Assembly: GCA_903902795.1 (NCBI GenBank)
Contig: CAIUWH010000015.1
Coordinates: 13,279 to 77,278, forward strand
Source of the DNA: an uncultured Bacteroidota bacterium
GTDB taxonomy: Bacteria; Bacteroidota; Bacteroidia; Flavobacteriales; Flavobacteriaceae
DNA: 64,000 nucleotides
Direction of reading: 5' to 3'
A model generated the notes under the pieces. The model did no database searches. It worked only from the letters and a program-made list of their open reading frames with translations, and was not told where the DNA came from. Below are positions 1 through 64,000 of the stretch, piece after piece. The stretch's first letter is position 1; every line of letters begins with the position of its first letter. Made by a program: the position numbers and the translations under genes.

Positions 1-1410
1 AACTGTTGCTTTTAAGGTGTCAATCCAACTGTATCCTACACCATCACTGAACTGTTCTTTTTGTCTCCACGCTACACTTTCGGGCAACATGTCCTCAAAT
101 GCTTTTCGCAACACCCATTTTTCTATTGGATGTTCTTTAGTAATCATTTTATCTTTGGGATTCACTCGCATGGCTACATCCATAAATTCTTTATCTAAAA
201 AGGGAACTCGTCCTTCTATTCCCCATGCTGCAAGACTTTTGTTAGCTCGCAAGCAATCGTACATATGAAGTTTACTTAATTTTCTAACCGTTTCTTCATG
301 AAACTCTCTGGCATTGGGAGCTTTATGAAAATACAGATAGCCACCAAATAATTCATCCGAGCCTTCACCCGACAAGACCATTTTAATTCCCATTGACTTA
401 ATTACGCGAGCCATCAACCACATTGGTGTGGATGCTCGAATAGTTGTTACATCGTACGTTTCCAGATTGTAAATTACATCGCGAATGGCATCCAATCCTT
501 CCTGAATCGTAAATTTAATTTCATGGTGAATGGTACCGATATAATCAGCAACGACTTGCGCAGCAGCCAAATCTGGTGAACCTTCTAGTCCAACTGCAAA
601 TGAATGTAATTGTGGATACCACGCATCTACAGTATCGCCCGATTCAATGCGTTTTTGAGCATATTTTTTAGCGATTGCCGAAGTTATAGATGAATCTAAA
701 CCACCTGAAAGCAACACGCCATAAGGTACATCACTCATTAATTGACGGTGAACGGCAGCTTCGAGTGCTACTTTTATAGCTCCAATACTGGTTTGGTTGT
801 CTTCGACGGCCTCGTAATCCGTCCATTCTCTTTTGTACCATTGCACGAATTCGCCGTCTGTGCTCGACATATAATGACCTGGAGGGAACAGTTGAATTTT
901 AGTACAATAGCCTTCCAACGCTTTTAATTCGGATGCTACATAAAATGTACCATTTTGATCCCAACCGATGTACAACGGAATAATTCCCATGTGATCGCGA
1001 GCGATAAAATATTCATCTTTTTCAGCATCGTAAAGGGCGAATCCGAAGATTCCGTTCATTTCATCAATAAAATGGACTCCTTTTTCTTTGTATAAGGCTA
1101 AAATAACTTCGCAATCGCTTTCGGTTTGAAACTGGTATGTACCTTCAAACTGCTTACGCAAGGCACGATGATTGTATATTTCGCCATTGGCCGCGAGAAC
1201 CAACTTTTTGTCGGCACTGAATAAGGGTTGTTTCCCAGAAGCTGGATCGACAATTGCCAATCGTTCGTGGGCTAAAATCGCTTTATCATTACTGAAAATT
1301 CCGCTCCAATCGGGTCCGCGATGACGAATGATTTTCGCCATTTCCAATACTTGAGGTCGTAAGGTTTCTGCTTTTTGCTTTAAATCGAAGGCGCATACTA
1401 TTCCGCACAT
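1..1410 (-). CDS. asnB: Asparagine synthase B (glutamine-hydrolysing), 3' end runs off the window
   Basis: Hand translation from ATG at 1410 gives MCGIVCAFDLKQKAETLRPQVLEMAKIIRHRGPDWSG (N-terminal Cys of Ntn amidotransferases, HRGPD motif). The same frame reads WRQKEQFSDGVGYSW near position 1. It is absent from the ORF track because there is no stop codon in the window. Confidence 0.95.
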   Translation of the reverse strand, partial: MCGIVCAFDLKQKAETLRPQVLEMAKIIRHRGPDWSGIFSNDKAILAHERLAIVDPASGKQPLFSADKKLVLAANGEIYNHRALRKQFEGTYQFQTESDCEVILALYKEKGVHFIDEMNGIFGFALYDAEKDEYFIARDHMGIIPLYIGWDQNGTFYVASELKALEGYCTKIQLFPPGHYMSSTDGEFVQWYKREWTDYEAVEDNQTSIGAIKVALEAAVHRQLMSDVPYGVLLSGGLDSSITSAIAKKYAQKRIESGDTVDAWYPQLHSFAVGLEGSPDLAAAQVVADYIGTIHHEIKFTIQEGLDAIRDVIYNLETYDVTTIRASTPMWLMARVIKSMGIKMVLSGEGSDELFGGYLYFHKAPNAREFHEETVRKLSKLHMYDCLRANKSLAAWGIEGRVPFLDKEFMDVAMRVNPKDKMITKEHPIEKWVLRKAFEDMLPESVAWRQKEQFSDGVGYSWIDTLKATV

Positions 1411-1626
1411 AATCTTTTTCTTTTAAATGGACAATTCGCGAATTGTCCTTACATTAATTATGAAGCAAAATTGAAGTATTGCTTTATTTATTAAAAGTAA
1501 AAGTAGATAATTAGTTATAAATTAAAACTAAAAGATGCCTTTTACAACAAATATTAAACTTAATTGAATTATAAATATCGGAAAGTGTTATAAATTGTTA
1601 GAACAGATGATTGAATACCATTGAAT

Positions 1627-2070
1627 TTAGGTGATTTCTTGAATAATGAATTTACTTCCATTAATCTCGAACTCAAAACCTACTTCATTTCCCATTAGAG
1701 TAGCTCCTAAAGGCGATTGAGGAGAAACTGCGATAATAGATGTATTGTCAATAGTGATTTTAGGTAATGCCGCACTTATAAACAGCACCATTTGGTTGGC
1801 TTTGACCAAGCTTCCCAATGCGATTTTGGTCGACACATGATTTGGGTTTATTTTGTCTAAAATTGATTTCTGGGTCAACACTTCCGTTAGCTTATGATTG
1901 AGCTTTTCTTGCTCAATGTGCATCATCGACAAGGCTGTTTCGTGTTTGTCGCCTGCAGAACCTTTTGCGTCGTTCTGCGCGTCTTCGGTTAAAGAAGCAA
2001 TCATGTCGCGGAACACATCGATTTTGTCTTGTAGGAGTTGATGGTGGTGTTGGATGATTTTATGTTTCAT
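1627..2070 (-). CDS. GreA/GreB-family small protein (Bacteroidota type)
   Basis: N-terminal coiled coil with SAGDKHETA at the tip; C-terminal LGSLV...VSPQSPLGATLMGNEVG matches the Gre C-terminal domain signature. Confidence 0.75.
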   Translation of the reverse strand: MKHKIIQHHHQLLQDKIDVFRDMIASLTEDAQNDAKGSAGDKHETALSMMHIEQEKLNHKLTEVLTQKSILDKINPNHVSTKIALGSLVKANQMVLFISAALPKITIDNTSIIAVSPQSPLGATLMGNEVGFEFEINGSKFIIQEIT

Positions 2071-2072
2071 GA

Positions 2073-2240
2073 TAGACTTCTTAGAATGTTAGATTGTTAG
2101 ATTGTTAGATTGTTGGACTGTAAGATTTTAAGATTGTAAAAATGTAAAATCAGTTAAAGTTGAAAATAGACCTAAAAAAAACAAGACTTCTTAAAAAAAA
2201 TCTAAGAAGTCTAAGTTAGTCTAGAATTCTAATACCTAGA
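2073..2240. repeat. Inverted pair of degenerate 8-mer tandem arrays (TTAGATTG-type)
   Basis: About nine 8-mers at 2081-2152 (ttagaatg, ttagattg x3, ttggactg, taagattt, taagattg...). Complementary tctaa/tctag units at 2201-2240. Perfect 13-bp inverted repeat 2073-2085 / 2201-2213. Confidence 0.85.
2174..2212 (-). terminator. Probable intrinsic terminator after the TonB-receptor gene
   Basis: 10-bp stem 2184-2193 / 2203-2212, followed on the minus strand by ug and U8 (A8 at 2174-2181). Confidence 0.65.
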
Positions 2241-4041
2241 AATCAAATTTATAATTCGCACCCAAAAGCACTTGAATGCCTTGAACAGGATAATTAATCC
2301 ATCTTTGATAATCTTGTCCCGCTAAGTTATTTCCTTTTAAGAAAAAGGTCAAACGTTCGTTTCGCTTGTAACCTACATAAGCGTTTAAGTCAAAAAAGCT
2401 GTCTAAAGTAGCCGTTTCCGGAATGTAATTAGGTAATGGAGCGGCAGTCAAATCGTCTCTGAATGTAATATCTTTTCGTTCTCCAACAAAAAACACCTTG
2501 GTTCCTGCGTACCATTTATCGGTGATATTGAAATCCACATTAGCAGCAATATTCAATCCAGGTAAATTCCACGCTTCTTCTTCTACATCAGAAGTAAACG
2601 AACTAAATGTTCCATTGATTCCGAACGAAACATTTTTCGAGAAATCGGCTTTCAATTCACCATAAAAACTAACGGTTTTTACATTATCATATACCACATT
2701 AAACGAATTACCAAAGGCATAACCATCTTCATTGGTTGTTAAGAAATTGTACGTATTATTTTTAAATAATGCCTTATTATTTTCATTCATCAACGATCCG
2801 CGCAGATTATACCCAATCGTATTGGATAATTTCCCGCGTAAACCTATATAAATATCATACTTTTGATCGGTCGGACCAATGGCTAAGGTAGGCGACACAA
2901 AAAAGTTTTCTTGAGCAAAATCTTTATAGGAGTTTTGTTGTAGTGTTCCTTCAGCTCCCGCGTACGCAATCATTAAATCGCCCACCACTTTGTAGGAAGC
3001 ATTGATTTGTGGATAAATAAAGAACTTATTGTCGCCACCTTCGTTAGCAACGCTGTAGAAAAATGCAGCTCCAAGATTTACCGACAAATCTTCTTGATTG
3101 AGTTGAAAACTAGGATGAAATCCGATATTGGTGTTCCCATATTTATAAGATTCACCACCTAAATACGTTTGATCAAAACTCCCGTTTAAGTAATCAAAAA
3201 TAAAGGTTGCATTTATTTTTTCATCCAACACATCAAAGGCTAAATTAGGTTTGGCATAGAAACGATTTTCACCCGACGAAAAGGCGTCCCAAAAGCGAGT
3301 AAATTTAACTTCTGCTTCTTTAAAAATACTCTCTTTCAAACTTAGTCGACCACCCAAATCGAGTGTATGGTAGGTTTGTTGTTCGTCAATAGTATTGATA
3401 AACTCATCCCTATCTGACGGAGAAAGATTTTGATAAAAAACTGGATTTAAACCATACCAATTATATAGTTGATTGTGGTAGCCAAGATCGACATTCCATG
3501 CCAGATTTCTAGCTTTACTTCCATAGGTTACATCGAGTTCGGTATCGAAAAATTTATCATCTAAAATTACTTCGTCGATTCCGCCTTGCGATGAACTGTG
3601 ACGGAGCATGGCACCAATATAATTGTTGTTTGCCAAGGTTTGAGTAACAAACAACTCGGCATTGATGTTTCCGTAATTTCCGGCTGCTAGCGTTAAATAA
3701 TTTCTGAATAATTTCTCTTTGGCCGATTTCTCTACTCCAGCCGCCTTTCCTTTGGATGGCGTAAACGTGGAAGCCACAGGAAACGAAAATATGGTGTACT
3801 CGATGGTTTCCTTTTTGTTGGTTTCTTCGTCTTCAAAAGAGGGAGTTTCTTTCACTTTAAATGCGTCCGAAATACTTGGCGTGTATGGTTTTACTACGTT
3901 TACGACTTCGCTTCCGATGTTTTCGTCTTTCTTTTGGGAAAACGAAAATTGGGTTGCTAAAAGCAGACTAATAGATAATAGACTAATAGATGATAGACTA
4001 TCAAATTGTGTAAACCGAAATATATTTGTTTTAAAATTCAT
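2236..4041 (-). CDS. Outer-membrane TonB-dependent-receptor-like beta-barrel
   Basis: Signal peptide; EVVNVVKPYTPSISDAFK motif of the Bacteroidota family usually found next to a large TPR gene; C-terminal GANYKFDF with terminal Phe. Confidence 0.8.
   Translation of the reverse strand: MNFKTNIFRFTQFDSLSSISLLSISLLLATQFSFSQKKDENIGSEVVNVVKPYTPSISDAFKVKETPSFEDEETNKKETIEYTIFSFPVASTFTPSKGKAAGVEKSAKEKLFRNYLTLAAGNYGNINAELFVTQTLANNNYIGAMLRHSSSQGGIDEVILDDKFFDTELDVTYGSKARNLAWNVDLGYHNQLYNWYGLNPVFYQNLSPSDRDEFINTIDEQQTYHTLDLGGRLSLKESIFKEAEVKFTRFWDAFSSGENRFYAKPNLAFDVLDEKINATFIFDYLNGSFDQTYLGGESYKYGNTNIGFHPSFQLNQEDLSVNLGAAFFYSVANEGGDNKFFIYPQINASYKVVGDLMIAYAGAEGTLQQNSYKDFAQENFFVSPTLAIGPTDQKYDIYIGLRGKLSNTIGYNLRGSLMNENNKALFKNNTYNFLTTNEDGYAFGNSFNVVYDNVKTVSFYGELKADFSKNVSFGINGTFSSFTSDVEEEAWNLPGLNIAANVDFNITDKWYAGTKVFFVGERKDITFRDDLTAAPLPNYIPETATLDSFFDLNAYVGYKRNERLTFFLKGNNLAGQDYQRWINYPVQGIQVLLGANYKFDF
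3965..4002. repeat. Downstream repeat arm of the four-helix-bundle cassette (ATAGACTA/ATAGAT[A/G] units), inside the TonB-receptor signal-peptide coding region
   Basis: agacta atagata atagacta atagatg atagacta tc; translated on the minus strand as SLSSISLLSISLL. Confidence 0.85.
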
Positions 4042-4047
4042 TTTTAT

Positions 4048-4410
4048 TTAATTTAAAGTATTTTGAAATGACATAGTAGCCTTTTGTAATTCTTCTATTT
4101 TAGATTCTATACTATTTGAAATATCATCAGAAATAAAACTATTCGCATTAGCAATTAAGATTTGTGTTTGAAGTTCAAATGACGAACCTAAAGCGATATC
4201 TAAAAAATGACTAAAGGATTTATTACTTCTACTTGAACCTTCTGCAATATTTGATGAAATTGACACAGAACATCTATTCATCTGACTAATCAATCCATAC
4301 TTTTCTGAAGTGGGTAAACTTGATGTCAATTGAAAAATATCCTTAGCTAAATCCATTGACATTATCCAAATTTTAAGTTTTTTAAAGTTATGCCTCTTAA
4401 AATCATTCAT
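4048..4410 (-). CDS. Four helix bundle protein (23S rRNA IVS / Avd-like family)
   Basis: FKKLKIW...EKYGLISQMNRCSVSISSNIAEG...FLDIALGSSFELQTQ signature; 120 aa. Confidence 0.92.
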   Translation of the reverse strand: MNDFKRHNFKKLKIWIMSMDLAKDIFQLTSSLPTSEKYGLISQMNRCSVSISSNIAEGSSRSNKSFSHFLDIALGSSFELQTQILIANANSFISDDISNSIESKIEELQKATMSFQNTLN

Positions 4411-4417
4411 AGTTTTA

Positions 4418-4453
4418 AGTCTATTATCTATTAGTCTATTCTCTTTCGTCTAT
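4418..4453. repeat. Upstream repeat arm of the four-helix-bundle cassette
   Basis: agtctattatctattagtct (4418-4437) is the exact reverse complement of 3965-3984; an extra gtctat unit at 4448-4453 overlaps the TPR stop codon. Confidence 0.85.
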
Positions 4454-7400
4454 TTAATAATTGACGAATTAGTTTTGGCTTCTTCTGTTTTAATGACATC
4501 CAACTCAGTTTGAGCTTCTAGAAGTACGTCGTCAAATTCTTTGAAATTTTCCAATACACTTTCTAAAATGTAGGTCGCATTGAAGCTATCTTTTAGTCCG
4601 TAAAAGTTTTTCGCCATTACAATTAATCCTTTCGCACCGAAATATTTATATCCTGAATAATCTTTTGACAATTTCTGAACGGCTTTATTTGAGTCTTCAT
4701 ATTTTCCGTCTTTGTTTTTAAAATACGCATCGTAGTACAAGGCTTCTGCAGCTAATTCACCTTTGGCAATTTTTAATAAATTCGCATAGGCTGTTCTGGC
4801 TTTGGCTTCATCATTGACTTTAATCGCAGAACGCGCTACAATAATTTGTGCATCACTTTTTACCTTGTTGTCGGTTTTGGGATTGTTCAGCACTTTATCA
4901 GCATACACCACAGCATTGGAATAGTCCTTCTGATCATAATACGCGCGCATCAAATTGGATTGTGCGAAGGTGATGTTTTGTGGAAAATCGGCTTCGGCTT
5001 CCAATCGTTTTAAAACCGGAATCGCTTTCGCAAAATCGTTTTTATTTAAGTGAATTTCGGATAAACGAGCGAGCGATTGTTCAGTGAATTCGTTGCGTGA
5101 TTTAGCAATCACGTATTCGTAATTCGGAATCGCGTTCGACTGCAAATTATCAGCAAAATACAACTGACCCAAGTAGAAATTAGCTTTCAAGGCATGAATT
5201 CCGTTTGGAAATTTAGAAACGTAACCGTTTAATGACGAAATCGCTTGTTTGACATTGTTTTGTAAATACTGTTTTTCTGCGGCTTCGTAGGTATCATTAT
5301 CCAATTCAGCATCCGAAACCTCAACAAAATCAAGTGTTCGCACCCACGAAGCGTATTCATCCACTTTTCCGTTATCCATATAAATCAAACGTGCGGTAGA
5401 AACAGCCTCTAAAGCTTCGGGCGATTTTGGAAAATCAGCCGCTACTTTTTTGAATTTTGTGATTGCTAATTCGCCTTTGTTGCCATTATAATACACCAAA
5501 CCTTGACGTAAAATTGCTTTAGAAGCGTACAACCCTTTCGGGAACTCTTTTAATAACTGATCATAAGTCGTCAACGCCAATTCGGTTTTGCCGTCTGCAA
5601 CATAGGTGTTACCTAGTTCAAATAATGAATCATCACGGTATTGCGACGTTTTGAAATTCTGCAAGAACTTATTAAAATCTTCAATTTTCTTATCGTTTTT
5701 CTGTACAAATCCGTAGCTGATCGCCTTCTGAAATGCGGCATAGTCGGCGTCTACACTTTTCAACTCAATGGCTTTGTTGTAGGCATCCATCGCTGGCCAG
5801 TATTTTGCCGCTACGAAACGACTGTCACCCAATCGAAGATAGGCATCATTCAAACGCGTTTTATCATCTTTGGATACATCGATGTAACTTTGGAAATAAT
5901 TTCCAGCTTGGTCGTATTCTTTTTGTTTGAAATAGGCGTAGGCAATATTGTAATTGATGTTTTTGAATTCGGGTGTATTTTTCGCTTCAGCAAATCCTTC
6001 AAACTGCTTAAAACTCAACAAAGCCTCGTTGAAACTGTCTAAAACGTATTCGGTTTCACCTTTCCAAAAAGTAGCGCGGGCTGCAAATTTTTGGTCTTTT
6101 TGCTCTGCAATTGACTTCTTAAACATTTTCAAAGCGTCCTGGTAACTTCCGTCGGTGTACAATTCTAATCCGCGGTAGAACGTCACTTTTTGATAGGCGG
6201 ATTTGTAAAGCGGATTTCTATTTTTCTCCAACAAGGTCAACGCTTCTTTATAATTTTTGGACGTGATGTACGAATTAATCAACAAACCCTCGATTTCATC
6301 TTTACTAGGTGAACTTGGGTATTTAGTAATAAAAGCCGACAAAACATCCGGCACACTTTGGTAGGAATTACCCAATTCGTAACTCAGTTTCGCATAATTC
6401 AAATTGGCATCTTCTTGAATTTTTTTGTCGAAATCCATTTCAGAAGCACTTTTAAACGCATTCAATGCTTGTTGTTTTCTATCGCTTTTCAAATAACTTT
6501 CACCCAGATGGTAATAGGCATTTTGCGAAATAAAATCAGTTCCATCAATAATTTTATTGAATTGCGAAATGGCGTTTTCAAAATCGTTCAACTTGTAATG
6601 CGTGTAACCCAATTGATAATAATCGGTATTGTTCCATTTGCCTTTTCTTCCTTTATATTCTTTCAAATAAGGCAAGGCTTTATCGTATTGTTTGAGGTTG
6701 AAATAACTTTCGCCTATTATTTTGTTGAGTTCTGATTTTTCGGCTGCGTTCGATTTGGCCATTGCTACTGTACCTAAATCGATTGCTTTTTGAAAATTCC
6801 CCAACTTAAAATTCATGTCAGCCTGAAAATAAGACAGCTTTTCTTTGTATTTCTCTTCGCCTGAAATTTGGTCAAAATACTTAGTTGCTTCTTTGTAATC
6901 GTCATTTTCATAGGACATCGTTCCTAGATAATATTTGGCTTGCGCACCGTATTCTTTGGAATTCGCGACTTTATTGAGGTAATTGGTCGCTTCCTTTTTC
7001 TTTCCCGCCGAATAATAGGCGTATCCTTTTTGAAAGTTGAATTTTTCCAATTCTGTATACGTTAGTACACTTTCGTCTACTTTATCAAAATACTCTAGCG
7101 CTTGAGGATAGCGTCCGGCTTCAAAATAATAATGCGCCACTCCTACAAACGCTTGGTTTTGTTTGGTGCTGGTTGGGTAATCCGAAACAAAATCTTCCAT
7201 CAATTGATCCGCGTTACTTTGATCGAGGCGAATGGCGGAATTGGCAATATAAAACGAACAATCCGACATTACTTCTTGGTTGGTCGATTTTTGTTTCACT
7301 TTTTCGAATAAAATCTGAGCTGCTAAAAACTGTTTGTCATTGTACAGCGCAACCGCTTTGTCAAAATCGGAATTGTCATGCGTATTTATTGCTGATTGTT

Positions 7401-7464
7401 GAGCGTTTAGGGACAAACTTCCCGTCCATAAAATAAGATAAAGTAACATCGAAAATTTTCGCAT
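4450..7464 (-). CDS. Large tetratricopeptide-repeat periplasmic protein
   Basis: Many TPR-like helical repeats. Likely start MRKFSMLLYL at 7464, which gives a signal peptide; the ORF-track start at 7554 looks like an over-extension. Confidence 0.88.
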   Translation of the reverse strand: MRKFSMLLYLILWTGSLSLNAQQSAINTHDNSDFDKAVALYNDKQFLAAQILFEKVKQKSTNQEVMSDCSFYIANSAIRLDQSNADQLMEDFVSDYPTSTKQNQAFVGVAHYYFEAGRYPQALEYFDKVDESVLTYTELEKFNFQKGYAYYSAGKKKEATNYLNKVANSKEYGAQAKYYLGTMSYENDDYKEATKYFDQISGEEKYKEKLSYFQADMNFKLGNFQKAIDLGTVAMAKSNAAEKSELNKIIGESYFNLKQYDKALPYLKEYKGRKGKWNNTDYYQLGYTHYKLNDFENAISQFNKIIDGTDFISQNAYYHLGESYLKSDRKQQALNAFKSASEMDFDKKIQEDANLNYAKLSYELGNSYQSVPDVLSAFITKYPSSPSKDEIEGLLINSYITSKNYKEALTLLEKNRNPLYKSAYQKVTFYRGLELYTDGSYQDALKMFKKSIAEQKDQKFAARATFWKGETEYVLDSFNEALLSFKQFEGFAEAKNTPEFKNINYNIAYAYFKQKEYDQAGNYFQSYIDVSKDDKTRLNDAYLRLGDSRFVAAKYWPAMDAYNKAIELKSVDADYAAFQKAISYGFVQKNDKKIEDFNKFLQNFKTSQYRDDSLFELGNTYVADGKTELALTTYDQLLKEFPKGLYASKAILRQGLVYYNGNKGELAITKFKKVAADFPKSPEALEAVSTARLIYMDNGKVDEYASWVRTLDFVEVSDAELDNDTYEAAEKQYLQNNVKQAISSLNGYVSKFPNGIHALKANFYLGQLYFADNLQSNAIPNYEYVIAKSRNEFTEQSLARLSEIHLNKNDFAKAIPVLKRLEAEADFPQNITFAQSNLMRAYYDQKDYSNAVVYADKVLNNPKTDNKVKSDAQIIVARSAIKVNDEAKARTAYANLLKIAKGELAAEALYYDAYFKNKDGKYEDSNKAVQKLSKDYSGYKYFGAKGLIVMAKNFYGLKDSFNATYILESVLENFKEFDDVLLEAQTELDVIKTEEAKTNSSIIK

Positions 7465-7667
7465 AGCCTTGTGTTTTGTAATTACCAAAATTAGATTAGT
7501 ATGCAAGGATAACGAACCATAGCGGTTATTTATTATAAACATTTTTCTTAACAATTTAAAGGACTGACGAAGTATCCAGTAAATAATTGTAAATCATGAA
7601 TAAATCATAATTTTATTTTGAAAAGCTACGTTATCTTATTACTTTTACCCACTAAATTAAACATCTT

Positions 7668-8351
7668 ATGTCTGAATCTGTTTTATCGTTAAAAAACGTT
7701 AGTATTTATCAATCGAATAGAGTAATCTTGTCGAACATCAACTTAGAAGTGAAACACGGCGAGTTCATTTACATTATTGGTAAGACAGGTTCGGGAAAAA
7801 GTAGTTTGATCAAAATGCTTTACGGTGATTTGCCTTTAACTACCGGAGAAGGTCATATTGTAGAATACGATTTGGTGCATTTGAAGGAAAAAGAAATTCC
7901 GTTTTTACGCCGAAAAATTGGTATTGTATTCCAAGATTTTCAATTGCTTCCGGATCGAAATGTATCCGATAACATGCTTTTTGTATTGAAAGCCACTGGC
8001 TGGACTGATAAAGAGCAAATGCAAAATAAAATGGAAGAAGTATTGGATAAGGTAGGCATGAAAGGATTTGCAACTAAAATGCCACACCAATTGTCCGGCG
8101 GTGAACAACAACGTGTTGCTATTGCACGCGCATTGTTAAACGATCCAGAGTTTATTTTAGCAGATGAACCAACCGGTAATTTAGATCCTCAAACCAGTGT
8201 AGAAGTTTTGGATGTTTTGAAAAAAATCAACGCCAACGGAAAAACGATTATCATGGCTACTCATGATTACGCATTATTGATGAAGTTCCCATCGAAAACT
8301 TTAAAATGTGAAGACGGTTCTATTTTTGAGGTAGTTCAGAAAACAGTTTAA
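7668..8351 (+). CDS. ftsE: FtsE-like ABC ATP-binding protein
   Basis: Walker [44 protein letters not shown]. Confidence 0.8.
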
Positions 8352-9604
8352 CGGATTTTCCCTTTATCTTTTAAAAATTTAGCCGTTAAAACAATAACTA
8401 AAGGAAAGAATACCATATGGAAACGGTCGCCCTGACTGAACGTAATTCCTGAAACAGCAATGATGTAGAGGATAAAACTTGAAAGCAAAGTAAAAAAGAC
8501 TTCCTTTCGGTAACTTGTTACAAAATAGAAGAGCGCTAAAATCCCACCAAATAGCGTGAAGAAACGGTTTTGCCACTTCGATATATCAAAAATTACGTCC
8601 TTCGAGAAATCAAAATAACGAGTATTTTTTTTATTTTGACAATCGGCAATTGCGGCTGACCCTGAAACGGTATTGTCATAAATATCTGAAAAATAAGCTT
8701 TTAGCAAATTTAACTTGTTGTTCTTGAGTTGATCGAGTACATCTTGCCGCACCACTTTTTGAATTTCATCGTGCGAACCCAAATTCAATAAGTTATTTGC
8801 CCTCGGATTATCGATTTCTGTATAATCCACACCATCTTTGTAACTCATGGCTTTCGCACCGATATAATTATAGTACGTAACTCCATCAATATAACTAATG
8901 GTAAAACTTCCGAATTGATGGTACAAGCCGGCGCATTGAATTAAAACCAATAGTATGCTTCCATAAACTAAAAGCATTGCTTTTTTGGCATAATTTTCAA
9001 CTATAACTTTGATGAAATAAATTCCGAAAACAAAAGCAATCCACTTCGAACCCGGACGAATAAGCATGCTACAAATCAGAATCGACAGTGCTAATGATAA
9101 AAACAGTATTTTCTTGTTTCTGTAATATTTCATCAAAAAAAACATCGATAGTACGATGAAAAAAGTATAAATAGTTTCGGAAAGTAGGTGATACAACACA
9201 GCAATTGCGCCGACACTGGTATAGAAAATCAACGTACAATAAAACGCCATTCGTGCGGTACTAAAATCTTTGAGAATATGAAATAGTAAAACGGCCGTTG
9301 CGAGCCAACAAAAGACATTGACATAAAAACTAAAAACATAGACTGTTGCATCGCTTGCTCCAAATAAGAAGGGAACTCCGTTTATCGCCGACATAAGAAT
9401 CGGTCTATAATCATGACCTCTAAAATAAACCATCAGATTTTTGGAAGCAACCAAATAATTATCAGAATCGGCGTAAACATGAGTTTGAATATCTAGCTGA
9501 AGAAAAAAATTCAAAAGCGCCAACGTGAGCACGCCAAAAAAGAGAATTAGCAATTCGAATTTATATTTTTGGAAGCGTTCGATCATAGAAACAAAACTAA
9601 TCAA
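8348..9604 (-). CDS. Polytopic membrane protein, possible GT-C/ArnT-like glycosyltransferase or polymerase
   Basis: About 10 hydrophobic segments; DSDNY...RP and LLSETIY motifs resembling GT-C proteins; adjacent to the glycan cluster. Confidence 0.5.
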   Translation of the reverse strand: MISFVSMIERFQKYKFELLILFFGVLTLALLNFFLQLDIQTHVYADSDNYLVASKNLMVYFRGHDYRPILMSAINGVPFLFGASDATVYVFSFYVNVFCWLATAVLLFHILKDFSTARMAFYCTLIFYTSVGAIAVLYHLLSETIYTFFIVLSMFFLMKYYRNKKILFLSLALSILICSMLIRPGSKWIAFVFGIYFIKVIVENYAKKAMLLVYGSILLVLIQCAGLYHQFGSFTISYIDGVTYYNYIGAKAMSYKDGVDYTEIDNPRANNLLNLGSHDEIQKVVRQDVLDQLKNNKLNLLKAYFSDIYDNTVSGSAAIADCQNKKNTRYFDFSKDVIFDISKWQNRFFTLFGGILALFYFVTSYRKEVFFTLLSSFILYIIAVSGITFSQGDRFHMVFFPLVIVLTAKFLKDKGKIR

Positions 9605-9661
9605 ATTATTGTAGTTTCAAATTAGAAATGTAGATTTGTGGCATTAATAGGCATTTTAACA

Positions 9662-10378
9662 ATGAAAAAATTATCCATTATCATTCCGGTCTACAATGAA
9701 GAAAAAACCATTCACTTGATCTTGGATAAAATAAAAGCCGTTTGGCTTCCTAATGGAATGGCTAAAGAAATTATAATCATAGACGATTGCTCGTCGGACG
9801 ACACTATTTCGGCCATAAACAATTACATCACCTCAAATCCTGAAATGGGAATTTTGTTTTTAAAACATCCAAAAAATAAAGGAAAAGGTGCTGCGCTACA
9901 TACTGGAATTTCGAATGCAACGGGCGAATACACCATCATTCAAGACGCCGATTTAGAATACAACCCATCTGAATACGAGATTTTACTGCAACCTGTTTTA
10001 GATGGTTTTGCCGATGTAGTCTATGGCTCGCGATTTATGGGTGGAAACGCACATCGAATTTTATTTTTTTGGCACACCATTGGAAATAAGTTTTTGACGT
10101 TTTTATCCAATATGTTCAGCAACATGAACTTAACCGACATGGAAACCTGCTACAAACTTTTTAATACACAAATGTTGCAATCGTTGAAACTTAAAGAAAA
10201 TCGATTTGGATTTGAACCGGAAGTTACGGCAAAAATTGCACGAATACCACAGATTAGAATTTATGAAGTTGGAATTTCGTACTACGGACGAACCTATGAA
10301 GAAGGGAAAAAAATCAACTGGAAAGACGGCTTTCATGCCATTTATTGTATTATTAAATACGGACTTTTACGATTATAA
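9662..10378 (+). CDS. GT2 glycosyltransferase (polyprenol-phosphate glycosyltransferase-like)
   Basis: LSIIIPVYNE, IIDDCSSD, NKGKGAAL, QDADLEY, DMETCYK, FGFEPEVT; probable start MKKLS at 9662. Confidence 0.9.
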   Translation: MKKLSIIIPVYNEEKTIHLILDKIKAVWLPNGMAKEIIIIDDCSSDDTISAINNYITSNPEMGILFLKHPKNKGKGAALHTGISNATGEYTIIQDADLEYNPSEYEILLQPVLDGFADVVYGSRFMGGNAHRILFFWHTIGNKFLTFLSNMFSNMNLTDMETCYKLFNTQMLQSLKLKENRFGFEPEVTAKIARIPQIRIYEVGISYYGRTYEEGKKINWKDGFHAIYCIIKYGLLRL

Positions 10379-11275
10379 ATGATATCTATTTTAATTCCAT
10401 GCTACGATTATTCGGTTTACAACTTAGTTTGTGAACTTAAAAATCAGTGCGACACAGTAGCTGTGGAATATGAAGTTATTTGTCAAGATGACGCTTCTGG
10501 TTCGGAATTAAATCGTGAAAACGAAAAAATAAATGCACTTCACAACTGTTTTTTTTACAGCAATACAGAAAATTTGGGGCGTGGAAAAAATAGAAATTCG
10601 CTAGCACTACAAGCAAAATACGATTGGTTGTTGTTTTTGGATTGTGATACGAAACCAACCACTTCATCCTTTATCCAAAACTACCTGAACGCAATTGAGA
10701 ACCTCAAAATTTCAGCAGTTTTTGGCGGATTAGCTTATGACACAAACCAGCCTAAATCGAATCAATTATTGCGGTGGGTATATGGAAAAAAAAGAGAAGC
10801 CATTGGTTATTTGGAGCGAAAAAAAAATCCGTATGCAACTACTTTAACGTCTAATTTAGTGATTAAAAAAAGTGTTTTTGAATCCATTCGTTTTTCTAAT
10901 TCCATCACGCAATATGGCTATGAGGACGCACTTTTTATCGCCAATTTAAAAAAGCAAAACATACACATTGAACACATCGACAATGCTGTTTTTCATCTCA
11001 ACTTAGAAACTTCACTCCTATTTTTAGAAAAAACAAAAGTGGCACTTAATAATTTGGTTGATTTATCAGAACAAGGCGATTTTTCCGAGAAGGAAAGTAA
11101 ATTGATTACTCAGTACAATCGGCTGAAAAAATTAGGGTTGGCTGCACTTACTGGTCGATTATTCAGGTTTTTTGAGTCGGTTTTGCAATCCAATTTGGTT
11201 TCAAAAAATCCTAAATTAGTCCTGTTTGATTTGTATAAATTGGGTTATTTCTGCCAGAAAAAATCACGTTTATGA
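10379..11275 (+). CDS. GT2 glycosyltransferase
   Basis: ISILIPCYD, QDDASG, LFLDCD (DxD), YGYED. Confidence 0.85.
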   Translation: MISILIPCYDYSVYNLVCELKNQCDTVAVEYEVICQDDASGSELNRENEKINALHNCFFYSNTENLGRGKNRNSLALQAKYDWLLFLDCDTKPTTSSFIQNYLNAIENLKISAVFGGLAYDTNQPKSNQLLRWVYGKKREAIGYLERKKNPYATTLTSNLVIKKSVFESIRFSNSITQYGYEDALFIANLKKQNIHIEHIDNAVFHLNLETSLLFLEKTKVALNNLVDLSEQGDFSEKESKLITQYNRLKKLGLAALTGRLFRFFESVLQSNLVSKNPKLVLFDLYKLGYFCQKKSRL

Positions 11276-12373
11276 TTGAACTGCAATCGAACTAAAAAAC
11301 TGGTTCCATTGTTCCATAATGATTTCCAAAGTATATCTCTGAATGTTTTCTTGGGCTCGAATACCCATTTTTTTTCTCAGCAATTCATCTTCAATTAATG
11401 CATTCAGTTGTGATGCGAACCGCTCACTATTTCCATCTTCAATTAGAAAACCATCTTCATTATTGGTGATGATAGACCTTGGACCGATTGGACAATCAAA
11501 AGCTACAACGGGTAATCTGCAACTCATCGCCTCTAATAAAACCATCGGGAAACCTTCACAGCGAGAAGTCATTACCAAAATTGAAGCGTTTGCATACTTG
11601 TTTTGAATATCGATTACAGGAGTAAAAAAACGAATGCTAGAATCAATTTTCATTTGTTTGGCTGCCTTTTTGTACGTTTCGGAAGCGTCAATCTTTCCAT
11701 AGATTTCGAGCGTCCAATCGGGATGCTTTTGATGGACATTCTTCCAAATGGATAACAAGCGATCGATTCCTTTTTCGTGCGAATGTCTTCCTACAAAAAT
11801 GACGATTTTCGACTCATTTGTGGACGAAACGTTTGAATTAAAAACCAACGGATTTGATATAATTATTGGAGTTATGTTGTTCCACTCTGCGGCGCTTTCT
11901 TTGGATAAAGCAACAAAGCGATCAAACTTTTGCGCGCCGAAATTTCGAAGTTTGTATTTACAACTATGAAGAAAATTGGAAACCCAATTAGATGAATGTC
12001 GAAATTCTTCATTGTACTTCGAACCATGAACTTCAAAAACAAGTGGGATTTTCGTAGCAACGAGAAGTGGAAAAAGAAAACCTTTCAATCCGTTATCACA
12101 TACTACAATCACATCCGGTTGAAACGAAAGAATCCACTTTTGAACGTTCTTTTTGTAGGCGAAAATCAGTGAAACTCGATTAGTTGGTAGCGCAACATCG
12201 AAGAGTTGAATGTTTGCATTGAAATCGAAAAACAAATTTGTATTCCCTTGATTTTGGGTACCGATGGCAATTTCATAACCCCATTTTTGAATTAAGTAAC
12301 TAGTTTTGATAGCGAGTACTCGCGCCACTCCACCTTCATCATTAATTCTGGGAGTTAAGTACAGAATTTTCAT
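11270..12373 (-). CDS. GT4 glycosyltransferase
   Basis: GGVARVL, VGRHSHEKG, SRCEGFPMVLLEAM, DCPIGPRSII. Confidence 0.9.
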   Translation of the reverse strand: MKILYLTPRINDEGGVARVLAIKTSYLIQKWGYEIAIGTQNQGNTNLFFDFNANIQLFDVALPTNRVSLIFAYKKNVQKWILSFQPDVIVVCDNGLKGFLFPLLVATKIPLVFEVHGSKYNEEFRHSSNWVSNFLHSCKYKLRNFGAQKFDRFVALSKESAAEWNNITPIIISNPLVFNSNVSSTNESKIVIFVGRHSHEKGIDRLLSIWKNVHQKHPDWTLEIYGKIDASETYKKAAKQMKIDSSIRFFTPVIDIQNKYANASILVMTSRCEGFPMVLLEAMSCRLPVVAFDCPIGPRSIITNNEDGFLIEDGNSERFASQLNALIEDELLRKKMGIRAQENIQRYTLEIIMEQWNQFFSSIAVQS

Positions 12374-12762
12374 CGTACAGTAGCTAGAAATTCGTCGAAA
12401 TCCCGAATGTAATCCTCTTCACTAAAAACCTCAGAGGCCAAAACCAAACACACCGAACCTGAGGAAAAATTTTCTAATTCACGCCAAGTATTATTGTTGA
12501 TTAACAAGCCAAGGTTGGGTTTATTCAGCGTAACCGTTTCTATGTTTTTTCCGTCGTTCAAGACTACATCAAAACTACCAGACAACGCAATTAGCAACTG
12601 TTTTAAGTTCTTATGTGCGTGTCCGCCACGTTTAGAAGAACTGGGAACATCAAACAAATAGTAGACGCGTTTAATGTCAAAAGGAATCGTGTCGTTCTCG
12701 ATTACGCCGATATTCCCTTTGCTATTCACTATTTCGGGTATTTTGATAAATTCTAAATCCAT
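12370..12762 (-). CDS. FdtA/QdtA-family sugar 3,4-ketoisomerase (cupin)
   Basis: PFDIKRVYYL, RGGHAHK, VCLVLASE...DYIRD motifs. Confidence 0.9.
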   Translation of the reverse strand: MDLEFIKIPEIVNSKGNIGVIENDTIPFDIKRVYYLFDVPSSSKRGGHAHKNLKQLLIALSGSFDVVLNDGKNIETVTLNKPNLGLLINNNTWRELENFSSGSVCLVLASEVFSEEDYIRDFDEFLATVR

Positions 12763-12763
12763 T

Positions 12764-13867
12764 TTAGTTGATCTGTAAAAGTTGTAACCATTGGTTCCCG
12801 ATATTTTCTAATGAAAACGGTGAAACACTTTCCTTGGCATTTTGTTTACAATGATAGTATAATTTTTCATTAAAAACCATTTCATTCATGGCTTCAATTA
12901 GTTTTTCGTGATTTTGATTGTCGACTAAGAGTCCGTTTTCTCGATCTGCAATGATTTCACTCGGCCCCGATTGACAATCGAAGGCAACTATTGGGGTTCC
13001 ACACGCTAATGATTCTAATAACACCGTCGGAAAACCTTCATTTTTACTTGTTAAAACGGTAAACAAAGCATGTTTAAAATACGGAAACGGGTTGCTTTTC
13101 ATTCCCTTAAAAAGAATTTTATCTTGTAATTCAAGCGATTGTGCTAAGCCTTTCAATTCCAACTGTACTGGTCCATCACCCAAAATAATCAATTTGATAT
13201 TTTTTTCAGGTAAGTGCGACGCAGCATACGAACGAATCAATACATCAAATTGTTTTATGCGATCAGTCATTCGTCCTACAGCCAAAATAAAATTCCCGCT
13301 TTCCTCTATCTTTTCCAGAGATTGCTTTTCTATAGTATCAATGTCTATCGGATTGTAAATCGTTTCCGCTTGACGGTAAGTATACTCTTCTAAAACTTTA
13401 TTTTTAATGGCTTTTGAAACCGTCACTAATTTATAAAAATGAGAGTAGATTTGATTCGCCAGCCACTTGTTTTTCGGAAAATACAATTCGGTCATGTAAC
13501 TGTGAATCAATTTAATAGCAGGCGCTTTATAGATGAATTTCGCAATAAAGAATTCCTGCCATTGCCGATTAACTACTCGGGTATCGATGATAAAATCGAA
13601 GGTGTTTGCTTTGAAAAACGAGCGCAATACTCGGAATCGAAGAATGCGGTCACTGATGTTGAAATAATCTTTTTTGAGTTTGCCTAAATTAAGGACTTCA
13701 CCTGCATATTCATAGGCTATTTTGTCAATGGAAATTACGTGATGCACAGTGCAATTATGTGCCACAAAAAACTGTGACAACAAGGCAGAACAACGCTCTG
13801 CACCGCCACCCGATAATTGTTCGGAAACGATACAAATTCGAAACGACTTTTTTGCAGCGGCACTCAA
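12764..13867 (-). CDS. GT4 glycosyltransferase
   Basis: GGGAER, NPID, VGRM..IKQF, SKNEGFPTVLLESLACG; TTG start. Confidence 0.88.
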   Translation of the reverse strand: MSAAAKKSFRICIVSEQLSGGGAERCSALLSQFFVAHNCTVHHVISIDKIAYEYAGEVLNLGKLKKDYFNISDRILRFRVLRSFFKANTFDFIIDTRVVNRQWQEFFIAKFIYKAPAIKLIHSYMTELYFPKNKWLANQIYSHFYKLVTVSKAIKNKVLEEYTYRQAETIYNPIDIDTIEKQSLEKIEESGNFILAVGRMTDRIKQFDVLIRSYAASHLPEKNIKLIILGDGPVQLELKGLAQSLELQDKILFKGMKSNPFPYFKHALFTVLTSKNEGFPTVLLESLACGTPIVAFDCQSGPSEIIADRENGLLVDNQNHEKLIEAMNEMVFNEKLYYHCKQNAKESVSPFSLENIGNQWLQLLQIN

Positions 13868-13902
13868 ATTTTGATTATTTTAGCAACAAATATAAACAAT
13901 AA

Positions 13903-15042
13903 GTGAGAATATTATTAGTTGGCGAGTTCAGTCGATTACACAATTCGTTAAAAGAAGGATTGGTGGCACTTGGTCACGAAGTGCTGATTGTTGGCAACGG
14001 CGATGGTTTCAAAAACTACCCAGTAGATTTTTCTACCAAAGCCAAATGGTCGGAAAGCAAAGTGGGCTCATTTGTACGAAAAGTGCTCTTTAAACTCACC
14101 ACTATTGATGTGGCAAAAATTGAATTTGGCATTCGATTTTATAAGTATCTGCCACAATTCAAAAATTTTGATGCAGTTCAGTTAATCAACGAAGCTCCGA
14201 TTCAAACGTTGCCTTGGATGGAACGATTTCTATTGCGACGTATTTTTCAAAAAAATAAACAGGTTTTTCTCTTGGTTTGCGGAGTAGATTACACGATTGC
14301 ACACTATATGATAGAAAAGAAAGTGCGTTATACCATCATGGATCCGTATTTTGAAAACCCCAAATTGTCTAACGAATACCGTTATATTTTTGAGTTTCTG
14401 ACTAAAAATCACAAAAAAACACACGAATTAGTCTACGAAAATATTCAAGGCGTTATTGCTTCTGATATCGATTATTTATTTCCAATGCAGAATCACCCCA
14501 AGTTTTTAGGGTTGATTCCGAATCCGATTAACACCGCTGCAATCGAATATATTCCACTATCTACAAATGGTGCTTTGACTATTTTTTTAGGAATTAATAG
14601 AAGCACGTATCATTCGAAAGGAATTTCTTTTTTTGAAAAGGCGTTGGAACTAGTTGACCAAAAATATGGTAATCGTATTCATATTATCACAGCCGAAAAC
14701 CTTCCGTATAAAGAATACATTGAGAAATTCAATACAGCGCACATCGTTTTAGATCAAGTGTTTTCATTAGACCAAGGCTACAATGCATTGGAAGCAATGG
14801 CCAAAGGAAAAGTAGTATTTACAGGCGCTGAAGCAGAATTTAACAAGCACTATCAACTGACTGAAAGAGTAGCGATAAATGCGTTGCCTAATGTAGATTT
14901 GATAGTAAAAGAATTATCCTATTTAATCGAACATCCCGAGGAAATTTCTGCTATGGGAAAACGAGCGCGTGCCTTTATTGAGCAGGAACATGATCATGTA
15001 AAAATAGCTGCCAAATACATCAAGATTTGGAACGCTCAATAA
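13903..15042 (+). CDS. GT-B fold glycosyltransferase
   Basis: MRILLVGEFSRLHNSLKEGL N-terminus; DQVFSLDQGYNALEAMAKGK C-terminal motif. Confidence 0.75.
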   Translation: MRILLVGEFSRLHNSLKEGLVALGHEVLIVGNGDGFKNYPVDFSTKAKWSESKVGSFVRKVLFKLTTIDVAKIEFGIRFYKYLPQFKNFDAVQLINEAPIQTLPWMERFLLRRIFQKNKQVFLLVCGVDYTIAHYMIEKKVRYTIMDPYFENPKLSNEYRYIFEFLTKNHKKTHELVYENIQGVIASDIDYLFPMQNHPKFLGLIPNPINTAAIEYIPLSTNGALTIFLGINRSTYHSKGISFFEKALELVDQKYGNRIHIITAENLPYKEYIEKFNTAHIVLDQVFSLDQGYNALEAMAKGKVVFTGAEAEFNKHYQLTERVAINALPNVDLIVKELSYLIEHPEEISAMGKRARAFIEQEHDHVKIAAKYIKIWNAQ

Positions 15043-15043
15043 G

Positions 15044-16318
15044 CTACAACAAGCTTTTTCTAAAATAGATTATCAAGCTTATTAAGTAAACAAAATAGGT
15101 GAACGCGTGAGCGATGACCACGCCTTCTAATTGGTAGATGGAGAGGAAATAAAAACTACTGCAATACAACACTAGCAAAGAGAATAATTCCGAAACGATA
15201 AATGCTTTAGTTAACTTTTGAGCAAAAAATTGGATTCCCAGAATAAGTGATGCCGCTTTAAATGTGTCGCCCACCAATTGCCAGTAAAACAGCTTTGACA
15301 TCGGTTTAAATTCGGCTGTGAATAGTACGTCGATTATGAAATCTCTTGAGAAATAAATTATAACCAACGCCAAAATAAACACCGGAAGTATCCCTTTATA
15401 GTAACTAAAAAATAATGATTTTGTTTCTTGCTGTGTTTGAGCAACCGATAGTTTCGGCAAAAAATACAGCGAAACAATCGACGTAATAAACATAAAATAA
15501 TAGGATGATATTCGGTTCAATGCTTCCCAATATCCGGCATTGTCAATTCCGTTGTTCTGAATTATAGTATTTCGGATAGCCAAATAAACAATTGGTCCGA
15601 TTACTGATGAAACCAAAACCATCAAAGAAAAAGCGGACAAATTTTTTACAATTGAAAAATCAAAGAATTGGAATTTAACAGCACTGAATAGCTTAACTTC
15701 TCTATTTAATGCCGCGTATGAAACAAAAAACAAGAGCGATGGTGTCAGTACAATTCCGAGCAAAGCTCCATCGATTTTAAACTTCCAAATTAGAAGAACG
15801 GTTGCTAATAGACCTATTACATTTCCAATTATGTTGATGTAAATCACCCTTCTAAATAAACTAAATCCGTTTATTACAGCAATTAAAACTATGGTTCCAA
15901 CATAAAACGGCATAGCTAACGCCATGACTTCAAAAATAAATGAAAAGTGATAATTCAACCCAAAAACAGCTACGCTCAGGTGGTTAGAAAAAACAAACAA
16001 TCCAATTCCTAAAACAAAAGAACTGATCAAAACACTTATAAAAATAGTCGAAACAGTGCGCTTTAACTTCAAATCATCTTGGTTACACTCGGCGATGTAT
16101 TTGACGATTCCATTTTGGAATCCAAGCGTTCCAAAGGATTCGACAGTGGTTAAGAAATTACGTAAATTTCCTACCAAAGCCATTCCACTCGGACCTAAAA
16201 ATAATGCTATGAATTTCGAAGTAATGAATCCGATAGCAATTTTTATAAGTATGCTAATGCCGTTTAGAGAAGCAACTTTAAACAGCGATCCAGATAGTAT
16301 TTCTTTGATTGGCGTCAA
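15044..16318 (-). CDS. O-antigen/oligosaccharide flippase (WzxE-like)
   Basis: About 12 TM segments; LGPSGMALVGNLRNF, GFQNGIVKY, WQLVGDTFK motifs. Confidence 0.85.
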   Translation of the reverse strand: MTPIKEILSGSLFKVASLNGISILIKIAIGFITSKFIALFLGPSGMALVGNLRNFLTTVESFGTLGFQNGIVKYIAECNQDDLKLKRTVSTIFISVLISSFVLGIGLFVFSNHLSVAVFGLNYHFSFIFEVMALAMPFYVGTIVLIAVINGFSLFRRVIYINIIGNVIGLLATVLLIWKFKIDGALLGIVLTPSLLFFVSYAALNREVKLFSAVKFQFFDFSIVKNLSAFSLMVLVSSVIGPIVYLAIRNTIIQNNGIDNAGYWEALNRISSYYFMFITSIVSLYFLPKLSVAQTQQETKSLFFSYYKGILPVFILALVIIYFSRDFIIDVLFTAEFKPMSKLFYWQLVGDTFKAASLILGIQFFAQKLTKAFIVSELFSLLVLYCSSFYFLSIYQLEGVVIAHAFTYFVYLISLIIYFRKSLL

Positions 16319-17416
16319 TTAATATTGATTTAGAGTATGGATCACAGCGTCTACTTCTTCATTGGTTAGAATCGGATTCATGGGCAAACTCAGTACTTCG
16401 TTGTGGATTCGCTCTGTAATTGGAAACGAAAGATGATTCCACTGTGAAAGCGCTTTTTGTTTATGAGACGCAACTGGATAATGAATCAAAGTTTCGATTC
16501 CGTTCTGTTCTAAATAACGCTGTAACTCATTTCGATTTGCAGTTCGGATCACAAACAAATGAAACACATGATTGGACGAAAAATCCCAAAACGGAAGCTT
16601 AATTTTATCATTCTTGATTTCAGAAAGATACCGCTTCGCAATGACTTTTCGACGTTCGTTTTCGGTATCCAAATAAGGCAATTTCACATTCAAAAAAGCC
16701 GCTTGTATTTCGTCTAAACGCGAATTTACCCCGATTAATTCATTGTGGTATTTTTTTTCTGAACCGTAATTTCTAAGCGAATAAATTGTTTTGGCAAGCT
16801 GTTCATCATTGGTCACCACCGCACCGGCATCGCCCAGAGCACCTAAATTTTTTCCGGGATAAAAACTGTATGCTTGTGTTGTTGGGTATGTGTTTTGTAG
16901 TGCATTCTGATTTACTGCGCCATGAGACTGCGCCGCATCTTCTACAATTACTAAATTGTGTTTTGCAGCAATCATGTTAATCGCCTGCATATCGGCTAAT
17001 TGTCCGTATAAATGCACCGCTAAAATTCCTTTGGTTTTAGAAGTGATTTTTTCCTTAATCAAAGTAGGATCTAAATTAAAGGTTGCCTCATCGGGTTCAA
17101 CCAAAACTGGAACCAAATCGGCTTGTAAAATGGCTAATATACTAGCAATATAGGTGTTTGCTGGAACTATAATTTCATCTCCTTTTGATAAAACTCCCAA
17201 GGCAATATTGGCTTTAAAAATAAGAACCATAGCATCTAAACCGTTTCCGACTCCGATACAATACTTTCTACCACAGTAGGCTGCAAAACTTTTCTCAAAA
17301 ACCTCGACTTCATTTCCCATTATAAACCAACCTTTATCCAAAACCGATTTCAATTTTCGTTGAAATTCATCCTGATACTGAGCGTTTATTTTTTGTAAAT
17401 CGAGAAATTTTATCAT
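16319..17416 (-). CDS. DegT/DnrJ/EryC1/StrS aminotransferase (FdtB-like)
   Basis: [42 protein letters not shown]. Confidence 0.92.
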
Positions 17417-17417
17417 A

Positions 17418-18389
17418 TCAAATCGATTCTAATTTAGTATAATTTGAAGTTGTAAAACGCAAAAATTGTTGCACTGTGGTTTTGGCACCGAAACTTTCTT
17501 TCCAATAGGCCAACCCTTCGTTTAGTTTCAAACCATTATTTTCAGAAGAACTACCAAAACTAACATACCTTTTATTGCTGTACTTTTGGATGATGAAATC
17601 GAACAACACGTCTAAAGCCGCAGTATCATTTCGATCGTTAGCACCCGAACTGTATTGAAAATGAGCAACAGTCTCCGTCAAAAACATTACTACTCCGGCC
17701 TTGATTATACCGTTTTGATAGGCATTAAAAAGTTTGATTTCGTCCGGAAATACTTTCGCCAACTGCTTGATTTCGGCTACCGAATGAACAGGCTGAATTC
17801 CGAATCGTTCGTTCAGATTGGGAATTAGAATCTGATTCCAAAACGAATCATAGTCGCTTTCTTCTTTGATTTCGATGCACAATTTTTCAGCTACTTTTAA
17901 AGCTCTAGTTCTGTTTCTATTGGGTTTATATTCAGATCTGCAATCGATGGCTAAATAGACATCAGAACGAAAGCATTCGGCTTGCATCAGAAAAGCAACT
18001 TGGTCAATTTCGTCGGCAATGGTTTGATTGTAAATCTTGGGAAGCACTTTAATTTCTAAAAAATTAATTCCGCTTTCATTTAAGAATTTACATATTTCTT
18101 TTACCAATAAAAAATAGTCTTTTATTCGAATGTCTTCACCAACCACCAAAGAGCCATAACTCAAACCTTGATGCGAATACAAGGTGTTTTCTACGCGATT
18201 AGCAGGCAAAACAGCCAACAGTTTTTCTTCGTCAAAAATCAGTAAAGAATAATCCTCAAAGCGATCGCTGTGGTACTCCATAAAATGACGATGAAACAAA
18301 AAAGTAGCATTTTTTGCTTTCGAAATAAAATTATTCCAAAGGACAAAATCTTCATTTTTGTAGCATCTTATTTGATAATGTTTCACCAT
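17418..18389 (-). CDS. FemAB-like / GNAT acyltransferase
   Basis: [35 protein letters not shown] motifs of the Fem-like GNAT family found in Bacteroidota glycan loci. Confidence 0.7.
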
Positions 18390-18416
18390 ATGTTGTAACG
18401 TGCCAAAAGCATATAA

Positions 18417-19184
18417 TTATTCAAATATGATATATCCTGCATTAGCTCTAAAAGCTGAATGATGTATTCTAAAGTTCTTTGACCCCAAAACTTCCCTAAG
18501 AGCTTGAGTCTCTCCAGGAAACTCTTGAACGTTGATTTCATCAAAAGCAATAATAGCTCCTTTTGATAGATATGGAATTATTCGTTCCAAACAATCTTTG
18601 GTTGGCTTGTAAATATCAAAATCAAAATAAGCAAGTGAAATAATCGTTTCAGGGTGCGATTTTAAATATTCATCAATAGTGACGCTTGCATCGCCTTTTA
18701 CAAAAGAATGTTTTTTTATAGTTGAAATGGGCGCCATTTGCTCATGAACGTCAATAATTTCAGCGAGGAAATCTTCATACTTTTCCGGAACGCCAAAATC
18801 ACCTTCTTTCCATTGATCGGTATCATTTTTGGTATTCACACTCGGAAAACCCTCACAAGTATCAAACCCAACAATTTTCCTATTGTGATTATAAGGCTCA
18901 TAAATCCCTCTAAAACTAGTAAACAGAGATATATTTTGTCCATATCTCACTCCAAATTCAAAAATGGTTCCATGCATATTCATCATCTTTTGATACAATT
19001 CGTTGATGTACAAAAAACGAGATAGTGTTCTTCTATCTATAAAGAGACCAATATTATTAAAAAGCTCTTCTGCGGGAATGGGCGATTCATAAAATAATTC
19101 CTGCAAGCGATTTCTATGGGTAACATCTGATGAATTATATAAATTGTTTATAATTACTTCGGTCTTTGTATCAACTTTCTTCAT
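18417..19184 (-). CDS. TylF/MycF/NovP-like O-methyltransferase
   Basis: IFEFGVRYG, GFDTCEGFP, LAYFDFDIYKPT, FDE...FPGET motifs. Confidence 0.7.
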   Translation of the reverse strand: MKKVDTKTEVIINNLYNSSDVTHRNRLQELFYESPIPAEELFNNIGLFIDRRTLSRFLYINELYQKMMNMHGTIFEFGVRYGQNISLFTSFRGIYEPYNHNRKIVGFDTCEGFPSVNTKNDTDQWKEGDFGVPEKYEDFLAEIIDVHEQMAPISTIKKHSFVKGDASVTIDEYLKSHPETIISLAYFDFDIYKPTKDCLERIIPYLSKGAIIAFDEINVQEFPGETQALREVLGSKNFRIHHSAFRANAGYIIFE

Positions 19185-19369
19185 CTATTTTTTAATTATA
19201 ACTTACTATTCATTTCTTACCGATAAAATCTACAGTGGATTTGGTTGTTTCTCTACTCTATTTTTAACTCCCGAAAATTACACAATTATTTTAACCTAAT
19301 CATTAGTTCGAAAAAAATTGGTTTTCAAAATATAATTTGTATTTTTAGACTCACTATCAATCCAATACA

Positions 19370-21724
19370 TTGAGAATACAACTTAGAAAATTCATCTTTA
19401 GTATTTTACTACTTGCTTTTTGTACGATTTTCGGGCAAAATGTATCGTTGTACCAACAATTTAATGGGCGATACGATTTTACTTTCGTTGGAAATACGAT
19501 GAATTTAGGAGAAAATAATACCACCGCAGGATGTACCGATTTACTTGTAACTTCATCTGCCGCCAATTTATCGTTGAACAGTACTCAAACCATTGAAGGT
19601 GTCTATTTATATTGGGCTGGTTCTGGTTTTGGCGATTTTAATGTGCAATTAAACGGAACTTCAATAACCGCACAACGTACGTTTACCAATGTAAGTGTAA
19701 CCTCTGGTTTGAACTATTTTAGTGCGTTTGCCGATGTGACGGCGCAAGTTACAGCTACCGGAAACGGTTCGTATACCTTGTCGGATTTGGATATTTCAAC
19801 CGACTTAACAACTATCCCGGGTTATTGCAATAACCGAACTAATTTTGCAGGTTGGACGATGGTAGTCATTTACCGCGACTTGAGTTTGCCGCTGAATCAA
19901 ATTAATGTTTACGATGGCTTGCAAAGTATTCCGAATACGCTTTCGATCACGCTTACAAGTCTAAACGTCATCAATACCGCTGGAGCTGAAATTGGTTTTG
20001 TGGCTTGGGAAGGTGACAGTAATTTGGCGATTGGAGAAACCTTGCGATTAAATGGAACTATTTTGAGCAATCCTCCTTTAAATCCGGCTAATAATGCCTT
20101 TAACGGAACCAATAGTTTTACCAACAACCCTAATTTGTACAACATGGATTTGGATGTGTACAACATTCAGAATAACATCACCGTCGGAAGTACCACAGCG
20201 CTTATTGAAATGTCCTCGGGACAAGATGTCGTTCTGATGAATTGCGTGGTAACCAAACTCAACAGTCAGTTACCCGATGCCACAATTGCGATTACCAACA
20301 TCGAAAAGCAGTGCGATTCGCGGACTATTTTAGTTGATTACACTGTTTTCAACACCAATTCTACCGATAGTTTACCCGCGGGAATTCCGATTGCGATTTA
20401 CCTAAACGGTCAATTTTTTGAATACACTGAAACTTTAGCTCCAATTGCAATCGGCGGTTCAGAAAGCAGTCAAATTACTTTAGTGATACCCAATTCGATT
20501 CCGCTTGATTTTACCCTTCAATTTGTAGTGGATGATAACGGAACTGGATTGGGAATAGTAACCGAAATCAACGAGAACAACAACAGCGATAGTGAGACTG
20601 TTTCTCTTTTAGTTACGCCCGATTACAATCCGTTACCGGATATTTTTTCGTGTGTTTCGGTCATCGAAAATACGTCGGTCGACTTTTCAAATTATGCTTC
20701 CATAGTACTGACTGATCCAACTCATACCGTGGCTTTTTACACCAGTTTTAGTGATGCTAATTTGGAATTAAATCCGATTACCAACCTTTCGAATTATATC
20801 GTTAATTTACCTTCCACAACCATTTACGTGCGGATCAACGATGGAAGTTGTTTTGCCATTACATCGTTTGACATTCGCTTAGTCCTGTTTCCAAGTTTTA
20901 ATCCGCTGGACGATTTGTATACGTGTCGGATTGATGAATTTTCGGTCTTTGATTTTTCTGAGTATCAAAACGATGTTAAAGTAAATCCAACCGATATAGT
21001 AACGTTTTATGAAACAGCAACCGATGCTTCATTAGAAACCAATCCAATTGTGAACATCACGCAGTATCTTCCCAATTCAACTCCAAAAGAAATTTTTATT
21101 CGCATCGATAACGGTCCGTGTTTCAGCGTGACTTCCTTCTTTTTAGACTATAATGACTTACCTGAGTTCAATAATTTGGATGATTTGCTGGCATGTAACG
21201 AAGGCTTAACGCGAGGAACATTCGATTTTTCAGCGTATGAAACGACGGCTAAAGTAGATCCAAATGATAGCGTTTCGTTCCATCAAACTTTAGATGATGC
21301 CCAAAGTGAAAACAACGAAATTGTAAATACCTCATCCTTTATAGCTGATGCGACTCCGAAAGAAATCTTTGTTCGTGTGGAAAACGAAAATTGCTATTCG
21401 GTTACATCGTTTGTATTGACGACTGAAAATTGTCCGCCAACAGTTTACAACTATATTTCAGCCAATAACGACGGATTCAATGAAGCTTTTTTTGTAGGAG
21501 GATTGCGTGATATTTTCTTAGAATTTGAAATTGAAATTTACAACCGTTGGGGAAAACTAATTTGGACAGGCAATAACTCAACACCCGACTGGGACGGATT
21601 TGCCATTGAAGGTTATCGCTGGGATAATTCTAATTCGCCCAAAGGAACTTTTTACTACATTCTCTATTTGAATGACGAAAATTATCCAGCACCTTTGCAA
21701 GGATACTTGTATTATACGAAGTAA
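19370..21724 (+). CDS. T9SS type-B substrate with CARDB-like domain and gliding-motility C-terminal domain
   Basis: Signal peptide; VVDDNGTG...EINENNN (CARDB-like); C-terminal NYISANNDGFNE...IYNRWG...GTFYYIL. Confidence 0.85.
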   Translation: MRIQLRKFIFSILLLAFCTIFGQNVSLYQQFNGRYDFTFVGNTMNLGENNTTAGCTDLLVTSSAANLSLNSTQTIEGVYLYWAGSGFGDFNVQLNGTSITAQRTFTNVSVTSGLNYFSAFADVTAQVTATGNGSYTLSDLDISTDLTTIPGYCNNRTNFAGWTMVVIYRDLSLPLNQINVYDGLQSIPNTLSITLTSLNVINTAGAEIGFVAWEGDSNLAIGETLRLNGTILSNPPLNPANNAFNGTNSFTNNPNLYNMDLDVYNIQNNITVGSTTALIEMSSGQDVVLMNCVVTKLNSQLPDATIAITNIEKQCDSRTILVDYTVFNTNSTDSLPAGIPIAIYLNGQFFEYTETLAPIAIGGSESSQITLVIPNSIPLDFTLQFVVDDNGTGLGIVTEINENNNSDSETVSLLVTPDYNPLPDIFSCVSVIENTSVDFSNYASIVLTDPTHTVAFYTSFSDANLELNPITNLSNYIVNLPSTTIYVRINDGSCFAITSFDIRLVLFPSFNPLDDLYTCRIDEFSVFDFSEYQNDVKVNPTDIVTFYETATDASLETNPIVNITQYLPNSTPKEIFIRIDNGPCFSVTSFFLDYNDLPEFNNLDDLLACNEGLTRGTFDFSAYETTAKVDPNDSVSFHQTLDDAQSENNEIVNTSSFIADATPKEIFVRVENENCYSVTSFVLTTENCPPTVYNYISANNDGFNEAFFVGGLRDIFLEFEIEIYNRWGKLIWTGNNSTPDWDGFAIEGYRWDNSNSPKGTFYYILYLNDENYPAPLQGYLYYTK

Positions 21725-21728
21725 GAAA

Positions 21729-21820
21729 TACGAAGTACGAGATACGAAGTGGGAAATGAAAAGAAGAAATAACTACCTATATTTACCTCGTATATCGTAC
21801 TTCAACCTTCGTACTTCACA
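21729..21820. repeat. Inverted pair of heptamer arrays (TACGAAG / CTTCGTA) between convergent genes
   Basis: tacgaag tacgaga tacgaag ... cctcgta tatcgta cttcaac cttcgta cttcaca; 21732-21749 pairs with 21786-21803 at 16/18 positions. Confidence 0.85.
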
Positions 21821-22564
21821 TCACATGTTTTGTGTGTAATAGTTATAATCTTTAATCACTGTTTTGATAAAATCTTCACTACTACCCGATTGATTTTTGA
21901 TCCCGGTCACCGACTCAATTTTGTCTTTTAATTTCACAATCATGTCGATATCGCCTTTTACAATAGCAGAATGCAAAGTTTCTTTAATGATCCGCACATC
22001 GTTGTCCGAAAGCTTGATTACTAAAGGATAAATAGGCACATACGCATCACCAATATCTTCTAAAATGGTACTGTTGATGGTTACTTTATTTTTCAGTGTG
22101 ATTACAGCTGTACCTGCAGACATGTCACCCAGTCGTTGCGTTTTACTACTTGCTATCAACGTAATTAAACCGATTACACCGCTGTTGGTACTAATGTCTA
22201 TAATTCGAAATAACCACCGAATCAAATAATCACCAAATGATGCTTGATACCCATCAATCTTTACCACTTTTATCTTCATGAGTCGCTTTCCTAGCGTTTG
22301 CCCTTCCAAAATACTTTCTAAGGTTAATGAATAAAACATATAAGGCAGTAAAAATAAAACAACTACAGCAGCCGCTGACCATTGGTCTAATTTTGAAAGT
22401 ACCTTTTCTAATCCCATTAAATCAAAAACGACGAAACCAATAACGATTAAATACGCTACTTTAATCAGAAAATCAATTACATACGCTAAAATTCGTTCAC
22501 CCACAGAAGCAGCTTCAAAATTTATGTTGACATTTTGTGTGGTATTTATGGTGAGTTCTGACAT
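21821..22564 (-). CDS. RDD family membrane protein
   Basis: ASVGERILAYVIDFL, GQTLGKRLMKIKVV, QRLGDMSAGT. Confidence 0.9.
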   Translation of the reverse strand: MSELTINTTQNVNINFEAASVGERILAYVIDFLIKVAYLIVIGFVVFDLMGLEKVLSKLDQWSAAAVVVLFLLPYMFYSLTLESILEGQTLGKRLMKIKVVKIDGYQASFGDYLIRWLFRIIDISTNSGVIGLITLIASSKTQRLGDMSAGTAVITLKNKVTINSTILEDIGDAYVPIYPLVIKLSDNDVRIIKETLHSAIVKGDIDMIVKLKDKIESVTGIKNQSGSSEDFIKTVIKDYNYYTQNM

Positions 22565-22585
22565 ATTTTTATATTTTAGCGTTCA

Positions 22586-23562
22586 ATGAGAGAAATTGCT
22601 TTTATAAAACAAAATAAAGAAAAATGGCTTGACTTTGAACAGGCAATTTTTGGTAAATCTAAAAAAATCCTGATGAAATGGCAAGTTTGTACATTCATTT
22701 GATTAATGATTTATCCTATGCACAAACCTATTATCCTAAAAGTAAAACAGTTACCTATTTAAATTATTTAGCTTCTCAAATATATCAAAAAATTTACAAG
22801 ACCAAACGGGTCGAAAAAAATAGAATTCTTGAATTTTTTTCTACCGAAGTGCCGCTGATTGTTTACGAATACAGAAGGTATTTGGTTTATGCTTTTGTAT
22901 TGTTTTTTAGCTGCGTAGGCATCGGCGTGGTTTCGGCTCGATATGATTTGGACTTTGTACGACTGATTTTGGGTGATTATTACGTGAACATGACCTTGGA
23001 AAATATTAAAGACGGTAATCCAGTTGCCGTGTATAAATCGGGTAGCAATTGGGGCGGATTTATCGCCATCACCATGAACAACTTGTATGTTGGCGCTCGT
23101 TGTTTTATTTACGGAATATTCCTCGGAATTGGAACTTTTTATGTTTTGTTACAAAACTGCATCATGTTGGGTTCGTTTCAATATTTCTTTTACCAGCAAG
23201 GTGTCTTCTGGGAAAGTGTGCGAGGTATATGGATACACGGTTCTATGGAAATATTTGCTATTGTCATCGAATCAGCTGCAGGATTTATTCTCGGAGCTTC
23301 CATCTTATTTCCGAAAACCTATTCACGTTTGAATTCGTTTAAAATCGGATTTAAAAATAGCTTAAAAATTTTCTTAAGCACATTGCCTTTTACTATTGCA
23401 GCTGGGTTTTTAGAAGGATTTATCACAAGGTATTCATTTGAAATGCCGCATTGGTTGAGTATCTTTATTATTTTGAGTACGTTATCAATTATTTCTTTTT
23501 ACTATTTAATTTATCCATTTATCGTTCACAAAAAAATCACCGAACATGTTCCAACTGTATAA
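22586..23562 (+). pseudogene. Stage II sporulation protein M (DUF95) family gene with an apparent 1-nt deletion in a poly-A run
   Basis: ATG 22586 reads MREIAFIKQNKEKWLDFEQAIFGKSKK, then goes out of frame at A7 (22661-22667) and stops at 22700-22702. One more A gives KKNPDEMASLY and joins the 22678 ORF, which carries the WIHGSMEIFA...AGFLEGFIT motifs. Confidence 0.75.
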
Positions 23563-24499
23563 AAAAAGAAATTTTAACGACTACATCAACGATACGTTCC
23601 AGTTTTTTAAAATACACGGAAAGCATTTTTTTACCTTGTATTTTACCATAAATGGTGCTTTTTTATTGATAGCGACTGTATTGATCTATTTTATTTGTAA
23701 GGTCTATTTTGAATTCATATTTAGCTCATTATCGGGCGGAATCGCAGCACAACAGAACAATAGCCTTGGAAATTTATTTGCTAATAATTCGAGTACTGTT
23801 TTTGTGCTTGCTATCTTGGGATTGCTGTTTTTAGTATTGATTTCAATTATTCAATTTGCATTTCCTCTTCTATATTTAGATTTACTAGAAAAAAATAACG
23901 GTCCGAATTTCACGACCAAAGACGTCATCGTGTCCTTAAAACAAAAAGCGTTCAAATTGATAAAATTCGCAGTCGGCCTACTTTTTATTTTTACTCCGTT
24001 GATGACCATAATTTTTGGGTTGAATGTATTACTCTGTTTCATCATCATTGGATTTCCGTTGTTTCTGATTACCATACCTGCCGTGATGAGTTGGATGCAT
24101 CTGAGTTTCACCTACTACATTGTGGGAGACGAACGGTTTTTTAGTGCATTATCCCTTGCCTATTCCGATATTAGGCAGCAATTTTGGCCCATCGTTTTCA
24201 GCACAATGCTGATGTACATGATTATTCAAGTAGTCAATACAATCTTTACGATGATTCCCTACGTAATCGGAATACTGTTCGTTATGACTAATGTAGAAAA
24301 TCAAAATGACACACAGAAGACATTCAATTTAATTACCATTATCATGACCGCAGTTGTCGTAGTGTCCTTAATGGCAAACTATATTCTAAATAACTTATTA
24401 TTAATTAACGAGGGAATTATTTATTACAGTAGAAAAGATGTGAATGAAAATATTTCTTCGAGTAATTCTATAGATTTGATTGGAAGCGAAAGTGAATAA
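23546..24499 (+). CDS. Conserved membrane protein of the MoxR cluster
   Basis: Several TM segments; position between SpoIIM and DUF4129 genes. Confidence 0.7.
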   Translation: MFQLYKKRNFNDYINDTFQFFKIHGKHFFTLYFTINGAFLLIATVLIYFICKVYFEFIFSSLSGGIAAQQNNSLGNLFANNSSTVFVLAILGLLFLVLISIIQFAFPLLYLDLLEKNNGPNFTTKDVIVSLKQKAFKLIKFAVGLLFIFTPLMTIIFGLNVLLCFIIIGFPLFLITIPAVMSWMHLSFTYYIVGDERFFSALSLAYSDIRQQFWPIVFSTMLMYMIIQVVNTIFTMIPYVIGILFVMTNVENQNDTQKTFNLITIIMTAVVVVSLMANYILNNLLLINEGIIYYSRKDVNENISSSNSIDLIGSESE

Positions 24500-25247
24500 A
24501 CTACTTTTCATAGGTTTCTTTTTGTTGAGCTTTACATGTAAGGCTGCCGACTCATTGGTTGTGCCTAAAAAAACCTCCACCACATTCACCGAAAAAGATA
24601 TTAAAATCGACACTTCAAAGCTTCAACCCAATACATTTGATTCGAAATTTAAAGAAGACTATACTTCAAATGAGTTTCAATATGAAGTCAAAATCAAAGA
24701 AAAAAATTGGTGGGATCGATTTGTAGAATGGTTAGAAGATTTGTTTAGAAGTTTATTCGGACTCTCAGATGGTGTTTCGTCAAAGGCTGTCGATTGGACC
24801 TTGAACATACTAGCGACCATCATTGTTTTGATTGTAATCTATTTGATTGTAAAAGCAATTCTAAACAAAGAAGGAAAATGGGTTTTTGGAAAATCAACGA
24901 CCAAAAAAATAATTTCTCACGACGACATCGAACGCAATTTAAAATATGTTGATTTTGAAAAGTTAATAAAAGACACCTTAAAAGACGGCGATAACCGCTT
25001 GGCTCTCCGCTATTACTATTTATGGATTTTAAAGAAAATGTCTGAAAAATCAATCATCGATTGGAACCCAGAAAAAACCAATACCGATTATTTGTATGAA
25101 ATACAATCCGACTCGCTGAAGAAAGACTTTGGCTATGTTTCGTACTTGTACAATTACATTTGGTACGGCGAATTTGAACTCGACGAAGCATCGTTTGAAC
25201 ACGCAAAAAAATCGTTTGAAAAAACACTCCAATCACTTTCGTCATGA
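24480..25247 (+). CDS. DUF4129 domain membrane protein
   Basis: ALRYYYLWILKKM...WNPEKTNTDYLYEI...YIWYGEF. Confidence 0.82.
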   Translation: MEAKVNKLLFIGFFLLSFTCKAADSLVVPKKTSTTFTEKDIKIDTSKLQPNTFDSKFKEDYTSNEFQYEVKIKEKNWWDRFVEWLEDLFRSLFGLSDGVSSKAVDWTLNILATIIVLIVIYLIVKAILNKEGKWVFGKSTTKKIISHDDIERNLKYVDFEKLIKDTLKDGDNRLALRYYYLWILKKMSEKSIIDWNPEKTNTDYLYEIQSDSLKKDFGYVSYLYNYIWYGEFELDEASFEHAKKSFEKTLQSLSS

Positions 25248-26449
25248 ACAGAACGCTAAAACTATATATAGTATTTTTAGTGCTACTTCTGGTAGTGATT
25301 GTGTATATGGATGCCAATCGTCCAAAACCAATCAACTGGTTACCAACTTACGATTTGAATGACAAAATTCCATTGGGTTTGTACATCTTTGATCAAGAAG
25401 CACCAACCTTGTTTAAGAATGATTCGATATTCAAAACACCAGTTACTGCCTACGAATATTTTGAATCGGATTATGAATATTCTGATTCTTCAGGGACTAT
25501 TTATTACACCTATGGAACGTTTCTATCCATTTCGGAGTACTACAACATTGACGAAGAATCGACGCAAGAATTACTCTATTTTGCTGAACGCGGCAACTCG
25601 GTTTTTATTAGTGCTAAAGATTTTTCGGCTCAACTCCAAGATAGTTTAAAATTTGAACTTGATTCAGAAATGCCTACCGAAAATGGTATTGCGTTACGTT
25701 TGGCCAATCCGAAATTAAGCAAAGCCAGTTACATTTTTAATGAAGGCGCAGGTAATACGTTCTTCAGTAAAATTGACACACTTTCTACCGAGGTTTTGGG
25801 TTATCAAATCTCGGATAAGAAGAAAAATGTCAACTTTATTAAAGTTCCCTATAAATTAGGCTTCTTCTATTTACATACTCAACCTTCCGCCTTTACAAAT
25901 TTTCATTTGTTAAAAGACAATCATCATCAATATACCGAAAAAATCGTTTCGTATATTCCGAAAGGACAAATTACTTGGCTGATAAAAGGACAAACTGGCG
26001 AGTCGATATCGCAATCGCCCCTTCGTTTTATTCTCAATCAACCCGCGTTGAAATATGCTTGGTTTCTCTTTTTAATTGGAATGGTGTTTTTTATGATCTT
26101 CAACGCCAAACGCAAGCAGCGTGTAGTTCCCATCATCAAACCACTAACAAACACTACGGTCGATTTTACTAAAACCATCGGAAATTTGTATTTTCAAGAA
26201 GGCGATCATCAAAACATCATCGACAAAAAAATAATTTACTTTTTAGAAAAAATACGAAACGAATATTTAATTGAAACTACTACCTTAGACGATAATTTTA
26301 TTAAAAAGTTGCAGTTGAAATCGGGCAAAAAGATGGAAGACATTCAAAATGTAGTTCAACTCATCAACTATCAAAAAAAATCGTACCATCAGAGTATTGA
26401 AGACGACCTGATTGCCTTAAATAAAGCCATAGAAAAAATACTAAGTTAA
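25244..26449 (+). CDS. DUF4350 domain protein
   Basis: N-terminal TM, KIPLGLY, KRKQRVVPII...NTTVDFTKTIGNLY. Confidence 0.78.
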   Translation: MNRTLKLYIVFLVLLLVVIVYMDANRPKPINWLPTYDLNDKIPLGLYIFDQEAPTLFKNDSIFKTPVTAYEYFESDYEYSDSSGTIYYTYGTFLSISEYYNIDEESTQELLYFAERGNSVFISAKDFSAQLQDSLKFELDSEMPTENGIALRLANPKLSKASYIFNEGAGNTFFSKIDTLSTEVLGYQISDKKKNVNFIKVPYKLGFFYLHTQPSAFTNFHLLKDNHHQYTEKIVSYIPKGQITWLIKGQTGESISQSPLRFILNQPALKYAWFLFLIGMVFFMIFNAKRKQRVVPIIKPLTNTTVDFTKTIGNLYFQEGDHQNIIDKKIIYFLEKIRNEYLIETTTLDDNFIKKLQLKSGKKMEDIQNVVQLINYQKKSYHQSIEDDLIALNKAIEKILS

Positions 26450-26469
26450 AACTATAATTCATTCGATAA

Positions 26470-27489
26470 ATGGAACATACAGAACAAAACACTGAACCTA
26501 CACAGCCTGAAAACTCAGGCGTACATTTTGAGTCACGTCTAGATTTGGCGCCGCTGCTCGAAGGCGTTATAAAAATTAAAAGAGAAATCGAAACCGTCAT
26601 CGTTGGACAACATAAAATGATTGACCAACTTTTGGTGGCTCTACTCTCAAACGGACACATTTTAATTGAAGGCGTACCTGGTGTGGCCAAAACCATCACG
26701 GCAAAAATTTTGGCAAAAACACTTTCGGTGAACTTCAGCCGAATTCAGTTTACGCCCGATTTAATGCCTTCAGATATTTTGGGAACATCAGTATTCGACT
26801 TAAAAAAATCGGAATTTGAGTTTAAAAAAGGTCCCGTTTTTTCGAATCTTATTCTCATCGACGAAATCAACCGGGCGCCGGCAAAAACACAAGCCGCACT
26901 TTTTGAAGTGATGGAAGAACGTCAAATCACCATTGACGGTACAACCTATATTCTAGAAAAACCGTTCATTGTGTTAGCCACACAAAACCCCATCGAGCAA
27001 GAAGGAACGTATCGTTTGCCGGAAGCGCAATTGGATCGTTTCCTCTTTAAAATCAATGTGGATTATCCCGTTTTATCGGAAGAAGTTACCATTCTCCAAC
27101 GCGAACACACCTTACAAAACAACGGAAAATTAGACGCCATTCAGTCGATTCTTTCCAGCGATGAAATCAAAAGATACCAAGATTTGGTGAAGCAAATTAT
27201 CGTAGAACCGAATTTATTGGAATACATTGCCAAATTGGTCGTGAACACCAGAGAAAATGCGTTCTTATATTTAGGTGCGTCACCTCGAGCCTCAATTGCA
27301 ATATTAAATGCTGCGAAAGGATTTGCAGCCATCCGCGGCCGCGATTTTGTGACACCCGAAGACATCAAAGAAGCCGCAATTCCGGTCTTACAACACCGTG
27401 TCATTGTCACTCCAGAACGCGAAATGGAAGGATTGACCAGCATCGAAATCATCAGGCAAATTATTGAAGCAATCGAAGTTCCGCGTTAA
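26470..27489 (+). CDS. MoxR-family AAA+ ATPase
   Basis: EGVPGVAKT, RIQFTPDLMPSD, DEINRAPAKTQAAL, ATQNPIEQEGTYRLPEAQLDRF. Confidence 0.95.
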   Translation: MEHTEQNTEPTQPENSGVHFESRLDLAPLLEGVIKIKREIETVIVGQHKMIDQLLVALLSNGHILIEGVPGVAKTITAKILAKTLSVNFSRIQFTPDLMPSDILGTSVFDLKKSEFEFKKGPVFSNLILIDEINRAPAKTQAALFEVMEERQITIDGTTYILEKPFIVLATQNPIEQEGTYRLPEAQLDRFLFKINVDYPVLSEEVTILQREHTLQNNGKLDAIQSILSSDEIKRYQDLVKQIIVEPNLLEYIAKLVVNTRENAFLYLGASPRASIAILNAAKGFAAIRGRDFVTPEDIKEAAIPVLQHRVIVTPEREMEGLTSIEIIRQIIEAIEVPR

Positions 27490-27498
27490 TTCATCAAC

Positions 27499-28845
27499 AT
27501 GTTCAATGCAATTATGAAGCTGTTCAAACAACTTTACATCAACAACATATTTTTCTACGTACTGATAGGTATTGTGGCGTTGTTTTGTTGTGCGTTCATT
27601 TTTCCTGTGCTTTTCAACGCGGCGCGCTATTTATTGCTGATCACTGTAGGATTTTTTGTATTGGATTGCCTGATTGTATTTTCGTCTGAAAACGGAATCG
27701 AAGGCCAACGCATCACGCCCGAAAAATTGTCCAACGGCGATGAAAATCCGATTGTAATCTCGATTCGCAATTTTTACACCTTTCCGATTTTCGTCAAAAT
27801 TATTGATGAAATTCCGCATCAGTTTCAAATTCGAAATTTCGAAATCAAGCGCAAAATCAAAAGTGCTTCTTCGGATGATTTGCAATACTATTTGCGTCCC
27901 ACCGAACGCGGCGAATACTTCTTTGGCAACCTGAATATTTACGTTTCTTCTCCACTGAAATTAATTTCCAAGAGGTATACATTTAATAAAGACGCGATGG
28001 TTCCAACCTATCCATCGTACATTCAATTGCGGAAATACGATTTGATTGCGTTTTCGAATAATTTATTTCAATACGGAGTGAAGAAAATTCGTCGCATTGG
28101 TCATACGATGGAATTTGAACAAATCAAAGAATACGTTCAAGGCGATGACATTCGGACGCTGAATTGGAAAGCAACGGCAAAGAAAAATGCCTTGATGGTG
28201 AATCAATTTCAAGACGAGAAATCGCAAAACATTTATATGGTGATTGATAAAGGACGAACGATGAAAATGCCGTTCAACGGACTCAGTTTACTCGATTATG
28301 CCATCAATGCGACCTTAGTTTTATCTAATGTGATTCTGAAAAAACACGATAAAGCGGGCATGTTTTCGTTTTCTAAAAAAGTCGATAATCGCGTCGTTGC
28401 TGAGAAAAGAACCTCGCAAATGCAGAAAATTCTAGAAAATCTCTACAATGTAAAAACCGATTTTTTTGAAAGTGATTACTCGCGTTTGTATGCCGATGTG
28501 AAAAAAAACATCAACCAGCGTAGTTTGATTCTGTTGTACACCAATTTTGAAACACTAGACGGATTGTACCGTCAGTTGCCTTATTTAAAAGGAATTGCCA
28601 AAAACCATCTATTAGTAGTGGTCTTTTTTCAAAATACCGAACTGTATAAAATCACCTTGAAAAAGACCGAGACCATTCAGGAAGTATACGATAAAGTCAT
28701 TGCAGAAAAATTCATATTCGAAAAGAAACTCATCGTCAACGAACTCAAAAAATACGGTATTCACTCAGTTTTGACCCAACCTGAACATTTAACCTTGGAC
28801 ACCATCAATAAATATTTAGAGATCAAAGCACGGGGAATTCTTTAG
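27499..28845 (+). CDS. DUF58 domain protein
   Basis: EFEQIKEYVQGDDIRTLNWKATA, VIDKGRTM; start may be 27514. Confidence 0.9.
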   Translation: MFNAIMKLFKQLYINNIFFYVLIGIVALFCCAFIFPVLFNAARYLLLITVGFFVLDCLIVFSSENGIEGQRITPEKLSNGDENPIVISIRNFYTFPIFVKIIDEIPHQFQIRNFEIKRKIKSASSDDLQYYLRPTERGEYFFGNLNIYVSSPLKLISKRYTFNKDAMVPTYPSYIQLRKYDLIAFSNNLFQYGVKKIRRIGHTMEFEQIKEYVQGDDIRTLNWKATAKKNALMVNQFQDEKSQNIYMVIDKGRTMKMPFNGLSLLDYAINATLVLSNVILKKHDKAGMFSFSKKVDNRVVAEKRTSQMQKILENLYNVKTDFFESDYSRLYADVKKNINQRSLILLYTNFETLDGLYRQLPYLKGIAKNHLLVVVFFQNTELYKITLKKTETIQEVYDKVIAEKFIFEKKLIVNELKKYGIHSVLTQPEHLTLDTINKYLEIKARGIL

Positions 28846-28879
28846 AGTATTGATTGTTGATATTTGAATTCTGAATTAG

Positions 28880-28887
28880 TACTTTTG
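28880..28887 (+). promoter_or_regulatory. Bacteroidota sigma70 -7 element (TAnnTTTG)
   Basis: tacttttg just upstream of ATG 28892. Confidence 0.5.
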
Positions 28888-28891
28888 GTCT

Positions 28892-29677
28892 ATGAAACAA
28901 ATCACTTCCTCTCAAAATCCGTTCATCAAATCGTTGGTTATTTTACAAGAAAAAGCCAAAGCCCGGAAGCAATCGGGGACGTTTTTAATTGAAGGAATGC
29001 GCGAAATCGAATTGGCCATCAAAGGAAATTATGAATTGGAAACCGTTTTGTTTTGTCCTGAATTACTAGACAAATCGAATCATCTTACCTTCTTACAATC
29101 CTACAATCCCATAGAAATCTCCAAAGAAGTCTATCAGAAATTAGCTTACCGCGATACTACCGAAGGCATCATTGCTGTCGCTAAATCAAAATCGTTAGAA
29201 TTGTCCGATTTAATACTTCCCGAAAATCCGTTAATTCTAGTAATGGAAGCCATTGAAAAACCCGGAAACATTGGCGCCATGTTGCGAACGTGTGATGCCG
29301 CAAGCGTCGATGCAGTTATTATTGCCAATCCCAAAACCGATTTATACAATCCGAATATTGTTCGCTCCAGCGTGGGTTGTCTTTTTACCAATCAAATTGC
29401 GACGGGAACTTCTGAGGAAGTAATCAAATTTTTAAATAAGAAAAATATTACTATATTTGGGGCAACGTTGCAGAATTCCCATTTCTATCACACACAAGAC
29501 TATACTATTCCAACTGCATTGGTTGTAGGAACAGAAGCGACCGGACTGACTCAAGTTTGGCGTGAAAACACCATCCAAAATATTATCATACCCATGCAAG
29601 GTGAAATTGATTCTATGAATGTTTCAGTGGCTTCAGCAATTTTATTATTTGAAGCGAAGAGACAAAGAGGATTTTAA
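28892..29677 (+). CDS. TrmH/SpoU family RNA methyltransferase
   Basis: EKPGNIGAMLRT, VGTEATG, IPMQGEIDSMNVSVA. Confidence 0.92.
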   Translation: MKQITSSQNPFIKSLVILQEKAKARKQSGTFLIEGMREIELAIKGNYELETVLFCPELLDKSNHLTFLQSYNPIEISKEVYQKLAYRDTTEGIIAVAKSKSLELSDLILPENPLILVMEAIEKPGNIGAMLRTCDAASVDAVIIANPKTDLYNPNIVRSSVGCLFTNQIATGTSEEVIKFLNKKNITIFGATLQNSHFYHTQDYTIPTALVVGTEATGLTQVWRENTIQNIIIPMQGEIDSMNVSVASAILLFEAKRQRGF

Positions 29678-29698
29678 TTTTAACTTAACTTTTTTTTA

Positions 29699-31249
29699 AT
29701 GAAACGACTTTTTTATTGCTGTATTTGCCTGTTCTTTGTTACTCTTACTTTTTCTCAAATTACCGAAACTCAACTGGATGAATTAGTCCAAAAAACCCAA
29801 ACCACTTTTAACGTACCCGGAATTGCAGTCGCCATCATCAAAGACGGCAAAATTGTGATTTCTAAAGGCTATGGTGTCACCAGCATCGAAACCCAACAAA
29901 AAGTAGATGACAATACGTTATTCGGAATTGCCTCTAATAGTAAAGCATTTACCGCAACCGCTTTGGCAATTTTGGTGGATGAAGGAAAAATCAATTGGGA
30001 CGACAAAGTAAAAAAATACGTTACCGAATTTAAAATGTACAATAAATACGTCACCGATGAATTTACGATTCGCGATTTGCTGACGCATAAAAGCGGACTA
30101 GGATTGGGCGCTGGCGATTTGATGATTTGGCCCGACGGACATAATTTTACTCCACTCGATATTGTTAAAAACATTCAGTATTTAAAACCCGTTTCCGGAT
30201 TCAGAACCAAATACGACTACGATAATTTATTGTATGTAATTGCGGGTGTCGTTATTGAGAAAGTATCGAAAAAATCATGGTGCGATTTTGTAGAAGAACG
30301 AATCATGAAACCCATCGGAATGAACAACAGCGCTGCTTCGTGGAATCGATTGAAAGATACCACCAACACCATCGTTCCGCATGCACCAACCGACGGAAAA
30401 TTGCAGATTATTCCGCGTTACAAAAATCCGATTTTTGATGCCGCTGCTGGATTATATGCCAGTACCAACGACTTAAGCAAATGGTTGATTCTTCAAATGA
30501 ATAAAGGAAAATACGGAGACAACCAATCCATTTTTAGTGAAAAACAACACAAAGAAATGTGGACATCGCAAACTATTTTACCCGATAGAAATCCGTTTCC
30601 CTACAAAACCAATTTTAGAAGTTACGGATTGGGTTGGCAACTGACCGATGTCAATGGTTTTCTACAAGTGTCGGATACCGGTGGATTAGACGGAATTGTA
30701 ACTCAAACCATTATGTTTCCAGAAATCCAACTCGGGATAATTGTGCTCACCAACCAGCAATCGGGCGCAGCTTTTAACGCAATATCAAATACCATTAAAG
30801 ACAGTTATTTAGGATTACCCGCTTTTGACCATTTGGCTCATTTGAGTAAAGACCGTCAAGGCAAAGAAGACGAAGCCGACAAAATCACCAATGAAGTTTG
30901 GGAAACCGTACAAAAAAACACGGCAAAAATTGATACCAAAAAATATGCTGGAACCTATAAAGACAATTGGTTTGGTACTGTAACTATTTCTGAAAAAAAC
31001 GGGAAACTCTACTTTGCATCCCAACGTTCACCGCGCTTAAAAGGGGAAATTCTTTGGTATAAAGATCAGAACTTTGTTGTAAAATGGGACATTCGAAGCT
31101 TTAATGCCGACTCGCATATCTTCTTCCAATTAGATGCGAAAGGAAAAATATCCGGCTTTAAAATGAAAGCAATTTCTCCTCTTACCGACTTCAGTTACGA
31201 TTTTCACGATTTAGATTTCAAAAAAATAGTGCAAAAAATCAAAGGCTAA
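29699..31249 (+). CDS. Serine hydrolase (beta-lactamase/PBP-like) with C-terminal DUF3471-like domain
   Basis: Signal peptide; SxxK (ASNSK), YDYDN, DLLTHKSG; C-terminal YAGTYKDNWFG. Confidence 0.85.
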   Translation: MKRLFYCCICLFFVTLTFSQITETQLDELVQKTQTTFNVPGIAVAIIKDGKIVISKGYGVTSIETQQKVDDNTLFGIASNSKAFTATALAILVDEGKINWDDKVKKYVTEFKMYNKYVTDEFTIRDLLTHKSGLGLGAGDLMIWPDGHNFTPLDIVKNIQYLKPVSGFRTKYDYDNLLYVIAGVVIEKVSKKSWCDFVEERIMKPIGMNNSAASWNRLKDTTNTIVPHAPTDGKLQIIPRYKNPIFDAAAGLYASTNDLSKWLILQMNKGKYGDNQSIFSEKQHKEMWTSQTILPDRNPFPYKTNFRSYGLGWQLTDVNGFLQVSDTGGLDGIVTQTIMFPEIQLGIIVLTNQQSGAAFNAISNTIKDSYLGLPAFDHLAHLSKDRQGKEDEADKITNEVWETVQKNTAKIDTKKYAGTYKDNWFGTVTISEKNGKLYFASQRSPRLKGEILWYKDQNFVVKWDIRSFNADSHIFFQLDAKGKISGFKMKAISPLTDFSYDFHDLDFKKIVQKIKG

Positions 31250-31392
31250 CGTGTATTGTTTGCTTTTTCTGACGTTATACTTTTGAATCTGATACGTATT
31301 AGAAATTTGTCTTTTGTCTTTTGGAATTTCTTCAGACTTTCTATTGGAAATTGAATTATTATTTCTAATTTTAAGGTGTTGAATACAACCCT

Positions 31393-33612
31393 ATGATAGA
31401 AATTGATTTAGAAGAAGAAAAAAAAGCACTTGCCCGAGAATACAAAGAATTACTCCGCATCAGTTACCAAACGCTCAAACCAGAAGATAAAAAACTGATT
31501 CGGAAAGCATTCGATGTGGCCGTTGATGCTCATAAAGACCAACGCCGCAAATCGGGAGAAGCCTATATATTTCATCCCATCGGTGTTGCCAAAATTGTGG
31601 CTTCAGAAATCGGACTTGGACCCACGAGTATCGCTGCTGCTTTATTGCACGATGTCGTAGAAGACACTTCAATCACTATTGCAGATATCGAAAAACAATT
31701 CAATCCCAAAATTGCTCAATTAGTTGAAGGATTGACCAAAATATCCCAAGTCAAAAAAGACATGAATATTTCCATGCAAGCGGAAAATTTCAGAAAAATG
31801 CTTTTGACATTGAACGATGATGTTCGAGTAATTTTGATCAAAATTGCCGATCGCTTGCACAATATGCAAACCATGGATTCGATGCCCGACTACAAACAGG
31901 TAAAGATCGCATCCGAAACCTTATACATTTATGCACCGCTTGCCCATCGATTGGGATTGTACAACATCAAAACCAAATTGGAAGATCTCGGTTTAAAATA
32001 TACTGAACCCGAGGTGTACGAAGATATTGTAAGTAAAATTAAAGATACCAAAGAAGAACAAGATGAATATATTAAATTGGTTTCTAATGTATTAAAAAAG
32101 TCTTTGGACGAAGAAGGTGTAGATTATATCATTAAAGGCCGACCAAAATCGGTGTACTCCATTCGAAGAAAAATGGCAGCCCAAAACGTCACTTTTGATG
32201 AAGTGTTCGACAAATTTGCGTTGCGCATTATTTATAAATCAACCTTGCACGACGAAAAATTTGTGGCGTGGAAAATATATTCTATCGTAACGGATCATTA
32301 CCGTCCGAGTCCGAGTCGTTTACGCGATTGGATTTCATCGCCCAAATCAACGGGTTACGAAGCCTTGCACATTACTGTTATGGGGCCGAAAGGACGTTGG
32401 GTTGAAATTCAGGTCCGAAGCGAACGCATGGACGAAATTGCCGAAAAAGGGTACGCAGCGCATTACAAATACAAACAAGGTTCAACCGAAGAAAGTGGTT
32501 TAGACGTATGGCTGAATTTACTGAAAGAAGCATTGGAAAATTCAGAAACCAATGCGGTTGATTTTGTTGAAGATTTCAAAATGAATTTGTATGCCAAAGA
32601 AATTTTTGTGTTTACACCAAAAGGCGAAATCAAATCGCTACCCAAAGGTGCCACATCGCTGGACTTTGCGTTCAGTATTCACTCGGAAGTTGGTGTAAAA
32701 ACACGCGGAACAAGAGTCAACGGAAAATTAGTTCCGCTCAACTACGAACTCAAAAGCGGCGATCAAATTGAAGTCATCACCTCGGTAAATCAAAAACCCA
32801 CCATCAACTGGTTGGATTATGTGACCACGTCAAGAGCCAAAAATAAAATCAGAAATGTTCTGAATGAGAACACGAAAAAAATTGCTGAAGAAGGAAAAGA
32901 ACTGCTCACTCGGAAACTAAAACATTTAAAAGTTACGTTGAACGAAGGCGTTGTCAATGAATTGGTGAGTTTTTTCAAATTGAAAACGAGTTTGGATTTG
33001 TTTTACCGCGTGGGAATCGGTTCCATTGAAAACCAACAACTAAAAGATTTTGCGGCTCAAAAAAGCAATACACTGATTAACTTCTTTAAAAACAAAATCA
33101 AACGCTCTCCCAATGCGAATCCCAATGAAATCAATAAACAGGAACTAAGCAATAACTATAATTTATTGGTTTTTGGAAAAGAACAAGACCGATTGGACTA
33201 CAAACTGTCAAGTTGTTGCAACCCGATTCCCGGCGACGAAGTATTCGGCTTTGTAACGATAAACGAAGGAATTAAAGTCCACAAACGCGATTGCCCGAAC
33301 GCCATCAGCATGCAATCCAATTATGCGTACCGCATCATGCCAGCCAAATGGATCGACTCAACGCAGCAGGAATTCAAAGCAATATTAAACATCACCGGAA
33401 TGGACACTTTGGGCTTGACTAACGAATTGACCAAAGTGATTTCCAATCAAATGCACGTAAATATTCAGAGTATTTCGTTGAGTGGAGAAGCGGGAATTTT
33501 TAAAGGTCAAGTTACCGTGGTCGTTCAAAATAACAGCATCCTCAAAAAATTAATTGAAAATATCAAAAAAATTGATGGCGTAGATAAATTAACACGAGTG
33601 TACACGAATTGA
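31393..33612 (+). CDS. rel: Bifunctional RelA/SpoT (p)ppGpp synthetase/hydrolase
   Basis: ALLHDVVED (HD), IKIADRLHN, GRPKSVYSI, EIQVRS, TGS domain and C-terminal ACT domain. Confidence 0.95.
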   Translation: MIEIDLEEEKKALAREYKELLRISYQTLKPEDKKLIRKAFDVAVDAHKDQRRKSGEAYIFHPIGVAKIVASEIGLGPTSIAAALLHDVVEDTSITIADIEKQFNPKIAQLVEGLTKISQVKKDMNISMQAENFRKMLLTLNDDVRVILIKIADRLHNMQTMDSMPDYKQVKIASETLYIYAPLAHRLGLYNIKTKLEDLGLKYTEPEVYEDIVSKIKDTKEEQDEYIKLVSNVLKKSLDEEGVDYIIKGRPKSVYSIRRKMAAQNVTFDEVFDKFALRIIYKSTLHDEKFVAWKIYSIVTDHYRPSPSRLRDWISSPKSTGYEALHITVMGPKGRWVEIQVRSERMDEIAEKGYAAHYKYKQGSTEESGLDVWLNLLKEALENSETNAVDFVEDFKMNLYAKEIFVFTPKGEIKSLPKGATSLDFAFSIHSEVGVKTRGTRVNGKLVPLNYELKSGDQIEVITSVNQKPTINWLDYVTTSRAKNKIRNVLNENTKKIAEEGKELLTRKLKHLKVTLNEGVVNELVSFFKLKTSLDLFYRVGIGSIENQQLKDFAAQKSNTLINFFKNKIKRSPNANPNEINKQELSNNYNLLVFGKEQDRLDYKLSSCCNPIPGDEVFGFVTINEGIKVHKRDCPNAISMQSNYAYRIMPAKWIDSTQQEFKAILNITGMDTLGLTNELTKVISNQMHVNIQSISLSGEAGIFKGQVTVVVQNNSILKKLIENIKKIDGVDKLTRVYTN

Positions 33613-33724
33613 TTTTAGAAAAATACACTAAGACTTTACATTATTAATTAGGCAATTGCGCTCTTATTCACACTTTAGTTGAATAACTTTTAACGTTAAA
33701 CTTTTATAGCTTAAACAAAAAAAT

Positions 33725-33732
33725 TATCTTTG
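33725..33732 (+). promoter_or_regulatory. Bacteroidota sigma70 -7 element
   Basis: tatctttg upstream of ATG 33739. Confidence 0.55.
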
Positions 33733-33738
33733 CCTACT

Positions 33739-34197
33739 ATGACACTAATTGCTTCCGATAACAGTAAAAATCAAGAAATTGTAAAAACAGTTTTTACAAC
33801 TTATCTTGAAAACAACGGACACCGTAAAACGCCCGAGCGCTATGCTATTTTGCAAGAAATTTACAACAGCGAAGAGCATTTTGACATCGAAAATTTGTAT
33901 CTTAAAATGAAGAACAAAAACTACCGTGTTTCGCGCGCAACTTTGTACAACACTATCGAATTATTATTGGACTGCGGATTGGTTCGAAAGCATCAATTCG
34001 GCCAAAATCAGGCACATTATGAGAAGTCGTATTTCGACAAACAACACGATCACATCATCATGACGGACAGCGGTGAAGTAATCGAATTTTGTGATCCGCG
34101 CATCCAAACTATTAAAAAAACTATTGAAGATATCTTTAATATTGAAATCACCAATCACTCGTTATATTTTTACGCTAATAAAAAAGCAAATAGCTAA
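33739..34197 (+). CDS. fur: Fur-family transcriptional regulator
   Basis: [29 protein letters not shown]. Confidence 0.85.
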
Positions 34198-34245
34198 TTG
34201 CTTTTAGCTGACAGCTTAAATAAACAACCCACAATACAACAAAAA

Positions 34246-35517
34246 ATGACTGTAGATTTACTACTCGGATTACAATGGGGCGATGAAGGAAAAGGAAAAA
34301 TCGTCGACGTTCTGACTTCAAAATACGATATAATTGCTCGTTTTCAGGGCGGACCAAACGCTGGACATACATTGGAATTTGACGGAATCAAACACGTCTT
34401 GCGCACCATTCCATCGGGAATTTTCCACGATAACAACATCAACATCATCGGAAACGGGGTTGTAATCGATCCCGTAGTTTTTAAAAGTGAAATCGACGGA
34501 TTGGCGAAATTCAATTTAGACATCAAATCAAAATTAATCATTTCACGTAAAGCGCATTTAATTTTACCAACCCATCGATTACTCGACGCAGCTTCTGAAG
34601 CATCCAAAGGTAAAGCCAAAATTGGATCTACCTTAAAAGGAATTGGCCCGACGTATATGGACAAAACCGGCCGAAACGGAATCCGCGTAGGCGATATTGA
34701 AATGGCGGATTTTAAAGAAAAATACCGCGCTTTGGCTAACAAACACGAGGAGATGATTAAATTCTACGATGTGGCCATTCAGTATAATTTACCCGAATTA
34801 GAAAAAGAATTTTTTGAAGCGATTGAAGACTTGAAAAAGTTGACTTTCATTGATAGTGAAGAATATTTAGCGCAAGCTCAAAAAGCTGGAAAATCAATTT
34901 TATGTGAAGGTGCGCAAGGTTCCTTACTCGACGTAGATTTCGGAACCTATCCGTATGTAACTTCTTCTAATACGACAGCTGCTGGCGCTTGTACGGGATT
35001 AGGAATCGCTCCGAACAAAATCAAAGAGGTTTTCGGAATTTTCAAAGCGTACACCACTCGTGTAGGTTCAGGACCATTTCCAACAGAAGATTTTGGCGAT
35101 GCAGGCGATGTCATGGCTAGTGTCGGAAACGAATTTGGTTCGGTTACCGGACGAAAAAGACGTTGCGGTTGGTTGGATTTAGTCGCGTTGAAATATGCGA
35201 TACAAGTCAACGGTGTAACCCAATTGATGATGATGAAAGGCGACGTATTATCTGGTTTTGAAACGTTAAAGGTGTGTACCTCGTACAAGTATAAGGGAGA
35301 AATAATTCAGCATTTACCTTACAATATTGAAGAAGAAAATGTTACGCCGATTTACACTGAATGCAAAGGTTGGAAAGCCGATTTAACCGGATTGACCACT
35401 TTTGACAGTTTACCCAAAGAATTGAAAGACTATATCGAATTCATTGAAAAAGAAGTCGAAGTTCCAATCAAAATTGTGTCGGTTGGACCGGACAGAAAAC
35501 AGACCATTTTAAAATAA
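34246..35517 (+). CDS. purA: Adenylosuccinate synthetase
   Basis: GLQWGDEGKGK, GGPNAGHT, EGAQGSLLD, TGRKRRCGWLD; start MTVDLLLG at 34246. Confidence 0.97.
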   Translation: MTVDLLLGLQWGDEGKGKIVDVLTSKYDIIARFQGGPNAGHTLEFDGIKHVLRTIPSGIFHDNNINIIGNGVVIDPVVFKSEIDGLAKFNLDIKSKLIISRKAHLILPTHRLLDAASEASKGKAKIGSTLKGIGPTYMDKTGRNGIRVGDIEMADFKEKYRALANKHEEMIKFYDVAIQYNLPELEKEFFEAIEDLKKLTFIDSEEYLAQAQKAGKSILCEGAQGSLLDVDFGTYPYVTSSNTTAAGACTGLGIAPNKIKEVFGIFKAYTTRVGSGPFPTEDFGDAGDVMASVGNEFGSVTGRKRRCGWLDLVALKYAIQVNGVTQLMMMKGDVLSGFETLKVCTSYKYKGEIIQHLPYNIEEENVTPIYTECKGWKADLTGLTTFDSLPKELKDYIEFIEKEVEVPIKIVSVGPDRKQTILK

Positions 35518-35522
35518 ATAAA

Positions 35523-35554
35523 AAACCCTTTCGTAATGGAAAGGGTTTCTTTTT
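35523..35554. terminator. Bidirectional intrinsic terminator between purA and the amylase gene
   Basis: aaaccctttc-gtaatg-gaaagggttt stem with A and T tracts on either side. Confidence 0.75.
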
Positions 35555-35562
35555 ATAATTAT

Positions 35563-37434
35563 TTATTGAAGCTTCAACACAAAACTCTCACTCGCACCGA
35601 TACTGACTTTTACATTTCCCACACCGTTTTCAACTTTCAAATACGTCGTGCTTCCGTATAATTGATCGACTAGCGGATACTCACCATCTTTCAACTTCCA
35701 AGTTGCAATGACATCAGACGGAATTTTCAATCCAAAACTGCTGTTTGACACCCATGAGAAATTGGCCACAATGATAAGTTTTTCGTTTGCTGACCAACGT
35801 ACAAAAGAGTAAATTCCGGGATCATACCCATTCGTTACATCTCTATTATCCGATTGGATTTCTTTGAATTTACCCATTAAGGCATCGCTTTTTATCGAGA
35901 AGTTCAATAATCGTTTGTAAAAGTCGCGCAAGTCCTTTTCGTCTTTGGATAATTGTCCGCCGTCAAATTTTCCGCCATTCATCCAACGTTGGTGACTCGG
36001 AACTCCGACATAATCAAAAATCGATGTGCGTGAACGCGTTCCAAATCCGCCGTTTTCATTACCTGCTTCACCTACTTCTTGTCCGAAATACACCATGGTT
36101 GGCGCCGAACTCAACGTCGTCGAAACCACCATTAGCGGTTTTCCTTTTTCGGGAGTTCCCGCAAATTCAGGACTTGCCAAACGTTGTTCATCGTGATTAT
36201 CCAAAAAGTGCAACATATGATGTTCGATATCGGCCATTCCTTTTTGGATTTCTGAAAGTCCGTCGGGTATTTTTTTGCCTTGGATTACGTCTTTCAAATG
36301 ATCGTAAGTTTCTACCTTATCATACAGATAGTCCATTTTTCCAAGCTGAATATAATTTCTGTATTCGTTCGGATTGTATACTTCTGCCAATAAAAACGCA
36401 TGTGGATTTTTCATTTTTATAGCCGAATTCATATAACTCCAAAATTCATACGGAACCATTTCGGCCATATCGTATCGAAATCCGTCAACTCCTTTTGCCG
36501 TCCAATAGAGTGCAATATCTCTGAATTTTATCCACGAACTTGGAACATTTTTATCCTTCCAAAAAGCGAAATGTTCTTTGTATGATTTTTTATCGTAACC
36601 TGCTGGCAATTCAGGAAAATCTTTAGAACCATCTGGTCGGATTCCGTAATTTACTTTTACGGTTTCATACCAATCGTTGATGTCGGGTTTGGCCAAACGC
36701 GAACCATTTCCTGTCCATTTTGCTGGATTTTCATCGAATTTCCCATCAATAAGCGGATTTTTTTCTCCGTTCAATGGTCTATAATTGTCGGATGTTGGCA
36801 CTTGAAAGGCTTGTCCCGGAATGTAATAAAAGTTGTTATCTCGGGCATATTCGACGTTTACATTATCGTCGGCACCAAAATCGCGAACGCCTTTCGGATT
36901 GCTTTTTCCATCATACTTTCGAGCAATGTGATTGGGAACGATATCAATTAGTAATTTCAATCCGTTTTTGTGGGTGCGAGCAATTAAGGCTTCAAATTCT
37001 TCCAAACGCTTCGCCGGATTGACAGCCAAATCAGGATTCACATTGTAATAATCTTTTACGGCATAAGGCGAACCTGCGCGACCTTTCACCACTTCGGGAT
37101 CATCATTAGAAATTCCGATTGAGGTGTAATCGTTCACCAAAGCATGATGCGGCACTCCGGTATACCAAATGTGCGTTACACCTAAATTTTTAATTTCCGT
37201 TAAGGCTTTATCGGTAAAATCGTTAAACTTCCCTACTCCGTTTTCCTCGATCGTTCCCCAAGGTTTGTTGGTTGTATTCTGATTTCCAAATAATCGCGTA
37301 AACACTTGATAGACCACTTTCTTCTTTTCCACGACGGTAACTTTTTTATTCGATTTACTTACTTTTTTCTTTTTGTTTTGTGCGGGAGCACTTATCGCTC
37401 CTAAAATCAACACCAATAGCAATAACTTTTTCAT
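35563..37434 (-). CDS. GH13 alpha-amylase family glycoside hydrolase
   Basis: DIVPNH, GVDGFRYDMAE, LAEVY, FLDNHD conserved regions; signal peptide. Confidence 0.92.
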   Translation of the reverse strand: MKKLLLLVLILGAISAPAQNKKKKVSKSNKKVTVVEKKKVVYQVFTRLFGNQNTTNKPWGTIEENGVGKFNDFTDKALTEIKNLGVTHIWYTGVPHHALVNDYTSIGISNDDPEVVKGRAGSPYAVKDYYNVNPDLAVNPAKRLEEFEALIARTHKNGLKLLIDIVPNHIARKYDGKSNPKGVRDFGADDNVNVEYARDNNFYYIPGQAFQVPTSDNYRPLNGEKNPLIDGKFDENPAKWTGNGSRLAKPDINDWYETVKVNYGIRPDGSKDFPELPAGYDKKSYKEHFAFWKDKNVPSSWIKFRDIALYWTAKGVDGFRYDMAEMVPYEFWSYMNSAIKMKNPHAFLLAEVYNPNEYRNYIQLGKMDYLYDKVETYDHLKDVIQGKKIPDGLSEIQKGMADIEHHMLHFLDNHDEQRLASPEFAGTPEKGKPLMVVSTTLSSAPTMVYFGQEVGEAGNENGGFGTRSRTSIFDYVGVPSHQRWMNGGKFDGGQLSKDEKDLRDFYKRLLNFSIKSDALMGKFKEIQSDNRDVTNGYDPGIYSFVRWSANEKLIIVANFSWVSNSSFGLKIPSDVIATWKLKDGEYPLVDQLYGSTTYLKVENGVGNVKVSIGASESFVLKLQ

Positions 37435-37457
37435 GATAGGATTTTTTACATCGGTAA

Positions 37458-37465
37458 CAAATATA
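37458..37465 (-). promoter_or_regulatory. Bacteroidota sigma70 -7 element for the amylase gene
   Basis: caaatata on the plus strand = TATATTTG on the minus strand. Confidence 0.5.
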
Positions 37466-37583
37466 AAAAAAGGAACAGAAGTTCAACTATACAAGTCTGT
37501 TTTCTATGTTCTTTTTTCTATTTTCTTTTTCTACTAACCTTATAAATATTTCTTAATAAACCCCACACTTTACAGATTTTACT

Positions 37584-37591
37584 TAAATTTG
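37584..37591 (+). promoter_or_regulatory. Bacteroidota sigma70 -7 element for the OstA-like gene
   Basis: taaatttg upstream of TTG 37609. Confidence 0.5.
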
Positions 37592-37608
37592 GCTCAAAAT
37601 TACACCCG

Positions 37609-39246
37609 TTGAAAAAACACCTCGCTATTTTTCTTTTTATTCTGCCTTTTTTCGTCAATGCTCAAGTGGTACAAAACGGTGCTATTGTTATTGAACACGC
37701 TGATTTTCAGGACATCAACCAGTATGAGTTTCCAGATGCCATGATACTTACAGGTAACATTAGAGCCAATCACGACGGGGCAATTGTGACGTGTAACAAG
37801 GCCTACTATTACATGAAAGAAAATTATTTGAAAGCCTTCGGTAATGTTCAAATTGTTCAAGGCGATACGTTATTCCTAAGTGGAAATTACGCCGAATACA
37901 ACGGCAATGTAAAACAAGCCTACACCACTGGAAATGTATCGTTGCGTTCGCCCGAAATGTCGTTGGTAACTGATAAAATTAACTTTGACAGAAATACGCA
38001 AATTGCTTCCTACGATACTTTCGGAACTATTGTAAACAAAGACAATACGTTGACGAGTAACCAAGGAAAGTACTATGCTTCACAAAAGAAATATCAATTC
38101 TTAAGTGCAGTAACCATTACGAATCCGAAATACGTTATAAAGTCCAATCACATGGATTATTACACGAATTCGGGTCACACCTATTTATACGGACCATCAA
38201 CAATAACTGGGAAAGACAACTTTATTTATACCGAAAAAGGATTTTACAACACCAAAACCAACAAAGCGCATTTCGTCAAAAACTCGTACATTAAGTACAA
38301 CGACCGCCTCATCAAAGGCGATAGTTTGTATTACGATCGCACGCGCGAATTTGCCTCAGCAACCCGAAATGTAAAAATAACCGACTCCATCAACAAAGCC
38401 ATCATCAAAGGTCATTATGGTGAAGTGTATCGAAATAAGGATTCCCTTTACATTACCAAAAGAGCTTCGGTACGTTATTTTATTGATAACGATTCGATGT
38501 TTGTGCACGCCAAAAGACTAGTGGTTACCGGAAAACAAGGCGAACGAGTAGTTCGAGGCTACAATAACGTACGCTTTTTCAAAACCGATATGAGTGGAAA
38601 ATGTGATTCGATTCATTCCGATCAGAAAAAGGCGTTAACTCAAATGATTGGAAAACCCATATTGTGGAATTACGAAAATCAGTTAACAGGCGATGTCATG
38701 CACCTTATTGGGAATAATAAAAGTGAAAAACTCGATTCACTTAAAGTACTAAACAATGCCTTCATCACCTCGAAAGACACCATCGGAACAGGTTATAATC
38801 AAGTGAAAGGGCAAAATTTATACGGAAAATTCACAGACAATAAGCTGAGTGAAGTCGATATCATCAAAAACACAGAAGTCATTTATTATATGCGTGACGA
38901 CGATAATCAACTGATTGGTATTAACAAAAATGTAAGTAGTAAAATCAATATTATTTTTGATAAAGATCAAATTGAAACCATTACGTTTTTCACCGATGTA
39001 GATGGCGACATTTATCCCGAAAAGGAATTACCGGAAAACACCCGAAAACTCCGCGGCTTTAATTGGCGTGGCGATGAGCGAATAAAAACGAAAGAAGATA
39101 TTTATCCGCCCGAAGAAAATCAGTACGACCTCGATGCCCAAAAGGAAAAGCAAAAAGAAGATGCCATTCCCGACGCACCGATGGAAGTCCGAAAAGAAAC
39201 GTTGGAATACGATAAGAATAATCCGCAAAAGCCCGTTATAAAATAG
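37609..39246 (+). CDS. OstA-like (LptA/LptD N-terminal fold) protein
   Basis: Signal peptide; repeated beta-jellyroll segments; FFKTDMSGKCDSIH and LRGFNWR motifs of the Bacteroidota OstA-like family. Confidence 0.8.
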   Translation: MKKHLAIFLFILPFFVNAQVVQNGAIVIEHADFQDINQYEFPDAMILTGNIRANHDGAIVTCNKAYYYMKENYLKAFGNVQIVQGDTLFLSGNYAEYNGNVKQAYTTGNVSLRSPEMSLVTDKINFDRNTQIASYDTFGTIVNKDNTLTSNQGKYYASQKKYQFLSAVTITNPKYVIKSNHMDYYTNSGHTYLYGPSTITGKDNFIYTEKGFYNTKTNKAHFVKNSYIKYNDRLIKGDSLYYDRTREFASATRNVKITDSINKAIIKGHYGEVYRNKDSLYITKRASVRYFIDNDSMFVHAKRLVVTGKQGERVVRGYNNVRFFKTDMSGKCDSIHSDQKKALTQMIGKPILWNYENQLTGDVMHLIGNNKSEKLDSLKVLNNAFITSKDTIGTGYNQVKGQNLYGKFTDNKLSEVDIIKNTEVIYYMRDDDNQLIGINKNVSSKINIIFDKDQIETITFFTDVDGDIYPEKELPENTRKLRGFNWRGDERIKTKEDIYPPEENQYDLDAQKEKQKEDAIPDAPMEVRKETLEYDKNNPQKPVIK

Positions 39247-39295
39247 GAAAACACAGCGAATCAAAGCATATTAGACTCGCCTTTTGAAGCAGCAT

Positions 39296-40483
39296 ATGAA
39301 TAACGATTTCCTAAAATACCAAGCACAAACTTCGCCTTACCCATTAGGAATGGAAGTTTCACATGCCATTGGTTCCTACATCTACGATACAAATAATAAG
39401 AAATACCTCGACTTTGTTGCGGGTGTTTCGGCTTGCTCTTTAGGCCATCAAAACCCACGAGTCAATCAAGCTATTAAAGAACAATTGGATAAGTATTCGC
39501 ATGTAATGGTGTATGGCGAATATTCACAAAGTCCAGCTGTGCAGTATTGCAAACTATTGGTCGAACACTTACCACCACAATTAAATAAAGTCTACTTAGT
39601 TAATTCGGGGACCGAAGCCTGTGAAGGCGCATTAAAACTTGTACGAAGAGTGACTGGTAGAAGTCAGCTAATTTCCTGCCATAATGCTTACCACGGCAAC
39701 ACTATGGGCTCGATGAGCGTGATGGGATTTGAAGAACGGAAGCAAGTATTTCGTCCGTTGATTCCCGATGTCGATTTCATCACCTTCAATAACGAGGCCG
39801 ACATCCAAAAAATCACTAGCAAGACAGCCGGAATTATTTTGGAAAGTATTCAAGGTGGTGCAGGATTTATTCAGCCCGAAAACGACTTCTTAGCTAAAGT
39901 AAAAAAAAGATGCGAGGAAGTTGGTACATTGATGATTATCGATGAAATTCAACCCGGATTTGGACGAACCGGAAAATTATTCGGCTTTGAAAACTACAAT
40001 GTGGTTCCCGATGTAGTCATCATCGGAAAAGGAATGGCAGGCGGAATGCCCGTTGGCGGATTCATTGCACACGAAAAGCACATGGATCTGTTGAGTCATG
40101 ATCCGAAACTCGGACACATCACCACTTTTGGCGGACATCCTGTCATTGCGGCAGCTTGTTTGGCAACATTGCAAGAAATACTTGAAAATGACTATGCTTC
40201 GCAGTCATTAGCGAAAGAAAAGCTGTTTCGTTCGCTTTTGGTACATCCTTTGATAATAGAAGTAAGAGGAAAAGGATTAATGTTGGCTGCTATGACCTCC
40301 GACGAAGAAATAACCAATCAAGTTGTTTTGCGATGTCAAGAAAAAGGATTGATATTATTTTGGTTGTTGTTTGAAGGAAAAGCAATCCGAATCACACCAC
40401 CCTTAACAATTTCTGAAGAAGAAATTAAAGAAGGTTGCCAAATTATATTGGATGTGATGGATGAAGTTCAAAAAGGTTTATAG
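39296..40483 (+). CDS. Class-III PLP aminotransferase (acetylornithine aminotransferase-like)
   Basis: NSGTEACEGA, YHGNT, DEIQPGFGRTG, IGKGMAGG, TTFGGHP. Confidence 0.9.
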   Translation: MNNDFLKYQAQTSPYPLGMEVSHAIGSYIYDTNNKKYLDFVAGVSACSLGHQNPRVNQAIKEQLDKYSHVMVYGEYSQSPAVQYCKLLVEHLPPQLNKVYLVNSGTEACEGALKLVRRVTGRSQLISCHNAYHGNTMGSMSVMGFEERKQVFRPLIPDVDFITFNNEADIQKITSKTAGIILESIQGGAGFIQPENDFLAKVKKRCEEVGTLMIIDEIQPGFGRTGKLFGFENYNVVPDVVIIGKGMAGGMPVGGFIAHEKHMDLLSHDPKLGHITTFGGHPVIAAACLATLQEILENDYASQSLAKEKLFRSLLVHPLIIEVRGKGLMLAAMTSDEEITNQVVLRCQEKGLILFWLLFEGKAIRITPPLTISEEEIKEGCQIILDVMDEVQKGL

Positions 40484-40551
40484 TTTATGGTTTATAGTTA
40501 GTTGTTAACTTCGAACATAAACGATAAACAATAAACCATCAGCAATAAACT
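40475..40551. repeat. Inverted pair of heptamer arrays ([G/A]GTTTAT / ATAAAC[N])
   Basis: ggtttat agtttat ggtttat ... ataaacg ataaaca ataaacc atcagca ataaact; 40475-40495 pairs with 40517-40537 at 19/21 positions. Confidence 0.85.
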
Positions 40552-40648
40552 TCAATGTTAATTAAATTGTTCAAAACAATTACAACCTTTTTTCATACAA
40601 TAAACGAAGTTACCTACTTTTAATAAGGATAATTTTAAATAAAAAGCT

Positions 40649-42043
40649 ATGCATTTGGAACACGACGAAGAAGACTACAATTTATCCTTATCAAAATTTG
40701 AATCGATGTTGAAAACCAACAAAGTATTCTTTTTTGACTCAGAGGAATTTGAAGAAATAATTCTTCATTACCTCGATATGGGTAAAGCCAATTTAGCGAA
40801 GAAAGCCTTAAAATTAGGTTTAGAACAACATCCCAAGTCGACTGGTTTAAAACTGGTTCAAGTGGAAATGTTGGTCTATGATGACAAACTCGAAATAGCC
40901 GAGCGATTGCTTAACGAGTTGTATGCCATTGAGCCTACGAATGAAGAAATTTTTATCCAAAAAGCCAATATTTATTCGAAGCGAGACAACCACGAAAAAG
41001 CAGTTGAATTGCTAGAAGAAGCGCTGAAATATACCGATGATTTTGCTGATGTGTACAATTTGATTGGCATGGAATTTTTGTTTATGGACAACCTTGAAAT
41101 GGCCAAAGAAAATTTCATCAAATGCCTCGAAGAAGATTACGAAGATCAATCTGCTTTATACAATGTAGTCTATTGTTTTGAGTTTTTAGACCAAAATGCA
41201 GAAGCCATTGAATACCTAAAAAAATATATTGATAAAAATCCGTATAGCGAAATCGCTTGGCATCAACAAGGTCGATTGTATTACGGATTAAAAGACTATG
41301 AAAATGCGGTTCGTGCCTTTGAATTTGCAACCTACATTGACGATCGTTTTCTTGGCGCTTTTATGGAAAATGGGAAAGCACTCGAACGTTTAAAACGATA
41401 TGAAGATGCAATTGAAAACTATGAAAGAACCATCGAATTGGATGATCCAACTTCTTACGCTTTATTGCGAATTGGAAAATGCCATGAAAAACTGGGACAT
41501 AAAGCTGAAGCTTTAAAATTCTTTGAAAAAACAGTACACGAAGATCCGCTTTTGGATAAAGGTTGGATTGCAATAACTGATTTTTACCAACGTCAGAAAA
41601 ATTACGACAAAGCCTTATATTACGTCAACAAAGCCATTGCAATCGATGATCAAAATCGAGCGTACTGGAAACGCTATGCTACCATAAATAAGGCGATTAG
41701 TAAGTTTGAGGAAGCAGAATACGGTTATCGAAAAGCGGTTGAATTTGGCGACGGACATCTTGATACGTGGTTGTTTTGGGTAGATGTACTGCAGCAATTG
41801 GGCGAATTTGATACCGCTGTACAAACCTTATTGCAATCGACCGAGTTTTTCCCAGACGAATACCAAGTAGAATACCGTTTAGCAGGATTGTATTTTATGC
41901 TCAAAGAAGAAGAAAAAGCAACCTTCCATTTAGTGAATGGTTTGAATTTGAACTTCAATAATCGTTCTATTTTAGAAGAGTCGTTTCCGACTATTTGGAA
42001 TAATAAAATCGTCCAAAGTTATATCGCCAAATACAAAAAATAG
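40649..42043 (+). CDS. Tetratricopeptide-repeat protein
   Basis: Serial TPR-like repeats; LSLSKFESMLKTNKVFFFDSEEFEEII N-terminus typical of a conserved Flavobacteriia family. Confidence 0.88.
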   Translation: MHLEHDEEDYNLSLSKFESMLKTNKVFFFDSEEFEEIILHYLDMGKANLAKKALKLGLEQHPKSTGLKLVQVEMLVYDDKLEIAERLLNELYAIEPTNEEIFIQKANIYSKRDNHEKAVELLEEALKYTDDFADVYNLIGMEFLFMDNLEMAKENFIKCLEEDYEDQSALYNVVYCFEFLDQNAEAIEYLKKYIDKNPYSEIAWHQQGRLYYGLKDYENAVRAFEFATYIDDRFLGAFMENGKALERLKRYEDAIENYERTIELDDPTSYALLRIGKCHEKLGHKAEALKFFEKTVHEDPLLDKGWIAITDFYQRQKNYDKALYYVNKAIAIDDQNRAYWKRYATINKAISKFEEAEYGYRKAVEFGDGHLDTWLFWVDVLQQLGEFDTAVQTLLQSTEFFPDEYQVEYRLAGLYFMLKEEEKATFHLVNGLNLNFNNRSILEESFPTIWNNKIVQSYIAKYKK

Positions 42044-42126
42044 TCGTTTGAAAAAATCGTTGCTCATCTCGTGCGTCTTTATTTGCAGCGGATTATATTT
42101 CCAATATCAACCATTAAATCTAATGG

Positions 42127-42867
42127 ATGGAAGCTAAACTGTTCGGTTTAATTGGAAAAAACATTTCCTATTCGTTCTCGAAAAAATACTTTAAAGAGAA
42201 GTTTTCTGCCGAACTTTTTAATGATTGCAGCTACGAAAATTTCGACATCGAAAGCATTGATTTGTTTCCGGAAATTATCGAAAATAATCCCAACCTAAAA
42301 GGATTGAATGTAACGATTCCGTATAAAGAAACCATCATTCCATTTCTTGATAAACTATCCACAAAAGCCCAGCTAATTGGAGCGGTAAACGTAATTCGTT
42401 TCACCAAAAAAGGGAAACTAAAAGGATATAATTCTGATTATTACGGATTTAAAAAATCGATACAACCGCTACTCCAACCCCATCATAAAAAAGCGCTTAT
42501 TCTCGGCACTGGTGGAGCAGCAAAAGCGGTTGCGTTTGCTCTCGATGAACTGAATATACTGTATAGTTTTGTTTCGCGTCAACCCAAAATCAACACCATC
42601 GATTACAAGTATATCAACGCTACTACATTCGACAATTACCAAATCATCATCAATTGTACGCCCTTGGGCACGAAGACCAATCCGAAGGAATTTCCCGATA
42701 TTCCTTATGAGTTCTTAACATCCAATCACCTCGCGTACGATTTGATTTACAATCCCACTGAAAGCCAATTTTTAAAAAAAGCAAAGAAAAAAGGTGCGTT
42801 GATAAAAAATGGTTATGAAATGCTCGTTTTACAAGCCGAAAAAGCATGGCGCATTTGGAACAAATAG
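42127..42867 (+). CDS. aroE: Shikimate dehydrogenase
   Basis: GLNVTIPYKE, GAVN, NSDYYGF, LGTGGAAKA, INCTPLG, DLIYNP. Confidence 0.92.
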   Translation: MEAKLFGLIGKNISYSFSKKYFKEKFSAELFNDCSYENFDIESIDLFPEIIENNPNLKGLNVTIPYKETIIPFLDKLSTKAQLIGAVNVIRFTKKGKLKGYNSDYYGFKKSIQPLLQPHHKKALILGTGGAAKAVAFALDELNILYSFVSRQPKINTIDYKYINATTFDNYQIIINCTPLGTKTNPKEFPDIPYEFLTSNHLAYDLIYNPTESQFLKKAKKKGALIKNGYEMLVLQAEKAWRIWNK

Positions 42868-43028
42868 CAAGCGAACTACAAGTTACTTTCCTCCTCGATT
42901 TTTCCATGTTTAGGAAATAAATTCAATTTTAAGTAAAAAAGAAACAGAAACACTTGATTTTCTTTGAATTTTCAAGGGTGTTTACTATCTTTCGCCCTCA
43001 AAAATTGTATAACCTTACACATTTTATA

Positions 43029-45272
43029 ATGTTAGAAGAAAAGAATGATAACCTGCCAGCGACTGAAAATGAGGCAGACGGAAATGTAAACAACGATTTG
43101 CAAGAAACAATTAGTATTGAAAATCAGGAAGTTGAGCCAATCGAGGAAACTAGTGAAGAAGCAGTAGAATTGATTTCGGATACTGAAGTGGAAGCTCCAA
43201 TTGCAGCGGAAGAAACTGTTGAAGAAACTGTAGAATTAGTTCCTGATACTGAAGTAGAAGCGCCGATTATTGCAGAAGAGGAACAAGAAAATGATGTAGA
43301 AGTTGAAGATCTTGTTGGCGAACAAATCACGGAAACTCCTACAGAAGTCTCAACTCCGGAAAACACTGCTGATGTTGAAAGCGAAGTTTCTACAGAAGTT
43401 GAAAACGTAATTGAACTTACAGACGAACAAGTTGCAGACGATGCCATGGTTTATGAAGATGAATCTGACTTTGTGATGAATGCAATCTCCAACGTAAATG
43501 CAGAAGAAAGCGAAGACGAAACCTTAAAAGACCGTCATGATATTCCGATGGAAGATTATGAAGCGATGTCGATGGAAGCCTTAGTAGCTGAGCTTGAAAA
43601 ATTGGCTGAAGTTGAAAAAGTAATGTCGGTTAAAGACCATGTGGAAGAAATAAAAAAATCGTTTTTATCGAAATACTATCATTTTATCGATGAGAAAAAA
43701 GATGAATGGCAGGCTCAAAATCCTGACACCACGGAAGATTTCCATTATCATTTCCCATTAAAAGCAGTTTTTGACAACGCTTACAATCAATATAAAGCAA
43801 GGAAAAATAGTCATTTTAAATCACTGCAAAGCAATTTAGAAACGAATTTAAAAAATCGTTTGGCTTTGGTAGAAGAATTAAAAAATTTAGTCAATAATTC
43901 AACCGGAAACATCTCAACGGCTTTAAAGCAATTGAATGACATCAGAGAACGTTGGAAAAACGCCGGTCCGATTCCGAAAGACAAATACAACCACGTTTGG
44001 AATAACTACCATTTCCACATTGAAAACTTCTACGATTTCTTGCATTTGGATCGCGAAGCCCGTGACTTGGATTTCAAACACAATTTAGAATTAAAGCAAA
44101 AAATTATAGCACGCGTTGAAGAGTTATTACACGAAAGTGACATCAACAAGGCGTTCAGAGAATTACAGGATTTACACCGCATCTGGAAAGAAGAAATCGG
44201 ACCTGTTTCTCGTGAACAACGCGAACTAATTTGGACACAATTCAGTGATCTGACCAAACAAATGCACGACAAACGCGAGGCCTTTTACGAAAGTTTTCGA
44301 GAAAAAGAAAACGAAAACTTAGCTAAGAAAAAAGAACTTATTGCTCAAATCGAAACCTTGGCTATCGAAAAAGTTGATTCGCACGGCGCTTGGCAAGAGC
44401 AAATGGCAAAAGTGGAAGCGTTGCGAAATACATTCTTCGCTACAGGTAAAGTTCCGAGTGAAGTCAATGAACAAACGTGGGCGGAATTTAAAAACGCGGT
44501 GAAGGATTTCAACGTACTTAAAAATTCGTTTTACAAAGACATCAAGAAAGACCAAAACGATAATTTATCCAAAAAACAAGCGTTGGTTGCGAAAGCCAAC
44601 GAGTTGAAAGAAAGCGAAGATTTTGCAGCTACGACTCCAATCATGAAGCAAATTCAGGAGGAATGGAGATCAATTGGACATGTACCGCGCAAATTTTCTG
44701 ACAAATTGTGGGGCGAATTCAAACAAGCCTGCAACCACTATTTTGACCGTTTGAAAGACAGCAAAAAAGAGGAAAACGCTGAAGAAGTTGAAGCATTTGA
44801 AAAGAAAAAAGAATACCTTGAATCGATGAAATCGTTTGAATTGGTGGGCGATCACAAAACCGATTTGGATGCAATAAAAGCGCACATCGAAACATGGAAA
44901 ACCATAGGTAAAGTGCCGTTTAACCGTCGCCATATCGAAGGGAAATTCAATAAAATATTAGATGCACTTTTTGACAAATTGAGTTCGAGTAAAAAAGAAG
45001 GAGAAAAATTGCGTTTTGCCAACCGATTGGATCAATTATCAAGTTCGGATGATACGCGTAAATTGGATAACGAAAAGATATTCATGATGCGTAAGATTGA
45101 CGAAATTCAGGGTGAAATCTTCCAATTGGAAAACAACATTCAGTTTTTTGCCAATGCTAAAGCCGATAATCCTATGGTAAAAGAAGTACGTAAAAACATC
45201 GAACGCCAAAAAGAAGAATTGTTGGTTTGGAAAGACAAATTGAAACAATTGAGAAATCTGAAAAAAGAATAA
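43029..45272 (+). CDS. DUF349 domain protein with acidic low-complexity N-terminus
   Basis: Repeated ERWKNAGPIP / EEWRSIGHVP / TWKTIGKVP units; start MLEEKND at 43029. Confidence 0.85.
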   Translation: MLEEKNDNLPATENEADGNVNNDLQETISIENQEVEPIEETSEEAVELISDTEVEAPIAAEETVEETVELVPDTEVEAPIIAEEEQENDVEVEDLVGEQITETPTEVSTPENTADVESEVSTEVENVIELTDEQVADDAMVYEDESDFVMNAISNVNAEESEDETLKDRHDIPMEDYEAMSMEALVAELEKLAEVEKVMSVKDHVEEIKKSFLSKYYHFIDEKKDEWQAQNPDTTEDFHYHFPLKAVFDNAYNQYKARKNSHFKSLQSNLETNLKNRLALVEELKNLVNNSTGNISTALKQLNDIRERWKNAGPIPKDKYNHVWNNYHFHIENFYDFLHLDREARDLDFKHNLELKQKIIARVEELLHESDINKAFRELQDLHRIWKEEIGPVSREQRELIWTQFSDLTKQMHDKREAFYESFREKENENLAKKKELIAQIETLAIEKVDSHGAWQEQMAKVEALRNTFFATGKVPSEVNEQTWAEFKNAVKDFNVLKNSFYKDIKKDQNDNLSKKQALVAKANELKESEDFAATTPIMKQIQEEWRSIGHVPRKFSDKLWGEFKQACNHYFDRLKDSKKEENAEEVEAFEKKKEYLESMKSFELVGDHKTDLDAIKAHIETWKTIGKVPFNRRHIEGKFNKILDALFDKLSSSKKEGEKLRFANRLDQLSSSDDTRKLDNEKIFMMRKIDEIQGEIFQLENNIQFFANAKADNPMVKEVRKNIERQKEELLVWKDKLKQLRNLKKE

Positions 45273-45283
45273 ATTCTATCTAT

Positions 45284-45313
45284 AAAAACTCTTCCCACGA
45301 AGAGTTTTTTTTT
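45284..45313 (+). terminator. Intrinsic terminator
   Basis: aaaaactcttc-ccac-gaagagttttt plus T tract. Confidence 0.75.
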
Positions 45314-45337
45314 CGTCATTTTTTAAAGATTGGATTG

Positions 45338-45345
45338 TATATTTG
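45338..45345 (+). promoter_or_regulatory. Bacteroidota sigma70 -7 element for prmA
   Basis: tatatttg upstream of ATG 45360. Confidence 0.55.
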
Positions 45346-45359
45346 CAAAAAAAATAATC

Positions 45360-46193
45360 ATGTCCAATTCCTATATCGGCTATCATTTTACAGTAGAACC
45401 CAAAGAACTCGGAACTGAAATCCTCATCGCACAATTGGGTGAAACTGCTTTTGAAAGTTTTATTGAAACCGAAGACGGATTTTCAGCTTACATTCAGAAA
45501 GAGTTGTGGACAGCCGATGTGTTGGAGGATGTGTATGTGATGCAATCGCCCGAATTTACTATTTCATACAACTACGAAGAAATCGAACAAGTAAATTGGA
45601 ACGAAGAATGGGAGAAAAATTTCGAACCGATTGATGTCGACGGAATGTGTCATGTTCGTGCGCCGTTTCATCCGAAAACCGATGCCGAATTTGACATTGT
45701 GATTGAACCCAAAATGAGTTTCGGAACCGGACACCACGAAACCACACACATGATGATTCAGCATTTACTAGCAATGGATGTGAACAATATGAAAACTCTT
45801 GATATGGGTTGCGGTACAGCCATTTTAGCCATATTAGCCGAAATGAAAGGCGCTCAACCTATCGATGCGATTGATATTGATAATTGGTGTTATTTGAATT
45901 CGATTGAAAATGCCGAACGCAACAATTGTTCGCAGATTACGGTGTATGAAGGAGAAGCCGATTTACTGAAAGGAAAGCAGTACGATTTGATTATTGCCAA
46001 CATCAACAGAAATATTTTGTTGAACGATATGCAACAGTATGTGGATTGTTTGAATGACAATGGAATACTACTTTTAAGTGGGTTTTATACCGAAGACATT
46101 CCGTTTATCGATGCTTCGTGTGTAGAAAAAGGCTTGACATTTGTGACGCAATTAGAACGAAACAATTGGGTTTCATTAAAATATATAAAATAG
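45360..46193 (+). CDS. prmA: Ribosomal protein L11 methyltransferase
   Basis: IEPKMSFGTGHHETT, LDMGCGTAILAI, IIANIN, LLSG. Confidence 0.95.
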   Translation: MSNSYIGYHFTVEPKELGTEILIAQLGETAFESFIETEDGFSAYIQKELWTADVLEDVYVMQSPEFTISYNYEEIEQVNWNEEWEKNFEPIDVDGMCHVRAPFHPKTDAEFDIVIEPKMSFGTGHHETTHMMIQHLLAMDVNNMKTLDMGCGTAILAILAEMKGAQPIDAIDIDNWCYLNSIENAERNNCSQITVYEGEADLLKGKQYDLIIANINRNILLNDMQQYVDCLNDNGILLLSGFYTEDIPFIDASCVEKGLTFVTQLERNNWVSLKYIK

Positions 46194-46213
46194 TACAATT
46201 AGCTTTTATGAAC

Positions 46214-46489
46214 ATGAGTACAATCGAAAAGGTACAGGAAGATGTCCTAGTAGAAGAGCAAATCGGGATTAACAATGAAATTGTGTTGTACAATGATGAT
46301 GTCAACACATTTGACCACGTGATTGAAACGTTAATTCGGGTTTGCAGCCATACGTCGGAACAAGCCGAGCAATGCGCGATTTTGGTACATTACAAAGGAA
46401 AATGCACGGTAAAAACCGGTTCGTTTGACGAATTAAAACCGCAATGCACCCAACTTTTGGAAGCCGGTTTGAGCGCAGAAATTGTTTAA
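46214..46489 (+). CDS. clpS: ATP-dependent Clp protease adaptor ClpS
   Basis: VLYNDDVNTFDHVI...QCAILVHYKGKC; start at 46208 or 46214. Confidence 0.9.
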   Translation: MSTIEKVQEDVLVEEQIGINNEIVLYNDDVNTFDHVIETLIRVCSHTSEQAEQCAILVHYKGKCTVKTGSFDELKPQCTQLLEAGLSAEIV

Positions 46490-46491
46490 GA

Positions 46492-46905
46492 TTAGTGCGG
46501 TAAATAATCTTTGATTACGCCGTAGATGAATGTTCCGAGTAGCGCGCCCAAAAATACTAGAAAAATAGTTGAAAATCCGGCACCAATCAGAATGAATATC
46601 GGACCAGGGCAAGAACCCACAAGCGCCCATCCTAAACCAAAAATCAGTCCGCCAATCCAATAGCGAATGGTTCCTTTTTCTTTGTCTTGAATTACGATAG
46701 GAGTACCTTTGATGTCGTTAACTTTTTTACGTTTGATTATTTGAATACCGATTAATCCTACTGCGACGGCGGTCATGATGATTCCATACATGTGAAACGA
46801 GTGAAACTGAAACATTTCATAAATTCGGTACCACGAAATCGCTTCACTTTTGGTTAAAACGATTCCGAATACAAACCCAACAACTAAGTATTTTATTAAA
46901 TTCAT
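46492..46905 (-). CDS. YeeE/YedE family (sulfur-compound transporter) half-protein
   Basis: GGLIFGLGWALVGSCPGP. Confidence 0.85.
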   Translation of the reverse strand: MNLIKYLVVGFVFGIVLTKSEAISWYRIYEMFQFHSFHMYGIIMTAVAVGLIGIQIIKRKKVNDIKGTPIVIQDKEKGTIRYWIGGLIFGLGWALVGSCPGPIFILIGAGFSTIFLVFLGALLGTFIYGVIKDYLPH

Positions 46906-46908
46906 CTT

Positions 46909-47466
46909 TTAAAAAATTAAGGGTAAAATAAAATGTGCCATCACCAATCCGCCGATAAAAAAACCGATTAAAGCTTTGAGCGAAGGTTTTTGTAAATTAC
47001 TAAGACCAGAAATGGCATGACCTGAAGTACATCCTCCAGCATAACGTGAGCCAAATCCGATCATAAATCCACCTAAAACTAAAATAAAAATCAATTTCAC
47101 CGACGAATATGCCGCTGAGCCAAACAAGGCATCGGGTAACAGTTTTCCGTTGGGTTGATCGATTCCCAATTCGTACAGTTGAACTTGAGTCGCTTCACTT
47201 ATACTAACATTCGAAGCATCGGACAAAAAATGTACTGCTACAAATCCGCCCAGCATGGCGCCAAAAACAACAACTAAATTCCAACGTTGCGACTTCCAAT
47301 CCCAATCGAAAAAGGGAAAACGTTTTCCTATTCCCGTCATCGAGCATAAACTTCGTAAATTAGAAGACATTCCGAAATTTTTTCCGAAATACGTCAATAC
47401 TAACAAAATCATACCTATTATAAATCCGGATATCGACCAATGCCAAGTTTGAGATAGTAGCTCCAT
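46909..47466 (-). CDS. YeeE/YedE family (sulfur-compound transporter) half-protein
   Basis: GFMIGFGSRYAGGCTSGHAISG. Confidence 0.88.
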   Translation of the reverse strand: MELLSQTWHWSISGFIIGMILLVLTYFGKNFGMSSNLRSLCSMTGIGKRFPFFDWDWKSQRWNLVVVFGAMLGGFVAVHFLSDASNVSISEATQVQLYELGIDQPNGKLLPDALFGSAAYSSVKLIFILVLGGFMIGFGSRYAGGCTSGHAISGLSNLQKPSLKALIGFFIGGLVMAHFILPLIF

Positions 47467-47591
47467 ATTTTTAAATTTGATTTACAAAAGTAAGTATCCT
47501 ATAGTATAAAAAGCAAAACTTTCATTATTAATTTAAATTAAAAAGTAATCAAATTTGGCAGTATTTTTGTACCAACAATGAAAACCAAACC

Positions 47592-48047
47592 ATGAAAAAA
47601 ATCATCTTCAGCTTGCTCGTTTTACCTCTGTTATTTTCGTGTGTCAGCACAAAATCTACTATTAAAAACATTGACGATTCCGCTCAAAAGCCATCGGTTA
47701 CAGACAATAGCTTTGTCATCACAGAATACAGCAACGATAAAAAATACGGCTACGATAAAGACTATCCTATTAACATTGGATTCAATTTAGAAAACTTGGC
47801 TCCTCAAAATATAAGTTATTTTTTTAATGCACTTAAAGGCAGTAATGGGGAAACTTTTACCTATGAAAAGTTAGAAAGTTGCTGTCCTTTCCCAACCAAA
47901 AAAACCAATATGGGTGCAGGAACATTAGATGTATATCAAATCACCTTTACATCTTCACAGAAAAAAGTCATTTTATACTTTAATATATATGAGAAAGGCA
48001 AAATCATGTGTCCGAGTGGTTTCGAAATCAAAAAACAATCAAACTAA
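47592..48047 (+). CDS. Lipoprotein of unknown function
   Basis: Lipobox LLFSC after a signal peptide; SCCPF motif. Confidence 0.75.
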   Translation: MKKIIFSLLVLPLLFSCVSTKSTIKNIDDSAQKPSVTDNSFVITEYSNDKKYGYDKDYPINIGFNLENLAPQNISYFFNALKGSNGETFTYEKLESCCPFPTKKTNMGAGTLDVYQITFTSSQKKVILYFNIYEKGKIMCPSGFEIKKQSN

Positions 48048-48131
48048 TTCAATTTGAGTTAATTTTTGACAGAACATTAACACGAAATTCGCACAAATTC
48101 TCACTATCTTCGCACTGCAAAACAACGAACT

Positions 48132-48950
48132 ATGAACATTCAACATATACCTCAAATTCAGCATACACAAAGTGGAAACTTCTTCTTACTGGCCGGACCT
48201 TGTGCCATTGAAGGAGAAGAGATGGCCATGAAGATTGCCGAACGACTCGTTACCATATCTGATAAATTAGAAATTCCATTGGTATTTAAAGGTTCCTTTA
48301 AAAAAGCTAATCGTTCTAGAATTGACAGTTTCTCAGGAATTGGCGATGAAAAAGCACTGAAAATATTAAGAAAAGTATCTGAAACGTTTCGAATTCCTAC
48401 TGTTACTGACATTCATACCAATGAAGATGCTGATAAAGCCGCAGAGTATGTAGATGTACTTCAAATTCCGGCTTTTTTAGTGCGCCAAACCGATTTAGTG
48501 GTTGCAGCGGCGAAAACTGGGAAAACGGTAAATCTGAAAAAAGGACAATTCATGAGTCCGGAGAGCATGAAACACGCTGTGCAAAAGGTACTGGATTGTG
48601 AAAATCAAAATGTAATGGTCACCGATAGAGGAACCATGTTTGGGTATCAAGACATGATTGTTGATTTTAGAGGAATTCCAACCATGCAAAATTATGCAAC
48701 GACTGTATTGGACGTTACTCATTCGTTACAGCAACCCAATCAAACCATTGGTGTAACAGGTGGAAGACCTGATATGATTGAAACAATTGCTAAAGCCGGA
48801 ATTGTGGTAGGTGTAGACGGGTTATTTATTGAAACCCATTTTGATCCTGCGAATGCTAAAAGTGATGGAGCCAATATGCTACACTTAGACCTTTTTGAAG
48901 GATTAATGACAAAACTAGTAGCAATCCGAAGAACCATCAATCAATTTTAA
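48132..48950 (+). CDS. kdsA: KDO-8-phosphate synthase
   Basis: AGPCAIE, KGSFKKANRS, QIPAFLVRQTDL, KKGQF, DVTHSLQQP. Confidence 0.95.
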   Translation: MNIQHIPQIQHTQSGNFFLLAGPCAIEGEEMAMKIAERLVTISDKLEIPLVFKGSFKKANRSRIDSFSGIGDEKALKILRKVSETFRIPTVTDIHTNEDADKAAEYVDVLQIPAFLVRQTDLVVAAAKTGKTVNLKKGQFMSPESMKHAVQKVLDCENQNVMVTDRGTMFGYQDMIVDFRGIPTMQNYATTVLDVTHSLQQPNQTIGVTGGRPDMIETIAKAGIVVGVDGLFIETHFDPANAKSDGANMLHLDLFEGLMTKLVAIRRTINQF

Positions 48951-48975
48951 TTTTAGATATCCCAATCAACACTTA

Positions 48976-49860
48976 ATGAAAATAATTTACACGCTTATCT
49001 TTAGCTTTATAATTACTACCGTTTTTTCACAAGAAATTGATATAAAACCTGCGAAATTTACCGCACACAACAAAGGTAAATTTTATGTTTTTTGGGGTGG
49101 AAATCGCGAAAATTTTTCTAAATCGGACATCACCTTTAAGGGAGAAAATTATAATTTTACCGCTGAAGATGTTATTGCAGATGACAAACCAAAGGGTTGG
49201 CATCTTGATTATGTAAATCCTTCTAGAATGACCATTCCGCAAACCAACATTCGAATTGGTTATTTCATTAGCGATCATTATAATATTTCTATTGGATTAG
49301 ATCATATGAAATATGTGGTCCGACAAACGCAAACAGTACCTGTTTCAGGTTATATAAACTTACCTACCGATGATGCAGGTTCAATTTACAACGGAACTTA
49401 CAGTAGCACTCAGGTGAATTTATTTACTAATTTTGATGAGAATGATTTAGGAACATTACCTCCTTTTTTAACTTTCGAGCATACCGATGGATTAAATTAT
49501 GTTAATTCGGAACTGTCCAGAGTGGATGATATTTCAAAATTTTTTAAGATTGGAAATACCGACACTATTCAACTTAATCTTACAGAAGGAATTGGCGCGG
49601 GTTTACTGTATCCGAAAACTAATTCCAAAATAATCGGAAAGGAACGCTATGATGAATTTCATGTTTCTGGATTTGGATTATCGGCCAAAGTGGGATTGAA
49701 CATCACCTTTTTTAAATATTTTTTCCTTCAAACTGAGATAAAAGGCGGTTTCGTCTCAATGAAAAACATTCGCACAACTACTTCAGAATCGGATTCCGCC
49801 CAGCAAAACTTTTATTTTTTACAGAGAATAATTGCCTTTGGTGGAATTTTCAATATTTAA
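48976..49860 (+). CDS. Putative outer-membrane beta-barrel protein
   Basis: Signal peptide, alternating beta pattern, C-terminal FGGIFNI. Confidence 0.6.
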   Translation: MKIIYTLIFSFIITTVFSQEIDIKPAKFTAHNKGKFYVFWGGNRENFSKSDITFKGENYNFTAEDVIADDKPKGWHLDYVNPSRMTIPQTNIRIGYFISDHYNISIGLDHMKYVVRQTQTVPVSGYINLPTDDAGSIYNGTYSSTQVNLFTNFDENDLGTLPPFLTFEHTDGLNYVNSELSRVDDISKFFKIGNTDTIQLNLTEGIGAGLLYPKTNSKIIGKERYDEFHVSGFGLSAKVGLNITFFKYFFLQTEIKGGFVSMKNIRTTTSESDSAQQNFYFLQRIIAFGGIFNI

Positions 49861-49937
49861 TATTTAAAATGTAATTTTTTTTTATATTTTTGGTAATCGT
49901 TAGTTAATCAAATCAAACAAACTATATTACCATCTTT

Positions 49938-52900
49938 ATGAAAAAAAATTTATTACTCTCATTTTTTTCATTGTTTTCATTTTTAGGTTATGCACAATTA
50001 CCTCTTGAAGGCTTTGAAGGCACATTCCCACCAACCGACTGGGCAGTTTTTGACATAAACGTAGGCGGAGCTACTGATTGGGCGACCAATCCGAATTCTT
50101 GCCAAGGAACTTTAGCTGCTTATATGAATAGGCAAAATATTGCTCAAGGCGTTACAAGTGAAGAATATTTGGCGACACGATTGGTTACAGTTCCTTTAAA
50201 TGGGGAATTGCGGTTCTTTTCAAGAACTTTTACTGCAGGTAATCAAGGAACTACCTATGAGGTGAAACTAGCACCTGGTACTGCAGCACAAAATGTACCT
50301 GCTTCGTACACCACAACTTTAGCTACCTATACTGAAGACCAACTTTCGGCAGTATTTAATGTATGTGATGAAAAAGTAATCAACTTATCTGCTTTTGCAG
50401 GCACCAATGTTTACATTGCTTTCGTGATGAAATACACGCAGCCTTCAAGTACTTTAACAGGCGATCGATGGTTATTGGATAATGTTCAAGTCATTGAAAG
50501 ATGTTTAGACCCAACTGCATTAGCAGCAGCTCCTTTAGCTACTTCTTCTACCTTAAGTTGGTCTGGATCTGGTGCTTCGTTCGATATTGAACATTTACTT
50601 GGAACTGCTGCTCCGACCGGAGTGCCGACAGGTTCCACTTTAACAAATAACTTCAACCAAACGGGTTTAACACCAAATACCAACTATTGTTATTATGTTC
50701 GAGCAGTTTGTGCTAATTCATCTAGCGCATGGGTTGGACCATTTTGCTATTTTACTTCTACGTTGCCACCAGTATGTGGCGGTAACTATGTTGATTCAGG
50801 TGGCACAGCAGGTATTTATCCTAATAATGCCGATGAAACTGTTACCATTTGTCCAATTAATCCAGGAGATGTAGTAACAGTAACATTTACGTCATTCAAT
50901 ACAGAAGCTAATTTTGACGGATTGTACGTTTATAATGGCAGTGTAGTTGGTGTTGGACAGATAGCTAGTGCAAATCCCGCTGGATTTGTTCCAGGTGGAG
51001 TTGCCGGTTCGTTTTGGGGAGCTACAATTCCAGGTCCATTTACATCCTCTGCACCTAATGGTTGTTTGACTTTCAGATTTAGAAGTGATGGTGTCGTTAA
51101 TCTTGCCGGATGGATTGCTAATGTAACGTGTGGACCACCACCAACCTGTCCTAGTCCAACTGGATTAAGTGTTACGGGAGTTTTATCTACTTCCGCAAGT
51201 GCAACATGGACATCCAATAGCACAGCAACAACCTATAACATAATTGCACTACCGTGTGGTTCGCCTGCTCCAAATGCCGGAACTACAGGATATCAAATAT
51301 CAACAACCAATACTAACGCACCAATAACAGGCTTAAATCCCGATACTTGTTACGACATTTACGTTAGAGACGAGTGTAGTTCAACAGATTTTAGTAATTG
51401 GATTGGCGTAACCAATATTATTACGCAACCAATACCGCCTGCTTGTGGTGGAATATATACCGATCCAGGTGGAGCTAATGCGAATTATGCTAATGGTTTA
51501 GACTCTACCATAACTATTTGTCCAACAGTTCCTGGTGAAGTTGTAACGGTAACGTTTACGGCTTTCAATACCGAAACTAACTGGGATGGATTGTATGTTT
51601 TCAATAGCAATGTATCTGGACAAAATCAGATTTCTAGTGGTAATCCTGCCAATAATGTACCTGGTGGAGTGCCAGGTTCATTCTGGGGAAATACGATTCC
51701 TGGTCCGTTTACATCCTCTCATCCATCGGGATGTTTAACGTTCCGTTTCAGAAGTGACGGTTCTGTAAATTTGTCGGGTTGGATTGCAAACATCACGTGC
51801 GGCTTGCCTCCTACATGTCCTACTCCAACTGGATTAGCTGCATCGATACCAACTTCAAATTCGGTAAATGTAACGTGGACATCCAATAGCACTGCCACGA
51901 CGTACAATATAATAGCTTTGCCTTGTGGTTCTCCGGCACCAAATGCAACAACTACAGGTTATCAAACTTCAACAACGAATATTAATGCGCCAATAACGGG
52001 CTTAAATCCCGATACATGTTACGACATTTATGTTAGAGACGAATGCGGCCCAGCGGATTTCAGTTTATGGATTGGTCCACGAACAATAACCACTCAAATC
52101 GCACCTCCCGTATGTGGTGGAGTATTTACAGATCCGGGTGGAGCAACTAATAATTACGCAAATAGCACGAACAATACCGTTACAATATGTCCTATTGTTC
52201 CTGGTGAACAAGTAACCGTAACTTTCACTTTCTTTGATACTGAGGACAATTTTGATGGATTGTATGTTTTTGACGGAAATTCTACGGCAGCACCACAAAT
52301 ATCAAGTACAAATGGTGCTGGTTTTGGCCCACTAACTCAACCTGGTTCATTTTGGGGTAGCACAATTCCTGGTCCGTTTACCTCTTCAAGTGCTGATGGT
52401 TGTTTGACTTTCACTTTCTTAAGCGACACTTCGGTTACTAATCCAGGTTGGATTGCTGATGTAACATGTCTTCCACCACCAACTTGTAGAAAACCAAACG
52501 ATTTAAACGCAACTGCTGTAGGATTAACAACAGCAACTTTGGGATGGACACAATTACCAAATCCTGATACTTCAACGGCAAGTGCATGGCAAGTCCTTAT
52601 ATTACCAGCTGGTTCACCTGCTCCAAATGCGGGAACTACGGGTTGGACTGATTCTCCTACAAATCCGTTTAATGCGGTAGGATTAACACAAGCAACTTGT
52701 TTTGATTATTATGTAAGAGCAGTATGTAACCCAACCGATTCAAGTTTATGGGCTGGTCCGTTTAACTTTTGCACCTTGATACCAAATGATGATTGTGAGG
52801 GCGCGATAACTGTTTTAACCAATCCAGACCAATCATGTACTAATTTTACGAACGGTTCCTTAATAGGTGCTACTCCATCCTCACAACAAAATGACTGCGC

Positions 52901-55900
52901 TGGGCAACCAACAGAAGATGTTTGGTTTCAATTTGTTGCAACCGCTCAAAATCACTCGGTTAATTTAAATAATGTCGTTGGAAATCAATTTGACTTAGGT
53001 TTTGCTGTTTATTCTGGAGTATGTCCTGGAGGCTTAACTGAAATTGATTGTCAGGCATTCGGAACTGCCGATGTATTAAATAATTTGACTATTGGCCAAA
53101 CCTACTTTATACGAGTATTTTTAGATCCGTTTGCTACTAATCAAAATATCACTTTTTCGGTTTGTGTTGGAACTATTCCTCCTCCAATTACGACAAATGA
53201 TACACAATTTACAAATGTTGAATTAGTAGAGGATGTCTTGTTTAATTCGACTTGTGCTTCGGTAACTAACGTTACAACATCAACGGGTACTAATTTCGGT
53301 TCTGTCAATGGAATTGGATATTTCAATAGAAATGGCTCAACATTCCCATTTAATGATGGGGTAGTTTTATCTTCTGGAAGTATAACCAATGTTCCTGGAC
53401 CTAACACTACTCAATCAAGTGATGGAAACCAAGCGTGGGTTGGAGATAACGATCTAAATGCTATCATTGCAGCTGCTACTGGTCAGCCCATGAACAGCAG
53501 AAATGCAACGATTTTGGAATTTGATTTTATTCCGCTTGTAGACAATATTAGTTTTGACTTTATTTTTGCTTCGGAAGAATATGGTACCTTCCAATGTACA
53601 TTCTCGGATGCGTTTGCCTTTTTACTCACTAATCTTGCTACAAATGTTACAACTAACTTGGCCGTTGTGCCAAATACCACAACACCAATATCAGTTGTAA
53701 CCATTAGAGATAATGCATTTAATAACGGTTGTCCTTCTGTTAACCCACAGTTTTTTGCTGATTTTTACGGACCTGCGCCCGGCTTAAACGTGTTGGGTTC
53801 TCCGACCAACTTCAATGGAAGTACGATTCCAATGACTGCTTCGTCTGCCGTTATTCCTGGTCAACAATACCATATTAAATTAGTGGTTGCAGATAGACAA
53901 GATAATATTTTAGACTCTGCTGTATTCTTAGAAGGTGGAAGTTTCAACTTCGGATTAGAATTAGGAATTGATTTCTTAATTTCAGGAGGAAATGCATTAT
54001 GTGCTGGAACTGCTAATCAATTAGTAAGCGATCTAGATCCAGCTTTGTATACTTTTGTATGGTCGAATCAAAATGGTGTAATACCAGGAGAAACTGGACC
54101 AAACTTGTTGATCAATCAAACAGGAACATATACTTTAGTAGCTACATTAATAAATACAACTTGTACTGCGACCGATACTATTGTTATTGAATATTATGAC
54201 CCAATAAACTTAGCTACGCCAAATAACTTGACAGCATGTAACAGCAGTGGTTTTGCTCAATTTACATTGAGTCAGAACAATGCTTCTGTATTAGGTATTT
54301 ATCCTGCTGCTCAACATACTGTAACTTACCATTTAACACAAGCTGATGCAACGGCAGGTGTAAATCCGTTACCAAATAACTACACAAATGTGGTTGCATT
54401 TTCGCAAACCATTTATGCACGTGTAACAAACGTTGCGGGTTGTTTCGGAACTTCTCAATTTAATTTGATTGTTCAAGATTTAACTCCTCAATTTACTCTT
54501 ACTCCTGAGCAAACTATATGCTCTGGTTCGAGCGGAACAATTAGTGTAACTCCAAGCAATTTTAATTTAGGTGATGCTACTTATTCTTGGACATTCAATA
54601 CTAATCCATTACCTGACACTACAAGTTCAATCTCTGTTGGTCAAGCGGGCACGTATACTGTGACTGTGAATAATTCAGGTTGTACTGCATCTGCTTCAAC
54701 ATCAGTATTAGTTATTGTATGTGATATTAATGTGTATGCATCTGCCGTTTGGATGGAAGATTGTACTACTCCAGGTGATGGAAAATTCTTCAACACAACT
54801 GGTTCTGGTGCTGATTTAATCAATCAGGACGGAAGTTTGTTCTCGATAAATTATGGCGTGCATGTTCAAAACTCAGCAACTTTACTAATGAGAGGTGCTG
54901 AAGTAAAAACACAAAAATCTGCTTCAAGTAATGTATGTAGCGCTCGTATGAACTATAGAGTATTCCCAACTGGAAATACACCTGGTACATTTACGCCGTG
55001 GAACTTACCTTTTTATAGCGATTGTAATGTCGGAACAGGAACTTTTGACGTTGGAGGTGGTCCATGTACCACTGGTCAACAAAAATGGCAATGCGTTTCT
55101 CAACCAGGTTGTACTGCCCCATTAGATTTAACTGCTTTAGCTCCAGGAAATTATACAATCCAAGTGTTCTACGATATCGATGGTAGCTTTACTACGACTA
55201 ATGGATGTGCGGACAACTTGACCATAGATAATGGTGGAAATTATTACGAGGCTACCTTTACAATTCAAGCTCCTGCTTTAATTTCTAGCACGAATCCGCT
55301 TACTTGTAACGGAAATAATGGAACTATTACCATTAGTAATTTGATTCCAAACCAAACCTATACCGTTACTTACAACGATGACGCTACACCTGTTGGCCCT
55401 TTAACTTTAACGGCTAACAGTAATGGTGAAATCATCATCAACGGATTAAACGCAGGTGTTTACGCGAACTTTAACTTTACAATTAATGGTTGCGACTCGC
55501 TGCTGTCTTCTAGTGCTACTCTTGTAGATCCAGGATTGCCAGTTGTTACAGTAAATAGTCCTGTGATTTGTAATGGAGCTTCGACCACTGTAACAGCTAC
55601 ACCGGCTGTACCTGGAAACTATACTTATGTTTGGACTGTTCCTGCTGGATTCCCAAATCCGGGTAATGTGGCTTCTTTTGCAACGAATGTTCCTGGCGAT
55701 TATACGGTTGTTATCACCCCTGTAGTTACAACTACTCTTTGTAATTTAGATTTTGAAACACCAACAGTAACTGGACAATTCCCTACCTTGGTTGATGAAA
55801 GTTTAGTTCCTTGCTGGGATACTACTGCTAGTGATGGAATTATGGAATTTTGGCCTTCACCAAATTATGAAAATGTATTAGCTTATCAAGGAAGTCAATT

Positions 55901-58052
55901 CATTGAAATGAATGGAAATTTCCCTGCAACAATCTTCCAAGATTTTACTGTTGAGCCTGGTTCAACTGTAAATATTTCATTTGCACATAGAGGTCGTCAA
56001 GGAAATGATACTGTTGGAGTTGAAATTGGACCTGTTGGCGGGCCTTATGTTAACCTAGGTAGTTTTACAGATGGCAATACTGCTTGGGTTCTACAAAATG
56101 TTAGCTACATTATACCTTTAACTACTGGCACTGATTATTCGTTACGATTTGTTTCTGTATCGAGTGCTGGAGGAAGTGCTTCTGTGGGTAATTATTTAGA
56201 TGCTGTTTCAATAACGACAGTTCAATGTAGTTCAGCACCAACAACTGGAACAGTAAGTTTATTGCCAAATGTAACGTTAACACTTACAACGTCGAATCAA
56301 AATCAAAGCGTTTGTATAAATACACCGATTGCACCTATTTTATATACGACTGTTAATGCTACCGATGTTACTGTAAGCGGACTTCCAACTGGTGTGTCTG
56401 GCGTATTTAATGCAGGTGAATTCACAATTAGTGGTAAACCTTCAGAAACGGGTACGTTTAACTACACCGTTACGACTGTCGGTGGATGTACTGTTGAAAC
56501 GGCTACAGGCACTCTAGTTGTCAACCCTGATTCAACTTTAGTGTTGAGCAATGGCAGTGATATTCAAAATCTTTGTATCAATACAGCAATCTCTGCTATT
56601 GAGTACACTTCTACTGCTGCTTCAGATGTGACCGTAACAGGCTTACCAAATGGAGTTACGGGTACCTTCAACGCTGGTGTACTTACTATATCTGGTACGC
56701 CAACTGAATCAGGAGTATTCAATTATAGTGTGACTACAGTGAGTACATGTGCAACTGTAACCTTAAATGGTACCATAACAGTTAATCCAGATGTTACTTT
56801 AACTTTAACATCTGCGAATGAAAACCAAACAGTTTGTATTAATACACCGATAGCGTCTATCGTATATTCTTCAACTAACACTACTGATGTAACAGTAGTT
56901 GGTTTACCAAACGGAGTAACTGGAACTTATAACTCAGGTGTATTTACAATCACTGGATCTCCGACAGAATCTGGAACTTTCAATTACACTGTTTCAACAG
57001 TTGGAACATGTGGAAACGCATCGCTTACTGGTACTATTATTGTGAATCCAAATGTTACTTTGAGTTTATCTTCTGGAAATAATGCACAAAACTTATGTAT
57101 TAATACAGCGATTACTAACATTGTGTATCAATCTGGAAATGGTGCTACTGGAATTAACGTTACAGGACTTCCAGCAGGCGTTTCTAGCTCACTTGTAGGT
57201 GACTTGTTAACTATCAGTGGAACTCCAACTGCTGCAGGAACATTTACTTACACGGTAACAACAACTGGCGGATGCTCAACTGCATCATTAACTGGAACTA
57301 TTGTAGTGAACAATTTAGTAACTCCAACTTTTAACTTCGGAACAAGTCTTGTGCTTTGTCCAGGTATTGTACCACCCGTGTTGCCAGGAACTTCAGAAAA
57401 TTCGATAACTGGAACTTGGTCACCAAGCACAATTAATACCGTTACAAGCGGAACCTATACGTTCACACCTGACGCAAATCAATGTGCAACGACCACGACT
57501 TTGACAGTTTCAATACAAAGCGCTTTTAACTTCATTGTTGATGGTGATTGTTTCGCCACTTCGTTTATACTATTTGCAGATCCAATTGACAATGGCTACG
57601 ATGAAGACACTGCTTCATACAGTTGGGTATTGAATGGAAACGTGGTAAGCACTGATCCTGAATTCAATGTAACAGCTTATGTTAATTCTACTTCTGTAGT
57701 AGAAGAACTTCCGCTAGTATTCACTTTAACCATAACAAGAGCTGATGGTTGTTCCAATACCAATTCATTTACAGTAACTAGAATTTACTGTGATATCCAA
57801 AATGGTATTTCGCCAAATGGTGATGGTAAAAATGAATTCTTTGATCTTGCTACATTCAATGTACGAACCCTTAGCATCTTTAACAGATATGGTACAAAAG
57901 TATACACTAAAGGAAATTATACTGTTGAATGGATAGGACAATCGGATGCTGGAGAAGAGTTACCAGATGGAACTTACTACTACGTTATCGAGTTTAATGA
58001 TAATCAAGATGCGAAAACAGGCTGGATTTACATCAATAGACAAAAAAGATAA
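49938..58052 (+). CDS. Giant T9SS type-B surface adhesin (choice-of-anchor J-like, FN3/CUB repeats, choice-of-anchor L-like, Ig-like repeats, gliding-motility CTD)
   Basis: Signal peptide; three CUB-like (FTSFNTE..FDGL..TFRFRSD) plus FN3 units; FASEEY...DSAVF domain; C-terminal NGISPNGDGKNEFF...FNRYG...DGTYYY. Confidence 0.88.
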   Translation: MKKNLLLSFFSLFSFLGYAQLPLEGFEGTFPPTDWAVFDINVGGATDWATNPNSCQGTLAAYMNRQNIAQGVTSEEYLATRLVTVPLNGELRFFSRTFTAGNQGTTYEVKLAPGTAAQNVPASYTTTLATYTEDQLSAVFNVCDEKVINLSAFAGTNVYIAFVMKYTQPSSTLTGDRWLLDNVQVIERCLDPTALAAAPLATSSTLSWSGSGASFDIEHLLGTAAPTGVPTGSTLTNNFNQTGLTPNTNYCYYVRAVCANSSSAWVGPFCYFTSTLPPVCGGNYVDSGGTAGIYPNNADETVTICPINPGDVVTVTFTSFNTEANFDGLYVYNGSVVGVGQIASANPAGFVPGGVAGSFWGATIPGPFTSSAPNGCLTFRFRSDGVVNLAGWIANVTCGPPPTCPSPTGLSVTGVLSTSASATWTSNSTATTYNIIALPCGSPAPNAGTTGYQISTTNTNAPITGLNPDTCYDIYVRDECSSTDFSNWIGVTNIITQPIPPACGGIYTDPGGANANYANGLDSTITICPTVPGEVVTVTFTAFNTETNWDGLYVFNSNVSGQNQISSGNPANNVPGGVPGSFWGNTIPGPFTSSHPSGCLTFRFRSDGSVNLSGWIANITCGLPPTCPTPTGLAASIPTSNSVNVTWTSNSTATTYNIIALPCGSPAPNATTTGYQTSTTNINAPITGLNPDTCYDIYVRDECGPADFSLWIGPRTITTQIAPPVCGGVFTDPGGATNNYANSTNNTVTICPIVPGEQVTVTFTFFDTEDNFDGLYVFDGNSTAAPQISSTNGAGFGPLTQPGSFWGSTIPGPFTSSSADGCLTFTFLSDTSVTNPGWIADVTCLPPPTCRKPNDLNATAVGLTTATLGWTQLPNPDTSTASAWQVLILPAGSPAPNAGTTGWTDSPTNPFNAVGLTQATCFDYYVRAVCNPTDSSLWAGPFNFCTLIPNDDCEGAITVLTNPDQSCTNFTNGSLIGATPSSQQNDCAGQPTEDVWFQFVATAQNHSVNLNNVVGNQFDLGFAVYSGVCPGGLTEIDCQAFGTADVLNNLTIGQTYFIRVFLDPFATNQNITFSVCVGTIPPPITTNDTQFTNVELVEDVLFNSTCASVTNVTTSTGTNFGSVNGIGYFNRNGSTFPFNDGVVLSSGSITNVPGPNTTQSSDGNQAWVGDNDLNAIIAAATGQPMNSRNATILEFDFIPLVDNISFDFIFASEEYGTFQCTFSDAFAFLLTNLATNVTTNLAVVPNTTTPISVVTIRDNAFNNGCPSVNPQFFADFYGPAPGLNVLGSPTNFNGSTIPMTASSAVIPGQQYHIKLVVADRQDNILDSAVFLEGGSFNFGLELGIDFLISGGNALCAGTANQLVSDLDPALYTFVWSNQNGVIPGETGPNLLINQTGTYTLVATLINTTCTATDTIVIEYYDPINLATPNNLTACNSSGFAQFTLSQNNASVLGIYPAAQHTVTYHLTQADATAGVNPLPNNYTNVVAFSQTIYARVTNVAGCFGTSQFNLIVQDLTPQFTLTPEQTICSGSSGTISVTPSNFNLGDATYSWTFNTNPLPDTTSSISVGQAGTYTVTVNNSGCTASASTSVLVIVCDINVYASAVWMEDCTTPGDGKFFNTTGSGADLINQDGSLFSINYGVHVQNSATLLMRGAEVKTQKSASSNVCSARMNYRVFPTGNTPGTFTPWNLPFYSDCNVGTGTFDVGGGPCTTGQQKWQCVSQPGCTAPLDLTALAPGNYTIQVFYDIDGSFTTTNGCADNLTIDNGGNYYEATFTIQAPALISSTNPLTCNGNNGTITISNLIPNQTYTVTYNDDATPVGPLTLTANSNGEIIINGLNAGVYANFNFTINGCDSLLSSSATLVDPGLPVVTVNSPVICNGASTTVTATPAVPGNYTYVWTVPAGFPNPGNVASFATNVPGDYTVVITPVVTTTLCNLDFETPTVTGQFPTLVDESLVPCWDTTASDGIMEFWPSPNYENVLAYQGSQFIEMNGNFPATIFQDFTVEPGSTVNISFAHRGRQGNDTVGVEIGPVGGPYVNLGSFTDGNTAWVLQNVSYIIPLTTGTDYSLRFVSVSSAGGSASVGNYLDAVSITTVQCSSAPTTGTVSLLPNVTLTLTTSNQNQSVCINTPIAPILYTTVNATDVTVSGLPTGVSGVFNAGEFTISGKPSETGTFNYTVTTVGGCTVETATGTLVVNPDSTLVLSNGSDIQNLCINTAISAIEYTSTAASDVTVTGLPNGVTGTFNAGVLTISGTPTESGVFNYSVTTVSTCATVTLNGTITVNPDVTLTLTSANENQTVCINTPIASIVYSSTNTTDVTVVGLPNGVTGTYNSGVFTITGSPTESGTFNYTVSTVGTCGNASLTGTIIVNPNVTLSLSSGNNAQNLCINTAITNIVYQSGNGATGINVTGLPAGVSSSLVGDLLTISGTPTAAGTFTYTVTTTGGCSTASLTGTIVVNNLVTPTFNFGTSLVLCPGIVPPVLPGTSENSITGTWSPSTINTVTSGTYTFTPDANQCATTTTLTVSIQSAFNFIVDGDCFATSFILFADPIDNGYDEDTASYSWVLNGNVVSTDPEFNVTAYVNSTSVVEELPLVFTLTITRADGCSNTNSFTVTRIYCDIQNGISPNGDGKNEFFDLATFNVRTLSIFNRYGTKVYTKGNYTVEWIGQSDAGEELPDGTYYYVIEFNDNQDAKTGWIYINRQKR

Positions 58053-58071
58053 AAAATAACTGTATTAAATA

Positions 58072-58108
58072 AAAAAAGGGAGATTGATTGATTCAGTCTC
58101 CCTTTTTT
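58072..58108. terminator. Bidirectional intrinsic terminator
   Basis: aaaaaagggagattga-ttgat-tcagtctcccttttttt-type stem between convergent genes. Confidence 0.75.
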
Positions 58109-58454
58109 AATACAATGATTTAGCTTCTTTGATCACATCCCTTAACGTACTATCTTTAAAACTATTTACTTCAAAATAACGAAGGGATTTAACTGTATTT
58201 CTATTTTCATCAACCAAAACATCTTGATGCAACTTCAGTTGAAAACCACGTGCAAAACCAACATCAACATACCCTTTCTTCTTATTCGGTGCCAAATAAC
58301 AAAATGGCTTCCTATTGTAATAAAAATAGGGAATACCCCATTTATAAAGTAATACTGTGCCGGGCACTTCTTGCTCCACCGCAGAAATCACATAGTATAA
58401 AATTTCTTGAAAAGTTTCCGATTGCTTTAGAATGTATACATCGGTTGGTTTCAT
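58107..58454 (-). CDS. DUF1801 (YdhG-like) protein
   Basis: YKWGIPYF...VGFARG motif; 115 aa. Confidence 0.75.
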   Translation of the reverse strand: MKPTDVYILKQSETFQEILYYVISAVEQEVPGTVLLYKWGIPYFYYNRKPFCYLAPNKKKGYVDVGFARGFQLKLHQDVLVDENRNTVKSLRYFEVNSFKDSTLRDVIKEAKSLY

Positions 58455-59830
58455 TAGTCAATTCCGTATTGATCAAACAAATAAATTAATGATGCCATTG
58501 CCGCGCCACCCAACTCTAATTCTCTCTTGTTTACGGAATCAAAGGTGTCGTTTGCAGCATGATGGTAATCAAAATACCGCTGTGAATCGGGTTGTAATCC
58601 TACTTTTACAATTTTTGCCGATTGTAACGGACCGATATCTACGCCTGTATGACCACTACTCCTTCTGAAAATATGAATCAAATACGGTTCAAAAAGTGTC
58701 CTCCAAGACAAAACCTTATCATAATTTGCATCATCACATAGAATTGAAAATCCTCTTGGTGTAAATCCGCCCGCATCACTTTCTAACGCAAAAATATGAT
58801 TCTCTCCCCTTTTATTCGATTCCTTTTCGTACTGCAAACCACCTCGCACTCCATTTTCTTCATTCATAAACAGAACAACGCGAATGGTGTTTTTGGGTTT
58901 GTAATTTATTTTTTTGAACAAATCGAGGACAGCCATACTTTGGACACAACCGGCTCCATCGTCTTGAGAACCATCACCTAAATCCCATGAATCCAAATGA
59001 CCACCTACAATCATAATGCGCTCGGGATGAACAGAACCAATAATTTCGCCAACTACATTGTACGACAACACATCAGGAAATACGGTACACGACTGCTTAA
59101 AAAAAAGTTTTGAATTCGGGTTTTCTTTAAGCAGTCTGCTCAATTGCTCTGCTCCATTTGTACTGATGGCAGCCGCAGGAATCTTTTGATCATTGGGAAC
59201 ATCCCCATAATTGGTAGAACCCGTATGTGGCAAATCGTCCAATCGTAAATTCATAGACCGCACAATAACTGCGATAGCTCCTAATTTTCCGGCCTCTCTA
59301 GCACCAGACGAACGCTGATCGACACATCCTCCATAGGCATGAAAAGTTTCAATGTGCTCGGGATTCATCGGTCGGTTGAAGAAGATAATCTTGCCGCGTA
59401 CCTTTTCTGCGCCAAGCACTTGCATTTCCTCTATCGATTTCACTTCAATAACATTTGCATTGATACCGGATTTCGAAGTAGCAACCGACATGCCTAACGC
59501 ACAGATTGGAAAGCTAATCTTTTTCGTTCCAACCTTTAGATACGCCACTTCTTGCTCTCCTCTCACCCATTTCGGAACCATTACTTCTTGAAGATAGACT
59601 TTGTCAAATCCGAGTGACTCCATTTTTTGCTTAGTGTACGCCACTGCTTTTTCCGCACCCGCAGAACCTGATAATCTTGAGCCTATTTTATTCGACAAAT
59701 CATCCAGCCAATAATAACATTGACTCTCGGTCAAAGCCGATTTGTAAATTTTCTTAAGTACTTCTTCATCGGAAACTTGTGAAAAAGAAAATAAAGGGAA
59801 GCACAATGCGAATAGAACTGACTTATTCAT
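58454..59830 (-). CDS. M28-family metallopeptidase (carboxypeptidase Q-like)
   Basis: GGHLDSWD, GSQDDGAG, FMNEENG, ESDAG, YHH zinc-ligand motifs; PA domain; signal peptide. Confidence 0.9.
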   Translation of the reverse strand: MNKSVLFALCFPLFSFSQVSDEEVLKKIYKSALTESQCYYWLDDLSNKIGSRLSGSAGAEKAVAYTKQKMESLGFDKVYLQEVMVPKWVRGEQEVAYLKVGTKKISFPICALGMSVATSKSGINANVIEVKSIEEMQVLGAEKVRGKIIFFNRPMNPEHIETFHAYGGCVDQRSSGAREAGKLGAIAVIVRSMNLRLDDLPHTGSTNYGDVPNDQKIPAAAISTNGAEQLSRLLKENPNSKLFFKQSCTVFPDVLSYNVVGEIIGSVHPERIMIVGGHLDSWDLGDGSQDDGAGCVQSMAVLDLFKKINYKPKNTIRVVLFMNEENGVRGGLQYEKESNKRGENHIFALESDAGGFTPRGFSILCDDANYDKVLSWRTLFEPYLIHIFRRSSGHTGVDIGPLQSAKIVKVGLQPDSQRYFDYHHAANDTFDSVNKRELELGGAAMASLIYLFDQYGID

Positions 59831-59892
59831 TGAATACATAATTTTTTCAAAAATAATTCAAAAAACACTTGGTACAACAAAATTATTTCAGT

Positions 59893-59911
59893 TACTTTGT
59901 CATTCAAAGTA
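59893..59911. promoter_or_regulatory. Palindromic operator TACTTTG-N5-CAAAGTA, copy 1
   Basis: tactttg tcatt caaagta, ending 6 nt before ATG 59918. Confidence 0.7.
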
Positions 59912-59917
59912 CTTTTT

Positions 59918-60526
59918 ATGGAAGCAAAAGATTATTTAAAAGACATTCAAGACATCAAATCGATGATGGCACAGTCGTCGCAATTTATTTCCCTTAGTGG
60001 ATTGTCGGGAATTTTAGCGGGTATCTATGCATTAATAGGCTCCTATTTTGCCTACTATCTCATAGAAAATGATCGCTCGTATTTTATTACACTAGAAAGT
60101 ACTACTTTTAAACTAATTGTTGTAATAGCATTAATGGTACTTGTATTTTCAATTGTTACTGCCTATTTGTTAACCATCCGAAAAGCTAAAAAAGTGGGTG
60201 AAAAAGTGTGGAACTCCACTTCCAAACGATTGATTATTAATTTTTGTATACCACTACTTACGGGAGGGATTTTTACTGTGTTATTGTTGAAGAATGGGTA
60301 TTACGGACTCATAGCACCCATTACACTTATTTTCTATGGAATGGCCTGTGTCAATGCCAGTAAATATACCTTGCGTGATGTGCGCTACCTAGGAATCACT
60401 CAAATAATTTTGGGATTAATAGCCACAGAATTTTCGGGATACGGTTTGTATTTTTGGGTACTTGGTTTCGGAATTTGTCATATCTTGTACGGAAGTATTA
60501 TGCATTATAAATACGATCGGAATTAA
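59918..60526 (+). CDS. Membrane protein, first gene of the wHTH/CreD operon
   Basis: YLKDIQDIKSMMAQSSQFISLSGLSG followed by about 6 TM segments. Confidence 0.8.
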   Translation: MEAKDYLKDIQDIKSMMAQSSQFISLSGLSGILAGIYALIGSYFAYYLIENDRSYFITLESTTFKLIVVIALMVLVFSIVTAYLLTIRKAKKVGEKVWNSTSKRLIINFCIPLLTGGIFTVLLLKNGYYGLIAPITLIFYGMACVNASKYTLRDVRYLGITQIILGLIATEFSGYGLYFWVLGFGICHILYGSIMHYKYDRN

Positions 60527-60570
60527 GATATTATAACCAAACAAACCTTATTTTACATCAAAACAAATTA

Positions 60571-60867
60571 GTGAAAACCATCATCCAAAATATAAACAAA
60601 GCCTTTGATCACCGAATACGACTCGGGATCATGTCGGTATTAATGGTAAACGACAGCGCCGATTTTAACATGCTTAAAGAATTATTAGGCGTAACCGATG
60701 GCAACCTCGCTTCACACACCAAAGCACTCGAATCTGAAAATTACATCCAAATTGAAAAACAATTCATCGGTAAAAAACCCAATACGCGCTACATCGCGAC
60801 CAAAGAAGGAAAAACTGCCTTCTCTGCTCACATCGATGCGCTCGAAAAGTTAATTTCCAAAACCTAA
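60571..60867 (+). CDS. Winged helix-turn-helix transcriptional regulator (MarR/ArsR-like)
   Basis: RIRLGIMSVL...TDGNLASHTKALE..YIQIEKQFIGKKPNT. Confidence 0.9.
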   Translation: MKTIIQNINKAFDHRIRLGIMSVLMVNDSADFNMLKELLGVTDGNLASHTKALESENYIQIEKQFIGKKPNTRYIATKEGKTAFSAHIDALEKLISKT

Positions 60868-60886
60868 ACCTATTTTTTTATCTATT

Positions 60887-60905
60887 TACTTTGAAATACA
60901 AAGTA
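60887..60905. promoter_or_regulatory. Palindromic operator TACTTTG-N5-CAAAGTA, copy 2
   Basis: tactttg aaata caaagta, ending 11 nt before ATG 60917. Confidence 0.7.
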
Positions 60906-60916
60906 CTTTTAATATT

Positions 60917-61291
60917 ATGATACAAATAAAATTCAACTATTTATATATAAGTATTCTGCTGCTGATAACAGAAATACTGATTGCAATTTTTGCAAAAGAC
61001 GAATTCATACGTCCGATTCTAGGAGATTCCCTCGCCGCACTATTTGTATTCTACGTCTTGGCAACCTTTGTGAAAATTTCAGAAACTAAGACGGCCATCC
61101 TAGCTCTTTCCATCTGTTACTTTATTGAAGGATTGCAGTTTATACACATTCTTGAGGTTTTCGATTTAGAAAAATACACTATTCTAAAAATCATTGTAGG
61201 AACTGCCTTTTCATGGATAGATATGCTCGCCTATACAGTGGGAATCATAACCGTACTTCTCATTCATAATCGCAAAACTATTACATCATGA
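60917..61291 (+). CDS. DUF2809 membrane protein
   Basis: IRPILGD, IEGLQ, VGTAFSWIDMLAY. Confidence 0.8.
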   Translation: MIQIKFNYLYISILLLITEILIAIFAKDEFIRPILGDSLAALFVFYVLATFVKISETKTAILALSICYFIEGLQFIHILEVFDLEKYTILKIIVGTAFSWIDMLAYTVGIITVLLIHNRKTITS

Positions 61292-62064
61292 AGTACTTTG
61301 TGGACGAAAAATCAATTGTAAGACACATCTGGAAAAACACAGATACTGTTCTGCTAATTTTTGCTGGATCGGCGGCCGAATTTGCCTTGAATAAAGCAGT
61401 CGATTGGTTGTATTTTACCGGAACGATTCCGAATAACCCGTTGGAGCGCTTATTTTCAACCGTCGAATATGCTCAAAGTATTGTTTTTGCCGAAGAAGAA
61501 CGCGCACTTGCCACCATTGACAGAATAACTAAAATTCACCAAGGCGTTGAGCAAAGTCGGGGACAAACCATTCCCGATTGGGCGTACCGAGATGTTCTTT
61601 ACATGCTAATCGACTACTCTATCCGTTCATTTGAATTGCTAGAACGAAAATTAGAGCCGAGAGAAAAAGCAGAAATATTCAATGTTTTCAATAGATTGGG
61701 ACTCCGAATGGGATTGAAAAACTTACCTCGAAATTTTGACGATTGGCTTATCGACAGAAAAATCCATCTCGAAAACGATTTGCAAAAAGGAACCTTCACC
61801 ATCCATCTTTATGAGCAGTACAAACTACATCTCGGACGTTCACGTTATTTTGTTTTACTACACATACAGCGGATTTTAGTTCCAAAAACGGTTCATAAAC
61901 AACTCTTTACCTCATCCGTCTTCCCGACTCTTTTCATTCTAAAATTATATAAAATGAGTAGGATAGTCAAGTTAGACCAACTGATTAAATCATTACTTCT
62001 TCCCAAAAAATATAAAGCAGAACTGTCAAAAATTGGAACGTTTGACAACCTATCAACACATTAA
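61288..62064 (+). CDS. Oxygenase MpaB-like (DUF2236) protein
   Basis: IFAGSAAEFALNKAVDWL, ITKIHQGVE, DMLIDYSI-type motifs. Confidence 0.65.
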   Translation: MKYFVDEKSIVRHIWKNTDTVLLIFAGSAAEFALNKAVDWLYFTGTIPNNPLERLFSTVEYAQSIVFAEEERALATIDRITKIHQGVEQSRGQTIPDWAYRDVLYMLIDYSIRSFELLERKLEPREKAEIFNVFNRLGLRMGLKNLPRNFDDWLIDRKIHLENDLQKGTFTIHLYEQYKLHLGRSRYFVLLHIQRILVPKTVHKQLFTSSVFPTLFILKLYKMSRIVKLDQLIKSLLLPKKYKAELSKIGTFDNLSTH

Positions 62065-62074
62065 TCACAAACTA

Positions 62075-62530
62075 ATGAAAGATTTACTCATCGAAAAAAT
62101 ATACGAACTGTCGAAAAAACCGTATCAGAATTTCTTAAAAAAGAACCAAGCGTGGGACGTATCGATTCCCGAATTAATTCAACATCCACCGGAAAGTCTC
62201 GGATTTCATTTAGGCTGTTTTCTGCTCAAATACAACTTCGAAATTCAACCCAAACTAGAAGACCACGACGTGATTCATGTACTCACCAACACCGGAATAT
62301 CGGTTCCAGAAGAAATCGGAATGCAATATTATTTACTCGGAAACGGCAAAAAAAGCCTGTATCTCTATATGGTGATTGCCACCGGAACGTTCTTCTATCC
62401 TAACCGTCTCAAACAATTCGTGGTCGAATACCAACGCGGAAAATCAGCACATCAATTCTATCACTTAAACTACCTAAAAATGTTGAAAATCCCAGTTACC
62501 GCTATTCGAGAATCTTTTAATATCAATTAA
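62075..62530 (+). CDS. Coq4-like protein
   Basis: PPESLG and EDHDVIHVLT (HDxxH) ... EEIG motifs. Confidence 0.6.
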   Translation: MKDLLIEKIYELSKKPYQNFLKKNQAWDVSIPELIQHPPESLGFHLGCFLLKYNFEIQPKLEDHDVIHVLTNTGISVPEEIGMQYYLLGNGKKSLYLYMVIATGTFFYPNRLKQFVVEYQRGKSAHQFYHLNYLKMLKIPVTAIRESFNIN

Positions 62531-62532
62531 TT

Positions 62533-63198
62533 ATGAACGCAATTGCTCAACTCTTTTTACAAAACAAAAAAGTCAATATCACCGTACTTGCACTTTCCAT
62601 CTATTGCTTCGGATTACTACTTTTTCGAGCCAAAATCACAAATTCAATCTATTTGTTTTTCCTGATTTGGAATCTAGTTTTGGCAGCAATTCCCTATTTA
62701 ATCACAACCTATCTATCCGTCCATCGGCTACAGCGCAAAACGACCTCTATCCTTTTTTTGGTTTGGCTGGTCTTTATACCCAATTCGTTTTACATCATCA
62801 CCGATTTGGTACACGTCGTCCGCAGTGAGGAACATCTTTTTTACTTCGACTTGCTATTGATTTGCTCCTTTGCACTAGCTGGATTTTTACTCGGTATTCT
62901 TTCGTTGCAATCGGCAGAAATAATTCTTCAAAAAACCATTCAAAGCCAACGCTTCACGAACTTCATTATTCCGATAATTTGTTTATTAAATGGTTTCGGT
63001 ATTTATATCGGACGTGAATTACGGTTCAACAGTTGGGACATCATCAGCAATCCAATTCACTTGATGGAAACCCTCTACGGCGCATTGTTTTCGGCAGAAA
63101 CTCTATTGTTTTCTCTTCACTTCGGAACCTTTATTTACCTCGCTTTTTTAGTGTTTAAAAACATAACCTCATTTTCTCATGACCAAAAAACAGTATAA
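62533..63198 (+). CDS. DUF1361 membrane protein
   Basis: WNLVLAAIPY, WLVFIPNSFYIITDL, GIYIGRELRFNSWD. Confidence 0.88.
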   Translation: MNAIAQLFLQNKKVNITVLALSIYCFGLLLFRAKITNSIYLFFLIWNLVLAAIPYLITTYLSVHRLQRKTTSILFLVWLVFIPNSFYIITDLVHVVRSEEHLFYFDLLLICSFALAGFLLGILSLQSAEIILQKTIQSQRFTNFIIPIICLLNGFGIYIGRELRFNSWDIISNPIHLMETLYGALFSAETLLFSLHFGTFIYLAFLVFKNITSFSHDQKTV

Positions 63199-63487
63199 TC
63201 ATGCTACGGGTTTATTTTCAACCCAAATTGCTATAGGATCATTTGTGTTGGGAACCTTGCTTCTCATCGCACATCTGATTCGGCCAACCTGCGAATTATT
63301 TAACATTGGCTTATTTTACATCCTTGTTGCTTTTTTAGTCAACCTCATCGTGTTACTGAAATTGTGCTACCTCTACGTCACTCAGAAAAACCATCAAGAA
63401 TACTTTGCCGTCAAAATTCTAATCCTCTTATCCAACTTACCCATCGCAGTAGTGTACTTAAAAATTGTAGGCGAAACATGGATCTAA
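63179..63487 (+). CDS. Small membrane protein
   Basis: Three hydrophobic segments; coupled within the operon. Confidence 0.65.
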   Translation: MTKKQYNHATGLFSTQIAIGSFVLGTLLLIAHLIRPTCELFNIGLFYILVAFLVNLIVLLKLCYLYVTQKNHQEYFAVKILILLSNLPIAVVYLKIVGETWI

Positions 63488-63516
63488 CGTAATCAATAAC
63501 TTTAAATAAAACAATT

Positions 63517-64000
63517 ATGGAACATCAAGAACTAGAACCTAAAGGGTTCTTTCAATCAACTACCGCAAAAATGATTTTAATCGGATTGCTATCGCTTTTC
63601 CTGCTTATTCCGCTCTTTTTTGTGCAAGATTTAATCATCGAACGAAGCATTCGACAACAAGAAGTAGTAGAAGAAACCACATCCAAATGGGGCGAGAATG
63701 TCTTTATCAACGGACCCGTTTTACGCATTCCCTACAAAGACAACCTGACCAAAAAAATTCAGTTTGCCTATTTCTTTCCGGAAACACTCAACAGTACCGT
63801 CGATGCAACGATGCAAAAAGCACTCAAGCGCAGCATCTATGAATCGAATGTATTCGCGACCAAAATGAATTTCTCTGGAACCTATTCACAGCCCGATTTT
63901 GCGAAGAAAAACATACCGAACGAAAACATTTTTTGGAATCAAGCCAAAATCATCATTCAAACCCAAAACTTAAAAAGTCTAACTGACGAAGTCCAAATGA
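63517..64000 (+). CDS. creD: Inner-membrane cell-envelope protein CreD, 3' end runs off the window
   Basis: Hand translation: MEHQELEPKGFFQSTTAKMILIGLLSLFLLIPLFFVQDLIIERSIRQQEVVEETTSKWG...GPVLRIPY. Confidence 0.8.
   Translation, partial: MEHQELEPKGFFQSTTAKMILIGLLSLFLLIPLFFVQDLIIERSIRQQEVVEETTSKWGENVFINGPVLRIPYKDNLTKKIQFAYFFPETLNSTVDATMQKALKRSIYESNVFATKMNFSGTYSQPDFAKKNIPNENIFWNQAKIIIQTQNLKSLTDEVQM

Follow-up and report, generated by a model that had tools for sequence, protein, structure and literature searches.

What does it mean that four gene junctions in one piece of a bacterial genome each carry a tandem array of very short units followed by an array of their reverse complements, and that only one of these pairs holds a gene? 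The DNA in question, here called the window, is a stretch of 64,000 nt from an uncultured Bacteroidota bacterium. The initial annotation supposed that the empty pairs might be scars or landing sites of a cassette built around a four-helix-bundle gene, or sites that serve its protein. All four sites are indeed where it placed them, and as it said, just one (site 2) holds a gene, with sites 1, 3 and 4 lacking an ORF. At every site TRF finds periods of 7-9 and 2.4-7.1 copies. All lie between protein-coding ORFs, none of them in the 23S rRNA gene at helix 9, 25 or 45; their units are AT-rich with at most two Gs each, and a G-tract unit of the G-quadruplex type is absent. An Rfam search of the window gave no match.

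The first arm of the gene-holding pair, site 2 (3965..4000, minus strand), recognized by TRF and by inverted pairing, lies inside ORF 2236-4041. It consists of a 15-nt super-unit of 7+8 nt (AGACTAAT / AGATAAT), and its translation is the hydrophobic core of that ORF's signal peptide. The second arm (4418..4454, minus strand) is 93% complementary over 27 nt to 3973-3999, including a perfect core of 20 nt, and overlaps the stop (4450-4452) of a TPR gene, 4450-7554. Between them the arms close the entire predicted fold of 511 nt. The loop is occupied by the four-helix-bundle gene (4048..4410, minus strand; 120 aa), which matches the profiles PF05635 (E 4e-33) and NCBIfam TIGR02436 and whose closest solved structure is PDB 2GSC (E 9e-18). 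In the one metatranscriptome with this organism, whose coverage is sparse, a contig of 151 nt maps within the gene, at 4214-4364.

The empty pairs share the succession of array, loop and inverted array with the hairpin that brackets this gene, as had been claimed. Site 3 lies between convergent stops at 21724 and 21821. Its G-type arm of TACGAAG units (21714..21750, pairing from 21718 to 21750) overlaps the stop of ORF 19370-21724, whose product bears a CHU_C type IX secretion signal domain, and its C-type arm of CTTCGTA units (21785..21817), 79% complementary to the first over 33 nt, ends 3 nt short of the stop of an RDD-family gene, 21821-22564(-). The predicted folds on the two strands have energies of -29 and -36.7 kcal/mol (z of -4.0 and -5.6 relative to shuffles). 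At site 4, on the plus strand, the G-type arm of GTTTATA units (40476..40506) begins in the last codons and TAG of an aminotransferase gene, 39284-40483, so that the site overlaps the stop codon at 40481-40483. The C-type arm of TATAAAC / ATAAAC units (40520..40550) is 77% complementary over 31 nt; beyond it come a conserved TGTTAATTAAATTGTTCAAAACAA box and the next gene, at 40649. The fold is put at -23.1 kcal/mol, with z of -6.9 and -3.3 on the two strands relative to shuffles. Both sites form imperfect stems of 31-33 nt, with no U-tract.

Site 1 (2073-2240) is looser than the other three. Its start-proximal array (2073..2137, minus strand; TRF period 8, 7.1 copies) reads as seven copies of TTAGATTG on the plus strand and on the sense (minus) strand as a G-free leader array of CAATCTAA, which stops 3 nt short of the ATG (2070) of ORF 1627-2070. 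The stop-proximal array (2196..2240, minus strand; TRF period 9) has 9-mer units of the TCTAAGAAG type on the plus strand, TTAGACTTC on the sense strand, and lies immediately 3' of the stop (2236-2238) of ORF 2236-4041. Because one array is made of 8-mers and the other of 9-mers, their pairing is limited to 18 nt, at 89%, with 2073-2090, and the RNA fold is weak when compared to shuffles (z -2.2). The minimum-free-energy fold of 2066-2245(-) contains a terminator-like hairpin (2172..2213, minus strand), a 12-bp stem (AGACUUCUUAGA / UUAAGAAGUCU) with U8 after it on the minus strand; among the four sites, only this inner hairpin combines a short GC-rich stem with a U-tract.

Could such pairs be accidents of AT-rich spacers? 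The genome scan and shuffle control that would decide this were run. The real intergenic segments of the genome contain 763 arrays; an inverted partner lies within 200 nt of 75 of them, and 20 have a direct one, while five dinucleotide shuffles of the same segments yielded 0-1 partners of either kind. TRF rows of period 7 number 294 in real spacers as against about 21 in the shuffles, a 14-fold excess. These numbers lie far beyond chance, and the four sites are members of a genome-wide set of inverted tandem repeats of 7-9 bases, about 75 of them gene-less and about 11 enclosing a small gene. The claim that architecture is conserved and sequence is not therefore stands in its first half, an array, a loop and a reverse-complement array beside a stop being recurrent and non-random, and fails in its second, which is true only within the window. 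Across the genome the units belong to more than 15 recurrent families, among them CGACAAC (45 loci), AGAAGGC (22), TACGAAG (at least 19), AAATTCC (16) and GTTTCAA (12), each of fixed polarity, and several of them recur with the same polarity in a congener (G023). Arrays usually have 3-5 units, and those of the CGACAAC/CAACTGA family are sense-oriented in 34 cases and opposed in 8.

The placement of the pairs relative to genes is far from uniform. They begin a median of 5 nt from the upstream stop, extending to the whole genome what had been noticed at the four junctions, and the median gap to the next start is 19 nt; 37 of 53 are nearer the stop than the start (p = 0.005), and many finish 0-30 nt before the next start codon, inside apparent operons. 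Their density per kb is 0.37 between co-directional genes and 0.38 between convergent genes (15 pairs), as opposed to 0.11, about 3.5 times rarer, between divergent genes. Post-stop placement and the dependence on gene orientation fit an element that is transcribed. In addition, the G-poor arm is the one beside the start codon at 35 of 46 tandem junctions and all 7 divergent ones, whereas at convergent junctions, where no start codon is present, neither polarity of the arms prevails (6 vs 5). This rule points to a constraint in the sense of the mRNA.

I propose, with a probability of roughly 40%, that the pairs are stem-loops built by slippage in transcribed spacers and that they act in mRNA 3'-end processing or translational coupling. 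Whole units would be gained and lost in the noncoding spacer after a stop, and arrays would form and change in this way. Unit-wise change is directly visible, since one whole 8-nt unit of site 1 is absent at 2087 in contigs from three of four lake metagenomes and heptamers at site 4 differ among close relatives; slippage would be its cause. Once the spacer is transcribed, the pair would fold from the stop codon onward into an imperfect stem-loop of 20-30 bp, usually with no U-tract. Such a structure at a 3' end or between cistrons might be cut by RNase III, as are the stems of 23S rRNA intervening sequences, or alternatively the stem might block 3' exonucleases. The genome has an RNase III gene with both catalytic and dsRNA-binding domains, and stems of 20-30 bp suit a nuclease specific for double-stranded RNA, which I count in favor of processing. 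There is a precedent in Coxiella's intervening sequence (IVS), whose stem carries heptamers in tandem, varying in copy number, and is cleaved by RNase III (PMC4990558). A second effect may arise at sites whose distal, G-poor arm reaches up to the following start codon: the stem would keep that leader masked, and a ribosome that terminates on the stop-proximal arm would open the stem, coupling translation of the two genes. Coupling is inapplicable to the 15 pairs between convergent genes.

The main rival is that the pairs do nothing: a lineage-specific bias towards slippage of 7-8 nt fills unconstrained spacers with arrays, template switching supplies the inverted partners, and selection acts only against harmful composition on the start side. 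I consider this unlikely, though much in the data is congenial to it. The heptamer excess in many bacteria has been ascribed to polymerase slippage (Mrazek 2007, as related in PMC4679880 and PMC4692102), and unit length is polymorphic in populations, as at site 1. Sense and antisense RNAs fold equally stably (25 vs 28) and G-U pairs show no excess on the sense strand (98 vs 121), so that nothing in the pairing is specific to RNA. An arm's match to its own partner is no better than its match to partner arms of the same unit family at other loci; it mirrors its partner no further than the family consensus, and the gene-less pairs thus show no co-evolution of base pairs. Turnover between congeners is quick: none of 8 orthologous junctions in G023 has both array and hairpin, and a hairpin related to that of site 4 occurs in one of 28 relatives (G066), other close relatives having different heptamers. 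Such poor retention suggests weak selection or none. Against it stand the unit families that recur at 12-45 loci and, with the same polarity, in another species, which random local seeding does not predict. Inverted partners also prevail over direct ones, and at the junction of site 1 some 13 of 21 relatives retain an 8-mer array or a hairpin although the units drift. Another rival is that they are ordinary rho-independent terminators whose stems are repetitive by accident. The pairs are enriched 3' of stops and depleted between divergent genes, and a layout of A-tract, stem and T-tract occurs in the CRCAGATT family and in site 1's inner hairpin. I regard this as very improbable for the set: only 7 of 53 tandem pairs have at least 6 U among the 10 nt that follow the stem, and the mean there, 3.4 T, is at background, so most pairs are not classical terminators. 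Moreover, the stems are AT-rich, 20-30 bp long and regularly mismatched, and many end close to the next start, within apparent operons.

There remains the relation to the cassette. Gene-less pairs might be non-autonomous forms, like MITEs or REPs, or the scars or landing sites, of selfish cassettes nested in hairpins (PF05635, GxxExxY, GIY-YIG). The association of such genes with hairpins is strong: this genome's testable genes are bracketed in 6 of 7 cases for PF05635 and 5 of 7 for GxxExxY, as against about 0.7% of other genes, and elsewhere, in other genera and phyla, 58% of 76 loci with PF05635 are armed, as against 1.6% in a control. Most other cassettes have arms whose unit families are found also at 7-70 gene-less loci, the kind of signature that REPs and RAYT genes leave. 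The cassette in the window behaves otherwise. Its arm sequence is found at no other locus of the genome, and in Chryseobacterium and Kaistella the same arm family flanks homologous PF05635 genes; arms and gene thus travel together. No remnants of PF05635 or GxxExxY were found in gene-less loops, including those of sites 1, 3 and 4; orthologous junctions of sites 1, 2 and 4 in 21-28 relatives hold no PF05635 gene; four metagenomes show no polymorphism between filled and empty junctions; and members of a family have in common only the short unit, with unrelated loops and flanks and no visible target duplications. These observations speak against a MITE or other non-autonomous derivative. PF05635, moreover, is not known to have any enzymatic activity. 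Derivation from cassettes is therefore improbable, and the gene-less pairs are probably not scars or landing sites; what they share with the cassette hairpin is a building principle. A slightly less probable idea is that arrays are periodic binding sites of a multimeric protein, perhaps a toroidal PF05635 pentamer with one unit of 7-8 nt per subunit, and gene-less pairs its regulon. The usual 3-5 units per array would suit it, as would the conservation of an arm family with its gene across genera and the finding that 2GSC is a homopentamer (PMC4990558). Arms at 56 PF05635 loci have a common degenerate core and polarity (TCT over AGA, 124 to 15; C over G in 51 of 56), and gene-less pairs are similarly biased (77 to 9). 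Yet the GTTTCAA, CGACAAC, AAATTCC and TACGAAG families lack an AGA/TCT core, the genome's 8 paralogues face more than 15 unit families, and adjacency to start codons explains the polarity of gene-less pairs more simply. One may go further and imagine, as a long shot, that the pentamer would read AGA/UCU-core arms in RNA or ssDNA, with gene-less pairs of matching unit families its targets in trans. The array hairpins and the small genes nested in them (PF05635 and the GxxExxY and GIY-YIG nucleases) would be one system, the whole forming a post-transcriptional network for processing or coupling at cistron boundaries in Bacteroidota of which 23S rRNA intervening sequences would be a special case.

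In many bacterial genomes no long simple repeats are more over-represented than tandem heptamers, and the paired, stop-hugging form of these has appeared in print twice, each time without explanation. Two handles for testing are now available: the polarity rule tied to start codons, implying a constraint in the mRNA sense, and the clear split between slowly evolving gene-borne arms and fast-turning gene-less pairs. If the stem-loops process or couple cistrons, they would be a general device of operon expression in Bacteroidota, a group not known to have Shine-Dalgarno sequences. If the pairs are neutral, what they offer is a strong record of lineage-specific slippage bias. Either outcome bears on an old puzzle, the origin of 23S rRNA intervening sequences.

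How do these pairs compare with systems already described? REP and BIME elements lie at the 3' ends of genes as short palindromes outside coding sequence, frequently as inverted pairs, and the cognate RAYT gene is flanked by the same repeat. The present pairs resemble them in position and inversion but differ in their periodic units, REPs having a conserved sequence of 20-40 nt, a fixed 5' tetranucleotide and no internal periodicity. REP/BIME with RAYT was rejected as an identity, the genome's two IS200-like genes carrying REP-like hairpins of their own, different and non-periodic. Start-proximal arms, such as that of site 1 with its 3-nt distance from ATG, and the mostly sense-oriented CGACAAC/CAACTGA arrays recall the heptamer direct repeats of 5'-UTRs (TAACTGA and others), forward arrays a few nt upstream of starts in Beggiatoaceae, cyanobacteria and some Bacteroidetes (PMC4679880) and in Nostoc (bioRxiv 10.1101/2022.06.06.494920). 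Those repeats, however, are nearly all direct and unpaired, save for one inverted set in a genome of the Beggiatoa family, whereas here at least a quarter of arrays have an inverted partner. Site 2 has the design of the IVS of Coxiella burnetii (PMC4990558; also Leptospira), in which an S23p/PF05635 ORF lies within a long terminal stem, 28 bp in Coxiella; the complementary termini here make stems of 27 nt at site 2 and 31-33 nt at sites 3 and 4. Hairpins of the IVS type with no ORF are known in other bacteria. The IVS differ in occupying helices 9, 25 or 45 of 23S rRNA and in having demonstrated excision by RNase III, while the present sites lie between protein genes and, in three of four cases, lack an ORF.

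Two systems come closest, and on their account the pairs do not amount to the undescribed system that had been suspected. The "global regulator sites" of Geobacter metallireducens (Aklujkar et al. 2009, PMC2700814), TCTCCGTS[Y] and MTYCTGA, consist of 3-5 tandem repeats of 7-9 nt, mostly in opposite-strand pairs at variable distance and in dozens of copies, as here. Their units, by contrast, are GC-rich, they were interpreted as putative protein-binding sites, and that paper reports no link to stop codons or nested genes. The GGGAATC repeats of Xanthomonas, with 70-75 inverted pairs per genome (Rehm et al. 2015, PMC4692102), likewise form gene-less inverted arrays beside stops: tandem 7-nt units, typically about 4 copies, often paired with an array on the opposite strand, intergenic (89-93%), within tens of nt of a stop or across it, more frequent where neighboring ORFs share an orientation and seldom found between divergent ones. 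They are transcribed, and their copy number differs among relatives. The pairs described here have the features of this kind of inverted array, at least three units of 7-9 nt, an inverted partner, an intergenic position after a stop and a lower frequency between divergent ORFs. They depart from the Xanthomonas repeats in having more than 15 AT-rich families with no G-tracts in place of one G-rich unit capable of forming a G-quadruplex, in a polarity tied to start codons, and in low positional conservation, which there reaches 83% between Xcc and Xac. What this genome offers, then, is a many-family, AT-rich version of inverted heptamer pairs already reported.

Four junctions of the window, called sites 1 to 4 here, carry a tandem array of short units together with its reverse-complement array, just as the initial annotation described them. 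The cleanest is site 2 (3965-4454). Its arms of ATAGACTAATAGATA repeats, built on an alternating 8+7-nt unit, are 27 nt long and 93% complementary with a perfect core of 20 nt, and they enclose ORF 4048-4410(-), which encodes a PF05635/TIGR02436 four-helix-bundle protein (nearest solved structure 2GSC, of the Xanthomonas campestris PF05635 protein XCC0516). Gene and arms form the cassette; the other three pairs are gene-less. Site 3 (about 21714-21817) and site 4 (40476-40550) are imperfect stems of 31-33 nt, with predicted folds clearly better than those of shuffles. Site 1 (2073-2240) is looser: its 8-mer array lies against the ATG (2070), its 9-mer array against the stop (2236), with pairing limited to 18 nt, and its inner hairpin is an ordinary 12-bp stem followed by U8. 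At site 2 (3965-4041) the cassette arm is also translated, as the hydrophobic core of the signal peptide (SLSSISLLSISLL) of an outer-membrane protein gene, 2236-4041; alignment with orthologues of that gene begins only at residue 22-26, and they have about 15 fewer codons in that region. Between the stop of the four-helix-bundle gene and the cassette arm lies the ATGAATTTTAAA start of 2236-4041.

The window (C15:13279-77278) comes from a draft genome of 2.77 Mb and 37% GC and is found again in many lake metagenomes; public-record relatives of its proteins bear the names of Flavobacterium, Chryseobacterium and other Bacteroidota. With genes called by a longest-ORF heuristic, all intergenic segments of the genome, plus 45 nt per side, were scanned for arrays and, ungapped and at a fixed threshold, for pairs. 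They hold 763 short-period arrays. An inverted partner lies no more than 200 nt away from 75 of them, and 20 have a direct one. Five dinucleotide shuffles of the same spacers gave at most one partnered array each, and the paired architecture is therefore real. Period-7 arrays are about 14-fold above shuffles in the spacers, and two thirds of those in the genome fall in the non-coding 10%. The 66-nt tandem duplication at 43146-43279 (2 copies, 77% identity), within ORF 42954-45272, is a coding repeat unrelated to them.

Pairs are about as dense in co-directional spacers (0.37 per kb) as in convergent ones (0.38) and 3.5-fold rarer in divergent ones. At co-directional junctions they follow the stop: the pair starts at a median of 5 nt from the upstream stop, ends at a median of 19 nt before the next start, and 37 of 53 pairs lie nearer to the stop than to the start (p = 0.005). 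Since a U-rich tail is found in only 7 of the 53, most pairs are not classical terminators; exceptions with a terminator-like layout are found in the CRCAGATT family and in the hairpin inside site 1. No Rfam family was found across the 64-kb window.

That the sequence of the unit is not conserved, as first thought from the sites of the window, is not borne out across the genome, where units recur as families at many loci: CGACAAC at 45, AGAAGGC at 22, TAGAAAA at 21, TACGAAG at 19, AAATTCC at 16 and GTTTCAA at 12. In a single 400-kb sample of a congener (G023), pair density equals that seen here, and CACAGATT, AAATYCC and TAGTRAT are common to both genomes with the same polarity. Polarity is fixed within each family, and it follows a rule. 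C exceeds G in the distal arm of 48 pairs, against 16 of the reverse (p = 8e-5), the counts being 35 against 11 at tandem junctions, 7 against 0 at divergent and 6 against 5 at convergent ones. In other words, the arm on the side of a start codon is poor in G in the mRNA sense, and junctions without a start codon obey no such rule. It is the sole strand-specific signal detected in the pairs and suggests that the leader, as transcribed, is under constraint. The rule for start-proximal arrays also suits a lone period-7 array at 37496-37533, made of TCTATTT/TCTTTTT units and low in G on the + strand; it sits in a divergent spacer, ahead of a gene whose start is at 37609. TAACTGA and other heptamer repeats of Beggiatoaceae, cyanobacteria and some Bacteroidetes likewise lie forward-oriented upstream of start codons (PMC4679880; bioRxiv 10.1101/2022.06.06.494920), and CGACAAC arrays of this genome are in sense orientation in 34 cases against 8.

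What, then, do the gene-less pairs have to do with the cassette? The initial annotation took them for possible scars or landing sites. This view is disfavoured because in 21-28 relatives the junctions orthologous to sites 1, 2 and 4 never hold a PF05635 gene (the site 3 junction is not syntenic in the congener), and an HMM search in all six frames found no PF05635 or GxxExxY fragment in the gene-less loops. Four lake metagenomes contain no presence/absence allele of the cassette; the sole variant is an indel of a unit at site 1. A 77-nt skip in run X27, with only 27 nt on one side, was distrusted as a variant.

The cassette is a different matter. In this genome, inverted flanks bracket 6 of the 7 PF05635 genes that could be tested and 5 of 7 GxxExxY (TIGR04256) genes, against about 0.7% of other genes. 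In relatives, 15 of 20 PF05635 loci have periodic arms, 18-60 nt long and up to 97% complementary, in which one arm mirrors the sequence of variant units of the other, and among 76 loci of other genera and phyla (Ignavibacteriae, Fibrobacteres and Nomurabacteria included) 58% are armed, almost all with period 7 or 8, against 1.6% in a flank-swap control. The polarity of PF05635 arms is stricter than that of gene-less pairs: distal arms have more C than G in 51 of 56 cases, and TCT outnumbers AGA 124 to 15. The window's cassette can be aligned at the DNA level to those of Chryseobacterium and Kaistella, including the 7+8-nt ATAGAYNN family of arms, and no further copy of its arm sequence occurs elsewhere in this genome. 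The cassette thus brings and retains its own arms, while gene-less pairs turn over. An origin of the arms as copies of nearby host sequence (codons of the signal peptide, or the last codons and stop) was rejected for the cassette, given that the Chryseobacterium and Kaistella homologues bear the same arms; it may hold for site 4. In one Chryseobacterium sequence (L101, 960-1130), downstream of the homologous gene, a second forward array (AGATAATAGACAAAA x4) precedes the closing arm and gives nested hairpins.

Two GIY-YIG and two IS200-like genes are also bracketed by hairpins, of non-periodic repeats. The GIY-YIG nucleases (contigs C78:23515-23838 and C58:88779-89090, about 100 aa), each within a perfect inverted repeat of 29-35 nt, are another hairpin-nested family of small genes. 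The others, C28:21428-21871 and C119:53225-53821, comprise one Y1 transposase gene (PF01797) and one ORF that is transposase-like by eye and has no Pfam match; each has REP-like hairpins of its own (CCTCCAGCTTCAGCTGGAGG; CCTAACAGGT..ACCTGTTAGG), unlike the periodic arrays.

Gene-less pairs turn over rapidly, and their length changes by whole units: at site 1 one whole 8-nt unit is absent from contigs of three of four lake metagenomes. At the junction orthologous to site 4, a short heptamer array follows straight after the stop in six of nine close relatives, with a different unit in each; a related hairpin is present only in G066, and nothing of the kind in more distant relatives. Directly after site 4, at 40552-40600 and about 75 nt upstream of a TPR gene at 40649, lies a box, TGTTAATTAAATTGTTCAAAACAA. 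Amid variable surroundings it hardly changes across seven of eight close relatives and can still be made out in more distant ones, which gives it the look of a conserved promoter or operator. Eight further pair-bearing junctions are syntenic in the 400 kb of the congener, and none has array and hairpin together there; positional conservation shows no enrichment (n = 8). Site 1 differs in this: at its junction, 8-mer arrays or hairpins made of them end immediately before the ATG of the downstream gene in about 13 of 21 relatives, while the units drift.

I propose that the pairs work as RNA stem-loops. They would be 3'-end or intercistronic stems, serving as substrates of RNase III, as IVS stems do (in the Coxiella IVS, cleavage is at the first heptamer; PMC4990558), or as barriers to exonucleases. 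Where the G-poor arm adjoins the next start, the stem might keep the leader hidden up to the moment when a ribosome terminates on the stop-proximal arm and melts the stem. The genome has an RNase III gene. The RNase III signature ERLEFLGD occurs in two reading frames with similar neighbouring sequence, C23:1744-2340 and C98:16583-17338, which means either a paralogue or contamination (estimated at 3.45% of the bin). The one metatranscriptome in which the organism was found yielded a few contigs of 150-230 nt, which show that the PF05635 gene is transcribed but are too sparse to map RNA ends.

Nearly as likely is a neutral origin by slippage and template switching, with the composition of the leader as the only filter. 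The fast turnover of gene-less pairs favors it, and so does the lack of RNA-specific signals in their pairing: sense and antisense RNAs do not differ in fold stability or G-U counts, and a claim of compensatory evolution was dropped since, within unit families, arms complement their own partners with no clear excess over partners from other loci. The gene-less pairs thus show no co-evolution at the level of base pairs.

Nor are the pairs the undescribed system that they first appeared to be. No paper was found that connects the paired arrays with a polarity at start codons or with the nested gene families, but the kind itself is known. Xanthomonas genomes carry 70-75 gene-less inverted pairs of GGGAATC arrays each, near stop codons and rarely between divergent ORFs (PMC4692102), the same placement as here, and paired tandem-repeat sites are listed for Geobacter metallireducens (PMC2700814); neither has a demonstrated function. 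The pairs of this genome are a multi-family, AT-rich form of that known and unexplained kind.

Follow-up and report, generated by a model that had tools for sequence, protein, structure and literature searches.

The closest described counterparts of the locus analysed here are the intervening sequences (IVSs) of 23S rRNA. In Coxiella, the ends of the IVS form a 28-bp stem within which RNase III cuts, and the ATG of S23p is preceded by a tandem array of GACAGAT heptamers whose number differs between strains (PMC4990558). The origin of rRNA IVSs has been in question for about thirty years, and the function of PF05635, a very large family, and the meaning of heptamers in spacers are likewise debated. 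The Correia/NEMIS elements of Neisseria are small, have terminal inverted repeats, lie beside genes and are co-transcribed with them, and cutting of their stem by RNase III alters the fate of the mRNA; they are gene-less, their 26-bp ends are fixed, and they duplicate a TA target. Intergenic tandem heptamer repeats are also known from cyanobacteria, as STRRs. TAACTGA heptamers form tandem 7-nt spacer units near start codons and are found sporadically in Beggiatoaceae, Cyanobacteria and Bacteroidetes (PMC4679880). The small gene of an Ssn nuclease has its cognate hairpin repeat (NTS/SRM) on either side, and repeat and protein co-vary between species (PMC11893778). The Avd accessory protein of diversity-generating retroelements has a pentameric four-helix-bundle fold homologous to that of the protein described below (PMC10053308).

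The locus has the build of an IVS within an ordinary operon: in a lake Flavobacterium, a cassette lies between two genes of an operon. Positions refer to the window, the whole 64,000-nt stretch of DNA that was analysed. Three genes, all on the minus strand, lie in the transcript order TPR-repeat protein gene (4450..7554, 1034 aa), 5′ arm (4418..4455), four-helix-bundle gene (4048..4410, 120 aa) and gene for a 601-aa protein (2236..4041); the TPR and four-helix-bundle genes were assigned from ORFs and profile searches, and the last was taken from the ORF list. Positions 4000..4041, which in transcript order follow the stop codon of the four-helix-bundle gene and precede the 3′ arm (3965..3999), hold the start codon of the 601-aa gene and encode the n-region (MNFKTNIFRFTQFD) of its product. 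The 3′ arm is a pyrimidine-rich array inside the 601-aa gene. The neighbourhood of the two host genes is kept throughout the genus and beyond. The 601-aa protein is exported and probably of the outer-membrane type; the preliminary description had taken it for a TonB-dependent receptor, but it was not identifiable as such, with no match in Pfam or NCBIfam searches.

The 120-aa product belongs to the PF05635/TIGR02436 family, matching both profiles above the curated cut-offs and over the whole domain (PF05635, 4e-33, 114 bits against a cut-off of 33.8, residues 10-111; TIGR02436, 1e-29, 103 bits against 24). Its closest solved structure is PDB 2GSC (XCC0516, 9e-18). The PF22296 (bAvd) profile matched weakly, with a score of 21 against a cut-off of 40, and the ORF list for window positions 1-9000 holds neither the adjacent reverse transcriptase nor the template/variable repeats of a diversity-generating retroelement. 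As had been remarked, the gene is AT-richer than its neighbour: the GC content of the ORF is 26.7%, compared with 37.1% for either neighbouring gene, and of the 466 small ORFs used as controls only 1.5% reach such an AT content. A Bacteroidetes-type −7 box (TAnnTTTG) is absent from the coding strand of 3900-4700.

The preliminary description had also reported an exact 20-bp inverted repeat around the gene, built of 7-8-nt units and starting at the TPR stop codon, and all of this was confirmed. Positions 3965-3984 and 4418-4437 are 100% complementary across 20 nt, and a second register, 3973-3999 with 4418-4444, extends this to 27 nt at 93% complementarity. Both arms are ATAGAyTA/ATAGATA arrays containing tandem 8+7-nt units (ATAGACTA and ATAGATA). 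The 5′ arm, whose array is rich in purines on the sense strand (ATAGACGA-AAGAGA-ATAGACTA-ATAGATA-ATAGACT), begins on the TPR stop codon (TAG, 4452-4450; AAA TAG ACG AAA GAG AAT AGA CTA...) and stops 7 nt short of the four-helix-bundle ATG. Read in frame, the 3′ arm (AGTCTATCATCTATTAGTCTATTATCTATTAGTCT) encodes SLSSISLLSISL, which forms the hydrophobic core of the 601-aa protein's signal peptide. When the cassette region was folded, as had been proposed, the long-range stem was recovered in both the minimum-free-energy and the centroid folds, for the window and for the orthologue L032, its sister at the same site.

Since the region is AT-rich and repetitive, and metagenome contigs often end at the arms, we considered whether the repeat arose by chance or through misassembly of low-complexity DNA. 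From base-composition arithmetic (match probability ~0.27 per position, spacing ≤800 nt), however, only ~0.01 exact 20-nt inverted repeats are expected in the whole 2.77-Mb genome, and no flank score among control genes (see below) exceeded 14. The cassette and its arms are identical in nine independent metagenome assemblies, which excludes an artefact of assembly, and ten orthologues keep the arrangement with altered arm sequence. This explanation was rejected, its chance of being right being next to nil.

Among the nine assemblies no population polymorphism of the cassette was found, and it is fixed. At the level of the genus, on the other hand, the gene is not invariant at the locus, in line with the preliminary description: the cassette is missing from 24 species, and in the host-gene tree genomes with the cassette are interspersed among empty ones. 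The present/absent block measures ~500-518 nt in relatives, with one end at the TPR stop codon and the other 0-9 nt beyond the 3′ arm, and empty genomes have an unrelated 85-119 nt in its place; homology with locus L120 puts the block at 3964..4449 in the window, on the minus strand. In four cassette/empty comparisons the block was bounded by the arms, with no target-site duplication visible at its borders, and each of the 10 orthologous cassettes has its 5′ arm beginning at or on the stop codon of the TPR gene. It is the block that provides the 601-aa gene with its start codon and with the codons for the n-region and hydrophobic core of the signal peptide. Contig joints from other organisms (85-90% similar) have 130 or 369 letters where the cassette would be. 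An insert of ~1.1 kb at this junction in seven relatives was considered as a further cassette and proved to be an ordinary 287-aa gene, which we take from its sequence to encode a PhzF-like isomerase.

Pairing between the arms was followed across nine orthologous cassettes whose proteins are 79-100% identical. Paired bases filled 90.7% of alignment cells, while slid registers paired at only 27-48%, and compensatory changes, with both sides altered, were found in 5 of 24 pairs. The covariation score was 0.133, compared with 0.082 in shuffles, and 1 of 500 shuffles scored as high, although this control overstates the significance because the nine sequences are related. Since the 3′ arm is translated, one compensatory pair also decides between Ser and Arg in the downstream signal peptide. 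At non-Watson-Crick positions on the sense strand, G:U was not in excess over A:C (26 vs 29 and 8 vs 9), so selection on pairing of the sense RNA gets no support from this test, and complementarity may be kept at the DNA level.

Flanking inverted short-period arrays were far commoner at four-helix-bundle genes than at control genes or mismatched flanks, in this genome and across Bacteroidota, as the preliminary description had anticipated. The genome holds eight four-helix-bundle, seven GxxExxY and three GIY-YIG genes, most of them between strong inverted repeats. Flank scores of at least 15 were obtained for 5 of the 7 scorable four-helix-bundle genes, 4 of the 7 GxxExxY genes and 2 of the 3 GIY-YIG genes; in addition, a sixth four-helix-bundle gene (C28) has 30/34 arms lying further out, and C1 in the GxxExxY set has 28/30. 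Two GIY-YIG genes are enclosed by perfect inverted repeats of 29 and 35 nt. Among the 466 control small ORFs the highest score was 14 and the 99th percentile 12. At 75 related loci in Bacteroidota the median flank score was 15, with 42 scoring at least 14, compared with a median of 8 and 12 of 600 for mismatched partners. These relatives (79 loci) were found with a three-sequence alignment, the eight-paralogue alignment being too divergent, and this query biased them towards orthologues of a cassette in a β-oxidation operon, so that the loci are not all independent. All 18 such small genes in this genome are AT-rich and share the orientation of their upstream gene. RAYT-like genes of the genome are also flanked by inverted repeats. 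A paralogue at a contig end (C115), considered as an IVS in this genome's own 23S rRNA, comes after dut, not rRNA. The cassette is one case of a widespread, barely described kind; among the papers retrieved in our literature search, none linked four-helix-bundle genes outside rRNA to inverted heptamer arms.

Besides these cassettes, the genome has at least 66 gene-less short-loop hairpins whose arms are tandem 7-9-nt units of similar unit families, so the arms need not serve the gene. This abundance fits a reading in which the arms are ordinary intergenic hairpins of the host, heptamer arrays made by slippage and acting as intercistronic stabilisers or terminators, with selfish genes landing or surviving in their loops. 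A gene-less hairpin at the fadB|thiolase junction has the same 16-nt units as the neighbouring cassette, at the TPR|OMP junction of one relative (G016) there is an ATAGA-type hairpin without a gene, and heptamer repeats are common in some bacterial genomes (PMC4679880). This reading would not, however, predict that the units follow the protein tree at different sites, and they do: arm 6-mer sharing among cassettes at different sites follows protein identity, with 0 of 1000 permutations reaching the observed correlation. Across sites and families alike, related proteins come with near-identical arms. After L032, the nearest relative, outside the TPR|OMP site, is a cassette in a Chryseobacterium β-oxidation operon, and its arms are near-identical (ATAGACGG/ATAGATG). 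Furthermore, both arms lie within the present/absent block, such a hairpin is missing from the empty sites compared, and the 3′ arm is inside a coding region, not where a host terminator would pre-exist. We regard a host origin of the arms as improbable. Arms and gene are inherited together; the arms belong to the cassette and co-evolve.

The suggestion in the preliminary description of a transposase-free mobile unit fits these comparative data in one respect, because arms plus gene recur together at different sites. Recent transposition was not seen: the paralogues compared within the genome share no more than 58% identity, none of them being a near-identical copy at a second site, and the cassette is fixed. 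The cassette may derive from relatives in the fatty-acid β-oxidation operon of Bacteroidota, having settled, in one freshwater clade of Flavobacterium, at the junction between the TPR and exported-protein genes and later been lost or replaced in several lineages.

To our mind there is about an even chance that the locus is an IVS-type hairpin cassette in an operon spacer, consisting of a promoterless, AT-rich PF05635 gene and two co-evolving inverted arms, with the stem acting in the transcript. The cassette would be transcribed by read-through from the host operon, and its arms would close a stem of ~27 bp around a loop of ~420 nt, the geometry that RNase III cuts in 23S rRNA IVSs. Complementarity would be maintained by concerted change, and at the TPR|601-aa junction the 3′ arm would have become signal-peptide coding sequence of the next gene. 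By analogy, the most likely role of the stem is RNA processing or structural insulation of the four-helix-bundle mRNA. RNase III processing of the cassette RNA is plausible, and RNase III-domain genes are present in the genome. Cleavage of the stem would break the downstream mRNA within the signal-peptide codons, which would be costly unless partial. Metatranscriptome matches among Logan contigs amounted to a single 151-nt contig within the four-helix-bundle gene.

A DNA-level role of the arms is a serious rival to this RNA reading, and one that we consider possible though clearly the weaker candidate. The cassette would then be a gene framed by its own repeats, like REP/RAYT or NTS/Ssn, with the arms as terminal inverted arrays that form ssDNA hairpins and are bound or cut by the pentameric four-helix-bundle protein itself or by a trans-acting nuclease; copying between the arms, and not RNA selection, would keep them complementary, and the RNA stem would be incidental. 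The missing wobble bias on the sense strand favours such a role, and the tracking of protein clade by arm units over sites and genera is what cognate recognition would produce. In the 5′ arms a conserved AGA core recurs with a period of 7-8 nt, and purines strongly outnumber pyrimidines (800 vs 392); unit families are shared between gene-less hairpins and other cassettes of this genome. Against this, we know of no nuclease or recombinase activity of the four-helix-bundle fold, the 15-nt super-unit of the cassette has no further copy anywhere in the genome and hence no REPIN-like dispersal, neither near-identical copies at two sites nor population polymorphism was found, and the strict co-orientation with host genes points to transcript dependence. 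Nevertheless, PD-(D/E)XK and GIY-YIG nuclease genes share the layout, and for GIY-YIG it has been tied by experiment to cleavage of the flanking hairpin repeats in ssDNA (PMC11893778).

A bolder proposal, which we hold to be rather unlikely, is that four-helix-bundle cassettes are autonomous minimal elements. The arm units would be read by the cassette's own ring-shaped protein, templated copying would regenerate the complementary arm, and the cassette could overwrite the 5′ end of a host gene, as it would have done at this locus; rRNA IVSs, the tandem heptamer repeats of several phyla and GxxExxY cassettes would form one element class. A protein that reads the 7-8-nt units of its own arms would explain why the units follow the protein tree.

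At this locus the graded series of orthologues gives testable base pairs, in the form of compensatory changes, and a defined present/absent block, and the arm-encoded part of the signal peptide offers a readable phenotype. With these features, a cultivable Flavobacterium would allow a direct test between the RNA-level and DNA-level readings. The locus also shows an unusual constraint on protein evolution, in that residues (Ser/Arg) in the export signal of an adjacent protein can be set by a non-coding repeat lying 400 nt upstream.

Among known systems, REP/REPIN elements with their RAYT genes resemble the cassette in that a single small gene is framed by inverted repeat copies and related hairpin families are dispersed in spacers. 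The cassette protein, however, is a four-helix bundle and not an IS200/IS605-like Y1 transposase, and the arms are arrays of tandem 7-8-nt units instead of a fixed palindrome, with their own unit undispersed in the genome. As in the Ssn/NTS systems, the gene is small and flanked by a co-varying hairpin repeat, but its product has another fold and is not a cd10448-type GIY-YIG nuclease, no nuclease motif is known to us in PF05635, and Ssn repeats are fixed hairpins where the cassette has tandem-unit arrays; it is separate GIY-YIG genes of this genome that fit the Ssn/NTS layout. Unlike Correia/NEMIS elements, the cassette carries a gene and shows no target duplication. It has the inverted ends of a MITE or insertion sequence, without the target-site duplication and near-identical copies of one. 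TAACTGA and STRR repeats have been described as direct arrays with neither partner arm nor enclosed gene, whereas here pairs of inverted, co-evolving arrays surround a specific gene family.

The 23S rRNA IVSs (helix 45 of Coxiella burnetii; the S23p-type IVSs of Leptospira, Brucella and Xanthomonas) differ from the cassette in their host, which for the cassette is a protein-coding operon with one arm translated; an Rfam scan of 3700-4700 (E up to 10) gave chance snoRNA-like matches only and no rRNA; the cassette lies between two protein-coding genes and not in a 23S rRNA helix. Excision by RNase III has been demonstrated for IVSs and would be a prediction for the cassette, where cutting would split an mRNA, whereas fragmented rRNA stays functional. 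In architecture, the likeness to an IVS drawn in the preliminary description is borne out by the ORF-bearing IVS of Coxiella (PMC4990558): both are elements of ~0.45 kb that ride a host transcript, with a gene of the PF05635/S23p family, heptamers before its ATG, and complementary terminal arms that form a 20-30-bp stem around the ORF.

The source assembly is a freshwater Flavobacterium of 2.77 Mb and 37% GC. Three of its minus-strand genes lie head to tail in 2236–7554, encoding a TPR protein of 1034 aa (7554..4450), a four-helix-bundle protein of 120 aa (4410..4048) and a 601-aa protein that carries a signal peptide and has no family hit (4041..2236). The 120-aa protein is a clear member of the family described in the preliminary description (PF05635, 114 bits; TIGR02436, 103 bits) and matched the solved pentameric XCC0516 (2GSC) at 9e-18. 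Its gene was indeed AT-richer, with 26.7% GC versus 37.1% in each neighbour. The inverted repeat 3965–3984/4418–4437 was exact over 20 nt, as first described, with a second register of 27 nt at 93%, and the tandem units reported in its arms resolved into a 15-nt super-period, ATAGACTA + ATAGATA, present in both. The TPR stop codon marks the sense-strand start of the 5′ array, as had been noted; the 3′ array lies 42 nt into the downstream ORF and is translated as SLSSISLLSISL. The cassette was identical in sequence across nine independent metagenome assemblies, ruling out an assembly artefact. In seven relatives from one subclade of the genus (L004, L009, L012, L013, L018–L020), the same junction carries a 287-aa gene, which by eye we take to be PhzF-like.

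The genome of the window (G000) contains eight PF05635 genes, seven PDDEXK_3/GxxExxY genes and three small GIY-YIG genes. Each was given a flank score: the 120 nt upstream of the gene were compared with the 120 nt downstream, and the best ungapped inverted match was taken. A test of four-helix-bundle genes in general for flanking inverted arrays had been proposed, and five of the seven scorable ones reached 15–23, compared with a median of 8, a 99th percentile of 12 and a maximum of 14 for 466 control ORFs of 90–170 aa. A sixth, on contig C28, has its 30/34 arms a little farther from the gene. Four of the seven GxxExxY genes scored 17–23, with one more at 28/30, and two GIY-YIG genes scored 29 and 35. 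Arm sequence varied between copies. Related loci from Flavobacteriales, Sphingobacteriales, Cytophagales and others, 75 in all, had a median score of 15, with 42 of them at 14 or more, whereas mismatched flanks, taken upstream of one locus and downstream of another, had a median of 8 and reached 14 in 12 of 600. All 18 small genes of G000 were AT-rich (26–32%) and oriented like the upstream gene. Since a hairpin is symmetric, this bias in orientation must stem from the ORF, which speaks for expression of the ORF by way of host transcripts. The GIY-YIG genes at C58:88732–89126 and C78:23476–23845 lie between perfect 29- and 35-nt inverted repeats (TTTTGTCATTCTGACGAAGGAAGAATCTC; ACAGTCATTGCGAGGAGGAACGACGAAGCAATCTC), a layout that fits the published arrangement of Ssn nucleases. 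Three IS200/RAYT-like genes also have inverted-repeat flanks, of 27–34 nt (C119:53136–53936, C31:1079–1828, C28:21428–21871); one of them is the top-scoring ‘control’ ORF.

Three results say that the arms belong to the gene and not to the site. In the protein tree, the window gene and its orthologue at the TPR junction of a distant MAG (L032) fall as sisters within the cassettes of the beta-oxidation operon. The cassette closest to the two comes from Chryseobacterium, where it separates the thiolase and acyl-CoA dehydrogenase genes, and its arms (ATAGACGG-ATAGATG...) are almost identical to those at the TPR site. When cassettes from different sites were compared (982 pairs), the share of arm 6-mers in common increased with protein identity, from 2–3% below 50% identity to 46% above 70%, a correlation matched by none of 1000 permutations. 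Homologues 79–94% identical were all at the TPR junction, and the presence or absence of the cassette there, which the preliminary description proposed to compare, was interleaved in the tree of the downstream protein; the empty G014 is sister to three cassette-bearing genomes (support 100/99).

In four comparisons of cassette-bearing with empty loci, homology ended at the TPR stop codon and restarted 0–9 nt past the 3′ arm, so what is gained, lost or replaced as a unit is delimited by the arms. The block measures 499–518 nt on the cassette side and an unrelated 85–119 nt on the empty side, which in two of the four carries a different small repeat. The unit also takes in the downstream gene's start codon and n-region. 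Likely relics were found at the TPR junction of three genomes: an ATAGA-type hairpin without the gene (G016), a 5′-arm remnant (G011) and an arm-like insert in the signal peptide without a four-helix-bundle gene (G024). A different small repeat in the empty spacers of L002 (G014) and L017 (G004), GTCACACTGAGCGCAGTCGAAGTGC; TTGTCATTGCGAGGAAAGAAGTAATC, resembles GIY-YIG-associated arms, and in G017 there is an array of direct TCTCTGTGAA repeats. Colonisation of this junction seems to recur.

At least 66 short-loop hairpins with arms of tandem 7–9-nt units but no gene were present in G000, and several unit families are common to these and the cassettes (GATTGTAAGA, AAATTCC, GCAGAAG, CACAGATT, CATATAAG). 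In the window, inverted arrays of 7–8-nt units without a gene occupy other junctions at 2073–2240, 21729–21820 and 40475–40551 (TTAGATTG/TAAGATTG, TACGAAG and GGTTTAT types). Depending on the species, cassettes were found at all three junctions of the beta-oxidation operon, the four-helix-bundle gene elsewhere being at the first, the second or the marR|fadB junction. In G000 the fadB|thiolase junction holds a hairpin without a gene (C44:42166–42325), whose 16-nt units (AAGAyCGCTGCGCTGC) are those of the arms of a four-helix-bundle cassette one gene downstream (43503–44019). That the hairpins belong to the host, with the genes as passengers, we consider unlikely.

Complementarity of the arms was analysed in nine orthologues over the innermost 24 nt of both arms, with the alignment anchored by sequence and not by pairing. 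Paired cells made up 90.7%, falling to 27–48% when the partner was shifted by 1–3 columns, and in 5 of 24 pairs both partners had changed. Covariation scored 0.133, compared with 0.082 in shuffles, of which 1 in 500 was as high; the sequences are related, which makes this control generous. Single cases are clear even so: the partner of ATAGACTA is TAGTCTAT (two genomes), other genomes pair ATAGACGA with TCGTCTAT, and a third pairing is that of ATAGACGG with CCGTCTAT. Since the 3′ arm is coding, a change at pair 9–52 turns one residue of the signal peptide from Ser (AGT) to Arg (CGT) or back. Export would not favour Arg in the hydrophobic core, and from this we infer that whatever pressure or mechanism keeps the arms alike acts strongly. 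In L044, from a Flavobacterium MAG, the 5′ arm has grown to about 14 AGAAACT copies and the 3′ arm still has about four units; small GTCCCGATGGCTATCGGGAG palindromes are interspersed in its arrays and those of L045. In L031 (Chryseobacterium sp. KCF3-3) a second purine-rich array, 0–130 nt past the four-helix-bundle stop codon, pairs with the 3′ arm as a local hairpin, giving three arrays in the cassette.

The arms could pair in the transcript and enclose the cassette, as in IVSs cut by RNase III, an account we hold about equally likely to be right or wrong. For it count the minimum-free-energy and centroid folds, in which the stem encloses the cassette in both the window, as the preliminary description supposed, and L032; the RNase III-domain genes of G000; the finding of no promoter box inside the cassette; and true 23S IVSs of like build, in which RNase III cuts in the stem (PMC4990558). 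The Coxiella IVS has a variable run of GACAGAT heptamers as the arm upstream of its ATG (PMC4990558). The two RNase III-domain matches (C23:1852–2217 and C98:16850–17215) lie in open frames of 199 aa and 252 aa; a Mini-III-like enzyme or contamination could account for one of them. Against pairing in RNA, no preference for G:U over A:C was found at the non-Watson-Crick positions of the sense strand in 51 loci (26 versus 29) or in the orthologue series (8 versus 9), and a cut of RNase III type in the stem would split the downstream mRNA. A role of the arms in DNA is possible, if rather doubtful: the 5′ arms, with their periodic AGA core and purine bias, resemble a binding array, and GIY-YIG genes of like layout encode Ssn nucleases that cut a flanking hairpin repeat in single-stranded DNA (PMC11893778).

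Among the papers that the literature searches listed, none presents PF05635 genes located outside rRNA as cassettes bounded by a stem with arms of heptamers. The four-helix-bundle cassette lacks the proteins that define RAYT, Ssn and DGR systems, but shares with REP/RAYT and Ssn the habit of a gene framed by its own repeats. By its location, which defines an IVS, the cassette at the TPR junction is not one; it is at least built like an IVS, or works like one, and adds a translated arm, a compensatory series and an arm-bounded block that is present or absent as a unit.
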